This document shows positions 1 through 64,000 of a DNA stretch of 64,000 bases, piece by piece. The stretch's first letter is position 1, and every line of letters begins with the position of its first letter. Under the pieces are notes generated by a model. The model saw nothing but the letters and a program-made list of their open reading frames with translations. It had not been told where the DNA came from and ran no database searches. The DNA comes from an uncultured delta proteobacterium (GTDB taxonomy: Bacteria > Myxococcota_A > Polyangia > Haliangiales > Haliangiaceae), in contig CAWKDB010000010.1 of the NCBI GenBank assembly GCA_963848295.1, positions 2,048,001-2,112,000 of the forward strand, given 5' to 3'. A program made the position numbers and the translations under genes.

Positions 1-1077
1 GCGAGCGCGTCCAACGGCATGCTCGGCGGCATGTTCGGCATCGGCGTCGCGTTCGTCGCGATTCCGATCGTGATGTACCTCGCGATGGCGCCCGACAACT
101 CGAAGTTCATCGGCACGTGCGACTCGCTGCCGAAACCCGACGACACCTACGGCATCATGGTTCAGCTCGCGAAGGGCGGCCCGAATGCCGCACCCGCGAT
201 CGAGATCTTCGACCCGCTGTGCCCGTCGTGCAAAGCGTTCGAGACCCGGCTCGAGGCGTCGGGGATGGCCGACAAGCTCGACCGAAAAGCGGTCCTGTTT
301 CCGCTCGACAGCACGTGCAACTGGATGGTCCCCGAGGTCACGCATCCCGGTGCCTGCACGATCAGCGAAGCGGTGCTGTGCGCCGGCGATCGCGCGCCCG
401 ACGTGATCGCGTGGGCGTTCGAGGTCCAGGATCAGGTGCGCGAACAGACCAAGGCCGATCCGACCGCGGCGGCTCGCATGGTCAAGCAGCGGTTCCCGGA
501 GCTCGCGGCGTGCGTCGGCTCGCCCGAGGCCAAGGCGAAGATCAACAAGTCGCTGCGCTGGGCCGTCGCGAACAACATCCACGTGCTGACCCCGCAGCTG
601 TTCATCGATAACACGAAGCTGTGCGACGAAGATGTCGACCTCGGGCTCGAGTACGCACTCACGATCATGCTCGATCGCCACGCGAAGGGAACGCTCGCGC
701 CGATCCCAGCGGCCGGCACGCCGATGCCCGCGGCTGTGCCCGCCGACACCAAGCCAACGCCGCCGAGCGACACCAAGGCCGTGCCCGCCGACACCAAGCC
801 AACGCCACCGAGCGACACCAAGCCCGCGCCGCCGCCCGAGACCAAGCCCGCGCCGCCGCCCGAGACCAAGCCCGCGCCGCCGCCCGAGACCAAGCCGGAG
901 CCGCCGCCCGAGACCAAACCGACGCCGCCGCCGGAGCAGACCAAGCCGACGCCGGACAAGTCGGGCGAACGCCCGACGCGTAGCGCCGCCGATGGCGGCG
1001 CGGAGGTGAAAGACAAGCCTGTGACGTCGCCATCCGAGACGGCGCCTACCGGCTCGGCCGCAGGGAGCGCACCATGA
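1..1077 (+). CDS. Membrane-anchored DsbA/thioredoxin-fold protein with Pro-rich C-terminal tail (5'-partial)
   Basis: Frame is open from base 1; TM segment, then FDPLCPSC (CxxC) and cis-Pro-like TPQLFID; repetitive P/T/K tail. Confidence 0.75.
   Translation, partial: ASASNGMLGGMFGIGVAFVAIPIVMYLAMAPDNSKFIGTCDSLPKPDDTYGIMVQLAKGGPNAAPAIEIFDPLCPSCKAFETRLEASGMADKLDRKAVLFPLDSTCNWMVPEVTHPGACTISEAVLCAGDRAPDVIAWAFEVQDQVREQTKADPTAAARMVKQRFPELAACVGSPEAKAKINKSLRWAVANNIHVLTPQLFIDNTKLCDEDVDLGLEYALTIMLDRHAKGTLAPIPAAGTPMPAAVPADTKPTPPSDTKAVPADTKPTPPSDTKPAPPPETKPAPPPETKPAPPPETKPEPPPETKPTPPPEQTKPTPDKSGERPTRSAADGGAEVKDKPVTSPSETAPTGSAAGSAP
733..959 (+). repeat. Coding tandem repeats (2x AVPADTKPTPPSDTK; several 24-bp [E/D]TKP[A/E/T]PPP units)
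   Basis: Repeated gagaccaagcccgcgccgccgccc units are directly visible. Confidence 0.9.
960..1004 (-). repeat. Double-hairpin intragenic palindromic element, antisense copy
   Basis: Minus strand reads tccgcgccgcc-atc-ggcggcgc-tacgc-gtcgggcg-tt-cgcccgac (two perfect 8-bp stems); host peptide ADGGA is shared with the antisense copy at 54906. Confidence 0.6.
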
Positions 1078-1757
1078 TCGGGTTGCGCATCGCGATCGTC
1101 GCCGTGTTGCTCGCGATCCCCGCGACCGTGACCGGCATGTGGATCCACTCGGCCGAGACTCGGCTCGCCGAGCTGTCGGCGAGCGCGACCGACTCCGCGC
1201 CCGTCGCCGCCGCGTCCGACGTCGGTTACTGCAGCCCCGGTCTCAAGCGAATCCTGCGCCGCGTGCTGATGAGCTGCGGCCTCGTCGGCAACGGCGTCAC
1301 GCGCGGCTGCCAGCCGGTGCAGGCGAAGAACGTCGCGACGATGAGCGGCACGGACTTCAACGCGCTGTTCAAGCCGATGAAGGATCGCGGCGGCATCGTC
1401 CAGTTCGATCTCGACAAGTCGGATCTCGATCCGGGTGCGCTCGCGCTGATCGATCAGACGTTCGCCGATCAACGCGGTGCGAGCTGGTTCTTCGTCGTCG
1501 CGCGGTCGTCGCCCGAAGGCTCGATCGAGCACAACCGCGAGCTGTCGAAGGCGCGCGCCGAAGCCGTGATGACCCACCTGCGCGAGAAGTTCAAGGATCC
1601 CGATCTCGACAAGGAGGTCGGCATGCTGTGGCTCGGCAAGGAGTACGCTCAGCTCGAGGCCGAGTTCTGCCAGTGGAAGCGCAGCTCCGGCGAAAAATGC
1701 GGACCCGAAGAGATCAACCGGAGCGCGTTCATCGCATGGATCGACTGCCAGCTCTGA
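1074..1757 (+). CDS. OmpA-like (peptidoglycan-binding) domain protein, Cys-rich, N-terminal TM/signal
   Basis: VQFDLDKSDL...EGSIEHNRELSKARAEAV motif; ATGA overlap with the upstream gene. Confidence 0.7.
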   Translation: MIGLRIAIVAVLLAIPATVTGMWIHSAETRLAELSASATDSAPVAAASDVGYCSPGLKRILRRVLMSCGLVGNGVTRGCQPVQAKNVATMSGTDFNALFKPMKDRGGIVQFDLDKSDLDPGALALIDQTFADQRGASWFFVVARSSPEGSIEHNRELSKARAEAVMTHLREKFKDPDLDKEVGMLWLGKEYAQLEAEFCQWKRSSGEKCGPEEINRSAFIAWIDCQL

Positions 1758-2323
1758 TCATCGCGGTCGTCGTCACCGCCGGGTGCGACTCCAACAAGGC
1801 CGAGCCGACCCCGTCGCGAACCGAGGTCGTCAAGACCGCCGCGCACGCCAAGACGACAGATGTCGAAGCGTTCTGCGACGTGTATGCCGCCGACGACAAA
1901 GGCCCCGAGCTCACGTTCCCGGAGCTCATCGGTACGGTGCCACCGCAACCCGCGGGCACGTGGCGCTGGCTCAACGTATGGGCGACGTGGTGCGAGCCGT
2001 GCGTCGCCGAGCTGCCGCGCATTCAGCGGATGAAGACCAAGCTCACGGCCGCCGGCCGCAAGGTCGAGCTCGCGTTCGTTTCGATCGACGAAAAGGAAGA
2101 TGACATCACCGCGTTTCGCAAGGCGCACCCGGATACGCCGGAGACCGCACGCCTCGCGAAGCTCGACAACCAGGCCGCGTGGTTCTCGGCGCTCGGCGTC
2201 CAGCCGGCGACGCCGATCCCGCTACACGTGTTCGTCAGCCCTGCGGGCCACATTCGCTGTGCACGCGCGGGCGGGGTGCGCGACACCGACTACGACAAGA
2301 TCGACAAGCTGCTGTCGCAGTGA
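1736..2323 (+). CDS. TlpA/ResA-family thiol-disulfide oxidoreductase lipoprotein
   Basis: LNVWATWCEPCVAELP motif; lipobox-like VTAGC; ATG at 1736 overlaps the upstream gene. Confidence 0.85.
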   Translation: MDRLPALIIAVVVTAGCDSNKAEPTPSRTEVVKTAAHAKTTDVEAFCDVYAADDKGPELTFPELIGTVPPQPAGTWRWLNVWATWCEPCVAELPRIQRMKTKLTAAGRKVELAFVSIDEKEDDITAFRKAHPDTPETARLAKLDNQAAWFSALGVQPATPIPLHVFVSPAGHIRCARAGGVRDTDYDKIDKLLSQ

Positions 2324-2360
2324 ACCGCGCGACTCGCGATCTACGGCCTCGCACGGTGGG

Positions 2361-5300
2361 TCAATCGGTCGTCGCGCGATCGTGGTCGTCGATGCGCGCG
2401 GTCGTCGCGGTCTCGAGCCGGCGCGCCAGCTCGGCGGCGGTCGGCGGCTCGAGCGACGGCACCTTCCAGATCCGCAACGTGCCATCGCGCGAGCCAGAGA
2501 CGAGCTCGTCGGGCTTCGGCCACGCGACGCGATCGACCGCACCGTCGTGACCTCGCAACACGCGATGACGGCCGGTGTCGAGCTGCCAGACGCGGATCGT
2601 CTTGTCGTAGCTCGCGGTCGCGATCTCGCGACTGTCCGGAGAGAACGCGAGGTCCATGACGAGATCGCCGTGGCCCTTGAGCACGGTGACCAGCGCGCCG
2701 CTCGCGCTCCACACGCGGACGGTGCGATCGCCGAGCGCGCCAGCGATCAACTTGCCGTCCGGCGACGTCACGATGCGCTGGAGCTGACGGCCTTCGCTCG
2801 GAAGCTCGATCGTGTGTCCGCCATCGATCACGGCGATCGAATTATCGCAACGCGCGACGACGAGGTGATCGTCGACCGGATCGAACCGGATGAAGTTCGT
2901 GCACGACGGCGCGCCATCGCCGATCAGGGTGCGAGTGCCGTCGCGTTCGATCATCACGAGCTGGTCGCCGATCTCGGCGGCGACCCGGCCATCGCGCGCG
3001 ACCGTCATCTTGCGGATCGGCTCGCCGCCGTCGACGATCAGCTTGCTCGCGCCAGTCGTGACGTCCCACGCGCGCAGCGTGCCGTCGAACGAAGCGGAGT
3101 ACAGCGTCTTGCTGTCGTGCGAGAATTCTTCGCGCGACAATCGGCCGGTATGCCCGCGCAGCTCGAGCGGCGCGCCGACGCGACGCCGCAGCTCCATCGC
3201 ACCGAGCGGATCCGACTCGGGCACGACGAGTAGCTCGCCATCAGGCGATGGCACTCCAATCCCGAGGCTGTGCGCGTCGGCCCACGAGAACAACGGCTCG
3301 CGCGTGCCGTTCGCGAGATCCCAGCGCGCGAGGCTCGTCGGGGTCGCGACCAAGGCGTGATCGCCCGCGACCTCGAGCATCGCGATCTCCGCGCCTTCGG
3401 TCAGCACTCGCGCGTCGCTGTGAGCCACCGGCCAGACGCGCAAGCTGCCATCGACGCTCGCCGTGACGACGAGCTTCTCGTCGGGCGAGAACCGCGCGCG
3501 ATAGACATCGTCGTCGTGACCGGCGAGCTCGAGCGACGTGCCGGATGCGACATTCCACAACCGTGCGGTGCCGTCATCGCCGGCGGTGACGATCGTCTTG
3601 CCGTCGGCGGTGAATTGGATCGAGTAGATCGCATCGCTGTGGCCGCGGAGCGTGCGGGTCTGGCCACCCGCGATGTCGACGAGCAAGAGCTCGGGCCGCG
3701 TGCCGGCGAGCGCGAGCGTGCGCATATCCGGAGACCATTCGACCGCGTCGATCATGCCGTCGTAGTCGGCGAGCTTGTGCAGCGGGCCACCAGTGAACGG
3801 CACGCCCCAGACGGTGAGGCCGTCGTGCACGATCGCGAGATCGCCTCTGGGCGAGACGCCGACGTACTTCACCGCGCGCTCGGTATGAGCGATCACGCGC
3901 GGCGGCCCGGTCTGCGCGGTGTCGATCGCGACGACCTCGTTCGGCCCGACGACACCGACCCCGTGCGTCCAGTTGTTGCTCGCGACGGCGACGAGCATCG
4001 CGGCGTCCGGGCCGACCTGCTGATGCGTCCCGTCCAGGCCGACGAGGTTGACCGGCCCCGCCTCGTACTCGATCGCGACGCGCGTCCCCGCGGGGTCGAA
4101 GCGGATGTGTACGGGCGCACGACCGCGGTCGAGCAACGTGCGCGACGAGCCACCGGCGAGTGACCACGCGACGACATCGCCGAGCGACCCCGCGGTCACC
4201 GCGGTCTTGCCGTCGGGAGACAACGCGAGCACCACCGGTTCGGAGGCGGTGCGCCCGAGCACGCGGCTCGCTCCGGTCGCGACGTCATAGATCCGGACTG
4301 TCCCGTCGCGCACGCTCGCGACGATCGAGCGCCCATCCGGGGTGAACCGCGCGTCGTAGACCCAATCGCCCGGGCGCAACACGTGACGCGCGACCCCGAG
4401 CGAGACCGCCTCGTCGACGACGTCGACGACCTCGGAGCGATCGCGATCCGCGAGCGGATACAGCTTCAGCCACGCGACCGCTGCGGTGGGATCCTTGCGC
4501 AGCGACGTCTCGGCTTGGACGAGCACGAGCGCGTGCTTGCGATCTTCGGCCGACGAGCGCGCATCCTCGGCGCGCGCCCGTTCGGTCTCGGCGATATCGC
4601 GTTCGTCGACGACGCGGCGGAACGACATCACCCCGACCGCGGCCAACGCTAGCGCGCTGACCAGCGCCATCAGCGCGACGCCGCGATGTTGCGCCAGCTT
4701 GCGGCGAATGCGATGCCAGGTGGTGTACGCGTGCGCGCTGACCAACTTGCCGGTCTGGTAGCGGCGGAGATCCTCGGCGAGCTCGCTCGCATCGGCGTAG
4801 CGTTTCGCCGGATCTCGCGCCATCGCCTTGCCGACGAGATCGACGAGCTCGGTCGGGGCATCGACGAGCGCCTTCGGTGCGCCCGCGAGGACGTGGCTGA
4901 TCACCGCCTCCGGCGCATCGGGATGCTCGGTCGAGACATCGAAGTACGGAGGCTCGCCGGCGAGCAGCTCGTAGAGCACCGCGCCGATCGCATAGACGTC
5001 GACGCGTTCGTCGCACGCCTCGCCGCGCGCTTGCTCCGGCGCCATATAGGCCGGCGTGCCCGCGACGCGGCCCGAGATCGTCGATGCGCTCGATCCGGCT
5101 GCGACGTGCTCGCCCGGCGGCTCCGGCACCGCACCCTTGTTATCGCGCGCCAGTCCCCAATCGACGACGATCGTCTCGCCAAACGCTCCGACCACGACGT
5201 TCGACGGCTTCAGATCGCGGTGGATCACGCCTTCGCTGTGCGCGTAACCAACCGCGTCGGCGATCGCGATGACGTGCGGCAACAGACCGAGCCTCTCGCG

Positions 5301-5693
5301 CAGCGTCTCGCGCTCGCCGATCAGCTCCTTGAGCGTGCGGCCCTCGACGAGCTTCATCACGTAGTACGGGTCGCCGTTCGGCCAACGCCCTGCTTCGTGC
5401 ACCGGCACGATGCCGGGATGCTCGAGCCGCGCCGTGATCAGCGCCTCGCGCACGAACCGCGCTTCGTGCCACTCGTCGCGATGCAACAGCTCCTTGACCG
5501 CGACGGTTCGCCCGAGCCGCTTGTCGACCGCACGCACCACGCGACCGAGGCCACCGCGCGCGTGCTCGGCGACTTGCTCGTAGCGCTCGGGATCGTCGAC
5601 CGGAAGATCGCCCTCGTCTTCGCACGTCTGCGAACGCGGCCCGCTCGTCGCGCGCGGCGACAGCGTGGCGGTGCGATCCGTAACGTCGGCCAT
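2361..5693 (-). CDS. Hanks-type Ser/Thr kinase with TM segment and C-terminal WD40 repeats
   Basis: ARGGLG, VAVK, HRDLKPSN, DWG, GTPAYMAPE; many GH...WD/WN repeats. Confidence 0.95.
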   Translation of the reverse strand: MADVTDRTATLSPRATSGPRSQTCEDEGDLPVDDPERYEQVAEHARGGLGRVVRAVDKRLGRTVAVKELLHRDEWHEARFVREALITARLEHPGIVPVHEAGRWPNGDPYYVMKLVEGRTLKELIGERETLRERLGLLPHVIAIADAVGYAHSEGVIHRDLKPSNVVVGAFGETIVVDWGLARDNKGAVPEPPGEHVAAGSSASTISGRVAGTPAYMAPEQARGEACDERVDVYAIGAVLYELLAGEPPYFDVSTEHPDAPEAVISHVLAGAPKALVDAPTELVDLVGKAMARDPAKRYADASELAEDLRRYQTGKLVSAHAYTTWHRIRRKLAQHRGVALMALVSALALAAVGVMSFRRVVDERDIAETERARAEDARSSAEDRKHALVLVQAETSLRKDPTAAVAWLKLYPLADRDRSEVVDVVDEAVSLGVARHVLRPGDWVYDARFTPDGRSIVASVRDGTVRIYDVATGASRVLGRTASEPVVLALSPDGKTAVTAGSLGDVVAWSLAGGSSRTLLDRGRAPVHIRFDPAGTRVAIEYEAGPVNLVGLDGTHQQVGPDAAMLVAVASNNWTHGVGVVGPNEVVAIDTAQTGPPRVIAHTERAVKYVGVSPRGDLAIVHDGLTVWGVPFTGGPLHKLADYDGMIDAVEWSPDMRTLALAGTRPELLLVDIAGGQTRTLRGHSDAIYSIQFTADGKTIVTAGDDGTARLWNVASGTSLELAGHDDDVYRARFSPDEKLVVTASVDGSLRVWPVAHSDARVLTEGAEIAMLEVAGDHALVATPTSLARWDLANGTREPLFSWADAHSLGIGVPSPDGELLVVPESDPLGAMELRRRVGAPLELRGHTGRLSREEFSHDSKTLYSASFDGTLRAWDVTTGASKLIVDGGEPIRKMTVARDGRVAAEIGDQLVMIERDGTRTLIGDGAPSCTNFIRFDPVDDHLVVARCDNSIAVIDGGHTIELPSEGRQLQRIVTSPDGKLIAGALGDRTVRVWSASGALVTVLKGHGDLVMDLAFSPDSREIATASYDKTIRVWQLDTGRHRVLRGHDGAVDRVAWPKPDELVSGSRDGTLRIWKVPSLEPPTAAELARRLETATTARIDDHDRATTD

Positions 5694-5792
5694 GGAGCAC
5701 CGGCAACCTACCCGGCAGACCTCAGATTCCCATGACTTGCGGTCGGTGGACGCGGTGTTTCGAGATTCGCGTAACCCTGCGGAGACGCTGGG

Positions 5793-7738
<1,946 letters not shown>

Positions 7739-7748
<10 letters not shown>

Positions 7749-8164
7749 GTCGACCTCTGCGAGAACGCCTGGGAGAGACGCTCGGTGTCGGCGGGGTTGA
7801 GCAGATCCACCGACGTGATCAGATCGTGACACGAGGCCTCGCTGCTGAGGCAAACCGCTGCGATGTCTCTCAGCAGAGAGTGCGTCCCCATCCACTGCCA
7901 TTTCGCTTCCTCGTTCACCAGGGGTTGGCCAGCCAAAGCCCCGACATCCCGCACGTACCACCCTGCTTGGCGGCACAACTCGAGATACGAGCGACCCGCC
8001 TGGTGCGCCGCTTCGTCGAACGGCACCGGCGTAGGACGAGCCACGAGGATCGTTACGCCGCTCGCGATCGCTACCGCGCCGAGCGCCGTCCGCCAGCGCG
8101 TGCGTCGCACGAGCAGCGCAGCAAGGCCCGAAGCAATGACTCCAACGACGATGATCTCGATCAT
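7739..8164 (-). CDS. Small hypothetical membrane protein (2 TM plus Cys-containing domain)
   Basis: 141 aa ORF with two hydrophobic N-terminal helices; GGAGG RBS; tightly packed between neighbours. Confidence 0.65.
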
Positions 8165-8166
8165 GA

Positions 8167-9483
8167 TCAGACCTCCAGGTTCTCGAGCGACAAGCTCTGA
8201 ACCTTCTCGGTGAGATCGACGATGTTCTTCTCGTCGATCTCGGGCGCGTAGTGACAGTCAGCGGTTTCGCGGTTGTAGATGAGCTCGCCTAGGCAGTGGT
8301 GACCTGCAGCATAGGAGCCTTGTGGCACGACAGCGGTCATCAGCTGTGACCAGTCGCTCCGTCGCACGTAACCATCCGCCGTGATCAACAGCGATGCGAT
8401 CGGCCAGGCGTCTGTGCCGTGCTCCACGATCCGAATCGCCTTGTTGATCTTCAAGTCTCGAACGCGGCCCGCGTGCATCAGCTGGCGGCGAACGTCGGGG
8501 CCGACATCGTTGAGCCGCATCTTCTGCTTGAGCGTTCCAAACAGATCGACCTGGATCTCGAGAATCCCGTGTAGCGACGTGCTTGGCTCGCGCAGCGTAT
8601 CGGTGTCGATCGCGAACGGGTCGACGTTGCCCTTCACGATCTCTGCGCCGCGCACATCCGCACTCGGTGACACCGCGCCCGGCAACTTGATCGCACCGCG
8701 CTGACCGTTGTTGCTCTCGTCCCACGAGTCCCATCCCCGCATCGCGCCGACGTGCGCCTGCCCTACGAGGTTGACCCAACCAACGAGCGCCGACTGCTTC
8801 GCGGCCTGCACTATCGGCTCGCGCGACGTGGCGAGAGCCTCGAGCGTTGTACTCGCGACTTTTTCAAGCGCCTCGGTATCGAGCTCTGCGAGCCGATCGT
8901 AGTGAACGGAGAGCTCGCTCATGAACCGATGCTTCGTAGCCGCGAGCGCGGCGCCGAGCGATTCTTCATACGCCGTGCGCAGATCGTCGATCATGGCGTC
9001 GCCGGCCAGCGGGTCAGACTTGAACGCGCCCTTGACGCTCGAGCGGAACGCGCTCGCGAACACCTTCGCGGCCCCCTCGCTCACGACGCCGTCCAAGATG
9101 ATCGGAATCAGCGCCGCTCCAGCCTCGGCCAGCGCGAGCGAGGCCGCCAATCGGACTAGCTGGCCGAGCAGGCTTGGCCGAGACGGCTGCTCCGCGCGTT
9201 CGATCGAATGCTTCGCTTCCTCGATACCGTCTCTGACGTGGTCGAGCATCGTCGATTGAATGTTGATGATCTGATCAAGCACCCCTGCGCGATGGACCTC
9301 GGGCGCTACCGCGGACGGCTTGGGAGCCTCTTGCGACCGCGACGCCGCTATGTTGCGAACGATCGAGCCGACCGCATCACCGTAGGCGGCCAGGCCCGGA
9401 CGGCGTTCCGGTTCACGGTGAGCTGGCGCAACCGCCTTCGCCGGCGCTGCCGAAAGCTTCTCCGCTGCATTTCCGCTTCCCAT
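8167..9483 (-). CDS. Hypothetical protein (helical N-terminal half with a hydrophobic segment)
   Basis: 438 aa ORF with AAAGGA RBS; no recognised motif. Confidence 0.7.
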   Translation of the reverse strand: MGSGNAAEKLSAAPAKAVAPAHREPERRPGLAAYGDAVGSIVRNIAASRSQEAPKPSAVAPEVHRAGVLDQIINIQSTMLDHVRDGIEEAKHSIERAEQPSRPSLLGQLVRLAASLALAEAGAALIPIILDGVVSEGAAKVFASAFRSSVKGAFKSDPLAGDAMIDDLRTAYEESLGAALAATKHRFMSELSVHYDRLAELDTEALEKVASTTLEALATSREPIVQAAKQSALVGWVNLVGQAHVGAMRGWDSWDESNNGQRGAIKLPGAVSPSADVRGAEIVKGNVDPFAIDTDTLREPSTSLHGILEIQVDLFGTLKQKMRLNDVGPDVRRQLMHAGRVRDLKINKAIRIVEHGTDAWPIASLLITADGYVRRSDWSQLMTAVVPQGSYAAGHHCLGELIYNRETADCHYAPEIDEKNIVDLTEKVQSLSLENLEV

Positions 9484-9516
9484 ACATTCCTTTCGACGTA
9501 CGCTCGCGATCGGCTG

Positions 9517-10353
9517 TCATCGATACGCGGACGCCGGGGGAGCACCGCAATAGTCCTTGTCCGTCGTCCGCACGAGCTTGTGGGCAGCGTTGAACTGATA
9601 GCGGTGCACGACGTGCGCGGGTCGGCCGTTCGGACAAGGCGAGTCGGACTCGGTGTCGCGAAACCACACCGACGCGGCGGCGAGCTTGCGCGCATCGGTC
9701 GTCGCGGAGCCGCCCGGCAAGAAGAACGCCGGATCGACGAGCGCCATCGCGAGCTTGTCGGCCTTGAGCACCTTCTTGTATGGCGCGGCGCGCTTCTCGG
9801 CGACCTCGTCGAACTTCTTCTTACCGGCGGCGCACCACTTCGCCATCGCGGCGCCGAGCGTGGTCTGCGCGTCGCCGACATCGACCGGGTCGGTATCGGC
9901 AACGCCAGCGGCCTTCGCCAGATTGTAGGCATTGATGCACGCTCCGTAGATCGCCGCGTCGGGTGGACCATGCGGGGACTCGGCATCGTGACGCGCGAGC
10001 CCGAGCCATTGCTTCGCCGCCACCATCGCCTCGGCCGGCACCATCCGTTCGCACAGCCGCTTGGCTTCCGGCCACGGATGCTCGCCCGCGTCGAGCCCGG
10101 GCGCCGGGGTCGTCAGCGTAAACGTCGCGGTCTCGGGCACGTGGGCCGCCGCGATCTTGTCGAACACGGCCATGCAACCCTTGCTGGATCCGCGGACGCC
10201 CCACATCCCGCCGGCGTCTCGCCACCATACCGACGCTTGCTGCCCGAGCTGGTAGAGCAAGTAGTCGTTCTTGTCGTCGGCCCGCGCCGTGCGCGCACCA
10301 ACGATCATCACCGCCACCATCAGAATGCGTTTCGCCTGCTGGAGTCTTTCCAT
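9517..10353 (-). CDS. Hypothetical secreted Cys-rich protein
   Basis: Signal-peptide-like ARTARA|DDK; paired Cys; host-like codon bias. Confidence 0.7.
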   Translation of the reverse strand: MERLQQAKRILMVAVMIVGARTARADDKNDYLLYQLGQQASVWWRDAGGMWGVRGSSKGCMAVFDKIAAAHVPETATFTLTTPAPGLDAGEHPWPEAKRLCERMVPAEAMVAAKQWLGLARHDAESPHGPPDAAIYGACINAYNLAKAAGVADTDPVDVGDAQTTLGAAMAKWCAAGKKKFDEVAEKRAAPYKKVLKADKLAMALVDPAFFLPGGSATTDARKLAAASVWFRDTESDSPCPNGRPAHVVHRYQFNAAHKLVRTTDKDYCGAPPASAYR

Positions 10354-10398
10354 GGACGGCTGTATCGACCGCCGCTCGCCGCGGTTGCGGGCCGCGAA

Positions 10399-10770
10399 TT
10401 ACCTTGGAAAGTCGATGCGTTGGTCGTGATCGGGGGTCACGAGCTTCGTGTAGTGCCTGCCGCGCAGCACCGCCTCGATCGTGACCGCGGTGTCCGACTG
10501 CTGGACATGCAAGGTCAGCGGCGTATGGCCGGCGGGACGACCGTTCACCGAGATCGAGCCGGCCGGGCGAGCGTGGATCTCGATCTCGACCGTGCCGTCG
10601 TCGCGCCGCGGCGCCGATGCGGTATCGCCGTGGTGAACCTCGGGCTCGCCGTCGTCCGACTTCGAGCCACCGCTCATCATCACGAGCACGACGACGATCG
10701 CCAACGCGATCACGCCGGCGACGATCGCGATGCCGACGAGCGGCGGCCGACTCGGCGAGCTCTCGGCCAT
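10399..10770 (-). CDS. Single-TM PEGA-like domain protein
   Basis: TM segment, then ARPAGSISVNGRPAGHTPLTL (PEGA-like). Confidence 0.65.
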   Translation of the reverse strand: MAESSPSRPPLVGIAIVAGVIALAIVVVLVMMSGGSKSDDGEPEVHHGDTASAPRRDDGTVEIEIHARPAGSISVNGRPAGHTPLTLHVQQSDTAVTIEAVLRGRHYTKLVTPDHDQRIDFPR

Positions 10771-10893
10771 CACCGATCGACCCGTGCCCCGCGCACACCG
10801 ACGAGCATGATCGCGAGCATCGGAATCCGTTTCATGTCATCGCTCCCGCGCCGAGCCTATCGCACGCGAGAACCGGTGCGCTATGGTCCCCGC

Positions 10894-13242
<2,349 letters not shown>

Positions 13243-13244
13243 TC

Positions 13245-14408
13245 ATGACCACCGAGATCGTCATTGCAGAAGCAGTTCGCTCCGCGGTCGGCCGCGGCTT
13301 CAAAGGCTCGCTCGCGACGAAGCGCCCCGACGAGCTCGCCGCCGATGTGATCCGCGGTTTGATGGCTCGCGTCCCTCAAGTGCGCGGCAAGATCGACGAC
13401 GTCGTGCTCGGCTGCGCGATGCCCGAAGGCGAGCAAGGGCTCAACGTAGCGCGGTTGATCGCACTGTCGGCTGACCTCGGCATCGAAGTGCCGGCACAGA
13501 CGATCAATCGCTTCTGCTCGAGCGGCTTGCAGGCCATCGCGATCGCCGCGGGCTCGATCGCGATCGGCTCGAACGACGTCGTGATCGCAGGCGGCGTCGA
13601 GTCGATGACCATGGTGCCGATGACCGGCTTTCATCTGTCGGCGTCGCCGGACTTGATGGAGCACATGCCGGGTGCGAACACGCCGATGGGCATCACCGCC
13701 GAGAACGTCGCGAATCGGTTCGGCATCACGCGCCAGATGCAGGATGAATTCGCGCTCAAGTCGCAGATGAAGGCGAAAGCGGCGCTCGAGAAGAAGGCGT
13801 TCGCCGACGAGATCGTGCCGGTCCGCGCGATCAGCTTCAAAGACGGCCATCGCGTCTACAAGGACTTTGCCATCGACGAGATGCCGCGCCCCGACACCAC
13901 GCTCGAAGGACTCGGCAAGCTCCCGCCGGCGTTCGCGCAAGGCGGCAGCGTGACCGCCGGCAACAGCTCGCCGATCTCGGACGGCGCCGCGGCCGCGCTC
14001 GTGATGACCCGCGCGAAAGCCAAGGAGCTGGGCATCGCACCGCTGGGTGTGCTGCGCGGCTTCGTCGCGGTCGGCGTGGATCCCGAGATCATGGGCATCG
14101 GGCCGCTACCGGCGGTCAAGAAGCTGCTCGCGAAGACCGGCGTACCGATCGATCAGATCGACCTCTTCGAGCTCAACGAAGCGTTCGCGAGCCAGTCGGT
14201 ATACTGCCAGCGCGAGCTCGGCATTCCCGATGCGAAGATCAATGTCAACGGCGGCGCGATTGCCCTCGGACATCCGCTCGGTTGCACGGGCGCCAAGCTG
14301 ACGGCGAGCGCGCTGTACGAGCTGCGCCGGCGCGGCGGTCGCTACGCGGTCGTGACGATGTGCATCGGTGGAGGCCAGGGCGCAGCAGCACTGTTCGAGA
14401 AGCCGTGA
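13245..14408 (+). CDS. fadA: Acetyl-CoA C-acyltransferase (thiolase)
   Basis: [20 protein letters not shown] and MCIGGGQG motifs. Confidence 0.95.
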
Positions 14409-14455
14409 GAGCTTTGCGGTTGGCGAGAGTCGGGGTGGCGTACTAGTCTGCGCCC

Positions 14456-15184
14456 GTGCGTTTCTCCGTAGCCTTCGTCTCACTCGCCCTCGTAGTCGCC
14501 TGCAAAGGCAAACCGCGCCATAAAGATCCCGGCCCGGCGATCGCGGTGAAAGCGACCGGCTCGGGATCGGGGTCGGCCGCGATCCCGTCGGGACCACGTC
14601 CCGACATCGAGCTCCCGCGTGGGACGGGACTGCCACCGGCGAAGACGACCGCCGCGTTGACCAAGGCGCAGCTCACGAAGCTGTCCGAGATCAAGGTTCC
14701 GCGCTTCCTTCTCAAGGTCCAGCTGTTGACCGACGTCCTATTGGTCGCGCGCCAGACCACCGACGACCATCCGAAGATCGCGGCTACCGTCGTGATCTCG
14801 CCGTGCCCGGGGCCCGAGTGCCGGCCGCTCGAGCTCGCGAAGTGGCAAGCCGATCCGGCGCCCGCGAAGACGGGCCTCGATCCGGACCTCGCGGCCCGGC
14901 CGGACACCAAGTTCGAGCTCGGCGAGGACGAGCTCGACGGGCAGAAGATGATCTCGTCCTACCAGCTCGGCTACTGGTTCCAGAGCGGCGATGCCGGCAA
15001 GTGGACGGACATGTATTGCCTCTACTTCAACGACACGATCAATCGCATCCACGTCTGCGCCGAATACAAGGACGATCCGGCGAGCAGCCTCGACGCGATG
15101 GTCAAGCTCACGCCGAAACAAGATCTCGTGAACACCGCGAAGGCGTTCATGGACCTCTATACGCAGGCGTGGGCTGCGCCCTGA
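14456..15184 (+). CDS. Hypothetical lipoprotein
   Basis: Lipobox LVVAC; GSGSGS linker. Confidence 0.7.
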   Translation: MRFSVAFVSLALVVACKGKPRHKDPGPAIAVKATGSGSGSAAIPSGPRPDIELPRGTGLPPAKTTAALTKAQLTKLSEIKVPRFLLKVQLLTDVLLVARQTTDDHPKIAATVVISPCPGPECRPLELAKWQADPAPAKTGLDPDLAARPDTKFELGEDELDGQKMISSYQLGYWFQSGDAGKWTDMYCLYFNDTINRIHVCAEYKDDPASSLDAMVKLTPKQDLVNTAKAFMDLYTQAWAAP

Positions 15185-15628
15185 TTACTTCTTGATCGCG
15201 ATCTTCCGGGGCTTGGCTTCGGCGCGCTTGCCGATCGTCAGCGTGAGCACGCCGTTCTTGAGCTCGGCATCGATCCGATCGCCGTCGGCGACCTCGGGGA
15301 GCGCGAAGCTGCGCGAGAACGAGCCGAACTGACGCTCGTAGAGCGCATACGACTCGCCCTCTTTGCGTTCCTCGGCCTGGCGGCTACCGGAAACGGTCAT
15401 GACCCCATTATGAACCGCGATGTCGAGGTCCTTTTCCTCGACCCCGGGCAGATCCGCCTTGAGCACGAACGCCTCGATCGTCTCTTTGACTTCGAACGTC
15501 GGCGAGAAAGCGGATGCGGGGGTAGCGCCGAACAGCGGGTCCCACGCGAACAGATTGCGAGCAAACGCAAACGGGTCGCGCGTGACGACGCGCGGGGCAT
15601 TGTTATTGGTGCGAAGAGCGAGCGCCAT
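15185..15628 (-). CDS. Hsp20/alpha-crystallin small heat-shock protein
   Basis: ADLPGV, ERQFGSFSRSFALP, ELKNGVLTL; AGGAGG RBS. Confidence 0.95.
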   Translation of the reverse strand: MALALRTNNNAPRVVTRDPFAFARNLFAWDPLFGATPASAFSPTFEVKETIEAFVLKADLPGVEEKDLDIAVHNGVMTVSGSRQAEERKEGESYALYERQFGSFSRSFALPEVADGDRIDAELKNGVLTLTIGKRAEAKPRKIAIKK

Positions 15629-15723
15629 CTGAATCCCTCCTGTGTGGGGAAGAAATTGGTTGTGTGTTCGTTGTAATCACCGTCGCCTTGAAGGCAACGG
15701 CTTGACGACCGCATGCGCGGTGC

Positions 15724-16614
15724 TTAGGCGGCCAGGCTCGCGCGGACGTAACAGCGCGGCTTGCCGTCGTCACCCGCGATATGGCCCGCTGCACCGAGCG
15801 ACCCGCCCGCTTCGTAGAGCCGCAGGTGGACGCGGACGCGATCGCCCGCAAAGCTCGGCTTGCGATAGGCGATATCGATCGCCTTCGTCTTCACTTTGAG
15901 CGAGTGCCCACCGGACGCGAGTCGGCGATTGACCGCTTCGAGAAACAGCCGGATGTAGACGAGCGAGTTGACATGCTGATTCGAGTCGGTCTGATCGAGC
16001 GTGAAGCACTGCTCGGCGGGATCGGCGGTCAGCTCGTCGAGCCAGCGCGCGCCATCGGGTGCGTCTTGCGCGGTCGCCGGCGCGGGGGCGCGATAGCGAG
16101 CATCGGGGATAGCTGGATAGCCCTCCACGTCGAGCCTCACGACACGGCGCTGGTCGGGCGGCGCGAGCAACCGGGTGAACGTGTGCTCGGCAAACAGCGA
16201 CCCGGCAGGAACCAGCTCGCCGTCGCCGCGCTTACCGATCCGGCCGCCGACCCCGCGAAGCTCGCACCACACGTTCATGAACAAGCGCGATATCGCGTCG
16301 CCCTCGCGGTCGTGCGCGAGCTGAAAGCCAGCCGAGATCTCGACTTCGCGGTCGATGCGAATCGGCTGATCGTGCGCGACCATCGTCATCCGCGTGAGGA
16401 TCGGGAGGACGCCTTGCTTGATCGCGTTGCGCGCGCCCGGGTGATCGACGAGCACGGTGTGCCACAGGCCGCCGAGCGCGGGCGGAATCGCGATCGGAAT
16501 CAGCCGCGCATCTTGAGTGATGTCCTCGTAGCGCAGATAGAGCTTCTCGGTATTGGACTGCGTGGCTTCGATCGCGGGCATCGGCGGCGAGGGGAACGAC
16601 ATCTCGCGCAGCAT
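15724..16614 (-). CDS. Acyl-ACP thioesterase-like double hotdog-fold protein
   Basis: DSNQHVNSLVY motif; start at 16614 or 16602. Confidence 0.7.
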   Translation of the reverse strand: MLREMSFPSPPMPAIEATQSNTEKLYLRYEDITQDARLIPIAIPPALGGLWHTVLVDHPGARNAIKQGVLPILTRMTMVAHDQPIRIDREVEISAGFQLAHDREGDAISRLFMNVWCELRGVGGRIGKRGDGELVPAGSLFAEHTFTRLLAPPDQRRVVRLDVEGYPAIPDARYRAPAPATAQDAPDGARWLDELTADPAEQCFTLDQTDSNQHVNSLVYIRLFLEAVNRRLASGGHSLKVKTKAIDIAYRKPSFAGDRVRVHLRLYEAGGSLGAAGHIAGDDGKPRCYVRASLAA

Positions 16615-16634
16615 AGCGTAGGGTCGCGCGAGGA

Positions 16635-19169
16635 ATGCCGTTGCTGCAGCCCTTGCCGATAGACGCGGTCCTGCCCGCGCTGGTCGAGGCGGTGCGCGAA
16701 CGCGGCGTCGCGGTGCTGGTCGCGCCCCCGGGCGCCGGCAAGACGACGCGAGTCCCCGGAGCGCTGCTCGAGCTCGTCCAAGGCTCGATCGTCGTGCTCC
16801 AGCCGCGCCGGCTCGCCGCTCGACTCGCGGCGGCACGGATCGCGAGCGAGCGCGGCGTGGCCCTCGGCGGCGAGGTTGGCTATCAGGTGCGGTTCGATCG
16901 CAAGGTCGGGCCGACGACGCGGATCGAGCTCGTCACCGAAGGCGTCTTGACGCGGCGACTGCTCGGTGATCCGGACCTGCGCGGCGTCGGCTGCGTGGTG
17001 ATCGACGAGTTTCACGAGCGCCATCTCGACGGTGACCTCGCGCTCGCGTTGTTGTCGCGTCTGCGCGAACGCCGGCCCGAGCTGAAGTTGGTCGTGATGT
17101 CCGCGACGCTCGACGCCGAGCCGGTCGCCGCGTTCCTCGCGAACGCGCCGGTGGTCCGCTCCGAAGGCCGGACGTTCCCGCTCACGATCGAGTACGCGGC
17201 TCGACCCGACGACCGTCTCCTCGGCAAGCAAGTCTCGGCCGCGGTGCGCAAGCTCGCGCAGGCCGGGCTCGATGGTGACGTGCTCGTGTTCCTCCCGGGT
17301 GCCGGCGAGATCCGGCGATGCACCGAGGACCTCGCGGATGCGGCGGCGCTGTTCGATCTCGCGATCGTACCGCTTCACGGCGACCTGCCGAGCGACGAGC
17401 AAGACGCCGCGGTCCGCCCGAGCGCGCGACGCAAGGTGATCCTCGCGACCAACGTCGCCGAGACCTCGGTGACGATCGACGGCGTCACGTGTGTGATCGA
17501 CAGCGGGCTCGCGCGGATCGCGAGGCACTCGCCGTGGTCGGGCATCGCGAGCCTCGAGATCGAGCCGGTCAGCCGCGCGAGCTGTACCCAGCGCGCCGGT
17601 CGGGCGGGTCGGACCCGGCCTGGCCGGGTCGTGCGGCTGTACACGCAACACGACTTCGAGACCCGGCGGGCGTTCGAGCCACCGGAGATCGCGCGCGCCG
17701 ACCTCGCCGGCGCCGCACTCGAGCTGCACGGCGCGGGGCTCGCGGGCCTCGGCGCGTTGCGCTGGTACGAGCCGCCGCCCGAGATCGCCGCGACCGCGGC
17801 GGAGGACGTGCTCGCGCGACTCGGCGCGGTCGGCAACGGCGCGATCACCGAGCTCGGCCGCCGCATGCTGCGGTTCCCGGTGCACCCGCGCCTCGCGCGT
17901 CTCGTGTGCGAAGCGGAGGGTCGCGGGGTCGCGCGAGAGGCGTGCCTGATCGCGGCGCTCGTCGGCGCGCGCGAGCTGCGCCTCGAACGACGCGGCCGAT
18001 CCGCCGAAGCGAAGCTGACGTCGCCGTCGGACTTGATCGACGACCTCGACGCGATGCTGGACGCGCGCCACGGCGGGTTGCGCGCCGATCGGCTGCGCCG
18101 CGACGGTCTCGACGTCGGCACGGCGTTCGCGGTCGACCGTGCGGCACGCCAGCTGGAACGACTCGTGGACCTTCGAGTCCGCGCCCCGGCGAGCGATGCG
18201 GACCTCGATCGCGAGCTCCAGATCGCGATCCTCGCGGGCTTTCCCGATCGCGTCGGCAAGCGGCGCAGCGCGCGCAGCGCCGAGATCGTGCTCGCGGGCG
18301 GAGGCAGCGCGACCCTGGCACCGAGCTCCGCCGTGATCGACGCCGAGCTGCTCGTCGCGGTCGACGTCGCCGAAACCGGTGCGCGCGGCCAGGCAACGAA
18401 GGTCCAGATTCGCCGAGCCAGCGCGATCGAGCCGGCGTGGTTGCTCGATCTCTACCTCGATCGGATCACGGAGGTCGACGAGCTGGTGTGGAACGCCGCG
18501 AAGGAGCGCATCGAGCGCGTGACCCAGCTGTCCTACGACGGCCTGGCGATCGACGAGCAGCGCGATGTCGACGGCGCGCGCCGCGCAGGGCCGGCAGCGG
18601 GCCAGCTCCTCGCGAAGCAGGCGATCGCCGCCGGCATCGAGCGGTTCGTCGACAAGGACGCGCTCACCGAGTGGCGCGCTCGCGTCGGTCTTGCCGCGAA
18701 GCTGGCGCCCGATGCGGGCCTCGTCGCGCCGACCGACGACGCACTCGCCGGCGTGATCGGCCGCGCGTGCGAAGGAGCGACCTCGTTCGCCGAGCTGCGC
18801 CAGCTCGGTGTGCTCGCGCTGCTCGACGCGCAGCTCGGTGCGAATCGCGCGCTCGTCGATCGGCTCGCGCCGGCCCACCTCGATCTGCCGCGCCGCCGTC
18901 GCGTCGCGATCCACTACGAGCTGGATCAACCACCGTGGATCGCCTCGCGGATGCAGGACTTCTTCGGCCTCGCGCGGGCGCCATCGGTCGGCGACGGCCG
19001 CGTCCCGCTCGTCATCCACTTGCTCGCGCCGAACCAGCGCCCGGTCCAAGTGACCAGCGACCTGCCCGGCTTCTGGGTCCGGCACTATCCCGCCCTGCGC
19101 AAGCAGCTGATGCGGCGCTATCCGAAGCACGCATGGCCCGAAGACCCGACCCAGCTCGTGCGCGAGTAG
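16635..19169 (+). CDS. hrpB: ATP-dependent RNA helicase HrpB
   Basis: [24 protein letters not shown]-terminal [16 protein letters not shown]...YPKHAWP. Confidence 0.95.
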
Positions 19170-19172
19170 CGG

Positions 19173-21140
19173 TCACGCCTCGTCGGGCTTCTCCGCCTCC
19201 GCGTTCGGCCACAGGTGATGGTACAGCCGCAAGCTGATGATCAGCAGCGCGTACTCTTGCAGGTCACCGCCCGAATCGCGCAGCACCGAGAAGTTGAAGT
19301 CGACGAGCGCGAGCGCGTCGCTGACGAGCGCCATGAGCTGATCGATCGTCGGCGCCGGCGTCGCGGCCGAGGTATCGAACGCCCAGCTGTTGAGCTTCGC
19401 GCGCAGTGCATCGAACATCGGCTTGATCCGGACGTGCAGCGCCGCGATCCGATTCGGCCGCAACCAGCCGAGCACCATCGCACACATCGCGCGGCAGTCG
19501 CCCGCCATCGCCTCGGCGCCCATCGCGGGCTCGACCAACCCGATCATCGCGGGGACCACCGTGCGCGTCGCGGCGGTGCCTTTGAACAACAGCGCGTTCG
19601 GCGAGATGTTGTTGTGTGCCATGCCGTGCTCGTGCAGCGCCGCGACCTGGCGAATCACGATGAATCCGAGCGCGAGCGCACCATCGACGTGCAAGTCGAC
19701 CTCGCCGAGGCGCTGGCCGAACTGCGGCTCGTCGATGTACTCGCTGAACAGCAATAGCGAGCTCGAGTTCGCGTCGTAGATCACCTTGTGCAGCGACGTC
19801 AGCAGGCCTTGCCGCACGCGCTTGAGGATCGGCCAGAAGTATTGCTGCCAGTTCTCGACGAACTCCCGCGGGTCTTTGACCTTCGTCAGGTCGATCACCG
19901 TGACGAGCTTCGGGAACACGTTGCCGTCGGGGAACTGCCCCGACTGCACGAGCTCGGGCCGTGGCGTCGCGAGAAAGATCGGATGGCCACGCACCCGGCC
20001 GAGGCTGCGCTCGACGGTGTAGCCCCAGTCGAACACCGACTTCTCTGCGACGCGCACGACGTCCTCGGTGATGCTCGGGTCCGCGGCACTCGCGGCGACC
20101 GCCTCGACCGCGCGGTTCTGTTCGCCGTCGACATCGGTCGCCATCCGGCGCTTTGGCTCGCGCGGTCGCTCGTCGGGTAGCTCGCGCAGCATCGCGCGCA
20201 GCTCTTGCACGACGGCCTGCACCGAACTGAAGCGTTGGCTCGGATCGCGCTCGAGGCAGCCCTCGATGATCGGCTTCAGCACGTCGGGAAAGCCGTCGGG
20301 GTAGTGCACGCGGCTCCGACCGCCGACGACAACCCCCTCGCCGATCCGGATCAGCAGCGCCCACATATCGTCGGCCTGCCCGTACAGCAGCTGCTCGGTG
20401 AACAACCCGTGGAGCGCGCCGCCGATCGCATAGATATCTAGCGACGTGTTGATCGGCGAATCCATCAACCCCTGATCGACGGTCTCGGGCGCTACCGACC
20501 AACCGGGCGAGCCGAAGATCCGGCCCTTGTAGTAGCTGCGATAGGTCTGGTTCGCGACATCGTCGAGCGACATCGACAGATCGAAGTCGAACAGGTAGGC
20601 GACGTTCGCTCCTTGATCGACGAGGATGTTGCGCAGCGTGAAGTCGCGATGGACGAGCCGTGCCGCGTGAAACGTCGCGAGCCCCTCGAGCGCCTGAGCG
20701 AGCAGCTTCGTGCGCGCGCGAGGCGTGAGGTTGTGCTTCGGGATCGCCTCGAGCAGCGTCAGGCCCATCCGCGGCGTGACGAACAGGTAGTTGTCAGAGA
20801 TCGGCGCCGATATGTAGGTCGGCAGAATGTTCGGGTGCTCGATCGCTGCGATCCGCGCCATCGCCGCGAGGTTGTTGTGATGATCGCGCCGGGTCACCTC
20901 GTCGGTGCGCAGTTGGTACAGGTAGTTCGAGTGGAACACCTTGCCGACGACGGCCTCGACCACGCCGGTCTCGTCATCGCGACGCTCGAGCTCGTAGACC
21001 GTGCCCATGCCGCCATTCGACAGGTGCGCGCCGAGCGTGCGGTACAGGTGATGGTTGTAGCGAAAGACCGGGCCTTCGCGCGCGAGGTCCTCGGATCGCA
21101 ACGTTCCGATCGCAGTCGTTTCGGACCAGGAATCGGTCAT
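19173..21140 (-). CDS. Protein kinase-like protein with a degenerate second kinase-like domain
   Basis: GGMGTVY, VVGK, HRDFTLRN, DFD, APE; C-terminal GMAHNNISPNALLF. Confidence 0.85.
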   Translation of the reverse strand: MTDSWSETTAIGTLRSEDLAREGPVFRYNHHLYRTLGAHLSNGGMGTVYELERRDDETGVVEAVVGKVFHSNYLYQLRTDEVTRRDHHNNLAAMARIAAIEHPNILPTYISAPISDNYLFVTPRMGLTLLEAIPKHNLTPRARTKLLAQALEGLATFHAARLVHRDFTLRNILVDQGANVAYLFDFDLSMSLDDVANQTYRSYYKGRIFGSPGWSVAPETVDQGLMDSPINTSLDIYAIGGALHGLFTEQLLYGQADDMWALLIRIGEGVVVGGRSRVHYPDGFPDVLKPIIEGCLERDPSQRFSSVQAVVQELRAMLRELPDERPREPKRRMATDVDGEQNRAVEAVAASAADPSITEDVVRVAEKSVFDWGYTVERSLGRVRGHPIFLATPRPELVQSGQFPDGNVFPKLVTVIDLTKVKDPREFVENWQQYFWPILKRVRQGLLTSLHKVIYDANSSSLLLFSEYIDEPQFGQRLGEVDLHVDGALALGFIVIRQVAALHEHGMAHNNISPNALLFKGTAATRTVVPAMIGLVEPAMGAEAMAGDCRAMCAMVLGWLRPNRIAALHVRIKPMFDALRAKLNSWAFDTSAATPAPTIDQLMALVSDALALVDFNFSVLRDSGGDLQEYALLIISLRLYHHLWPNAEAEKPDEA

Positions 21141-21301
21141 TCGTCGAGCGCGATCGAATGTACGCCCGGGCGGTGGTGCGGGGCAACCTTCCCGTCGGGT
21201 TAACCGGCTGATTTCCCTGAGGTCGGGAGGGCCGTCTATCGGGGCGGTGTGTTGTCGCACGGCGTCCGACAGCGGCGCAGACGTGGTAACCACGCTCGTC
21301 G

Positions 21302-22246
21302 ATGATCGAGCACCGCCTCGCGAAGGCAGCGGCCGGCGCCGCGTTCATGCTGCTGATCATCGGCGGCTTGGTCAACGCGACCGGCTCGAGCCTCGCGTGC
21401 AACGACTCGTTCATCACGTGCAACCATCACGAGATCTTGCCGCCGATGGTCGGCGGCGTGCTGTACGAGCACGGTCACCGGTTGTTCGCGATGACGGTCG
21501 GCGTGCTCCAGTTGGGCCTCACGATCGCGATCTTCATGCGCCGGCGCGAGCTGCGCTGGCTCGGCGTCGTGCTGCCCACCATGATCATCGCACAAGCGCT
21601 GTTCGGCGCGCTGACCGTGCACTTCAAGCTCGTATGGTGGGTGTCGACCGGTCACCTGCTGCTCGGCTTCAGCTACTTCGCGATGCTGGTCTACACCGTG
21701 TTCCGCACGCGTCCGGCACAGACCGCGTTCGAGATCACGCGCCACGACGCACAACGCGCGGAGCTCGGCTCGACGCGGACCTGGATCGGCGCGGCGTGCG
21801 TGATGGTGTTCGTGCAGATCCTGCTCGGCGGGCTCGTTCGCCATCTCGGCGCGGCGCTCGTGTGCATCGGCATGCCGAAGTGCATGGACAACGGGCCGAT
21901 GATCCCCGACGCCGCGATCCAACAACTGCACATGCTGCATCGCGCGTTCGGCTGTGTCGTCGCGGTCGTGACCACGATCGCGGCGATCAAGGTGTTTCGA
22001 CGCGCGAAGTCGTGGCCGCACTTGCGCGGGCTCGTCGCGTTCGCGCCGGTGCTCGTCGCCGGTCAGGTCACGCTCGGCGTGTTCACCGTGCTGACCCATC
22101 GCGCGGTCCCGCTCGCGGTCGCGCACTTCGCCGGCGGCGCGAGCCTGTGGGCGGTGTGGATGTACGCGTGGCTGATGACGGGCGGCCCGAAGCCGGAGCA
22201 CGACGATAGCGCGATCGCGACCGCGGTCCCTGGAGCGTCGTCATGA
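21302..22246 (+). CDS. ctaA: Heme A synthase (COX15/CtaA)
   Basis: GSSLAC, EHGHR, HMLHR and VAHF motifs; multi-TM. Confidence 0.9.
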
Positions 22247-23103
22247 CCGCGACCGTGTTGCGCGCGAAGTCGATCGATCTCGTCGCGCTGACGAAGCCGC
22301 GGATCATGGTGATGGCGTTGCTGACCGCGGCCGGTGCGATGAGCCTCGCCCCGATCGGCATCGCTGCAGGCCACGCGATCGCGCTGCTGCTCGGCACGGC
22401 GCTGATCGTCGGGAGCGCGAACACGCTCAACATGTGGCTCGAGCGCGACGTCGACTGCTTGATGTCGCGCACGAAGGATCGTCCGCTGCCCGGACATCGC
22501 CTGCAGCCGAACACCGCGCTCGTGTTCGGTGCGGTGCAAGGCGCGCTCGCGCTGCCGGTGCTGCTCATCACCGGCATCGTTCCCGCCGCGCTCGGCCTCG
22601 TCGCGCTGTTGATGTACGTCGGCGTCTACACGCCGATGAAGCAACGCACGCATTGGGCCACGTGGATCGGTGCGGTGCCGGGTGCGATGCCGGCGCTGAT
22701 GGGCTGGACCGCGGCGACCGGCCGGATCGACCTGGCCGGCCTCAGCGTGTTCGCGGTGCTGTTCTTCTGGCAAATCCCGCACACTCATGCGATCGCGATG
22801 TACCGCCAGCGCGAGTACGACGCGGCCGGCATGAAGACGCTGCCGAGCATGCACGGCGTCGCCGCGACCCGGCTCGCGATCGTCGCGTTCCTCGTCGTCC
22901 AGGTCGCGATCAGCTTCGGACCGACGCTGCTCGGCGTCACCGGTCTGCCGTACTTCATCACCGCCGCGGTGCTCGGCGCCTGGGTGCTCGCACAAGGGAT
23001 CGCCGGCGACGGCTCGACCAAGTGGGCGCGCTCGGTGTTCCTCGCGTCGATCGTCTACCTACCGATCTTGTTCGCCGTCATGGTGTTCGACGGGCGCGCA
23101 TGA
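22243..23103 (+). CDS. ctaB: Protoheme IX farnesyltransferase
   Basis: [38 protein letters not shown]. Confidence 0.95.
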
Positions 23104-23546
23104 CCTGGTCGTCGGCGCAGATTCACCCGGCGATCAACGCGGCGCTGAACCTGACGTGCTTCGTGTTCCTCGTGCTCGGCCGCGTCGCGATCGCGAGCGG
23201 CAACGTCGCGTTGCATCGCAAGCGCATGCTGACCGCGTTCGCGGCGGCGACGGTATTCCTGGTGTCGTACGTGATCCGCTTCGCCACGACCGGGGCTCAC
23301 AAGTATCCGGGTACCGGTTGGGATCGCGATTTCTACCTGACGCTGTTGCTCAGCCACATGGCGCTCGCGCTCGTCCTCGTGCCGATCGTGATCGTGACGC
23401 TGCGCCGTGCGCTCCGCGCCGACTACGCCGCCCACCGGCGCATCGTCAAGTATACGTGGCCGATCTGGATGTATGTCTCGGTCACGGGCGTGATCGTGTA
23501 CTTGATGCTGTATCAGCTCGCGCCGGCGTTGCACCCGCCCGCGTGA
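23100..23546 (+). CDS. DUF420 family membrane protein (CtaM-like)
   Basis: [29 protein letters not shown]. Confidence 0.9.
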
Positions 23547-23610
23547 GCTCGGCGCTCGCGTTGCGCGGATTCGCCGAATAGTCCGCGACGCTGGGCGTTA
23601 CACTCGAGCC

Positions 23611-23892
23611 GTGGTCGCGCTGATCGTCCTCGTCCTGATCGTGCCGATGGGCATGATCTGTGCCGGGATCTTCCTGGTCGCGTCGGCGTTCCGCGCGCCG
23701 AGCAGTCCGCCGCGACACGCCGTTCCGGTGCCACCTGCGCAGATCGCCACCGGCGGTCGGAGTCCGCTGCGTGCGCGGTCGCCCCGTCATCCGATCGTGG
23801 GTGTGCTGTTCGTGGTCGGCGGCACGGTCCTGCTGTCGGCCGGCGTCAGCGCGTACCGAGCGCTGTACGAGCTGGCTCAGTGGTTTCGCTGA
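23611..23892 (+). CDS. Small two-TM hypothetical protein
   Basis: 93 aa ORF with two hydrophobic segments filling the intergenic gap. Confidence 0.45.
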   Translation: MVALIVLVLIVPMGMICAGIFLVASAFRAPSSPPRHAVPVPPAQIATGGRSPLRARSPRHPIVGVLFVVGGTVLLSAGVSAYRALYELAQWFR

Positions 23893-24788
23893 GCCGCGGC
23901 GCGCTCGTAGGCGACGCCCCAACGAATCCCGCGATCGCACGTGATCAGCACCGGCGCCGCGATCCGCTCGACGAGCCGCGCGTAGATCGCGACGCCCGCG
24001 GCGATCACGTCGGCGCGTTGCGGCTCGATGCCCGCGACCTGCTTGCGCTCGGCGACGGTCAGCGCGGCGAGCCGGCGAGACAACGCCGCGACGTCGTCGG
24101 GCGCGAGTCGCAGGCCGGTCACCGCATCCGGATCGTACGTCGCGAGCGCCAAGTGCACCGCCGCCATCGTCGTCGCGGTTCCCGCGGTCGCCACGATCGG
24201 CACGCCGGTCGGGAGGTCGAGCGGTGCGAGCGCCTTGTCGATGTCGGCGTCGAGCGCGGCGAGCTCGGCTGCGGTCGGTGGGTCCGACTTCAAGTGGCGC
24301 TCGGTCAACCGCACGGCGCCGATCGGCACGCTGACCGCGGACACGACGCGCGCGCCATCGGTCGCGATCAGCTCGGTCGAGCCGCCGCCGACGTCGACGA
24401 CGACGTAGCGTTGGCCGGCCAGCTCGGTCAGAGAGCGCGCGACCGACGTGAACGCGAGCTCGGCTTCGCGTGCGCCGGCGATGATCTCGATCGACGCGCC
24501 GAGGATCTGCTGCGCCGGCTCGACAAACGCGCGGGCGTTCTTCGCTTCGCGCAGCGCCTGCGTCGCGATCACCGCGGGCGCGGTCACGCCGTGACCGTCC
24601 AGCACGCGGCGATACTCGCGACAGATCTCGAGGCTGCGCTCGATCGCATCGGCCGCGAGGTTGCCGCTCGCGTCGAGTCCCTTGCCGAGCCGGCCGAACC
24701 GGCACAGATCGACGAGGCGCTTGCCCTCGTCGTCGACGATCAGCAGCAGCAGCGTGTTCGTGCCGATATCGATGACCGCGATGCTCAC
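23877..24788 (-). CDS. Ppx/GppA family phosphatase (short form)
   Basis: [33 protein letters not shown]. Confidence 0.92.
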
Positions 24789-24809
24789 GCGGTGACTATA
24801 CGGTCAGGG

Positions 24810-25574
24810 CTACTGGTGCTGCTCGAACCACGTGCACTGATTCTCGACGCAGCCGCAGAACGTGGGCTGCGACTTCATCTCGTAGTCCATCACCTCGCCG
24901 CCGCCGAGGAGGTACCACGCCTCGCACACCTGGTGACCGACGCAATCACCGTCGGCGTGGCAAGCGCCGGCGGCGCGGCCGACCGGCAGGCGCGGTTTGT
25001 TCGGATCGTAGACGTCGTGGCGCGAGTAGTGACCCGTCGGCCCGCACCCCGCGGGGTTCTTGCACGCCGGACCGCGTGTCTCTTCGAAATGAATGTCGAT
25101 GCTGACCGCAGTGTCGTCGTCGCCCGCGGCCGCCGCGATCGCCGCGAACGACTGCGCCACGTCCTCGAGCGAGCGCTGACACACCCACTGCGAGAGCTTG
25201 AAGCAACCGTTGCGGCCGACGCCCGCGCAGCGATACGTCGAATTCACGCCGGCATCGCCCGTCGATAGGCCGCCGGTCGAGAACATCTGGTGCTCGAGCT
25301 CGGTCCACAGCGTGCGCGCCGCGCCGGCCGACAAGCTGTGGCCGCCGCGATGCAAGTGCACGCCGTCCGCGGCGGGGGTCACGCGGAAGCCGGCGACGGT
25401 CGCCGGCAGGTCGCGCAGCAGCTCGCCCCTCGCGGCGCGATCGACGCAGGCCATGTCGACGGTGCGCGGCGACGCGACCGGCATCGGCGGGGGCGGCGTG
25501 TGTGCGCGCCGGGTCGAGGTACCGCAGCCGGCGAGGGCGGCGAGCAAGGCGATTCGTGCGAGATGCGCAGTCAT
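24810..25574 (-). CDS. Hypothetical Cys-rich lipoprotein
   Basis: LAALAGC lipobox; many Cys residues. Confidence 0.7.
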   Translation of the reverse strand: MTAHLARIALLAALAGCGTSTRRAHTPPPPMPVASPRTVDMACVDRAARGELLRDLPATVAGFRVTPAADGVHLHRGGHSLSAGAARTLWTELEHQMFSTGGLSTGDAGVNSTYRCAGVGRNGCFKLSQWVCQRSLEDVAQSFAAIAAAAGDDDTAVSIDIHFEETRGPACKNPAGCGPTGHYSRHDVYDPNKPRLPVGRAAGACHADGDCVGHQVCEAWYLLGGGEVMDYEMKSQPTFCGCVENQCTWFEQHQ

Positions 25575-25700
25575 ATCCGCATTCCACGCGCGAGCGCGCC
25601 GGTCGATCCGCGACCTTAGCCAATAGAATCGGACATGCGCGCGCCGCACCGTGCCGCTGGCGCGTGGCGGCGAAGCCGAGCCGGCGGGCTTCGCGCGGAG

Positions 25701-26846
25701 CTACAAGCCCAATTGCTTCGCGACGATCACCTTCATGATCTCGTTCGTGCCGGCATAGATCCGTTGCACGCGGGCATCCATGAACGCGCGCGTGACCGGG
25801 TACTCGAGCATGTAGCCGTAGCCACCGAAGAACTGCAGGCAGGTGTCGACGACCTCTTGGCCCATGTCGGTCGACCAGAACTTCGCGATCGAGCACTCCT
25901 TGACGAGCTGCTGACCCGCGACGTGGCCGGCGACGACCTTGTCGATGTAGGCACGACCGACCTCGACCTTCGCGAGGCACTCGACAAGCTTGAACTGCGT
26001 GTTCTGAAACTTGCTGATCGGCTTGCCGAACGCCTTGCGCTCTTTCGTGTACGCGATCGTGTCGGCGAGCACTTGCTCCGCGCCGGCGACCGCGCCAATC
26101 GCGACGCACAGCCGCTCTTGTTGCAGCTTCTGCATCATCATCATGAAGCCCGCGCCCTCCGCGCCGAGCACGTTGCCCACCGGCACGCGGCAGTCCTCGA
26201 AGAACAGCTCGCTCGTGTCCTGCGATGGCATGCCCATCTTGTGGAGGCGCTTGCCCTTCACGAAGCCCTTGCGATTGGCCTCGACGACGATCAGCGAGAT
26301 GCCCTTGTGCGCGTTCGCCGGATCCGGATCGGTCTTCGCCGCGACCACGACGAGGTCGCACAGCTGGCCGTTCGAGATGAACGTCTTCGAGCCGTTGATC
26401 ACGTAGTCGTTGGCGGTCTTGACCGCGGTCGTCGCGATCGCGGCGAGGTCGGACCCGGTGCCCGGCTCGGTCATCGCGAGCGCGGTGACGAGCTCGCCCG
26501 ACACGCAGCCCGGCAGCCACCGCTGCTTCTGATCTTCGGTGCCGAACGAGTGGATGTACGGGACGATGATGTCGGAGTGGAGCGACATCGCGAACCCGCT
26601 CTCGTAGGCGTTCGCGAGCTCCTCGATCACGACCATCGAGTGAATGAAGTCGCCGCCGCCGCCGCCGTACTTGTCATCGAGCCACGGGCACAGAAAGCCT
26701 TGCGCGCCGGCCTTGCGCCACAGCTCGCGATCGACCTGGCCGGCCTCGCGCCAGCGCGCTTGATGCGGCGTGATCTCGCGCTCGACGAACTGGCGAAACG
26801 CCTTGCGGAAAGCGTCGTGCTCTTCGGTGAACAGCGTGCGGTCCAT
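25701..26846 (-). CDS. Acyl-CoA dehydrogenase
   Basis: AMTEPGTGSD, NGSKTFISNG, QFFGGYGY, IYAGTNEIMK. Confidence 0.95.
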   Translation of the reverse strand: MDRTLFTEEHDAFRKAFRQFVEREITPHQARWREAGQVDRELWRKAGAQGFLCPWLDDKYGGGGGDFIHSMVVIEELANAYESGFAMSLHSDIIVPYIHSFGTEDQKQRWLPGCVSGELVTALAMTEPGTGSDLAAIATTAVKTANDYVINGSKTFISNGQLCDLVVVAAKTDPDPANAHKGISLIVVEANRKGFVKGKRLHKMGMPSQDTSELFFEDCRVPVGNVLGAEGAGFMMMMQKLQQERLCVAIGAVAGAEQVLADTIAYTKERKAFGKPISKFQNTQFKLVECLAKVEVGRAYIDKVVAGHVAGQQLVKECSIAKFWSTDMGQEVVDTCLQFFGGYGYMLEYPVTRAFMDARVQRIYAGTNEIMKVIVAKQLGL

Positions 26847-26895
26847 GCCCGGTCTGTACCACGGCCCGTGGCACCGGCGTGGTATCTCAACCGGC

Positions 26896-27855
26896 GTGGC
26901 CACATGGACCGTCGATCAAACGGCGCCGCCATTCCGCGACGCTGACTCCGGTAGTCAGGCGCCCGGAGTCGACGGTCGTGGACTGACGGTCGCGGCGTTC
27001 GTCAAAGCGCGCGCCGAGGTCGCGTGGTCGGTCGCGAAGCGCCACGTCACGACCGGCAAGGTGTTCGTCAACGGCGCGCGCGTCGTCGAGGTCGACCACC
27101 GGCTCGCGGTCGGCGACGAAGTCGAGCTGCGGATGGCCGCCCCGCGCCCGCACGATCCCGAGCGCGAAGGCGTGTTGGTCTACGACGATCCGCACGTCGT
27201 CGTCATCGACAAGCCGGCCGGCGTGAACAGCGTGCCGTACGAAGAGCGCGAGGGCGGCACCGCGATGGACTTGATCCGCGGCGCGTGGCGGCGTCAGGGC
27301 AAGGCGGCGACGAACGTCGCCTTGCACGTCGTCCATCGCATCGATCGCGCGACCTCCGGCCTGTTGATGTTCGCGAAGTCCAAGCGCGCCGAGCTCGGCC
27401 TCGCGGCGCAGTTGCGCGCGCACGCGATGGAGCGGGTCTACGTTTGCGTCGCGCACGGCGTCGTAAGCGCGCAGACGATCGAGTCGCAGCTCGTCGCGGA
27501 CCGCGGCGACGGCCTGCGGGGCTCGACGACCCACAAGGATCAGGGCAAGCGCGCGGTCACTCACATCGCGATTCGCCAAGCGCTGCGCGGAGCGACCGAA
27601 TGCGAGGTCCGGCTCGAGACCGGCAAGACTCATCAGATCCGGATCCACTTCGCGGAGTCGGGCCATCCGCTCGTCGGCGAGCCGGTCTACATCCGCGACT
27701 ACACCGGCTCGGTGTTGACGTCGGGCCGGCTGATGCTGCACGCGGCGACGCTCGGCTTCGAACATCCGGTCACCGGCGATCGCATCGCGCTCGCCTCGCC
27801 GCTGCCTCCCGACTTTGTCGCGGTCGTCACCCGACTGCTACCATCGCCGCCATGA
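26896..27855 (+). CDS. RluA/RluD-family pseudouridine synthase with S4-like domain
   Basis: DKPAG, HRIDRATSG, TGKTHQIRIH, LHAATLGF. Confidence 0.92.
   Translation: MATWTVDQTAPPFRDADSGSQAPGVDGRGLTVAAFVKARAEVAWSVAKRHVTTGKVFVNGARVVEVDHRLAVGDEVELRMAAPRPHDPEREGVLVYDDPHVVVIDKPAGVNSVPYEEREGGTAMDLIRGAWRRQGKAATNVALHVVHRIDRATSGLLMFAKSKRAELGLAAQLRAHAMERVYVCVAHGVVSAQTIESQLVADRGDGLRGSTTHKDQGKRAVTHIAIRQALRGATECEVRLETGKTHQIRIHFAESGHPLVGEPVYIRDYTGSVLTSGRLMLHAATLGFEHPVTGDRIALASPLPPDFVAVVTRLLPSPP
26911..26973 (+). repeat. Double-hairpin intragenic palindromic element (in frame in the RluA-family gene)
   Basis: 41/63 ungapped identity to the kinase unit (hand count); gactccgg/ccggagtc stem; bounded by gtcga...gtcga. 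Confidence 0.75.
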
Positions 27856-28376
27856 TCGCCTCGATTCGACTCGCGCGCGCGACCGACGTGCCGACGATCC
27901 TGCGCTTCATCCGCGCGCTCGCCGAGTACGAGAAGCTGTCGCACGAGGTCGTCGCCGACGAACCGGCGCTGCACGCGACGTTGTTCGGCGCTCGCCCCGC
28001 GGCCGAAGTCTTGATCGCCGAGCTCGATCACACCGCGCCGCCCCTCGGCAGCGTCGCCGCCGGGGGCCACGTGCCGGTCGGCTTCGCGCTGTTCTTCACG
28101 AGCTACTCGACGTTTCTCGGCAAGCCCGGCCTGTATCTCGAGGATCTGTTCGTGCTGCCCGAGGCGCGGTCGCGCGGCGTCGGCGGTGCCCTGATGGCGG
28201 CGTGCGCGAAGCTCGCGATCGAGCGCGGCTACGGCCGCTTCGAATGGTCCGTGCTCGACTGGAACGAGCCTGCGTTGAAGTTCTATCGCGCGCTCGGCGC
28301 GACGCCGCTCGGCGAGTGGACCGTACAACGGCTCGTCGGCGAGCCGCTCGCCGCGCTGGCCGCGAAGGCGACGTGA
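27852..28376 (+). CDS. GNAT family N-acetyltransferase (spermidine acetyltransferase-like)
   Basis: IRALAEYEKL, STFLGKPGLYLEDLFV, WSVLDWNEPA. Confidence 0.92.
   Translation: MIASIRLARATDVPTILRFIRALAEYEKLSHEVVADEPALHATLFGARPAAEVLIAELDHTAPPLGSVAAGGHVPVGFALFFTSYSTFLGKPGLYLEDLFVLPEARSRGVGGALMAACAKLAIERGYGRFEWSVLDWNEPALKFYRALGATPLGEWTVQRLVGEPLAALAAKAT
28023..28076 (+). repeat. Double-hairpin intragenic palindromic element (in frame in the GNAT gene)
   Basis: 34/54 identity to the kinase unit (hand count); peptide LDHTAPPLGSVAAGGHVP sits in a normally short beta-turn. Confidence 0.65.
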
Positions 28377-28402
28377 TCGCTTGCCCCCGATCGCGACGTC
28401 GC

Positions 28403-28819
28403 TCACGCCGAGGTGTGTGGTAGCGCGTAGGTCACGGTCGCGTGCGCGACGAGATCGTCGCCGGAGAATAGGTCGACTTTGCAGAACGCGAGCCGTCGGC
28501 CCATCCGCATCAGCGTCGCGGTCGCGACGATATCGGCGGGCTTGGGTCGCGACAGAAGCGCGATGTCGAGGTTCGCGGTCGCGGCGCTCAGCGCCGAGGC
28601 GCCGGCGTGCGCGAGGATCAGGAAGTACGACGACGTGTCCGCGAGCGTCATCAGCGCCGGGCCCGAGATCGTGCCGCCGCCGCGCAGGAGCTCTTTGCGG
28701 ATCGGCATACGCACCGTGAGCTCCCGCTCGGTGATCGTTTCGATCGCCGCGAACGTGCGCGCGTCGGGGAAGTAGCTCGTGAGTAAGCCATAGATCTCGT
28801 CGGCGGTCAGGCGCGGCAT
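28403..28819 (-). CDS. PaaI family thioesterase
   Basis: LRGGGTISGPALMTLAD hotdog motif. Confidence 0.88.
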   Translation of the reverse strand: MPRLTADEIYGLLTSYFPDARTFAAIETITERELTVRMPIRKELLRGGGTISGPALMTLADTSSYFLILAHAGASALSAATANLDIALLSRPKPADIVATATLMRMGRRLAFCKVDLFSGDDLVAHATVTYALPHTSA

Positions 28820-28873
28820 GGCGATGAGCTTCGCACGCTTGCCCGCGCCGGTGCCGGCTGCTAATGGTGCAGC

Positions 28874-29266
28874 GTGCCCGCAACCCCGTTCGAGCTCGTC
28901 GGTGGCGCCGACCGGGTGCGCTCACTGGTCGAACGGTTCTACGACGTGATGGCCGAGCGCGAGCCAGCGCTCGCCAGGTTGCACGTGTGCACCGCCGACG
29001 GCCGAGTCGACCGCGGCTCGCGCGATCGGTTCGCGCTGTTCCTGATCGGCTGGCTCGGCGGGCCGGATGACTACGTCGCGCAACACGGGCATCCGCGGCT
29101 CCGCATGCGCCACAACCGCGTCTCGGTCGACGTCGCGATGCGCGATGCGTGGCTGCGCTGCATGCAAGCTGCACTCGACGCCGAGCACATCGCCGGCGAC
29201 GTGCGCACGTTTCTCGACGGCCGGTTCGCCGAAGTCGCCGACTTCATGCGCAACGTCGAGGGTTAA
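28874..29266 (+). CDS. Group II truncated hemoglobin (GlbO-like)
   Basis: LVERFYD, WLGGP, HGHPRLRMRH, RDAWLRCM. Confidence 0.92.
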   Translation: MPATPFELVGGADRVRSLVERFYDVMAEREPALARLHVCTADGRVDRGSRDRFALFLIGWLGGPDDYVAQHGHPRLRMRHNRVSVDVAMRDAWLRCMQAALDAEHIAGDVRTFLDGRFAEVADFMRNVEG

Positions 29267-32200
29267 CTCTCGGCGACGATCACCTCGCTGCGCCCGCCAC
29301 CGCGCGGCGACACGCGGACATGCGCGCCGACTCGCTCGAGCAGCGCCGGGACGTGCGAGATGACGCCGACCTGGCGACCGGTCGCCTGCAGCGCATCGAG
29401 CACCGACAGCGCGGCCTCGAGCGTCGCCGGATCGAGGGTGCCGAAGCCCTCGTCGATCAACAGCGTGCGGACGCGAACATCCTGCGCCGACATCGACGAC
29501 AGCCCGAGCGCGAGCGCGAGCGAGACGAGGAAGCTCTCGCCACCAGATAGCGACTGGACCGAGCGAATCTCGCCGCCGAGATCGCGGTCGATGATCTGGA
29601 GCTCGAGATCGTGACGCGGCACGCGCTCGAGCTGAAAGCGCGGCGCGAGCTCCTCGAGGTGCGCGTTCGCGACGGCGAGCAAGCCGTCGAGCGTGAGGCT
29701 CTGGGCGAAGCTGCGGAACAGCTTGCCGTCGTGAGAGCCGATCACCTGGCCGAGCGATCGGTCGACCTCGGCGGCGCGCTCTGCCGCTTCGACCGCAGCG
29801 AGCGCCGCGGCGCGACGTTCGCGAGCCCCGGCATCGGCGGCGAGTGACGCGGCGAGCTCGGCTGCCTGTTGCTCGAGCTTGGCGAGCTGGTCGGCCAGCG
29901 CCGCGACCTGACCGGCGGTCTCGATGGCCGGCGGTCGTAACGCTTCGTGAGCGGCGGCGTGGGCCCGGCGCTCGCCGACGATCGCTCTGGCGTGATCGGC
30001 GACGCGGTCGAGCGCGGCGAGTCGTTCGGCGAGCTCGTCGACCCGGGAGAGGGAGCCGGCGAGGGCATCGCGTAGCTCGTCGCTGGTGAACCCGGCGGCG
30101 GCGCGCGCCTCGTCGAGGGCGGCGGTCGCGATCGCGCGCTGGTCGGCGAGCTCGATCGCGCGCCGCTCGGCTTCGCTGCGGCGGGCTGCGAGCTCGGCGT
30201 CGGTGCGCTCGCCCTCGCGTGCGAGTCGATCGGCGTCGGCGACTCCGGCCGCGAGGGCCGCATCGAGCTCGACAATCGACGCGACTCGCTCTGCCCATTC
30301 GGAGGCGAGCTCGCTCGCGGCGCGGCGCGCTCGATCGAGCGCTACTGCGAGCCCGTCGTGCGAGGTCGTCGACAACGCCCTCGCGGCGGACCGAAACAGC
30401 GCGCTGCGATCGTCCTTCGCCGCGGCGACGGCCCACTCGGCGAAAGCCGCGGCGACCTCGGCGTGGAGCTCGCGCCGGCGCTCGAGCTTGCCGGTGCGCT
30501 CGCCGCGGAGTCGTTCGATCGCGGCGGCGTTCGCGGCGATCTCGTGGTCGACATCGCGCACCGCGGTCGCGTGCAGCTCGGCATCGGCCTGGCAGGTCTG
30601 AACGTGCGCGACCGCTTCGCCGGCCGCCTTGACCGCTGCCTCGGCGTGGCTGCGCGCCGCGCGCGCGGCGTCGAGCGTCGCCTTGGCCGCCGCGGCCCGC
30701 TCGACCGCGAGCTCTCGCGCATCGATCCCGGCCGGCTCGCCGACGAGCAGCAGCTCGCCGAGCGCTCCGAGCTGGCCGCGCCACGCCGTGGTCGCTGCCG
30801 TGGCGGTCGCGGCGACGGTCGCGAGACACGAGTCGAGCCGAGCTCTCTCGGCTGCGCGTTGCCCGCTGCGCGCGGCGAGCTGCGCGAGCTCGCCGATCGC
30901 GGCATCGAACGTGTGTCCGCACGCCGCGAGCTGCACCTCGGCGTCGGCGATCAACTCGTCGAACGCGCCGCGCCCATACCACGGGTGCTCGACCGCACCA
31001 CACAGCGGGCACGGGTCGCCTTCGACGAGCTCGGCCCGCGCGTGCTCGTACCCGGCCACTCGCCGGAGCTCGGCGACGATGCGCTCGCGCTCGCTGCGAA
31101 CCGCGGCGGCGGTGGCCTTCGCGGATTCGGCGATGTGGCGCTGCGCGCTGTCTTCGGCGTTTGCCGCGGCAAGCTCGCCGAGCTGGCGATCGAGCTCGCC
31201 GCGCGCGACCGCGGCATCGTGGGCCTGCGCCGCGATCGCCAGGAGCTTGTCGACCTCGACACACCTCGCGCGCGCCTCGTCTTCTTGCCGCCGAGCGGCC
31301 TCGAACGACAGGCCACGGCGATCGGCGAACCGCGCCGCTTCGATCTTCGCGGTCTCGAGCCCGGCCATCGCCGCCTGCTGCGCGACGACGCGCTCCTTGC
31401 GCCGGTCCCCGAGTGCGACGCGCTTCGCTTCGACCTCGGCGAGCGCACGATCCGCCGTCGCGAGCTCGCTATCGAGCGCGCTCGCCGCCGCGACCTTCGC
31501 GTCGCTATCGCGCCAACCCGCGACCTGGGCCGCCAGCGCCGAGCGCGCGACGAGCCAGTCGGCATCTGCCGCCGCGCGCGCCGCGCGTGCTTCGCCGTCG
31601 GCGAGCGGCCGTGCACGACCTTCGGCAACGCCCGCCGCGATCCGGGCGGCGGTGAGCGGCTCGCGCAACGCGATCAACCGCTCGCGCGTCGAGGCGATCT
31701 CGCGTGCCCGCGCGCCAGCCATGGTCGCCGCCTCGGTCGCCGCCGCGAGCTCGCCGCGCGCCGCTCCGAGCTGGCGATCCGCGCGCGCGACGTCATCCCA
31801 GCTCGTCCGCAATGCCTCGGCGCGCCGGCGGACCGCGAGCTCGCGGCGTTCACCCTCGGCCGCCGCGACCGCCGTCTGCGCGGCATCCACTGCCGCTCGG
31901 GCTCGTTCGATCTGGAGCGACCGCGCGCCGGCCTCGGCAAGCCAGCGCACCGCCGCTTCGGCGGCCGCGTGCGCGCCGCGTGCCGCCGCTTTCGCCGCTC
32001 GCGCGCCGCCGAGTGCGAGCTCCATCGCCGCGCGGCTCGGGTCGTCGAGCACGGCGATCGCGAGCGCGGTCGCGCGCGCATCGCGCACGAGCTGTTCGGC
32101 GAGCGTGGCGCGTTCGTGCGCGGCGATCGACAGCCGCGAGTAGATCTCGGTACCTGTCATCCGTTCGAGCAGCTCGCTGCGGTCTCTGCCGTCGGCGCGC

Positions 32201-32736
32201 AAGAATGCCGCGAACTCGCCTTGCGCGAGCAGCGCGCTGCGCCGGAACTGATCGAACGACAATCCCAGGCGCTCGTGGATCGCCTTGAGCGTCTCGGTCT
32301 TCGTGCCGCCGAGCCGCTCGCCGTCGGCGATCGCGGTGAGCGTGACCTGCTGGTCTTGCAGCGTGCCGTCGCTCGCGTTGCGCGCGCGCCGCACCGACCA
32401 CCGCGCGCGATAGCGACGCGCATCGCCGCTCTCGAAGTCGACCTCGGCCCAGCCGGAGGTCGCACCGCGCCGCAGGATCGTCCGCACGTCTTGGGCACCG
32501 AGCGCGCTCGGATCGTCCGGATCGCGGCCGACCACGACCGTGCTGCGATTCGTCAGCCGCGGCGTGCGATCGAACAGCGCGACGCACATCGCATCGAGCA
32601 GCGTGCTCTTGCCCGCGCCGGTCGGCCCGACGATCGCGAACACGCCCGCGCCGCCGAGCGCGCCGGTCGCGAGGTCGATCTCGAACTCGCCGGCGAGGCT
32701 CGCCAGGTTGCAGCCGCGGATCGCGAGGATCTTCAC
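29263..32736 (-). CDS. sbcC: SbcC exonuclease ATPase subunit
   Basis: GPTGAGKS, Zn hook CPLCG, LSGGE, LLIDEGFGTLD, ISH. Confidence 0.95.
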   Translation of the reverse strand: MKILAIRGCNLASLAGEFEIDLATGALGGAGVFAIVGPTGAGKSTLLDAMCVALFDRTPRLTNRSTVVVGRDPDDPSALGAQDVRTILRRGATSGWAEVDFESGDARRYRARWSVRRARNASDGTLQDQQVTLTAIADGERLGGTKTETLKAIHERLGLSFDQFRRSALLAQGEFAAFLRADGRDRSELLERMTGTEIYSRLSIAAHERATLAEQLVRDARATALAIAVLDDPSRAAMELALGGARAAKAAARGAHAAAEAAVRWLAEAGARSLQIERARAAVDAAQTAVAAAEGERRELAVRRRAEALRTSWDDVARADRQLGAARGELAAATEAATMAGARAREIASTRERLIALREPLTAARIAAGVAEGRARPLADGEARAARAAADADWLVARSALAAQVAGWRDSDAKVAAASALDSELATADRALAEVEAKRVALGDRRKERVVAQQAAMAGLETAKIEAARFADRRGLSFEAARRQEDEARARCVEVDKLLAIAAQAHDAAVARGELDRQLGELAAANAEDSAQRHIAESAKATAAAVRSERERIVAELRRVAGYEHARAELVEGDPCPLCGAVEHPWYGRGAFDELIADAEVQLAACGHTFDAAIGELAQLAARSGQRAAERARLDSCLATVAATATAATTAWRGQLGALGELLLVGEPAGIDARELAVERAAAAKATLDAARAARSHAEAAVKAAGEAVAHVQTCQADAELHATAVRDVDHEIAANAAAIERLRGERTGKLERRRELHAEVAAAFAEWAVAAAKDDRSALFRSAARALSTTSHDGLAVALDRARRAASELASEWAERVASIVELDAALAAGVADADRLAREGERTDAELAARRSEAERRAIELADQRAIATAALDEARAAAGFTSDELRDALAGSLSRVDELAERLAALDRVADHARAIVGERRAHAAAHEALRPPAIETAGQVAALADQLAKLEQQAAELAASLAADAGARERRAAALAAVEAAERAAEVDRSLGQVIGSHDGKLFRSFAQSLTLDGLLAVANAHLEELAPRFQLERVPRHDLELQIIDRDLGGEIRSVQSLSGGESFLVSLALALGLSSMSAQDVRVRTLLIDEGFGTLDPATLEAALSVLDALQATGRQVGVISHVPALLERVGAHVRVSPRGGGRSEVIVAES

Positions 32737-34007
32737 GACATCTCCGCGAGGTCGACGACATCGCCGCGGACGTAGCCGAGCAAGCGATCGAACGCGCCGA
32801 GCATGCTCGCGCTCGGTGGCTCGACGTGACTGCGCGTCCAGATCCGGGTGAATACTTCGCGCGGATCGAGCTCGGCGAGCTTCTGGACCGCGATCCGGTC
32901 AGCGAGCGCGGCGCCATCGCCGGTGACCTCGACGCCGAGCCTGACGAGGCGCGCGTGCTTGCGGTCGAGCGCCGCTTCGATCGCGGTACGCAGGCGCGGC
33001 TCCGGCCGATCGAGCGCGACCACGATCTCCAGGTACGGTCGCGGCCCCTCGCTCGCAGCCGGCAGCGCTGCGATCTCGGCGAGCACCTCGGCGAGCGGCG
33101 CGGCGCCGCGCTTCGGGATCCGCGCGATCCCGACCGTCTGCGGGACCGCGACCGAGCGCAGCTCCGCGACCTTGCCGTCGCCGTCGAAGTCGACCACGAC
33201 GACCTGATGTTTGTAGCTCGCCTCGTCGAGCGCGAGCGCGATCGGAGCCCCCGCGTAGCGCACGGTGTCGCGACCTACTCGCTGCGCGCGATGCATGTGG
33301 CCGAGCGCGACGTAGTCGATGTCCTTCGGGAACAACCGCACCGACGCGGCTTCGACCCCGCCGATCGACACCCGCCGTTCACTCGCCGAGATCTCCGCGC
33401 CCGCGACATAGAGATGGCCGAGCCCGATCACCGCCTGGCCCGGCCGGCGCCTCGCGCGTGCGGCCTCGAACACCTCGCCGTAGATCGCCGCGAGTGGATC
33501 GGGGCAATCCGCGGGCACATCGCTGGCCGGGGCCTGTGCCCGGCCAGCAGCACTGCCGAATGGCAGTGCGGGTAGATCGACGGGCCGTAAGAACGGCACC
33601 GCCGCGACCAAGCCGCGACCGGCCGCGACCGGCACGAGGATGCGGTCGAGATCGAGCGCGCCGCCCGCCCCGCGCGGCAGCCCGCCGATGACGTGAACGC
33701 CGAGCTCGCGCAGCACCGCCGAGGCCGCGCCGAGCCGCGCCGGCGAATCGTGATTGCCCGCGATCGCAACGATGTCGACCGCCGGCAACGTGCGGCGCGC
33801 CGACGCGAGAAAATCGAACCACATCCGCTCCGCACTCGCCGGCGGCGTGCCGCTATCGAACACGTCGCCGGTGATCACGACGACATCGGGCAGCTCGCGC
33901 GCGCAGGTCTCGAGCAACCACGCGAGAAACGCGGCGTGCTCGTGCTCGCGAGTGACGTCCTTGAGCGTGTGCCCGAGGTGCCAATCCGATGTGTGAAGGA
34001 GCCGCAT
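32733..34007 (-). CDS. sbcD: SbcD nuclease subunit
   Basis: HTSDWHLG, GDVFD, GNHDS, YVALGHMH. Confidence 0.95.
   Translation of the reverse strand: MRLLHTSDWHLGHTLKDVTREHEHAAFLAWLLETCARELPDVVVITGDVFDSGTPPASAERMWFDFLASARRTLPAVDIVAIAGNHDSPARLGAASAVLRELGVHVIGGLPRGAGGALDLDRILVPVAAGRGLVAAVPFLRPVDLPALPFGSAAGRAQAPASDVPADCPDPLAAIYGEVFEAARARRRPGQAVIGLGHLYVAGAEISASERRVSIGGVEAASVRLFPKDIDYVALGHMHRAQRVGRDTVRYAGAPIALALDEASYKHQVVVVDFDGDGKVAELRSVAVPQTVGIARIPKRGAAPLAEVLAEIAALPAASEGPRPYLEIVVALDRPEPRLRTAIEAALDRKHARLVRLGVEVTGDGAALADRIAVQKLAELDPREVFTRIWTRSHVEPPSASMLGAFDRLLGYVRGDVVDLAEMS
33519..33581 (-). repeat. Double-hairpin intragenic palindromic element (in frame in sbcD)
   Basis: 44/63 identity to the kinase unit (hand count); perfect stems gcactgcc/ggcagtgc and gctggccggg/cccggccagc with compensatory changes. 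Confidence 0.85.
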
Positions 34008-34068
34008 CCGTGCGAAGACGTTCGCATCGCGGTCTGACACTGAACAGACGTAGCGGTAAGCTCGCCGG

Positions 34069-34767
34069 ATGACGACGGATCGTCGAGTCATCGTGTTCCG
34101 CACCCGGCTGCGCCCCGGCGCCGATCCCGACTACGGGCCACACGCCGAGCGAATGTGGCGGCTCGCCTCGAGCCTGCCCGGCTATGTGTCGGCGACCGAC
34201 TTCGTCGCCGGCGATGGCGAGCGCCTCGCGCTGATCGAATGGGACTCGCCGGGAAATCTCGCGATCTGGCGCGACCACGTCGATCACCTCGCCGCACAGA
34301 GCGACGGTCGCGCGAAGTACTACGCGCGCTACTCGCTACAAGTGTGCAGCGAGCTCAAGGTCTCGCGGTTCGACGCCGCTACCGGCGAGCACACCCAGAG
34401 CAATCGCGATCCCTCCGTGCTGCGCGGGATCGCCGAGCGCTGGCTGCGCGCGTTCGAACAGCGCGAGCTCGATGCGCTACTCGCGCTCTATGCCGACACC
34501 GCCACGCACACGTCGCCAAAGATCCGCGCGCGCCATCCCGAGACCGGCGGCCTCTTACGCGGCAAAGCCGCGATGCGCGCGTGGTGGCAAGACGCCTTCG
34601 ATCGTCTGCCGTCGATGCGCTACGAGCAACCGGTCATCACCGCGGACGACCGCCGCGCGTACATGGAATACGTCCGCAAGGTCGCGGGCGAGCCCGACCT
34701 GCCGGTCGCCGAGGTCCTCGACATCGAGGGCGGCAAGATCGTCGCGAGTCGCGTGTTCCATGGCTAG
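34069..34767 (+). CDS. ABM (antibiotic biosynthesis monooxygenase)-like domain fused to a SnoaL/NTF2-like domain
   Basis: N-terminal PGYVS...WRDHVDHLAAQSDGRAKYY; C-terminal LLALYAD..HTSPK...SRVFHG. Confidence 0.8.
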   Translation: MTTDRRVIVFRTRLRPGADPDYGPHAERMWRLASSLPGYVSATDFVAGDGERLALIEWDSPGNLAIWRDHVDHLAAQSDGRAKYYARYSLQVCSELKVSRFDAATGEHTQSNRDPSVLRGIAERWLRAFEQRELDALLALYADTATHTSPKIRARHPETGGLLRGKAAMRAWWQDAFDRLPSMRYEQPVITADDRRAYMEYVRKVAGEPDLPVAEVLDIEGGKIVASRVFHG

Positions 34768-34769
34768 CG

Positions 34770-35612
34770 CTACGGCAACAGCTCGACGACGTGCTCGGCG
34801 ACGCGCGCGGGGTCGGTGATGATCTCGACGTCGGCGATCCGGCCGCCGTCGAGGGCGATCCGCAGCAGCCGTTTCACGACGCCATGCGGCGCGAGCGCCA
34901 AGCCGGGCTCGCCATCGATCAGCACCGCGCACACCGCGCCGGCCATGCGCGAGAACTCGATCGCGCCCTTCGCCCACTGGATGGCACCGCGGATCTCGGG
35001 CGCGCCGGTGTCGATGCGCACGGTGACGTCCGGATCGAGCACGGCGACGAGGGCCTCGAAGTCGCGGCCGCGCATGGCGGCGAGAAACGCGTCGACGACA
35101 CCGCGCTGACGCGCGAGCTCGGCTTCAGGCACTGGCGGCCCACCTTGGACTCGGCGACGCGCGCGACTCGCGAGCTGGCGCGCCGCGACCGGACTGCGGC
35201 CGACGACCGCGGCGATCTCGTCGAACGCCATCCCGAACATGTCGTGCAGCACGAACGCGAGCCGCTCCGCCGGTTCGAGCTTCTCGAGCACGACGAGGAC
35301 GGCGAGGCTGACCGACTCGCCGAGTACGGCGGCCTGATCGGCGCCGGCTGCGATCGGCTCCGGCGCGCGATGATCGAGGCCCTCTTCTCGCCGGGCCTTG
35401 CGCGACCGCAGCATGTCGAGGCAAACGCGGGCCACGATCGTCGTCAGCCAGCCGCGCAGGTTCTCGACCTCGCTCGTCTCGGCGCGACTGGCGCGCAACC
35501 ACGCCTCCTGCGTCGCGTCGTCGGCGTCGGCGAGCGAGCCGAGCATGCGATACGCGACCGCACGCAGGTGGGCGCGGTGGAGCTCGAACGAATCGGTCAG
35601 CGTTTCGGTCAC
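34770..35612 (-). CDS. ECF sigma-70 factor with SnoaL-like C-terminal extension (ECF41-like)
   Basis: AYRMLGSLADADDATQEAWLR, ERLAFVLHDMFG, RQLASRARRRV, LLDPD-like VLDPDV. Confidence 0.9.
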   Translation of the reverse strand: MTETLTDSFELHRAHLRAVAYRMLGSLADADDATQEAWLRASRAETSEVENLRGWLTTIVARVCLDMLRSRKARREEGLDHRAPEPIAAGADQAAVLGESVSLAVLVVLEKLEPAERLAFVLHDMFGMAFDEIAAVVGRSPVAARQLASRARRRVQGGPPVPEAELARQRGVVDAFLAAMRGRDFEALVAVLDPDVTVRIDTGAPEIRGAIQWAKGAIEFSRMAGAVCAVLIDGEPGLALAPHGVVKRLLRIALDGGRIADVEIITDPARVAEHVVELLP

Positions 35613-35647
35613 GGTGGCATCCTTTGCCCGGTAATCGTCAAAGCACT

Positions 35648-35674
35648 GACGAGCCAACCCCGGCACATGTGACC
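35648..35674 (-). promoter_or_regulatory. ECF41-type promoter upstream of the ECF gene (probable autoregulation)
   Basis: Minus strand GGTCACA-N16-CGTC versus the ECF41 consensus TGTCACA-N16-CGTC as recalled. Confidence 0.65.
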
Positions 35675-35804
35675 GGGAAACGACTATTTCCACCCCGCCG
35701 CGGCGGGGTCGTAGAAGAAGTGGTTGCCGGTGACGACGGCGGTGATCAAGTCCTCGACGCGGGCTCGGGTCGGCATGACGGGAGCATACGTGTAGGATTC
35801 GCGC

Positions 35805-36605
35805 GTGGTCGACCTCGATCGTTACTTCCGCCGGATTGGCTATCACGGCGCGCACGAGCCGACGCTCGCGACGTTGCACGCGATCTGCGCCGCGCACGTC
35901 CTCACCATTCCGTTCGAGAACCTCGACGTCCTGCTCGACCGCGGCATCAGCCTCGATCCGGACGCGGTCGACGCGAAACTGATCGCGGGCGGGCGCGGGG
36001 GTTATTGTTTCGAGCACAATACGCTGCTGCTGCGCGTGCTCGAGACGCTCGGCTACGACGTCCAACCGATCAGCGCGCGCGTTCGCATCGGCCGGCCGCG
36101 CGACTACACGCCGGCGCGCACGCACGTGTTCCTGCGCGTCGAGCTCGCGGGCGAGAGCTGGCTCGCCGACGTCGGGGTCGGTGCGTTATCGCCGACGTGC
36201 GCGTTGCGGCTCGAGACTAGCGAGGAGCAGGCGACGCCGCACGAGCCGCGCCGGATCGTGCGCGAAGGCGCGTTGCTGTTCCATCAAGTGCGCTTCGCCG
36301 ACACCTGGAACGACATTTGCGAGTTCACGCTCGAGCACATGCCGCCGATCGATCGCGAGGTCGGCAACTGGTACACGAGCCAACATCCACAATCGCATTT
36401 TCGTAGCCGGCTCGTCGTCGCGCGCGGGCTGCCGGATGGCGGGCGCGCCTCGATCCTCAACCGCGAGCTCACGCTGCGCGGGCGCGATGGCATCGCCGAC
36501 ACGCGCGTGCTCGCGTCGCCGGCGGAGCTCCTCGACGTGCTCGCGGCGCGCTTCGATCTGCATTTTCCAGTCGGCACCGGGTTCAACTGCCCGGCGCTCT
36601 GGTAG
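35805..36605 (+). CDS. Arylamine N-acetyltransferase
   Basis: IPFENLD, RGGYCFE, RTH, ADVG catalytic triad motifs. Confidence 0.95.
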   Translation: MVDLDRYFRRIGYHGAHEPTLATLHAICAAHVLTIPFENLDVLLDRGISLDPDAVDAKLIAGGRGGYCFEHNTLLLRVLETLGYDVQPISARVRIGRPRDYTPARTHVFLRVELAGESWLADVGVGALSPTCALRLETSEEQATPHEPRRIVREGALLFHQVRFADTWNDICEFTLEHMPPIDREVGNWYTSQHPQSHFRSRLVVARGLPDGGRASILNRELTLRGRDGIADTRVLASPAELLDVLAARFDLHFPVGTGFNCPALW

Positions 36606-36608
36606 CCG

Positions 36609-37385
36609 TCACGAGCTCGGCTCCTTCATCTGCACTTCGCGCAAGAACTGCTCCTCGGTCGCGCTCAGCGGTCGGCCCTTGAGCCGCTCGAGCTCGTCGC
36701 GCGACATGCCGCCGAGCTTTTGGCGATGCCGCGCCATCGCGACGTGCGCGCGGCCGATCGACGCGAGCACCTCGTCGAAGCTGGTGAAGCACACCGGCGT
36801 GCGCTCCGGATGCGCGCGCAGGTACTCGGTGATCCGCTTCTCGTGGCGCGCCATCACCTCGGCGATCGGCGCGTTGAGCGCGAGGCGCTCGATCTTCGCT
36901 TCGGGCGGCGGCTCGAGCCGATCGACGCCGTGGGTGTTGCTCGTGACCAGGAACTGGCCCTGGACCTCGGTCACGAGCTCGAGCACGCGCAGGTGACGCG
37001 GGAACAATTGCACGAGCTGGAGCAGCGACACGACGACGCCGCGCGGATGCAGATGATAGACGCTCGCCCGGATCATGCCGCCACCATCGATGAACATCCG
37101 CAGGAACGTGCGGTTGTGCGGATAGATCCGGCTGAGCGTGAGGTCTTCGACGTCGGCGAGCCAGCTGTACTTGCGGTCCTCGAGCTCGCGCCGCGCGCGA
37201 TCGTAGAACTCCAGATCGGCTTCGGGAAACGCCGCCGGGGTCACGCGCACGAGCTCGTGCGGCTCGCCGTAGACTGCATCGAGCCGCGCCCGCAACGCAC
37301 CGCCGCCGAGCCCGCGCGGTCGCCGTACGCCGAGAGCGACGGCGACGACGAGCCACAGGCCCATCATGAGGAAGAACACCTCCAC
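36609..37385 (-). CDS. Hypothetical membrane-anchored protein
   Basis: N-terminal TM from GTG 37385; host-like codon usage. Confidence 0.65.
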   Translation of the reverse strand: MEVFFLMMGLWLVVAVALGVRRPRGLGGGALRARLDAVYGEPHELVRVTPAAFPEADLEFYDRARRELEDRKYSWLADVEDLTLSRIYPHNRTFLRMFIDGGGMIRASVYHLHPRGVVVSLLQLVQLFPRHLRVLELVTEVQGQFLVTSNTHGVDRLEPPPEAKIERLALNAPIAEVMARHEKRITEYLRAHPERTPVCFTSFDEVLASIGRAHVAMARHRQKLGGMSRDELERLKGRPLSATEEQFLREVQMKEPSS

Positions 37386-37430
37386 GCAGCCATTGTGGCA
37401 CGGTCGCCGCGGCGCGGTACTGTCCCCGCC

Positions 37431-38396
37431 GTGATCACCTGGGATGACATCGTCGCCGCCCGCCAGCGGATCGCGCCGCACCTCCCTGTCACGGCGCTGC
37501 GCCACTACGCCCCGCTCGACGCCGAGGTCGGCGCCGGCATCCGCGTGCTCGTCAAGCACGAGAACCACCAGCCGACGAACGCGTTCAAGGCGCGCAACGC
37601 GGTGTCGTTCATGACCGCGCTCGATCCCGCGCAGCGCACGCGCGGCGTGGTCGCGGCGACGCGCGGCAATCACGGCGCCGGGCTCGCCTGGGCCGGCGCG
37701 GAGCTCGGCGTGCCGGTCGTGATCTGCGTGCCGCACGGCAACAATCCGGAGAAGAACACCGCGATGCGCGGCTACGGCGCCGAGTTGATCGAGGCCGGTC
37801 GCGATTACGACGAGGCGCTCGAGGTCGCAAAGCGCACCGCGATCGATCGCGGCATGGTGATGGGCCACTCGACGAACGACGCGCACGTGATCGCGGGCGC
37901 CGGCACGCTGTCGGCCGAGCTGTGCGAGCAGGCGCCGCAGCTCGATGCGATCGTCGTCGCGATCGGCGGCGGCTCGCAAGCGGTCGGCGCGATCGTCGCG
38001 ACTCGCGCGTTACGCCCGAACGTCAAGATCTACGGCGTGCAGTCGACCTCCGCGGCAGCCGCGCACGACTCCTGGCACGCCGGCGAGCGGCTCACGACCG
38101 CGACCGCCGACACGTTCGCCGATGGTCTCGCGACGCGCTCGACCTACGACATGACCTGGCAGCCGTTGCGCGAAGGGCTCGCCGGCTTCGTCGCGGTGTC
38201 CGAAGCGGCGATCGCCGAGGCGATCCGGATCTATCTGCGCACGACCCACAACCTCGCCGAGGGCGCGGGCGCCGCCGGCCTCGCGGGCCTCTGCGCCTTG
38301 CGCGACGAGCTCGCGGGCAAGACCGTCGCGGTCATCCTTTCGGGCTCGAACATCGACGCCGTGACGCTGCGCCGCGTGGTCACCGGCGAGCTGTAG
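37431..38396 (+). CDS. PLP-dependent threonine/serine dehydratase family protein
   Basis: KHENHQPTNAFKAR, ATRGNHG, IGGGS, LSGSNID. Confidence 0.92.
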   Translation: MITWDDIVAARQRIAPHLPVTALRHYAPLDAEVGAGIRVLVKHENHQPTNAFKARNAVSFMTALDPAQRTRGVVAATRGNHGAGLAWAGAELGVPVVICVPHGNNPEKNTAMRGYGAELIEAGRDYDEALEVAKRTAIDRGMVMGHSTNDAHVIAGAGTLSAELCEQAPQLDAIVVAIGGGSQAVGAIVATRALRPNVKIYGVQSTSAAAAHDSWHAGERLTTATADTFADGLATRSTYDMTWQPLREGLAGFVAVSEAAIAEAIRIYLRTTHNLAEGAGAAGLAGLCALRDELAGKTVAVILSGSNIDAVTLRRVVTGEL

Positions 38397-38456
38397 CCTC
38401 ATTAGTACGTAGCTCCACCGAGTCATGGCGCACGGGATCTAGGGCACTATCCGGCG

Positions 38457-39344
38457 ATGTTGCGGATCGCCCTCATCGCCCTCCTGCTCGGCTCGACCAT
38501 CGCCGCAGCCGCTCCGAATCTCGCGAAGCCGGAGGTCAAGTTGCTCGATGCCGGCCACGGCCCGAAGCAAAAGCTCCGCGTGCGCGCGACTCGCGGCGCG
38601 GCTCAGACGCTCGTGATGGCGATGAAGATGTCGATGGCGATCGACGGCGTGATGTCGATCCCGGCGATGCAGCTGCCAGTCATCACGATGTCGATGCCGG
38701 CGAAGGTCACCGAGGTCACCAAGTCAGGCGACATCAAGTACGACATTTCGTTCTCGAAGGTCGATGTCGATGGCGCCGGCGCGGCTCCGGCGGTGGTCGC
38801 AGCCGTCAAGAAGTCGACCCAGGCGCTGGTCGGCACGAACGGTCACATCGGGGTGGATGCTCGCAACTTCACGACCGCCGCAGAGATCAACTTCTCGCCG
38901 AACATCGATCCGACGATGCGCCAGATGATGGACAGCATGATGCAGTCGTTCAGTCAGCTGTCGGCGCCGTTCCCCGACGAGGCGGTAGGGGTCGGGGCGA
39001 AGTGGCAGGTGATGTCGACCCTGCCCGCCGGGGGCGTGCTCTTGAAGCAAACCGCGACCTATACGATCACCGCGCTCGATGCCAACCGGATGATCGCGTC
39101 GGTCACGCTCGCGCAGAAGGCGGATCCACAAGCCTTCAGCAGCCCGACCATCCCCGCCGGTGTGAAGATGCGAGTCGTGACGTGGACCGGTACGGGTGGC
39201 GGCGACCTGACGTTCGAGTTCGCGAAGGTGCTCGCCACCCACGCGGCCCTCGACTTGTCATCGGTTGCGAAGATGACGATCGACGCGGGTGCCGGGCCTC
39301 AAGACATCAAGTACACGATCAAGGCGAAGATCGACCTCCGCTAA
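38457..39344 (+). CDS. Hypothetical secreted protein (DUF6263-like, tentative)
   Basis: Signal peptide; VKLLDAG and PFPDEAVGVGAKW motifs. Confidence 0.7.
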   Translation: MLRIALIALLLGSTIAAAAPNLAKPEVKLLDAGHGPKQKLRVRATRGAAQTLVMAMKMSMAIDGVMSIPAMQLPVITMSMPAKVTEVTKSGDIKYDISFSKVDVDGAGAAPAVVAAVKKSTQALVGTNGHIGVDARNFTTAAEINFSPNIDPTMRQMMDSMMQSFSQLSAPFPDEAVGVGAKWQVMSTLPAGGVLLKQTATYTITALDANRMIASVTLAQKADPQAFSSPTIPAGVKMRVVTWTGTGGGDLTFEFAKVLATHAALDLSSVAKMTIDAGAGPQDIKYTIKAKIDLR

Positions 39345-39997
39345 CGCGGCGCGACGTCGGCGATGACCTTGTCGCGCAACAGCTGCGCGAGCTTCGGGCG
39401 CATCGCGGCGATCTCTTCGTCGGCGAACGTCCGCTGCTCGATCGGCGGATCGCTGCGATCGGCCTTGTTCATGATCGAGATCGCGTAGGTCGAGTGCGGC
39501 AGGCCGAAGAAATGGCCGAGCTCGTGCGCGAGAGTGCGCTTGAGCGCGGCGGCGGAGACGATGACGTACTTGCGCTCGTCGTTGCGGCGATGCCAGGTCA
39601 CGCCGTACGCGATCGCGCCGTCTTCGTCGACATCGTCGAGCTGGCCGACGACGAACACGTGGATGACCTTGCCGCCGAGCTTCTGCGCGGCGAGCGCGTC
39701 GCGCTGGCTGCGGCTCTCGACGTGGTCGAACGACGCCGGCAACGTATCGACGCCTGCGAGCTGGAACCCGACATCGAGCGCGGCAAAGTGCCGGTTCGCA
39801 CCGGCGATCTGGGCTGCGAGCCACTCGGGAGCCGCGACAAAGCCATGATCATCGACGATGTGGAGCTGGATCTCGAAGCAGTGCGCGCGCGCCTTGTCGC
39901 AGGTCGGCGTGGCGCGCATGACCGCATCGGCGTCGCCCCCGGCGTATGCCACGCTGGCGAGCGCGATCACACCTAACGCCACGCCGAGCCTCACCAC
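39341..39997 (-). CDS. Secreted metzincin metalloprotease
   Basis: HELGHFFGLPH plus Met-turn SIM; signal peptide. Confidence 0.85.
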   Translation of the reverse strand: MVRLGVALGVIALASVAYAGGDADAVMRATPTCDKARAHCFEIQLHIVDDHGFVAAPEWLAAQIAGANRHFAALDVGFQLAGVDTLPASFDHVESRSQRDALAAQKLGGKVIHVFVVGQLDDVDEDGAIAYGVTWHRRNDERKYVIVSAAALKRTLAHELGHFFGLPHSTYAISIMNKADRSDPPIEQRTFADEEIAAMRPKLAQLLRDKVIADVAPR

Positions 39998-40090
39998 GCC
40001 ATTGTACGAGCCCACCGGCGAGGCGCCACGCAAATCGGCCCTTGCACAAACCTTACACGGCGGCGGCAACTTCGGAGGCGGTCGCACGTC

Positions 40091-40939
40091 ATGGTCGAGA
40101 TGAGGAACATCGCGCTCACCGTCCTGGCTGCGTCCCTTCTCACCCCCGTGCTCGCGCTCGCCGAGCCCACCGCCGACGAGCTCGAGGCCCGCGCAACCGA
40201 GCTGCGGGACAAGCTAACCGGTCAAGGTTACACCGTGCTCGTCGAGGCGCCGTTCGTGGTCGTCGGCGACGGTTCGGCTGCGCAGGTCCGTCACATCGCG
40301 AGGGGCTTCTTGCACGACAAGGTATCGATGCTCGAGAAAGACTTCTTCGACAAGCGGCCCGAGCGCCTGCTGGAAGTTTGGCTGTTCCAAAACGAGCGCG
40401 CGTTCCGCAAGGGCGCGAAGAAATTCTTCGGCGACGCTCCGGACACGCCGTTCGGCTACTACTCCCCGGATCACAACGCGCTGATCATGAACGCGTCGGG
40501 GCTCGGGACGCTGTCGCACGAGCTCGTCCATCCGTACATGGAGGTCAACTTTCCCGACGTGCCGTCGTGGTTCAACGAGGGCTTCGCGTCGCTATTCGAA
40601 TATCCGAGCGAGCGCAAAGGTCACATCATCGGCCTCGTCAACTGGCGGCTGCCGGAGCTCAAGAAAGAGATCCGCGCGAAGACGCTGCCGGCGATGACGA
40701 AGCTGATGGGGACGACGACTGAAGAGTTCTACGGCGCCGACTACGACGCGTATGCGTTCGCGCGCTACATCATGTACTACCTGCAAGAACACGATCAGCT
40801 GCACGCGTTCTACACGGCGTTTCGCGCGGACAAGAAGGACCCGACCGGGCAAGCGGCGCTCGAGTCGGTGCTCGGCGAGGACCTCGCGACGTTCGAGCCG
40901 AAGTGGCGCGCGTGGGTGCTGCAGCTCAAGGGCGGCTGA
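40091..40939 (+). CDS. Secreted gluzincin-like metallopeptidase
   Basis: HELVH...WFNEG; signal peptide. Confidence 0.8.
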   Translation: MVEMRNIALTVLAASLLTPVLALAEPTADELEARATELRDKLTGQGYTVLVEAPFVVVGDGSAAQVRHIARGFLHDKVSMLEKDFFDKRPERLLEVWLFQNERAFRKGAKKFFGDAPDTPFGYYSPDHNALIMNASGLGTLSHELVHPYMEVNFPDVPSWFNEGFASLFEYPSERKGHIIGLVNWRLPELKKEIRAKTLPAMTKLMGTTTEEFYGADYDAYAFARYIMYYLQEHDQLHAFYTAFRADKKDPTGQAALESVLGEDLATFEPKWRAWVLQLKGG

Positions 40940-40992
40940 ACGCGAAGACGGCGCCGGCTTTCACCGACGCCGCGGCTCCGCGATGACCGTGC

Positions 40993-42696
40993 TCAGGTGC
41001 CGGTCTGGCGGAACGTGAACGGGTACTTCACGCTGACCCCGCCGCTACCCGCCTCGGGCGCGGGGAACGCGATGGTCTTGATGACGCCAGCGACGCAGCT
41101 GCTCACCGTCGCGTCGAACCCGTGCGCGGTCGAGCTCGCCACCGAGCCGTTCGGCGAGATGAAGAAGTCCGAGGTGATCTCGCCGCCGAGCTGCGGGCGC
41201 GACAGCAGCTCCTTCTCGTAGCAGTAGCTGATCTCCGCGCGGTGGCGCTTGATGTAGCGCTCGATGATCGCCTTGTCGAGGCCGTCGGTCGTGGTCGGCT
41301 TCGAGATGAACGGGTTCGGCAGGTGCTGGACGTGGCCGGGGCCGTTGAAGCCGCCGCCCGGGCCGAACCCATAGCCGTGGCCGTGCAGCGAGCCCATGCC
41401 GATCGTGTTGTAGCGACCGCTGCCGATCGTGCCGCACGGCTCCTCGAAACAGCCGCCGCCGATGCTGTAGCCGGCGCGACCCATGCCCCACGTGCCGGCG
41501 CCGGGACCGTCGGCGCCGAACATCGCGCCGTTGTAGCTGTCGACGTCATTGCCGCTGCTGATATCGCCGGTCTTGACCAGCGAGGTGAATTGATCGGCGG
41601 CTTGGATCTGGCCGAGCCAGCCTTCGGTGGTCGCTCTCGCCATGACCTCGTCGCGTGTCAGCGACGGCGCGACGTGCTGGTCCTTGAGGTGGTACTTGCC
41701 CGCGGTGGTGAGGTCCGGGTTGCCCATCGCACCCGAGGCCATCGCGGCCTGCGTGCCGGCTTGCTTGTCCTTGCTGTCGGCGCCGCCGCCATCGGTGTCT
41801 TCGACCACCGGATCGGGCGCGACCTCGTTCTCGGCCGAACGCAGGCTCGTCGTGGTGTCTTCGACCGAGCCGAGATCGATCGAGCCGCCGCTGTCTTCGA
41901 CCGGAATCTGTTGCAGCAGCCCCCAGATCGCGAGGTGCGCGGCGAGCGAGCCGCCGAAGTAGGCGAGCGCGCGGTTCTCGAACACCGCGAACCCGCCGGC
42001 GGCGCTGCGCCGTGGCTTGTCGACCGCGCTGACCATGAACGTCGTCTTGCCGGTGCGCGCGCGGATCTTCGCCTGATCTGGAATCGGTAGCGCGAACGCG
42101 CCCGCGACGGTCAGCGACGGCCGAGCGCGGCCCGCGGCGGCGAGCGCGGCGAGCGGTGTGGTCGCGCCGCCGAGGATCAGCTCGCCTTCGATGCCCGGGC
42201 CGAAGTTGAACACGAAGTCATCGCCGGACGGCGCGACGAGCGGGAACGCCGCGGCCGGTGCACCCTCGACCGCGAGCTCGACCCCGGCGGCGGTGCCGAT
42301 CCGATAGTAGGGACTGCGCCGCTCGCTCCGCGCGCGAGACAGCGCGTAGGTCAGCGCGCCGAGGCCAAGCGCGAGACCGCCGAACGCGAACACGTCGTAT
42401 CCCGAACCCAGCCGGTGCGGACGAAACGCGTGAGCCGGGCGATGCTGGACGCGCGTCCAGTCCTCGAGCGCGCCTTTGTTCGTCGCGGCGTTCGACACCG
42501 AAAGGCCGAACGCGATCGTCGAGGCGATCAGCGCGCTCGCGCCGAGCGCGATGAAGCCCCACGTCGCGCGCGTGACCTTGCCGGAGCGCGGATCGCTGCA
42601 GTGCTTGATGTCGACGACCGAATCACCGAGCAGCGCGGCGACTTCGATCGCGCGAGCTCCGGTGCCAAGGGTTGCGGTGGAATCGAATGTGGACAT
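40993..42696 (-). CDS. AgmX/PglI (GltG-like) TonB-C domain membrane protein
   Basis: TM SLAAH, Gly-rich linker, C-terminal LDKAIIERYIKR..ISYCYEKEL..P.L.G...CV...FP...V.YPF. Confidence 0.8.
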   Translation of the reverse strand: MSTFDSTATLGTGARAIEVAALLGDSVVDIKHCSDPRSGKVTRATWGFIALGASALIASTIAFGLSVSNAATNKGALEDWTRVQHRPAHAFRPHRLGSGYDVFAFGGLALGLGALTYALSRARSERRSPYYRIGTAAGVELAVEGAPAAAFPLVAPSGDDFVFNFGPGIEGELILGGATTPLAALAAAGRARPSLTVAGAFALPIPDQAKIRARTGKTTFMVSAVDKPRRSAAGGFAVFENRALAYFGGSLAAHLAIWGLLQQIPVEDSGGSIDLGSVEDTTTSLRSAENEVAPDPVVEDTDGGGADSKDKQAGTQAAMASGAMGNPDLTTAGKYHLKDQHVAPSLTRDEVMARATTEGWLGQIQAADQFTSLVKTGDISSGNDVDSYNGAMFGADGPGAGTWGMGRAGYSIGGGCFEEPCGTIGSGRYNTIGMGSLHGHGYGFGPGGGFNGPGHVQHLPNPFISKPTTTDGLDKAIIERYIKRHRAEISYCYEKELLSRPQLGGEITSDFFISPNGSVASSTAHGFDATVSSCVAGVIKTIAFPAPEAGSGGVSVKYPFTFRQTGT

Positions 42697-42914
42697 AGTC
42701 GGACCTCGCGTCGGATGGCGCATGCGCCTGGCTCCGGCCGGCCCGCGTTCGCGTCGCGCTCACTCGAGCGCGTTGCGTCGCGGCATCTCGCCGTCGCGAC
42801 CGCCTGGCGACGTGCCTTGCGATCGAACGTTCCGACACCGGCAGTTGGACTCGGTTCCGCATTTCGATTGACCGTCGACGATCGGCGGAGATCGCCGGGT
42901 TTGGGTGTTCGAAG

Positions 42915-42970
42915 ATCGTGTACGTGGACGTGCACGTGTCACGTGGCACGTGCACGTCCACGTACACGAT
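42915..42970. repeat. 56-bp near-perfect palindrome built from ACGTG-containing hexamers
   Basis: atcgtgtacgtggacgtgcacgtgtcac|gtggcacgtgcacgtccacgtacacgat, one mismatch. Confidence 0.9.
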
Positions 42971-42993
42971 TGCCGGGTGATAACGTTGCCCCG

Positions 42994-44571
42994 GTGACCG
43001 CTCCTCTCGCCGTTCGCGGCCTGCGCGTCGTGTTACCCGACGGGCGCGTCGTGATCGATGGCGCCGACCTCACGATCGGCGCTGGCGAGGTCGTCGTGCT
43101 GCTCGGCGGCTCGGGAGCCGGCAAGTCGACGTTCGCGCGCGTGCTGTTCGAGCGCGACGAGCTCGCGGCGGCCGGGTTTGACGTCGTGGCGACCGAGCTC
43201 TCGCTCGACCGCGAGCGCCTCGGGCTCGTGCCGCAACGCGGCGCGCTGTTCGATCACCTCGATGTCCGCGGCAACCTCCAGATCGCGATCGATCATGCCG
43301 CCGCGCGCGACACCGCGAACGACGATGTCGCGACCTGGCTACGGCGCGTCGGTCTCGATCCGAAGCTCGCCGAGCCCGGCACGCCGGTGACGTCGCTGTC
43401 GGGCGGTCAAGCCCAGCGCGTCGCGGTCGCGCGCGTGCTCGCGAGCCGGCGCGAGCTGGTGTTCCTCGACGAGCCGTCGGTCGGCCTCGACCCGCATCGC
43501 GTGCGCATGCTCGCTCGGCTCGTGCGCGAGCAAGTCAAGGCGCTCGGCATCTCGGCGATCATCGTCACTCACGACGTCGCGCTCGCGGTCGGGGTCGCCG
43601 ATCGCCTGTTCCTGCTATCGCTCGAGCACCGCCGACTCGAGCCGCTGTTCGCGGATCGCTGGCCCGGTGCTCTCGACGAGCCTGGACACGACGCTGCCGA
43701 GCGCGGCCGGTGGGTGCTCGAGCTCGAGCAGACGTTGCTCGATCACCTCGATGCCCACGGCGATCGCCCGGCGCCGCAAGGGCCGGCGCCCGCGAACCGA
43801 TCCGCGCTGCGCTTCGCCGAGCCGGTGATCGCGCCGTTTCGCACCGCGGTGATCGCCGCCGTGCGCGCGCCGGTGCAGCTCGTGCGCCATCCGCGCGACT
43901 TTGCGGTCGTCGCGAGCCGCGTGCTGCTCCAGACGCTCGTTCGCCCGCTCGTGTTCTACGCGATCGTGTCGACGCTGATCGGCTACACCGTGCTGTTCGT
44001 GATCAGCAAGGTCGGCGGCGCCGGCGTCCGCCCGGACGCGCTGCTGCGCCAGATCGGCGGCAGTTACGTCGTCGCGCTCGCCCCGGCGCTGTCGGCGCTG
44101 CTGTTCGTCGCGGCGTCGGGCAGCGCGACGAACGCGTGGCTCGGGTCGATGGGGCTGACGAAGCAAACGCTCGCGCTCGACGCGCTCGGCGTCGATCGTC
44201 GGTCGTACTTGTGGGCGCCGGCATGGCTCGCGATCGGGTTGTCGTACGTGCTCGTCGCGGCGCTGTTCGCACTCGGCATGATCGTCGGCGGGCTGCTCGT
44301 GTGTCGGTCGTATGGCGTACACGACGCGTGGCAGCTGTTGACCGCCGACTTCGTCGACCCGCGGCCCGAGCGGGCGCGCTATGCGCTGCGCGCGGCGTTC
44401 CTCGTGTGGATCTACGCGTGGGGGATCGCGAGCGACGTCGTCGCGAAAGGCGGCGCGCCGAAGCCCGAGGCCGATGCGGTCACGCGCTCGATGACGGCGA
44501 GCGTCGTCGCGTGCACGTTGTGGGTCGTCGCGTGGGAGCTCGTCACCGTCGTCGTGGTGTTCCGATCGTGA
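42994..44571 (+). CDS. ABC ATP-binding domain fused to an MlaE-like permease
   Basis: GGSGAGKS, LSGGQ, FLDEP, VTHD; C-terminal TMs with LAPALSALLFVAASGSA and AVTRSMTASVV. Confidence 0.8.
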   Translation: MTAPLAVRGLRVVLPDGRVVIDGADLTIGAGEVVVLLGGSGAGKSTFARVLFERDELAAAGFDVVATELSLDRERLGLVPQRGALFDHLDVRGNLQIAIDHAAARDTANDDVATWLRRVGLDPKLAEPGTPVTSLSGGQAQRVAVARVLASRRELVFLDEPSVGLDPHRVRMLARLVREQVKALGISAIIVTHDVALAVGVADRLFLLSLEHRRLEPLFADRWPGALDEPGHDAAERGRWVLELEQTLLDHLDAHGDRPAPQGPAPANRSALRFAEPVIAPFRTAVIAAVRAPVQLVRHPRDFAVVASRVLLQTLVRPLVFYAIVSTLIGYTVLFVISKVGGAGVRPDALLRQIGGSYVVALAPALSALLFVAASGSATNAWLGSMGLTKQTLALDALGVDRRSYLWAPAWLAIGLSYVLVAALFALGMIVGGLLVCRSYGVHDAWQLLTADFVDPRPERARYALRAAFLVWIYAWGIASDVVAKGGAPKPEADAVTRSMTASVVACTLWVVAWELVTVVVVFRS

Positions 44572-46068
44572 GAGGCGCGGCGGCGTTCGGCGCGCTCGTG
44601 GTCGCCGCGCACGTGGCCGGGTTTGCGGCGCTCGCGGCGCGCACCGGTCGCGACGAGCTCGTCGTCGACCACGGCCGGGTGCCCGCTACGCTCGCGGCGC
44701 GCACCGACGATCAGCCACGACGGCAGCGGGCTCGTGCGCACGCGGTGGACGGTGCGTTATCGCGGCGGGTTCGTGCGCGAGGTCGGCGCGACCGAGCTCG
44801 CCGGTCCGCTTCAGGATCCGGCGCAGCATGCGTGCAGCGGGCGCGTGATCGTCGGCCAGCGCTTGCTCGATCAGCTCGCCGGCACGATGGCGCACGAGAT
44901 CGACGCCGAGCTGCACGGCGAGAGCATCTTCGCGGTCGGCGACTACGAGCGGCTCGAAGGGCTCCGCGTGCGCTGGGCGCGACTCGAGGCGCACCCCGGC
45001 GATCGCAAGCTCGTCGGCGAGGCACCGCACGGCTACGTTCGAGCGTTCGCCACCGTCGTGTTCGAGCGCGTCTCGGTTCCACTCGTCGTGACGCTCGTGC
45101 CCGAGGTCAAAGCAGGCGCGATGCACTTTCGCATCGCCGCGCGCGCCGAGCTGGCGTTCGACAACCGCGTCGAACAATGGCTGAGCGACAAGCTCGGCGG
45201 CGACAAGCTCGCGACTCGGCTCGCGCGCCGTCAGATCGACGACGTCTTGGTCACGACGCTCGCCCCGCCGCCACCGTTCGAGCTCGGCGACGGCCAGACG
45301 CTGCGGTTCACGTATTGCGACGAACCGCCGGAGTTCGCCGAAGGGGCGTGGGCCGCGTTGCCGTTTGCGGTCGCGTTCGAGCGACTCGGTCGCGCACCGG
45401 ACATCCTGCCGCCGAAGCTCGGGTCCGGTCCGCGCGTCGCGCCACGCGCCGACACCGCGCTCGCGATCGATCTCGACGTCGACGCGCTCGATGCGGTCTT
45501 GTTCGAGCTGTGGCGCACCGGCTACCTCGATCGTCGACTCGCCGAGGTCGGACTCGATCGCCGGTTCAACAGCGACCCGATCGTCACCCAGTACCTCTCG
45601 GTCCGGATCTCGCCGCTTCGCCTCGCGCTGCCGCCGGTCGTGACCGCGACCGCCTCGGGCCTGCGGCTCGCGGCCGAAGCGCGCGTCGCGATCGCCGATG
45701 GTGCCGAGACCACGATCGGCGACCTCTACGGCACCGTCGCGTTCGGCTTTGCAGCGAGCGCTGCGGCGCCGCGAGTCGTCGACGTCGACCTCGGTGCGCT
45801 CGAGCTCACCTGCGAGCGGAGCCCGAGCGTGCTCGTGCCCTGCTACAGCGATCTCGTCGCGGCGTTGCGCGATCGCGGCGACGAGTTTCACGGTGCACTC
45901 ACCTCCGCGTTCGCCGACCTCCTCGGCGACATCTTCGTCGGCCGGCTCGCGAACGACCAAGTCCCCGCCGAGCTCGATGTCCGCGCGGTGATGCCGACGC
46001 TGGTCACCGCGGCGCCGAACGCTACGCTGCGGCTCGAGCTCGATGCGCGGATCGCGCCGGCGCCGTGA
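44568..46068 (+). CDS. Hypothetical exported protein with an apparent +1 frameshift near 44705
   Basis: GTGA-coupled start with signal/TM in one frame; the long coding body is in the +1 frame (ORF 44623-46068). Confidence 0.6.
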
Positions 46069-46070
46069 CG

Positions 46071-46979
46071 TCACAGCCGCGAGCGCGTCACCAGGTAGAG
46101 GTCGTACGAGCCCATTCCGCCGGCGGCGTCGCTGTCGTAGATCATGGTGAGATCGTCGGCCGAGATCTCGGGGTCGGCCTCGTCCGCGGCCACCGTGTCG
46201 ACCGAGATCTCGGACACCGGACCAAACGGGTCGGCGCGAGTCGGCCGGGTCGCGGTGAAGATGTCGATCTTGCCGTTGTCGCGGGTCGACTCGAAGTAGA
46301 TCGTCAGCTCGTCGGGGCCGAGCGTCCCGTAGCCGTCCTCCTGGTTCACGTCGAGCTCGGTCAACGGACCGATGATCGCAAAGCCGGTACCGGCCGCGTA
46401 CGACGCGTGCGCGAGTGCGGTCGGCGCCAGCGTGGTGTAGATCAGCTCGGTGCCGTCGCGCGACAGCGACGGACCACCGATCTGGTCGCTCGCCACCTGC
46501 ATCACCTGAGTCGCAGGGCCGAACGCGGAGCTGGGGTCCGGCCGGGTCGTGACGAACAGAGTCGCCGAGCCCCGCACGAAGTACAACGTCAGGTCGTCGG
46601 GCGCCCACGTCGGTTCGGCCTCGGCGGCCGCGGTGTTGACCGCAGCGATCGCGGTCGCGGCGCCGAACGGGTCGGCCGTGGTCGGGCGCGAGGCCTGATA
46701 GAGGTCGGAATTGCCGGCGCCACCCGGGCGGGTCGACTGGAACACCAGCGTGAGCCCGTCCGGGCTCAGCGCGGGCGACTCGTCGTCCGAGGAGCTGTTC
46801 ACCGCGCTCAGCGCGATCGGCGCGCCCCACGGCCCGAGCTGTGGCGCGGCGTCGTCCGCGAGGCCGTCGGCGCGGACGTCCGCCGGCCCGCCGTCCATCG
46901 ACCGAAGGCCGGCGCCGAAGTCGACCCGTCCACAGCCTGCCGCGGCCACCGTGACGAACGCTACGACTAGCGGGCCCAT
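46071..46979 (-). CDS. TolB/PD40-like beta-propeller lipoprotein
   Basis: AAGC lipobox; repeated P.LSPDGLTL.F.S.R units. Confidence 0.8.
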   Translation of the reverse strand: MGPLVVAFVTVAAAGCGRVDFGAGLRSMDGGPADVRADGLADDAAPQLGPWGAPIALSAVNSSSDDESPALSPDGLTLVFQSTRPGGAGNSDLYQASRPTTADPFGAATAIAAVNTAAAEAEPTWAPDDLTLYFVRGSATLFVTTRPDPSSAFGPATQVMQVASDQIGGPSLSRDGTELIYTTLAPTALAHASYAAGTGFAIIGPLTELDVNQEDGYGTLGPDELTIYFESTRDNGKIDIFTATRPTRADPFGPVSEISVDTVAADEADPEISADDLTMIYDSDAAGGMGSYDLYLVTRSRL

Positions 46980-47050
46980 CGCTCCATTGTCGCATGGCGC
47001 CGCGGCCGCCGGCATTCGCGACGGGGCGTGTTGCCGGCTACACTTCGGCG

Positions 47051-47771
47051 GTGGACCGCGATTCGTTCCGCGAGGCGCTGCTCGGCGTGATGGAGCGCAA
47101 GCAGCACTGGGCTTGGAAGTCGTTCACCGACGGCACGGTCGCCAAGCCGCGGATGCACGTGCACTTCGAGCAGGAGTACGCGACGTACGTGCGCGACTTT
47201 CCGGTGCTGGTCGGCTGGGCGTACGTGCAGTGCCCGATCGCCGAGGTCCGGCGCGACCTCGCCGAGAATCTCTACGAAGAGGAGACCGGCGGCTTGATCG
47301 CCGGCCGGCCGCATCCCGAGCTGTTCCTCGAGTATCCACGCGGGCTCGGCATGGATCTGACCCGGTTCGCGCGCGTAGAGCTGTTGCCGGCGGCTCGCGC
47401 CTATCGCGCCGCGCTCGACGAGCACACGCAGCGCCGCGGCTGGGCTCAGGCATGCGCCGTCACGACGATCTTTCTCGAGGGCACCGCCCACGAGCGCGGC
47501 GAGCTCGATCCGAATGCCCCGAAGCGCGCCGACGCCGCCGCTCGAGCAGCATCCGCTCGTCGTGCATTACGGTTTGCCGCTCGAAGCGCTCGCGCTGACG
47601 AAGGCGCATCGCCGCGTCGAAGGCAGCCATCGCGCCGCCGCATGGCGGATCGTGCTCGATCATGTCCCGGCCGGAGATCGCGCCGGCGTCGTCGCCGCGA
47701 TGGAGTCCGTGCTCGCGGCGTGGCTCGCGTATCGCGACGAGGTCGCCGTCGCGTGCGGGCTCGCTCGCTAG
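47051..47771 (+). CDS. PqqC/CADD-like heme-oxygenase-like diiron oxidase with an apparent +1 frameshift near 47525
   Basis: ENLYEEE...HPELF and HRRVEGSH metal ligands split over two frames. Confidence 0.75.
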
Positions 47772-47777
47772 TTCGCC

Positions 47778-48541
47778 TCAGTTGCCGAAGCCGCCGAGCT
47801 GCGCGCCCGCCGCCGCCCGCACCGCCGATTGCGAGAACACCGCGAACGCGCGGCGGATCTCGGTCGCGCTGTTACCGGGCGTCAGGATCCAGCGATCCGG
47901 AATACCCATCTCGGTGAACACCGCGCGGAAGTCGGTGCGCCCATCGCTGATGCCCATCGCCGCCACGACGTGATGCTCCTGCGCGAGCATGTCATCGACG
48001 ATCGCCTTGACGTCGGCGGGGCGGCAACGATGCGATCCGTAGTCGCCACCATCGGTGATGATCAGCGTGACCGTTCGAACCGCGATGCCCGCGCGCGAGA
48101 GCTCCTGCGCTTTCGCGATCACCGTACCGAGCATCACGACGGTCTGATCGTAGAGCGGCGTGCCGAGCAGCGGGTGGTAGTTCGCGCCGGTCAGCTCGAC
48201 CGCATGATCGAGCGTCGTATACGCGCACAACACCTCGCCGTTGAGCAGCCGGGTATGCGCGAGCACCTCACCGGCTTGCTTCGACGCGCGCAACGCGGCG
48301 AGCACGAGGTTGTGGCCATCGCGCACGGCATCGACGTTGCCCGCCGCCGTGATCGACTGCGAGTCGTCGGGCATGACCGAGACCAGCACGACCTCGCTCG
48401 CGGCGATGTCATCGATCGTCACGCCGAGTCCGGCTTGGATCTGCGCGCCGACGTCGACGACATCGAGCGTCGCGAGGGCGCGCGCCGATAGGGCGCCTGC
48501 TCCGTGGGCATCCTCGAGGAGCTGTTTAGCTTTGCGATCAC

Positions 48542-48545
<4 letters not shown>
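47778..48545 (-). CDS. vWA-domain protein (TerY/YegL-like)
   Basis: MIDAS DDSQS, GTPLYD, IITDG; ATGA overlap with the upstream gene. Confidence 0.82.
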
Positions 48546-49603
<1,058 letters not shown>

Positions 49604-49617
49604 GAGATCTCCTTGGG

Positions 49618-51439
49618 TTAGTTGAGAGACAGGTGAAGGGCGTCGTGCTCGCGAATCACGTCGAGGCCGCCCGGCGCGAGCACGAGCCGATCGGCGGCGG
49701 ACACGAGCTGCGGCGGTCTCGGTGAACACGCGCGTGCAGGCGATCGCGCCGGCGACGAGCTCGATGCGAACGATGCCCGCGTCGGTCGGTACGAACAATT
49801 GGCTGCCACTCGCGCACGCGCCGGCGATGCCGGCGAGCCACGGCGTATCGGTCAGCAGCTCGGTCGCGAGCACGCGCGCGTCGCTGCCGATCACGACCGC
49901 GATCGTCGCGAGCTGGCCGTTGACCACGCGAGTCAACCACAGCCATGCGCGATCGCCGGCGATGGTCGCGTGCGCGGCGACGAGCTCGCCGTGAATCGCC
50001 GGCAGCGCGACGCGATCGTCGAGCCCGCCTCGCTCGGGGCGGAACACGAAGCCGACCGCGTAGCCCCCGGCGCGATAGAACCCGACGCCGAGCGCGGCGC
50101 CGACCCAGATCCGCGTTTGACCGGCGAGCACCGACCCGATCCGCTCTTCGCCGAGCCGCGTCTTGCGGAGCAACGCACCGCCGGACAACCGGATGCGCGA
50201 GTCCGCGGCCGGCGACGTCGTCGGGATGACGTGCCAGCGCAAGCCACCCGAGACCGAGACCGGTGGCGCCGGCGCGCGATGGCGGCAGGTCGGACACGTC
50301 TCGCGAGCGTGCTCGTCGCCGCACTCGCTGCATCGACGCATGCGTAGGCTCGCGAGCAATGCGCGCGGGAATTCTCCGCGGACGTCGCGCTCGAAGACGT
50401 CGCGGAACACGGCGAGGAGCGCATCGGGCAGGATCGCGAGCGGACGCGCGGCGCGCGGGTACACGACCTCGGCGTGCAACACGCTGATCCGTCGCAGGGC
50501 TCGCGCGGTCGCCGCGCAGCGCGGGTAGACACCGCCCCACGGACCGAGCCAGAGCAACGTGCGAAATGCCATCGCGGCGAACGCGAACCAGTCACTGTCG
50601 CGATCGTGCGGGCGCGATGGCACGAGCTGGCCGTCGCACAATCGCGGGTCGAGCAGGCGCTCGCTGAACATCGAGCACGGAAAGCCGGCGAGCTGATAGC
50701 TGTCGACGTCGATCAGGTGAACGCGTCGGGCGGCGAGGTTCGGGGCTCGCCCTCGAACGGCAGCGTCGCCGGATGGCGATGCGGTTAGATCGACGTTCGG
50801 GGCTCGCCCCCGAACGGCAGCGTCGCCGGATGGCGATGCGGTTAGATCGACCTTCGGGGCTCGCCCCCGAACGGCAGCGTCGCCGGATGGCGATGCGGTT
50901 AGATCGACCTTCGGGGCTCGCCCCCGAACGGCAGCGTCGCCGGATGGCGATGCGGTTAGATCGACGAGCACGTTGAGGTCGTTGCAATCGCCGATCACGA
51001 CGTCGGCGCGATGCAGGGCGGCGATCGCATCGTGGAGCGCGAGCAACGCCGCGATCAGCTCGCCGCCGTCGATCGGATGCTCGCGGCGCCAGCGCGGCTC
51101 GCCGTAGCTGAGCAGCGGAGTGCCGGTGACGCGCGGCATCGTGAAACCGACGACCTGGGTCGAGCGCTTGCCTGCGAGCGCGAGCCCATTGGGCGCGACG
51201 ATCGCGGGCGGCAGACCCGCCGGTAAGGCGCGCAGCTTGGCGGGGGCTTCGGCGAGCCGCCGCTCGGCCGCGGCTTGCGCCTCCGGTTGTCCGGCGAAGT
51301 CGGGGTGATCGGCGGGCTTCCACCACTTCACGACCCGGCCATCGCCGAGGTCGTAGACCTCTGCTTCGCCGCCTTGCCCGATCAGGGTCGCCGGCGCGAG
51401 GTCGAATCGCTCGCCGTCGATCCACACGACGCGATTCAT
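49618..51439 (-). CDS. YegI/TerY-P-type Ser/Thr kinase with Zn ribbon and C-terminal beta-rich domain; apparent +1 frameshift near 49712
   Basis: GQGGEAEVY, VVK, IGDCNDLN, IDVDSY, CSECG..CPTC; natural-looking C-terminus LVSAADRLVLAPGGL...LSLN* lies in the adjacent frame. Confidence 0.85.
50739..50965 (-). repeat. 4 x 57-bp tandem of the double-hairpin element inside the kinase gene
   Basis: Units start at 50739, 50796, 50853 and 50910 and are near-identical; they encode VDLTASPSGDAAVRGRAP[K/N]. Confidence 0.97.
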
Positions 51440-52257
51440 CGCGCGCTCCAGCGCAGGGCTGCGACCGCACAGTCGTCCTGCAACACCGCCGGCGTACGCA
51501 CGATCCGGCGATCGTCCCAGCGGATCCGCTCGTCGCCGCGCGCGAGCAGCACGAGCCTGCGGCGTAGCGCGTCGGGATGGGTGAACGCCGGCTCGGCGAC
51601 GAGGTCGTCGAGCGTCGAGTCGTGCGCGCCATCGGTCGCGACGATCGCGCGGCCAGCCTCGGCGCTGTGCGTCGCGAAGTGCGGTTCGACGCGCGTGCCG
51701 AGCAGCTCGTAGCCGACGTACGGCGGCTCGTTGTCGGCGAATGGCCCGAGCGCGCGCTGGCCCTGAGCTCGGTCGATCGATCGCCCGCCCGGCGAAGCAA
51801 GAATGGCCGACTCCGTGGAGCGAAGGGCCCCCGGAACGGGGCCCCCAAGCGCGTACACCCCGTCGCCGATCGCCCACACGCCTGCGCGACCGTCGTGCAC
51901 CGCGGCGGCGACCACCGTGAACAGCAGGAAGTCGGCGACGACACGCTCGCGCTCGCCGCCGAGCGCATCGGCGAGAGCGCCGAGCGCCGCCACCGCCGTC
52001 GCGCGGACCGCGGTCCACATCGCCAGATCGCTCGGATCGCCACCCGCCGCGAGCGCCCGGCCGAGCTCGCCGATCCACAGCTTCGCGCCGAGCCGCGCGC
52101 CGACCTCGGAGCTCGGGCTCGAGCCACAACCATCGCACACGACGATCGCCGCGGTGCTGCAGTCGCCGGTCCAGCTCGCGGCGGCGTCCTGACCGTTCCG
52201 CGCGTTGCGCAGATGGCGCGCCCCGATGACGGCCGCGCAGATTGCCTTCGTGTCCAT
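51436..52257 (-). CDS. PP2C-family protein phosphatase (YegK/PphC-like)
   Basis: GARH..NGQDA, VVCDGCGS, IGDG, VATDG, LQDD. Confidence 0.88.
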   Translation of the reverse strand: MDTKAICAAVIGARHLRNARNGQDAAASWTGDCSTAAIVVCDGCGSSPSSEVGARLGAKLWIGELGRALAAGGDPSDLAMWTAVRATAVAALGALADALGGERERVVADFLLFTVVAAAVHDGRAGVWAIGDGVYALGGPVPGALRSTESAILASPGGRSIDRAQGQRALGPFADNEPPYVGYELLGTRVEPHFATHSAEAGRAIVATDGAHDSTLDDLVAEPAFTHPDALRRRLVLLARGDERIRWDDRRIVRTPAVLQDDCAVAALRWSAR

Positions 52258-52265
52258 GCAACACC

Positions 52266-52294
52266 ATTATGGTGTCTGACATACACTATGTCAA
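52266..52294 (-). promoter_or_regulatory. sigma70 promoter TTGACA-N17-CATAAT with an overlapping NrtR-like palindromic operator (52269-52289)
   Basis: Minus strand ttgaca tagtgtatgtcagacac cataat ggtgttgc ATG; operator ATAGTGTA-N5-GACACCAT. Confidence 0.8.
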
Positions 52295-52324
52295 GCCGCG
52301 TGCGGGAAGCCCAAGACGGCAGCA

Positions 52325-52414
52325 GGTTGACAAAGTGAACACCGTCCCCAGTGAAGTCTCTGAAACTATTGGGGGTGACACCGACCCGCGGTTGACAGAG
52401 TGAACACCGTCCCC
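52325..52414 (+). repeat. ~90-bp intergenic element, copy 1 (two 25-bp direct repeats, 40-bp spacer)
   Basis: GGTTGACA[A/G]AGTGAACACCGTCCCC at 52325 and 52390. Confidence 0.9.
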
Positions 52415-52417
52415 CGG

Positions 52418-53053
52418 TTACGGAGCCAGGCGATCGCGCAACCAGCTGCCGTCGATACGGCGATAGCGCACGCGATCGTGCAAGCGCGACGGCTGGCCCT
52501 GCCATAGCTCGATCATGTCCGGAACGACGAGATAGCCGCCCCAATGGGCGGGGCGAGCGAGCGCGCCTTCGTGAGCCGCGGCCGTCACGAACTGCTCGAG
52601 CACCGCGCGATTCGCGATCGGCTGAGACTGCGGCGATGCGATCGCGCCGAGCTGACTGCCGCGCGGGCGCGACGCGAAGTAGGCGTCGGAGTCGGCGGCC
52701 GACACGCGCTCGACCATGCCTTCGATCCGGATCTGGCGATGCATCGGCTCCCAGTAGAGGACGAGCGCCGCACTCGGATGTGCCGCGAGATCGCGTCCCT
52801 TGCGGCTGTCGTAGTTCGTGAAGAACGTCAGGCCGCGCTCGGAGATCTCTTTGACGAGCACGATCCGCGCAGCCGCTCGACCACGCGGATCGACCGTCGC
52901 GAGCGTGGCAGCGTTCGGCGAAGCCACGCCGCCGTCGATCGCGGCCTGCATCCACCGGCGAACCTCGACGATCGGATCGGCATCGCACGCCTCGGGATCG
53001 AGCGGCGCACCTTCGTACTGCTCGCCGAGTCGCCACAGCCGATCATTGACCAT
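52418..53053 (-). CDS. pdxH: Pyridoxamine 5'-phosphate oxidase
   Basis: RIVLVK, FFTNYDSRKG, YFASRPRGSQ, WQGQPSRLHDR, RLAP. Confidence 0.95.
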   Translation of the reverse strand: MVNDRLWRLGEQYEGAPLDPEACDADPIVEVRRWMQAAIDGGVASPNAATLATVDPRGRAAARIVLVKEISERGLTFFTNYDSRKGRDLAAHPSAALVLYWEPMHRQIRIEGMVERVSAADSDAYFASRPRGSQLGAIASPQSQPIANRAVLEQFVTAAAHEGALARPAHWGGYLVVPDMIELWQGQPSRLHDRVRYRRIDGSWLRDRLAP

Positions 53054-53058
53054 GCGCG

Positions 53059-53463
53059 CTACTTACCATGTCCCGCTTCCATCGCCGCGTGGAAGCTGTC
53101 GTGCACCCTCGCGAACGCCGCATCGAACGTCGCGAGATCGGTGCCGCCGCACGCGGTCGCGAGCCCTGCGACCGCATCGACGAGCGGCTGGTTCTTCGCC
53201 GCATCCGCTTTTGTCTTGAAGTCGCCGATCACGCCGCACGTGTCGGTCATCCGCTGCTGACCTTGCGCGGCATGCCAGTGCGGCGCGAGCACGTCGTGAA
53301 ACGACGACAGCTCCGGCGACAGCCCGGCCATCTCGCGCTCGTGCTTGTCGTGGTGCTCGCCATCCTTCATGTCCGCCGCGGGCGCGGGTGCAGGGGTGGC
53401 GTCCTGCTTCTTGCTGCAAGCCGTGGCGAGGACGCACGCGAACGCGAAGCCGAGGGTACGCAT
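53059..53463 (-). CDS. Hypothetical His-rich helical lipoprotein
   Basis: LATAC lipobox; FHDVLAPHWH and VHDSFH. Confidence 0.7.
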   Translation of the reverse strand: MRTLGFAFACVLATACSKKQDATPAPAPAADMKDGEHHDKHEREMAGLSPELSSFHDVLAPHWHAAQGQQRMTDTCGVIGDFKTKADAAKNQPLVDAVAGLATACGGTDLATFDAAFARVHDSFHAAMEAGHGK

Positions 53464-53522
53464 CGCCGCGCTTTCGCACGCGCGCGCGGACGTGTCAACC
53501 GCGGCTCCGGTACAGTCGACGA

Positions 53523-54002
53523 ATGGAGCTGTACGTCGTCCGCCACGCGATCGCCTTCGACGCCGCACCCGCCGGTGGCGATCCTCTCCGCGCGCTCACC
53601 CCGAAAGGCGCTCGCAAGTTCCGGCGCGGCGTCCGCGGCATGCGCACCGCCGGGCTGAGATTCGATCACGTCTTGACGAGCCCGTGGCTGCGAGCCGTGC
53701 AGACCGCCGAGCTGCTCGGTCCGATCGCCGAACGCGAACCGATCGCGACCGACTTGTTGTGCCAACGGCCGGGCTCCGAGCTGCTCGCGCGGATCACCGA
53801 GCTCGCTAGCCACACCGCGGTCGTCGGCCACGAGCCGTGGTTGAGCGAGCTCGTCGCCTGGCTCGCGTTTGGCGACTCGCGCCACGGCGAAGCGCTCGAC
53901 CTCAAGAAAGGCAGCGTGACCTGGCTCTCGGGTGGCGTCGTGCCCGGCGGAATGACGATCCGCGCGATCCTGCCGCCAAAGCTGCTGCGCTCGCTGCGTT
54001 AG
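53523..54002 (+). CDS. sixA: Phosphohistidine phosphatase SixA
   Basis: RHA, SPWLRAVQTA, VGHEP. Confidence 0.9.
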   Translation: MELYVVRHAIAFDAAPAGGDPLRALTPKGARKFRRGVRGMRTAGLRFDHVLTSPWLRAVQTAELLGPIAEREPIATDLLCQRPGSELLARITELASHTAVVGHEPWLSELVAWLAFGDSRHGEALDLKKGSVTWLSGGVVPGGMTIRAILPPKLLRSLR

Positions 54003-54003
54003 C

Positions 54004-54093
54004 GGGGACGGTGTTCACTCTGTCAACCGGCCTCACGGCGTAGCCACAACAGTTTCAATGCCTTAACTGGGGACGGTGTTCACTTTGTCAACC
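54004..54093 (-). repeat. ~90-bp intergenic element, copy 2 (inverted relative to copy 1)
   Basis: GGGGACGGTGTTCACT[C/T]TGTCAACC at 54004 and 54069; same 65-bp period and a homologous spacer. Confidence 0.9.
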
Positions 54094-54095
54094 GG

Positions 54096-54626
54096 CTAAC
54101 GGAGTGGGCGCATCGCGCGTGCCCGCCGCAGGTCGTTGACGACGCGCGCGATCGCATCATCGTGCAGCAGCAGCTTCGACATCGCGCCGGTCGTGATGCC
54201 GAGCCGGCGCGCGGTCGCGCCGATCTCGAGGTCGCCTGCGACGAGCAGATCGAGCAGCTCCGCGATCGCGAGCCAGTAGTCTGCGGTCAGCCGAGTCCGC
54301 GCGCCGAGCGGTGCGGTGCCGCCGGCGACGAGCGCGGCGAGCCGCGGCGATGCCACGTAGCCGTCGAGCTCACCCGCGATCGGCGCGCGCACCTCGAGCG
54401 CGATCGCGGCGCGCAGGCGGCGCACCGCGTAGATCTTGTTCTCGGCTTGCGACCGGCTGTCTTCGCCGATCGCCGATACGCCGGTCGGGAGATGACGCAG
54501 TCGTACCGCGCTCTCGGTCTTGTTTCGGTGCTGTCCGCCCGGCCCGGACGCGCGATAGCGATCGACCTCGCTCTGCGCGATCAATGCATCATCGGTCGCG
54601 ATCAGGGCTGCGTCGCGCGGGGTCAA
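54096..54626 (-). CDS. Peptide chain release factor-like (GGQ) protein with C-terminal HTH-like extension
   Basis: YRASGPGGQHRNKTESAVRLRHLPTG, SRSQAENK; TTGA-coupled start. Confidence 0.85.
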   Translation of the reverse strand: MTPRDAALIATDDALIAQSEVDRYRASGPGGQHRNKTESAVRLRHLPTGVSAIGEDSRSQAENKIYAVRRLRAAIALEVRAPIAGELDGYVASPRLAALVAGGTAPLGARTRLTADYWLAIAELLDLLVAGDLEIGATARRLGITTGAMSKLLLHDDAIARVVNDLRRARAMRPLR

Positions 54627-55621
54627 TTCGCGTCGCTCGGCGCGGTCGCGGGGGTCGTCGGCTGCGTCACCGGCGCGCTCGGATCGAGATAGACATCGAC
54701 GCCGGCGCGCTCTCCGGCTCGACCGTATTCGACGCTCGCGATCCCGCCGCCGAGCGCACCGACCAGCTTGTCGAGCTTCGGATCGACCCCGACCTTCACA
54801 TCGCCGCACAGCGTGCGCGTCGCCTCGAACGACAGCCCCGGGACCAGCGCGCCGACCCGCACGATCTTGCCGCCGCGGATCCGCAGCGATAAGCCGAGCG
54901 CCGGGGTCGAAGAAACCGCACCGCCATCCGCCGGTGCTCCCGGTCCCGGGCGAGCCGCGACCGGCGATGCGCCGAGCAGATGCGCGACGAGTGGAGCCTC
55001 TAGCGGTGCGCCGGTGAACGAGGCGAAAGCCGCCGACAGCGCGGTGACTTGGGCGTCGACGGTCGCACCCGGCATCGCGAGCTCGATCTCGGAGTATGGC
55101 GCGTCGCCGATCGATTGCGTGAACCGCTCGATCCGCGACACGCCGTGTTCCTCGACCCACTTCTTGATCTGGTACTTCGCCTCGTGCGTCCCGAACATCG
55201 CCTCGACCTTCGGCCACTCGTGCGGATCGAAGAAGTGCCAGCCGGTCGTGACCTTGCCGCCCCACACGCCGATCCACGAGCCGACGAGCTTCGGCTCGAG
55301 CTGCTCGCCGATCTGATCGAGCAGGTGCGCGTCGGTCTTCGCGATGTTGCACAGCTTGAAGTAGTCGGCCATCCGCGGCACGAAGCCGCGCGGATCGCCC
55401 CACGAGCCCCACCAGACGCGGCGCAGATCGCTGCCGAGCATGGCGAGAAAGTTCACGCCTTCGCCGTCCGGCATATCCGGCGGCGTCGGGTTGTGCTCGA
55501 GCCAGCGGTCGAGATGGATATCCATCCACTCCTCGATGATCGGCAGCTGCGACAGGCTGATCTGGAGGTTCAACCGGACCGATAGCGCGCGCTGCAGAGC
55601 AGTCTCGAGCGAGCTGGCCAT
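54623..55621 (-). CDS. Hypothetical protein
   Basis: 332 aa ORF with strong codon bias, Trp-rich; lies in an operon after moaB. Confidence 0.8.
   Translation of the reverse strand: MASSLETALQRALSVRLNLQISLSQLPIIEEWMDIHLDRWLEHNPTPPDMPDGEGVNFLAMLGSDLRRVWWGSWGDPRGFVPRMADYFKLCNIAKTDAHLLDQIGEQLEPKLVGSWIGVWGGKVTTGWHFFDPHEWPKVEAMFGTHEAKYQIKKWVEEHGVSRIERFTQSIGDAPYSEIELAMPGATVDAQVTALSAAFASFTGAPLEAPLVAHLLGASPVAARPGPGAPADGGAVSSTPALGLSLRIRGGKIVRVGALVPGLSFEATRTLCGDVKVGVDPKLDKLVGALGGGIASVEYGRAGERAGVDVYLDPSAPVTQPTTPATAPSDAN
54906..54968 (+). repeat. Double-hairpin intragenic palindromic element (antisense to its host gene)
   Basis: 48/63 identity to the kinase unit (hand count); stems gcaccg/cggtgc and ccggtc/gaccgg. 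Confidence 0.85.
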
Positions 55622-55636
55622 CTCAGATCGAACGTA

Positions 55637-56167
55637 TCATGCACGGCCGGTGGGCTCGTGCTTGATGCGCGGCAGCAGCATCACGAAGTTGCACGGCGAC
55701 GTGCGGTGATCGAGCTGCGAGATCAGGATCCGCTCGACCGCGGTCTTCACCCCGTTGGTCGAGCCCGGCAGCAAGAACACGTACGTCGTCTCGCACAGCG
55801 CGCCCTCGGCGCGACTCTGGATCGTCGCGGCGCCGATTTCGGCGAACGAGATCGATCGAAACAGCTCGCCGAAGCCAGGGATCGCCTTGGTCACGAGCGG
55901 CGCGAGCGCCTCGGGAGTGACGTCGCGCGGCGTGACGCCGGTGCCGCCGGTCGCGATCACGACGTCGATCGCGGGGTCCGCGATCCACGCCTTCAGCTGC
56001 GCGCGGATCACGAGCTCGGAGTCCACAGCGATCGCGCGAGCCGCGATGCGATGCCCGACCTCGGCGAGCCGGGTCGCGATGTAGCCGCCGGATGTGTCGG
56101 TCTCGAGCGTGCGCGTGTCCGAGACTGTCAACACCGCGACATTGATCGGGATGAACGGTCGCTCCAT
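55637..56167 (-). CDS. moaB: Molybdenum cofactor biosynthesis protein MoaB/MogA family
   Basis: [30 protein letters not shown]. Confidence 0.9.
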
Positions 56168-56211
56168 GGCTGGGTAACTGTCGCACGGCCGTCGAAATCC
56201 TGTGTCGTGAA

Positions 56212-56251
56212 TTGTGTTTAACGCATTGCGTTAGACAGTGTTAGAACACAA
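56212..56251. promoter_or_regulatory. AT-rich nested inverted repeats (putative repressor operator)
   Basis: TAACGCA-T-TGCGTTA (56219-56233) inside TTGTGTT...AACACAA, between divergent genes. Confidence 0.5.
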
Positions 56252-56304
56252 CTCATTGCGGATGACGCGGCGCGTCTTAAGGTGTTCTCGAAAGGGGAAA
56301 CACC

Positions 56305-56685
56305 ATGGCCACCGCAAAGATCGAGATTCGTACCGACCATCCCGGCGTCGTTCCCGGCGTCGCCAACCTCGCGCTCGACGTCGTCGATCGCAGCCAATCG
56401 ACCGCGATCGCAGTGCTCCAGGACGCGCGCATCGAGCTGCGCGCCGTGCTCGAGGGCGGCATCGAGCTCGTCGACAAGACCACCGCGGCCGCATTCCGGC
56501 TCGCGCGCAAGCTCGTGCAACGCGTCGACGAGGGCGTCGCCGAGACTTTGGGCAACGTCGAGCGCCTCGTCGGCGGCGCCGTGCGCTCCGCTCGCGAAAC
56601 GACGCGCGCCGCGACCGATCTCGCACACAGCGTCGGAACCGGCATCGGCGGGCAGCCGGCTAAGCCCGCAATCCCGGCGGCGTAG
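56305..56685 (+). CDS. Small amphipathic helical protein (phasin-like, tentative)
   Basis: 126 aa; AAGGGG RBS; all-helical character. Confidence 0.7.
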   Translation: MATAKIEIRTDHPGVVPGVANLALDVVDRSQSTAIAVLQDARIELRAVLEGGIELVDKTTAAAFRLARKLVQRVDEGVAETLGNVERLVGGAVRSARETTRAATDLAHSVGTGIGGQPAKPAIPAA

Positions 56686-57120
56686 TTACTTCTTTTTCGC
56701 CGCCGGCTTCTTCGCGGCCGGCTTTTTCGCAGCGGTCGGCTTCTTTGCCGCCGACCTCTTCGCCGCCTTTGCGGGCTTCGCCGCACCGGCGAGCTCGTCG
56801 AGCTGAGCGAGCTGGGTGAGAAACACATCGGCGATCGCGCCGAGTGACGCCGCGTCCGGCGCATCGATCTCGTCGACCACGAGGATGAACAGGTCGCCGG
56901 CGAGCCGCCGTCGCGACAGCTCGGCGATCACATCGCCATCGACGTCCCAGCTGTCGCCGGCCTCGGACGTCAAGTACTCGTAGCCGACCCGCTTGCCGGC
57001 GTCGAAGCCATCGACCTCGAACCGCACGCCGGTTTCAGCGAACGCGACGTTCTCCGCAATCTCGTAGCCTGCCTGCTCGAATCGCGCCTTCAGCAGCGCG
57101 CATGCGTCGTGCTCGGTCAT
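56686..57120 (-). CDS. Hypothetical protein with a K/A/P-rich histone H1-like tail
   Basis: Acidic globular domain followed by AAKKPAAKKPAAKKK. Confidence 0.7.
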   Translation of the reverse strand: MTEHDACALLKARFEQAGYEIAENVAFAETGVRFEVDGFDAGKRVGYEYLTSEAGDSWDVDGDVIAELSRRRLAGDLFILVVDEIDAPDAASLGAIADVFLTQLAQLDELAGAAKPAKAAKRSAAKKPTAAKKPAAKKPAAKKK

Positions 57121-57181
57121 GACTCGGCCGGAGCTTACCCGGGTTTCGCCCGGTTCCGCATCTCGGTCGCAGCCGACTGCG

Positions 57182-57766
57182 CTATTGACGAACCTGCACG
57201 CCGCCGCCCACGCCGACGTAGCCGACGTCGCTATCGAACGAGGTCTTGAGCTCGACGTAGATGCCGACCCGATGCACGCCGAGCTTGACGATGTCGGCAC
57301 CGCCCGCGAGCTGCAGGCCGAACGACGCGTTGAAGCCGGAGTCGGTGGAGTCCATGTCGAGCGCCACGTCGTCGAGGTGGACGCCGAGGAAGATCTTCGC
57401 CCAGAACCGATCGTAGCCGGTCGCCGACGCATAGCCACCGAGGTCGATCGGCACGAGCGTCGCCTGATACGAGATGAACTCCGGGGTGTAGCTACCCGAC
57501 AACACGCCGGCATCGGCGTGAAACCCGACCGTCGTCGTGCTGTCGATGTGCACGCCGATCTCGCCGAACACCGTCGAGCCCCACGCCGTCGCGAGCGCGG
57601 TCGTGGCATGCGTGAGGTCGGCGCCGACCGCCCACGCGAGCTTGCCCGACATCGGATCCGGCGCGGTCGGCTCCGGTTCCGGCGGCGCCCCGGGCATGGC
57701 GCCGACCTCTGCGTGAGCGGTCGCGCAAGCTGCCAAGACCATCGCCGCCGCCCACCTTGCCTTCAT
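57182..57766 (-). CDS. Putative small outer-membrane beta-barrel protein
   Basis: Signal peptide AHA|E; alternating amphipathic strands. Confidence 0.6.
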   Translation of the reverse strand: MKARWAAAMVLAACATAHAEVGAMPGAPPEPEPTAPDPMSGKLAWAVGADLTHATTALATAWGSTVFGEIGVHIDSTTTVGFHADAGVLSGSYTPEFISYQATLVPIDLGGYASATGYDRFWAKIFLGVHLDDVALDMDSTDSGFNASFGLQLAGGADIVKLGVHRVGIYVELKTSFDSDVGYVGVGGGVQVRQ

Positions 57767-57791
57767 GAGATCCGAGCATATCAGCTCGGGG

Positions 57792-60325
<2,534 letters not shown>

Positions 60326-60326
<1 letters not shown>

Positions 60327-60949
60327 TACTTGCCGAGCACTTTGCGGATGCGCGCGGAGACCTCGTCGAGCGTGCCGACGCCATCGACCCGCTTCAGGAT
60401 GCCTTGGCTGGCGTAGAACGGCAGGATCGGCTCGGTCTCGCCGTGATACTTGACGAGCCGCTCGGTGCACGCCTCGGCGGTGTCGTCTTTGCGCTGCACG
60501 ACCTCGAGCCCCGCCGGTGGCGGGTTGTACTTCGTATGATAGATCGTGCCGGTCTTCGGATCGGATCGCCGGCCGGTGACGCGCTCGAGGATGAGGTCGT
60601 CGGCAACTTCGATCAGCACGATCGCGTCGAGCGACACGTTCGCGGCCTCGAGCGCGGCGTCGAGCGCTTCGGCTTGCGGCACCGTGCGCGGAAACCCGTC
60701 GAGCATGAACCCGCCGGCGCAATCTGGCTTCGCGATCCGCTCGAGGATCATCCCGATCACGACGTTGTCGGGTACGAGCTTGCCCGCCTTCATGTAGCGA
60801 TCGGCCTCTTGCCCCATCGCGGTGCCGTCCTTGACCGCCGCGCGCAACATGTCGCCGCTCGAGATATGTGGAATCCGAAACGTGTCGACGAGGCGGGCGG
60901 CCTGTGTGCCCTTCCCTGCTCCCGGTGGCCCGACGAGGATCATGCGCAT
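60326..60949 (-). CDS. adk: Adenylate kinase
   Basis: GPPGAGKGTQA, LDGFPRT, QRKDD. Confidence 0.97.
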
Positions 60950-60970
60950 CCGCGTCGTTTACCACACGTT

Positions 60971-62116
60971 TCAGGCCCGCTGGAGCAGCAACCGGAACGT
61001 CGTGCCGACGCCGACGACCGACTCGACCTCGATCGCACCGCCGTGGCGCCGCACGCTGCCGTGGAGCATTGCGAGACCGAGGCCATTGCCCTTGCCGAGC
61101 TTCGTCGTGAAGAACGGCTCGAACGCGCGGGCAAGCGTCGCTTCGTCCATGCCGCAGCCGGTGTCGGCGATCGCGATCTCGACGTAGTGGCCCGCGGCCG
61201 GGAGGTTGCGCGCCATCGCGGTCTGCGCGTCGCAGTGGACCGCGCGTGCCTCGACGATGACGGTGCCCCCGTCCGGCATCGCGTCGCGTGCGTTGACGAA
61301 CAGGTTGAGCAGCGCCTGGTGCAGCTCCTCGGGCGCGCCACGCACCGCGAGCTCGACCGGCACCTTCGTCGCGATGGCGAGCTTACCGCCCGCTTGCCGC
61401 CGCATGATCGCGACGATCTTCTCGACGAGATGCGACAGCGACACGATCTCGAACTGCAGGTCGTCGGTGCGACCGAGCCGCATCAACCGCTTCGCGACCG
61501 CGATCGCGGAGGTCGTCGCTTGTCGGATCGATTCGAGAGCCTCCTGGGCGTCACGCGCGTCGAGCGCGACAGCATCTTCGACGATCTGGAGCTCGCCCAA
61601 GATCACCGCGAGCGTGTTGTTGAAGTCGTGCGCGAGCCCGCCGGCGAGGGAGCCCATCGTCTCGAGGCGCTGCAGCCGGCGCATCCGCTCTTCGAGCTCG
61701 TCATGCTGCGCGAACAGCAAGATCGAGCCGCCGATCTGGATCCGATCACCGACGCGCAGCACCACGCGGTCGATGCGCGAGCCGTTGTGGAACGTGCCGT
61801 TCGCGCTGTCGAGGTCCTCGAGCACGAAGCTGTCACCGTCGTGGACCAACCGAGCATGGCGCCGAGACACGTCGGTCGCCGCGAGCACGATGTCGACCGC
61901 GCCGCGGCCGATCACGACCGGCGCGGTGCCGATCCGGAACGTCCGGCCGAGCTGCTCGCCGATCACGCACACGAGGCCCGCCGACGGCGCTGCAGGTGGA
62001 TCGACGATGACGAGCGGCACGACGCCGGTGACGTCGAACGCCGGCGGAAGTGGCCTTTCGGTCGGGGCTCGCACTTGGCCGTGGGGCGGTGCGGACTTGT
62101 AGACAGGCTCGGCCAT
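60971..62116 (-). CDS. FHA-domain sensor histidine kinase
   Basis: FHA GR..SRRHA..SANGT; AHDFNN, NARDAM, DTGCG, FFTTK, GLGL. Confidence 0.92.
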   Translation of the reverse strand: MAEPVYKSAPPHGQVRAPTERPLPPAFDVTGVVPLVIVDPPAAPSAGLVCVIGEQLGRTFRIGTAPVVIGRGAVDIVLAATDVSRRHARLVHDGDSFVLEDLDSANGTFHNGSRIDRVVLRVGDRIQIGGSILLFAQHDELEERMRRLQRLETMGSLAGGLAHDFNNTLAVILGELQIVEDAVALDARDAQEALESIRQATTSAIAVAKRLMRLGRTDDLQFEIVSLSHLVEKIVAIMRRQAGGKLAIATKVPVELAVRGAPEELHQALLNLFVNARDAMPDGGTVIVEARAVHCDAQTAMARNLPAAGHYVEIAIADTGCGMDEATLARAFEPFFTTKLGKGNGLGLAMLHGSVRRHGGAIEVESVVGVGTTFRLLLQRA

Positions 62117-62178
62117 GGCATCGACGGTAGGGCGCCGGCCGCGATCCGCGGAGTAGCCACGGGGTAACGGTCGGCTCG

Positions 62179-62628
62179 TCAGGCGTTAGCGACGCGCAGC
62201 ATCTCGACGTGCGGGATCCCGTCCTCCTCATAAATTTCAGAGACCGGCCGAAACCCGAGCTCGCCGTAGAACCGTTGCAGATGCGCTTGCGCGCTGATCC
62301 GGACCGCGACCGGACCGGCGAGCGCGAGGCCACGGCGCATCAGCTCGCGCCCGATGCCGGTGCCACGCGCTTGCACCGCGGTGATCACGCGGCCGATGCT
62401 GACCTCCGCGTACTTGTCGCCGGCGGGCAACACCCTGAGATATGCGACGAGCTCGCCGTCGCGCTCCGCCCACAAGTGGTGCGCGCGCGGGTCGCGGCCG
62501 TCGGCGTCCTGATACGCGCAGGCTTGCTCGACGACGAACACCCGCTCGCGCAGCACGATGATCGCGTAGAGCTCGGCCGTCGTCAGCTCGCCGAACGTGC
62601 GAGCGTGCCAGGTGAGTGCATCGGGCAC
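62179..62628 (-). CDS. elaA: ElaA-family GNAT acetyltransferase
   Basis: LRERVFVVEQAC.YQDAD, IGRV, SAQAHL, EDGIPH. Confidence 0.9.
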   Translation of the reverse strand: MPDALTWHARTFGELTTAELYAIIVLRERVFVVEQACAYQDADGRDPRAHHLWAERDGELVAYLRVLPAGDKYAEVSIGRVITAVQARGTGIGRELMRRGLALAGPVAVRISAQAHLQRFYGELGFRPVSEIYEEDGIPHVEMLRVANA

Positions 62629-62651
62629 GCCGGCAGACTACCATCGCGCCG

Positions 62652-63191
62652 GTGACGTCGGTCTGCGTGTTCTTGTCGTCTTCGCCGGGCCAGCCCGCGT
62701 TCGTCGAGACGATCACCGAGCTCGGCGCCGAGCTCGCGCGCCGCGGCCACGCGCTGGTCTACGGCGGCGCGCAACGCGGCCTGATGGGCACGCTTGCCGA
62801 TGTCGCGCTCGCGAACGGCGTACGGGTCATCGGCGTGATTCCGCGCGCGCTCGTCGATCAGGAGGTCGCGCACGGGGCGTTGACCGAGCTCCACGTCGTC
62901 GACACGATGCACGCGCGCAAGGCGATGATGTTCGCGCTCGCCGATGCGTTCGTCGTCGCTCCCGGCGGGTTCGGTACGCTCGAGGAGGCGTTCGAGATCC
63001 TGACCGCGATCCAGATCGGCTATCACACCAAGCCGATCGTGTTTCTCGACGTCGACGGGTTCTGGGACCAGCTGGGCGGGTTCCTCGACCACGCGGTGGT
63101 CGCCGGTGTGTTGCGACCGGAGGTCCGCGCACTTTTTCGCGTGACCGCTTCACCGAGCGCCGCGCTCGACGCGATCGGCACGGCCGCGTGA
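62652..63191 (+). CDS. LOG family nucleotide phosphoribohydrolase
   Basis: LVYGG..GLMG, MHARK, PGGFGTLEE. Confidence 0.92.
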   Translation: MTSVCVFLSSSPGQPAFVETITELGAELARRGHALVYGGAQRGLMGTLADVALANGVRVIGVIPRALVDQEVAHGALTELHVVDTMHARKAMMFALADAFVVAPGGFGTLEEAFEILTAIQIGYHTKPIVFLDVDGFWDQLGGFLDHAVVAGVLRPEVRALFRVTASPSAALDAIGTAA

Positions 63192-63205
63192 TACGCTTTT
63201 AGGGT

Positions 63206-64000
63206 ATGAATCCACGGCTTGGCGGTGCGCTGCTCGCGCTCGCAGCAGTGGCGCTGTTCGTCGTCTCGCTCGCGACGTCGGCGTGGTGGAACGGTCATCC
63301 GACCGTCGACGGCAAGGTCCGCGAGATCCAGGAGGTCCACGTCGGGCTGCACGGCGGCGAAGGCTGCAACAACCGGGGCTGCAGCTCGCTCGAGATCAGT
63401 ACGCCGGCGAAGATCCTCGGGTTCGGCGAGCTCGGCATCGTCGGGTTTGCCGCGATCATCGGCATCGCGCTCGGCCTGGCGAGCTACCGCGGCAGCGATC
63501 GCCGGCAGCCGGTCGGCAAGCTCGCGCTCGGCGTGATCGGGCTCGCGCTGCTGCTGTCGATCGCGCTCGTCGCGCTCGGGCCGGTGTCGGCGCGCAAGGT
63601 GTCTTTGCCGATCGGCTGGGGGCTGATCCTGTTCTGGGCCGGCAGCGGCGCGCTCGTCGTCGCGAGCGCGCTCGCGATGAGCACTCGCCAGCCGTTGCGG
63701 CTCAAACCATCGCGGCCGAAGCTCGCATCGCAACCCGCCGCGATCCCGCCGAGTGCGCCGTACGTCGCCCCGCTGCCGCCGATGTACCCGGCGACGTCGT
63801 TCCCGCCACCGGCGCCGATGTTCCCGCCGCCGCCCGCTCGTCCACCGCGCAGCTTTCCGCCGCCCGGACCGGTATTTCCCGCGCCGCCGCCGCCGACCGT
63901 CCCGCCGCCGTTCGGGGCGGCGATGCCGGCGCCGTTCATATCGCCGTACGAAGGGCCAGCGCCGCATAATCCGCTCGCGCCGATCCTGCCTCCGTTGCCG
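63206..64000 (+). CDS. Multi-TM hypothetical protein with Pro-rich tail (3'-partial)
   Basis: ATG at 63206 (MNPRLGGALLALAAV...); frame appears open to the window end. Confidence 0.7.
   Translation, partial: MNPRLGGALLALAAVALFVVSLATSAWWNGHPTVDGKVREIQEVHVGLHGGEGCNNRGCSSLEISTPAKILGFGELGIVGFAAIIGIALGLASYRGSDRRQPVGKLALGVIGLALLLSIALVALGPVSARKVSLPIGWGLILFWAGSGALVVASALAMSTRQPLRLKPSRPKLASQPAAIPPSAPYVAPLPPMYPATSFPPPAPMFPPPPARPPRSFPPPGPVFPAPPPPTVPPPFGAAMPAPFISPYEGPAPHNPLAPILPPLP

Follow-up and report, generated by a model that had tools for sequence, protein, structure and literature searches.

A structured element of 57 bp, equal to 19 codons, is dispersed at 172 loci (212 copies) in the genome of this uncultured delta proteobacterium, a soil myxobacterium. 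Insertion adds exactly one unit, precisely at a C|G junction, and many sites have acquired or shed the element since this species and a close relative diverged. Rickettsia and cyanobacteria provide precedents for such behaviour; the family itself looks new. The copies in the window, the stretch of 64,000 nucleotides from which the analysis started, are collected in Table 1. A sequence-only reading of the window had proposed a double-hairpin palindromic element, and every place that it listed contains a related element. Its unit of about 57-63 bp, with a 63-bp reference, had to be corrected. The period of the array in the kinase-like gene and the gaps in orthologues both give 57 bp, and 63 bp represents this unit plus 3 flanking bp at either end.

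Table 1. Copies of the element in the window
Feature	Positions	Strand	Context
Family B element, 57 bp	955..1011	-	Antisense; Pro-rich C-terminal tail of DsbA-like ORF ending at 1077
Possible decayed family A copy (uncertain)	24948..25005	-	Gene 24810-25484; CM 24.3 bits, E=0.00076
Family A element	26914..26970	+	Sense, in frame; N-terminus of RluA-family gene 26896-27855
Family A remnant, first 39 nt (13 codons)	28026..28064	+	Sense, in frame; GNAT gene 27852-28376
Family A element	33522..33578	-	Sense, in frame; sbcD 32733-34007
Array of four family A elements, head-to-tail, period 57	50735..50962	-	In frame; kinase-like gene 48542-51439
Family A element	54909..54965	+	Antisense, frame preserved; hypothetical gene 54623-55621 (-)

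The orthologous sites in the close relative G031 were then compared. The RluA-family copy (HMM 33.4 bits, CM 59.1 bits) and the copy in the hypothetical gene (HMM 37.9 bits, CM 63.4 bits) are both absent there, each leaving a gap of 57 nt. The GNAT remnant (HMM 25.5 bits, CM 37.6 bits) corresponds to a gap of 39 nt; it is a genuine piece of the element, and the last ~15 bases earlier assigned to it are host sequence, found in the relative too. The DsbA-like copy (63.7 bits with the broad CM) is also absent, with a gap of 54 nt in low-complexity sequence. It had been counted with the others and is indeed related, but it belongs to the sister family B; the family A HMM misses it at E≤10 and the family A CM gives a weak 19.6 bits. 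The sbcD copy, a 19-residue insertion at about residues 144-162, is absent from G031 and from all 17 of the 17 congeneric orthologues that cover the site. E. coli SbcD has additional residues in the loop that holds this insertion. In an AlphaFold model of SbcD, pLDDT was below 50 at residues 149-165, which is weak evidence because seven other segments were equally low and the alignment had 14 rows. In the kinase-like gene, a label that comes from motifs read by eye for a protein to which no library gave a name, the array sits between catalytic-loop-like and DFG-like motifs; the G031 site holds one copy versus four here. In the opposite direction, the 38 copies of G031 were compared with this genome, giving 12 zero-gap sites, 8 shared sites, 11 others and 7 that were unmapped. 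Partial remnants were also seen at orthologous sites. The orthologues thus display precise empty sites, rather than the loops of equal length that would speak against clean insertion.

The unit is composed of two unlike hairpins, and in the consensus structure the ends of the element are unpaired with each other. Compensatory change in both stems had been noted by eye, and a covariation test on 44 copies agrees: 86.1% of cells were paired (30-62% in slid controls), and both sides had changed in 87 cells versus 31.8±5.0 in shuffles. We base the structure on covariation because single copies often fail to beat dinucleotide shuffles in folding energy (z below -4 in only 2 of 6). Stem and loop also contain positions that are invariant across dispersed copies. 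On the reverse strand the hairpin 1 loop fits cGNABg in 91/97 copies, and the hairpin 2 loop fits CNNG in 95/97; these motifs, with cGNABg as a stable DNA tetraloop, follow a reference title in PMC10085684. G.T and A.C mismatches numbered 70 and 76, preferring neither strand. At the foot of hairpin 1, GTAG is present in 14 of 18 family B loci, and the alignment columns of family A have GCAG or TCAG instead. The consensus core of hairpin 2 is nearly identical to the palindromic core of the GI REP of strain SBW25.

In the 7.78-Mb genome (11 contigs, 85% complete), the family A profile HMM gave 176 matches at E≤0.01, while the best match in the reversed genome had E=0.12; the sister family B accounts for 36 copies. 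The matches therefore lie far above the reversed-genome background and covary, as expected for a family of dispersed structured elements. Family A loci lie inside called genes in 107 of 152 cases, and the 15 arrays are all head-to-tail. Viral contigs gave no match to the family A pattern; a narrower pattern had two matches in metagenome contigs, each of them an ordinary full element. No information on excision or expression of the element came from the contigs of four low-share sequencing runs of soil and roots.

The target was examined at 80 family A loci. C occupied -1 in 78 and T occupied -2 in 63, while on the 3' side G occupied +1 in 79 and A occupied +2 in 52, so that the junction is mostly TC|GA. 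Both junctions of the element hardly ever depart from C and G. At zero-gap empty sites there was no target duplication beyond at most CG, within which the junction is ambiguous. Ends resembling (G)TCGA or CGAT had been described in the window; the TCGA-like target stands, and a duplicated target does not, since the base in the 3' 'TC' covaries with stem 2 and does not depend on the flank. Matches between flank and end at -3, -6 and +6 (p 0.024-0.035) lose significance once 12 tests are allowed for. Concerning family B, TTGTC forms the 5' flank in 8/18 loci, against 0.9% of TC sites across the genome, and the element's own 3' end in 13/18, and flank and end sometimes differ within a locus. The sequence 5' of the insertion thus resembles the right end of the element, TTGTC in family B and TC in family A, although this rule fails in that orientation for the subfamilies of congeners G016 and G009. 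The family A target is similar, on either side, to the junction between head-to-tail units.

The 107 gene-internal loci used the three frames in a ratio of 85/20/2, and TCGA itself is read in these frames at 79.8/17.9/2.3%. This match rules out selection on the peptide as the cause of the frame bias, and the shared peptide is a by-product. In-frame insertion of loops, as first proposed, was confirmed; a single frame per strand was not, four reading frames being used genome-wide. The host genes are still under purifying selection (dN/dS 0.06-0.35; control 0.16). In our best model, selection maintains the frame-keeping length rather than the passenger peptide.

Of 71 congeners (family Kofleriaceae), 45 contain related elements and 26 gave no match; the other genomes searched yielded none. 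Lengths in the relatives cluster at 57 and 60 nt, and among the matches listed 119 of 150 were multiples of three. Copies of such length were coding in 35/64 cases versus 2/18 for the others (p=0.001), and 81 of 143 congener copies lay inside called genes. The 98%-complete genome of G034 carries at least 38 copies, mostly with 5-nt loops outside the tetraloop motif.

How the element moves was considered next. The account that we favour, tentatively and at slightly less than even confidence, is a selfish, non-autonomous element that travels as single-stranded DNA through the action in trans of an HUH/Y1 transposase. The element would fold when single-stranded, and a TnpA-REP- or IS200-like HUH/Y1 enzyme encoded elsewhere would recognise the hairpins, excise the element as a single-stranded circle and insert it where the target looks like the element's own end. 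Head-to-tail arrays might form when the element enters its own junction, or through unequal recombination. As the length is divisible by three and TCGA mostly straddles the boundary between two codons, most insertions would keep the frame, and the inserts may be tolerated as Pro/Gly/Ala-rich loops. The precise empty sites, the self-like target, the fits to stable tetraloops, the GTAG of family B, the REP-like core and the presence of Y1 and second HUH-like genes in the genome all point to this route, and the frame use, the lengths and the selection on host genes agree with the model. Against it stand the C|G junction, the absence of GTAG in family A, the lack of replication-strand bias (76 versus 76 loci relative to a GC skew that is weak and spread over 11 contigs), the mismatches that prefer neither strand, the G034 loops outside the tetraloop motif, a possible reading of the forward-strand loop as an RNA loop of UNCG type and the distribution of Y1 genes. 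A linked RAYT or IS200-type HUH transposase had been suggested, and no physical linkage was found at either Y1 or second HUH loci. The genome has nine Y1_Tnp matches, the closest element copy being 2.0 kb away, and no element flanked the Y1 genes in a sample of congener loci and this 85%-complete genome (0/41 by CM, 0/59 by HMM). Y1 genes were present in 18/18 congeners and family A in nine of the same 18, while the carrier G034 gave no match to PF01797. A second HUH-like family (five copies) has flanking repeats of its own, with no element at these loci and the nearest 8 kb away. Nor were elements linked to the two GIY-YIG genes (nearest 2.5 kb) or to four-helix-bundle IVP genes (31 matches, 29 measured, nearest 0.9 kb), and DUF559 gave no match in the genome. 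The genes between close element pairs offered no link to a mobiliser. A half-element search found no element ends bracketing an ORF, and so no autonomous parent.

This lack of linkage, together with G034, also agrees with a route that needs no dedicated transposase, in which host nicking, repair or short-homology recombination at CGATCG-, GATC- or TCGA-type sites copies the folded unit. We regard this as unlikely, yet as the strongest competitor of the HUH/Y1 route. With 27,354 occurrences, CGATCG ranks fourth among the hexamers of the genome, several congener subfamilies prefer a GAT 3' flank, and loci cluster mildly (12 pairs less than 1.5 kb apart versus 4.6 expected). A similar suggestion exists for the cyanobacterial repeat SDR5 at HIP1, whose junction, as described in PMC4390886, is one base from or equal to C|G. 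On the other hand, family B targets TTGTC, unlike CGATCG, and T follows at +3 in only 24 of the 80 family A 3' flanks. The invariant stem and loop bases and the compensatory change point to a protein that recognises the structure, and the 26 congeners without a match also count against this route.

A further reading, which we consider rather doubtful, is a minimal scarless element of 57-60 nt whose own terminal bases set the target (TC|GA for family A, TTGTC| for family B) and whose enzyme lies outside the known Y1/RAYT, IS110 and reverse-transcriptase partners, the codon-multiple length being held across the genus because the element lives inside proteins.

Movement as a minicircle by a site-specific recombinase, of IS110, tyrosine or serine type, that uses a 2-bp core of CG would fit the near-invariant C and G and the likeness of the family A target to the head-to-tail junction on either side. 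It seems improbable: IS110 had no match in the 85%-complete genome, only a single attC-like end motif is present, and no recombinase recurred among 905 adjoining ORFs, whose top 25 clusters offered no link to a mobiliser.

Scarcely different in standing, and marginally the less probable, is an RNA route, in which transcribed copies fold and a host reverse transcriptase returns them to DNA by reverse transcription or reverse splicing. Both loops are readable as stable RNA tetraloops, though on opposite strands, the forward-strand loop in one reading as a UNCG-type loop. Insertion is precise and without duplication, gene-internal loci favour the sense orientation (68 versus 39, p=0.0065), and the genome contains four reverse transcriptase matches. 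Reverse transcriptases, however, do not track the element (13/15 carriers and 13/15 non-carriers), Rfam gave no match, and the mismatches show no G.U strand bias. Moreover, family B is mostly antisense (11 versus 1), as its target counts predict (7,175 versus 2,109). Retention of the copies because they serve the host, as peptide linker, mRNA structure or protein-binding site, is very improbable: the persisting selection on host genes, the 8/38 sites common to G031 and the sense-frame bias would fit, but the four frames seen across unrelated proteins, each as frequent as the supply of targets predicts, the patchy presence between close relatives and the partial remnants at orthologous sites would not.

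Other classes were set aside. A TIR-type MITE is excluded by ends unpaired with each other and by the lack of target duplication, and an integron attC site by a complementary core motif at one end only, in a subset of copies. Resemblances to a tRNA T-arm or to attC were rejected as origins, the key position being variable and Rfam silent. Non-autonomous derivatives of IS200/IS605 are known as PATEs. With these, whose mechanism is described in PMC6006769, the element shares the lack of target duplication, a hairpin near each end and a target that resembles the element's own end, most clearly in family B. It differs in that a parent IS with the same ends was not found, lagging-strand bias is absent, one of the junctions coincides with the foot of a stem, and family A has a preference on both sides of the junction.

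Like REP, REPIN and BIME-RAYT systems, the family consists of short GC-rich hairpins in hundreds of copies, with species-specific subfamilies and tandem arrays (PMC3116915, PMC8266576, PMC3733652), to which the hairpin 2 core may be added. For the GTAG-type tetranucleotide at the 5' foot of the hairpin the two families diverge, most B loci carrying GTAG and family A GCAG or TCAG. Intragenic REPs are already described. REP systems are mainly extragenic and form inverted doublets of like units; here most family A loci are intragenic, and the unit of two unlike hairpins forms head-to-tail arrays. The TnpA-REP enzymes studied in PMC8266576 cut at CT or CA; here the C|G junction is deduced from the insertions. 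No RAYT gene among the loci examined is flanked by copies.

Rickettsia palindromic elements (RPEs; Ogata 2000, 2002) are about 150 bp and lie in frame in many unrelated genes, as summarised in PMC10969869. The likeness is close: insertions are palindromic, in frame and absent from orthologues, and a mobiliser is likewise not established. The proposal of an analogous mobile structured element that adds protein loops is supported by the empty sites, the copy excess and the covariation. The differences are 57-60 bp here, four frames rather than a conserved peptide, and a free-living, high-GC host with 212 copies and a defined TC|GA target. We place the element outside the RPE family because the size differs and no RPE model was among the NCBIfam matches of the six host proteins at E≤0.01. 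SDR5 (Elhai 2008), with a 21-nt unit in GCGATCGC, inserts precisely between nucleotides 3 and 4 of HIP1, as described in PMC4390886 and PMC13756078. It too is very small, enters an over-represented CGATC-type word and has no established mobiliser. By this description it is set apart by its 21 nt and its phylum from the present element of 57-60 nt with the looser target TC|GA or TTGTC|. No description of this family was found in the literature compared, which for PMC3733652 and PMC6006769 meant running text; the figures and supplements of these two list REP consensus sequences and Y1-flanking hairpins.

For the question of how protein-coding palindromes move, RPEs, SDRs and intragenic REPs alike, this family is an unusually good test set. 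A single genome supplies more than 200 copies, the empty sites of a close relative are exact to the base, one genus includes 45 carriers and 26 non-carriers, and subfamilies differ in targets and lengths. For annotation pipelines, start codons will be misplaced and the shared 19-residue loop may be read as a domain. If the scarless reading were true, the element would amount to a loop-insertion system of natural origin that can be retargeted, and it could lead to the mobiliser still missing for RPE- and SDR-type repeats. The family represents selfish DNA in which compensating indels preserve a length divisible by three, and, with roughly 100 genes of one proteome touched, a steady source of new loops.

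A profile built from six copies in the window, with one iteration, gave 176 matches at a cut-off of E≤0.01 in the whole genome that holds the window (G000: 7.78 Mb, 68% GC, 85% complete), whereas the best match in the reversed genome, searched as a control, reached only E=0.12. These matches to the main 57-nt two-hairpin repeat (family A) occupy 152 loci, including 10 head-to-tail arrays, and eight of them lie in the window. The sequence-only reading had proposed a single mobile family of palindromic elements, resembling Rickettsia palindromic elements (RPEs), at six named places. Related sequence was found at all six, but the DsbA-like copy was not recovered by the family A profile and belongs to a sister family (family B; 36 copies in 20 loci). 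Together the two families account for 212 copies, 172 loci and 15 arrays in G000.

The element is mobile and precise. An SbcD orthologue was present in 18 congeners (genomes of the same genus), and in all 17 that span the insertion site, including the unpublished genome G010, the 19 residues were absent, with Val-Asp, or a near equivalent, across the empty junction. We also compared G000 with a close relative, G031 (80-92% identity across long alignments). Exactly 57 nt were missing in G031 at each of the RluA, SbcD and hypothetical-gene sites, 39 nt at the GNAT copy and 54 nt at the DsbA-like copy, and its kinase-like gene carried one copy as against four. In the opposite direction, 38 G031 copies corresponded in G000 to 12 zero-gap sites, eight shared sites, 11 sites that differed otherwise, some of them holding remnants, and seven that were unmapped.

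The unit had been given as about 57-63 bp, of which 57 nt held and 63 did not. On the strand of that reading, a 9-nt unpaired head beginning with GAT is followed by an 8-bp stem capped by a 4-nt loop, a single unpaired T, and a second stem of 10-11 bp that closes on the final base of the element. In 44 copies, pairing was kept in 86.1% of cells, and structures slid along the alignment as a control paired in 30-62%. The proposed maintenance of both stems by compensatory changes was borne out by 87 cells with both sides changed, against 31.8±5.0 in shuffles, counts that are not readable as probabilities because the copies are related. RNAalifold independently recovered 13 of the same pairs, and the top mutual-information pairs among 110 distinct copies were mostly stem pairs. 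On the reverse strand, which was more stable by about 2.3 kcal/mol whether folded as DNA or as RNA (95 copies), cGNABg describes loop 1 in 91 of 97 copies, and CNNG describes loop 2 in 95 of 97. Both motifs are among the four for stable DNA tetraloops that Nakano 2002, cited in PMC10085684, names in its title. This suggests, without proving, a fold formed in single-stranded DNA, and only suggests it because G.T and A.C mismatches were balanced (70 vs 76) and loops in G034, a 98%-complete congener, were mostly 5-nt (10 copies viewed).

Outside the 5' end of family A, C occupied -1 in 78 of 80 loci and T occupied -2 in 63; on the 3' side, G occupied +1 in 79 and A occupied +2 in 52. The 3' end base of the element changes together with stem 2 and shows no covariation with the flank, so that at most CG is duplicated; cleavage could fall at C|G or at CG|. 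Family B, counted in 18 loci after omission of two partial ones, favours TTGTC on its 5' side (8/18, against 0.9% of TC sites in the background), and its own end is TTGTC in 13/18.

According to gene calls made here (6,815 genes, 86.6% coding), 107 family A loci lie within genes (68 sense, 39 antisense), 33 are intergenic and 12 partial. Uncalled N-termini could contain 26 of the 52 intergenic or partial copies; intergenic sites still exceed the 10% share that the supply of TCGA would predict. Most insertions are in frame, as had been claimed for the window. The recurring peptide requires no peptide-level selection, since frame use (85:20:2) closely mirrors the placement of TCGA in codons (79.8:17.9:2.3%). 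Subfamilies hold to 57 nt through indels in the head and in the loops that offset one another. Ten congeners gave 367 matches; of the 150 that were listed, 74 measured 57 nt, 42 measured 60 nt and three measured 54 nt. Of 82 congener loci, the 64 with a codon-multiple length included 35 coding copies, and the 18 of other lengths included two (p=0.001). Against G031, dN/dS was 0.06-0.35 in the six host genes and 0.16 in the element-free sbcC. The SbcD insertion follows a strand, where E. coli SbcD likewise has extra residues; confidence of the predicted model is low there and also elsewhere. One further gene appears to be a tolerant hotspot (Table).

An exact-pattern scan of GTDB genomes returned at least 80 loci, and those shown belong to 17 assemblies whose titles read Kofleriaceae or Deltaproteobacteria bacterium and to one whose title reads Acidobacteriota (family A elements at L141 and L172); that last title may not reflect lineage, as the L172 flank matches G000 at 73% DNA identity. 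A broad covariance model matched 45 of 71 congeners, 0/41 genomes from the family's other genera, 0/8 in other families and 0/139 others in the phylum. Having been trained on this genus and run with strict filters, it may overlook more distant relatives.

As for the mobiliser, we tentatively place HUH-mediated single-strand transposition first, because, of the known chemistries, it best brings together a lack of duplication, recognition of hairpins and a target similar to the element end (PMC6006769 and PMC8266576). We infer an enzyme step in which an HUH enzyme would move the element as single-stranded DNA. Also counted toward this route are GTAG at the foot of a family B hairpin and a Pseudomonas REP core nearly equal to hairpin 2 (PMC3116915). 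A linked RAYT/IS200-type HUH transposase had been suggested; the element flanks none of nine Y1 transposase matches in G000 (closest NCBIfam model REP_Tyr_transpos, under cut-off) and none of five copies of a second HUH-like gene. Y1 genes occur in 18 of 18 congeners and family A in nine of these. In G034, which carries at least 38 copies, no Y1 gene was matched. Orientation relative to GC skew was 76:76. A host route like that of SDR5, a cyanobacterial small dispersed repeat, ranks second and seems less likely; in its favour, SDR5 insertion falls between nt 3 and 4 of HIP1 (PMC4390886), and CGATCG ranks fourth among hexamers by frequency in G000. DUF559, GIY-YIG, four-helix-bundle, IS110 and reverse-transcriptase leads were all negative, the non-carriers compared including the unpublished genome G080.

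Several other features were observed in G000. CGATCG occurs 27,354 times, a HIP1-like excess outside cyanobacteria. The second HUH/Y1-like family is not among the PF01797 matches, and it is flanked by a short repeated motif of its own, which forms irregular arrays. A four-helix-bundle IVP family has 31 matches, many in divergent pairs about 1.1 kb apart. Family C, with a period of about 80 bp in arrays and about 30 mostly intergenic blastn matches, has a short motif in common, by eye, with a conserved stretch of ~250 bp that lies upstream of several RAYT-like genes. Family D (about 44 places, none next to Y1 genes) has paired direct ~25-bp motifs enclosing a variable, AT-richer ~40-nt spacer. 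Two of the three adjacent genes in the Table carry in-frame repeat insertions; the trio, which had no PADLOC match, resembles a TerY-phosphorylation triad.

Table. Positions of repeats and genes in the window and in G000
Feature	Position	Strand	Description
Family A profile matches	window		kinase-like gene, four; RluA, GNAT, sbcD and hypothetical gene, one each
Pro-rich 24-bp tandem repeat	window 738-950		DsbA-like gene, just upstream of family B copy
Three adjacent genes	window 47778-52257	-	vWA-like (by eye), kinase-like, PP2C (Pfam)
Family C copy	window 51762-51839		in frame, 78 nt (26 codons), PP2C-like gene; absent from G031
Family D	window 52322-52414 and 54003-54096		intergenic
Second HUH/Y1-like family	G000:C2:1134455-1135282		also at four other places
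Gene with two elements	G000:C10:2876722-2878215		more insertions in congeners G018 (L100) and G006 (L103)

The element matched nothing in Rfam or NCBIfam, and literature searches, with the original RPE and SDR papers and supplements outside the comparison, returned no account of it in the text available. It behaves like RPEs, intragenic REPs and SDR5 but fails defining tests of each (PMC10969869, PMC3733652 and PMC13756078, respectively). The element family is real and apparently new, its kind of behaviour is already known, and it is well suited to tracing the mobiliser.
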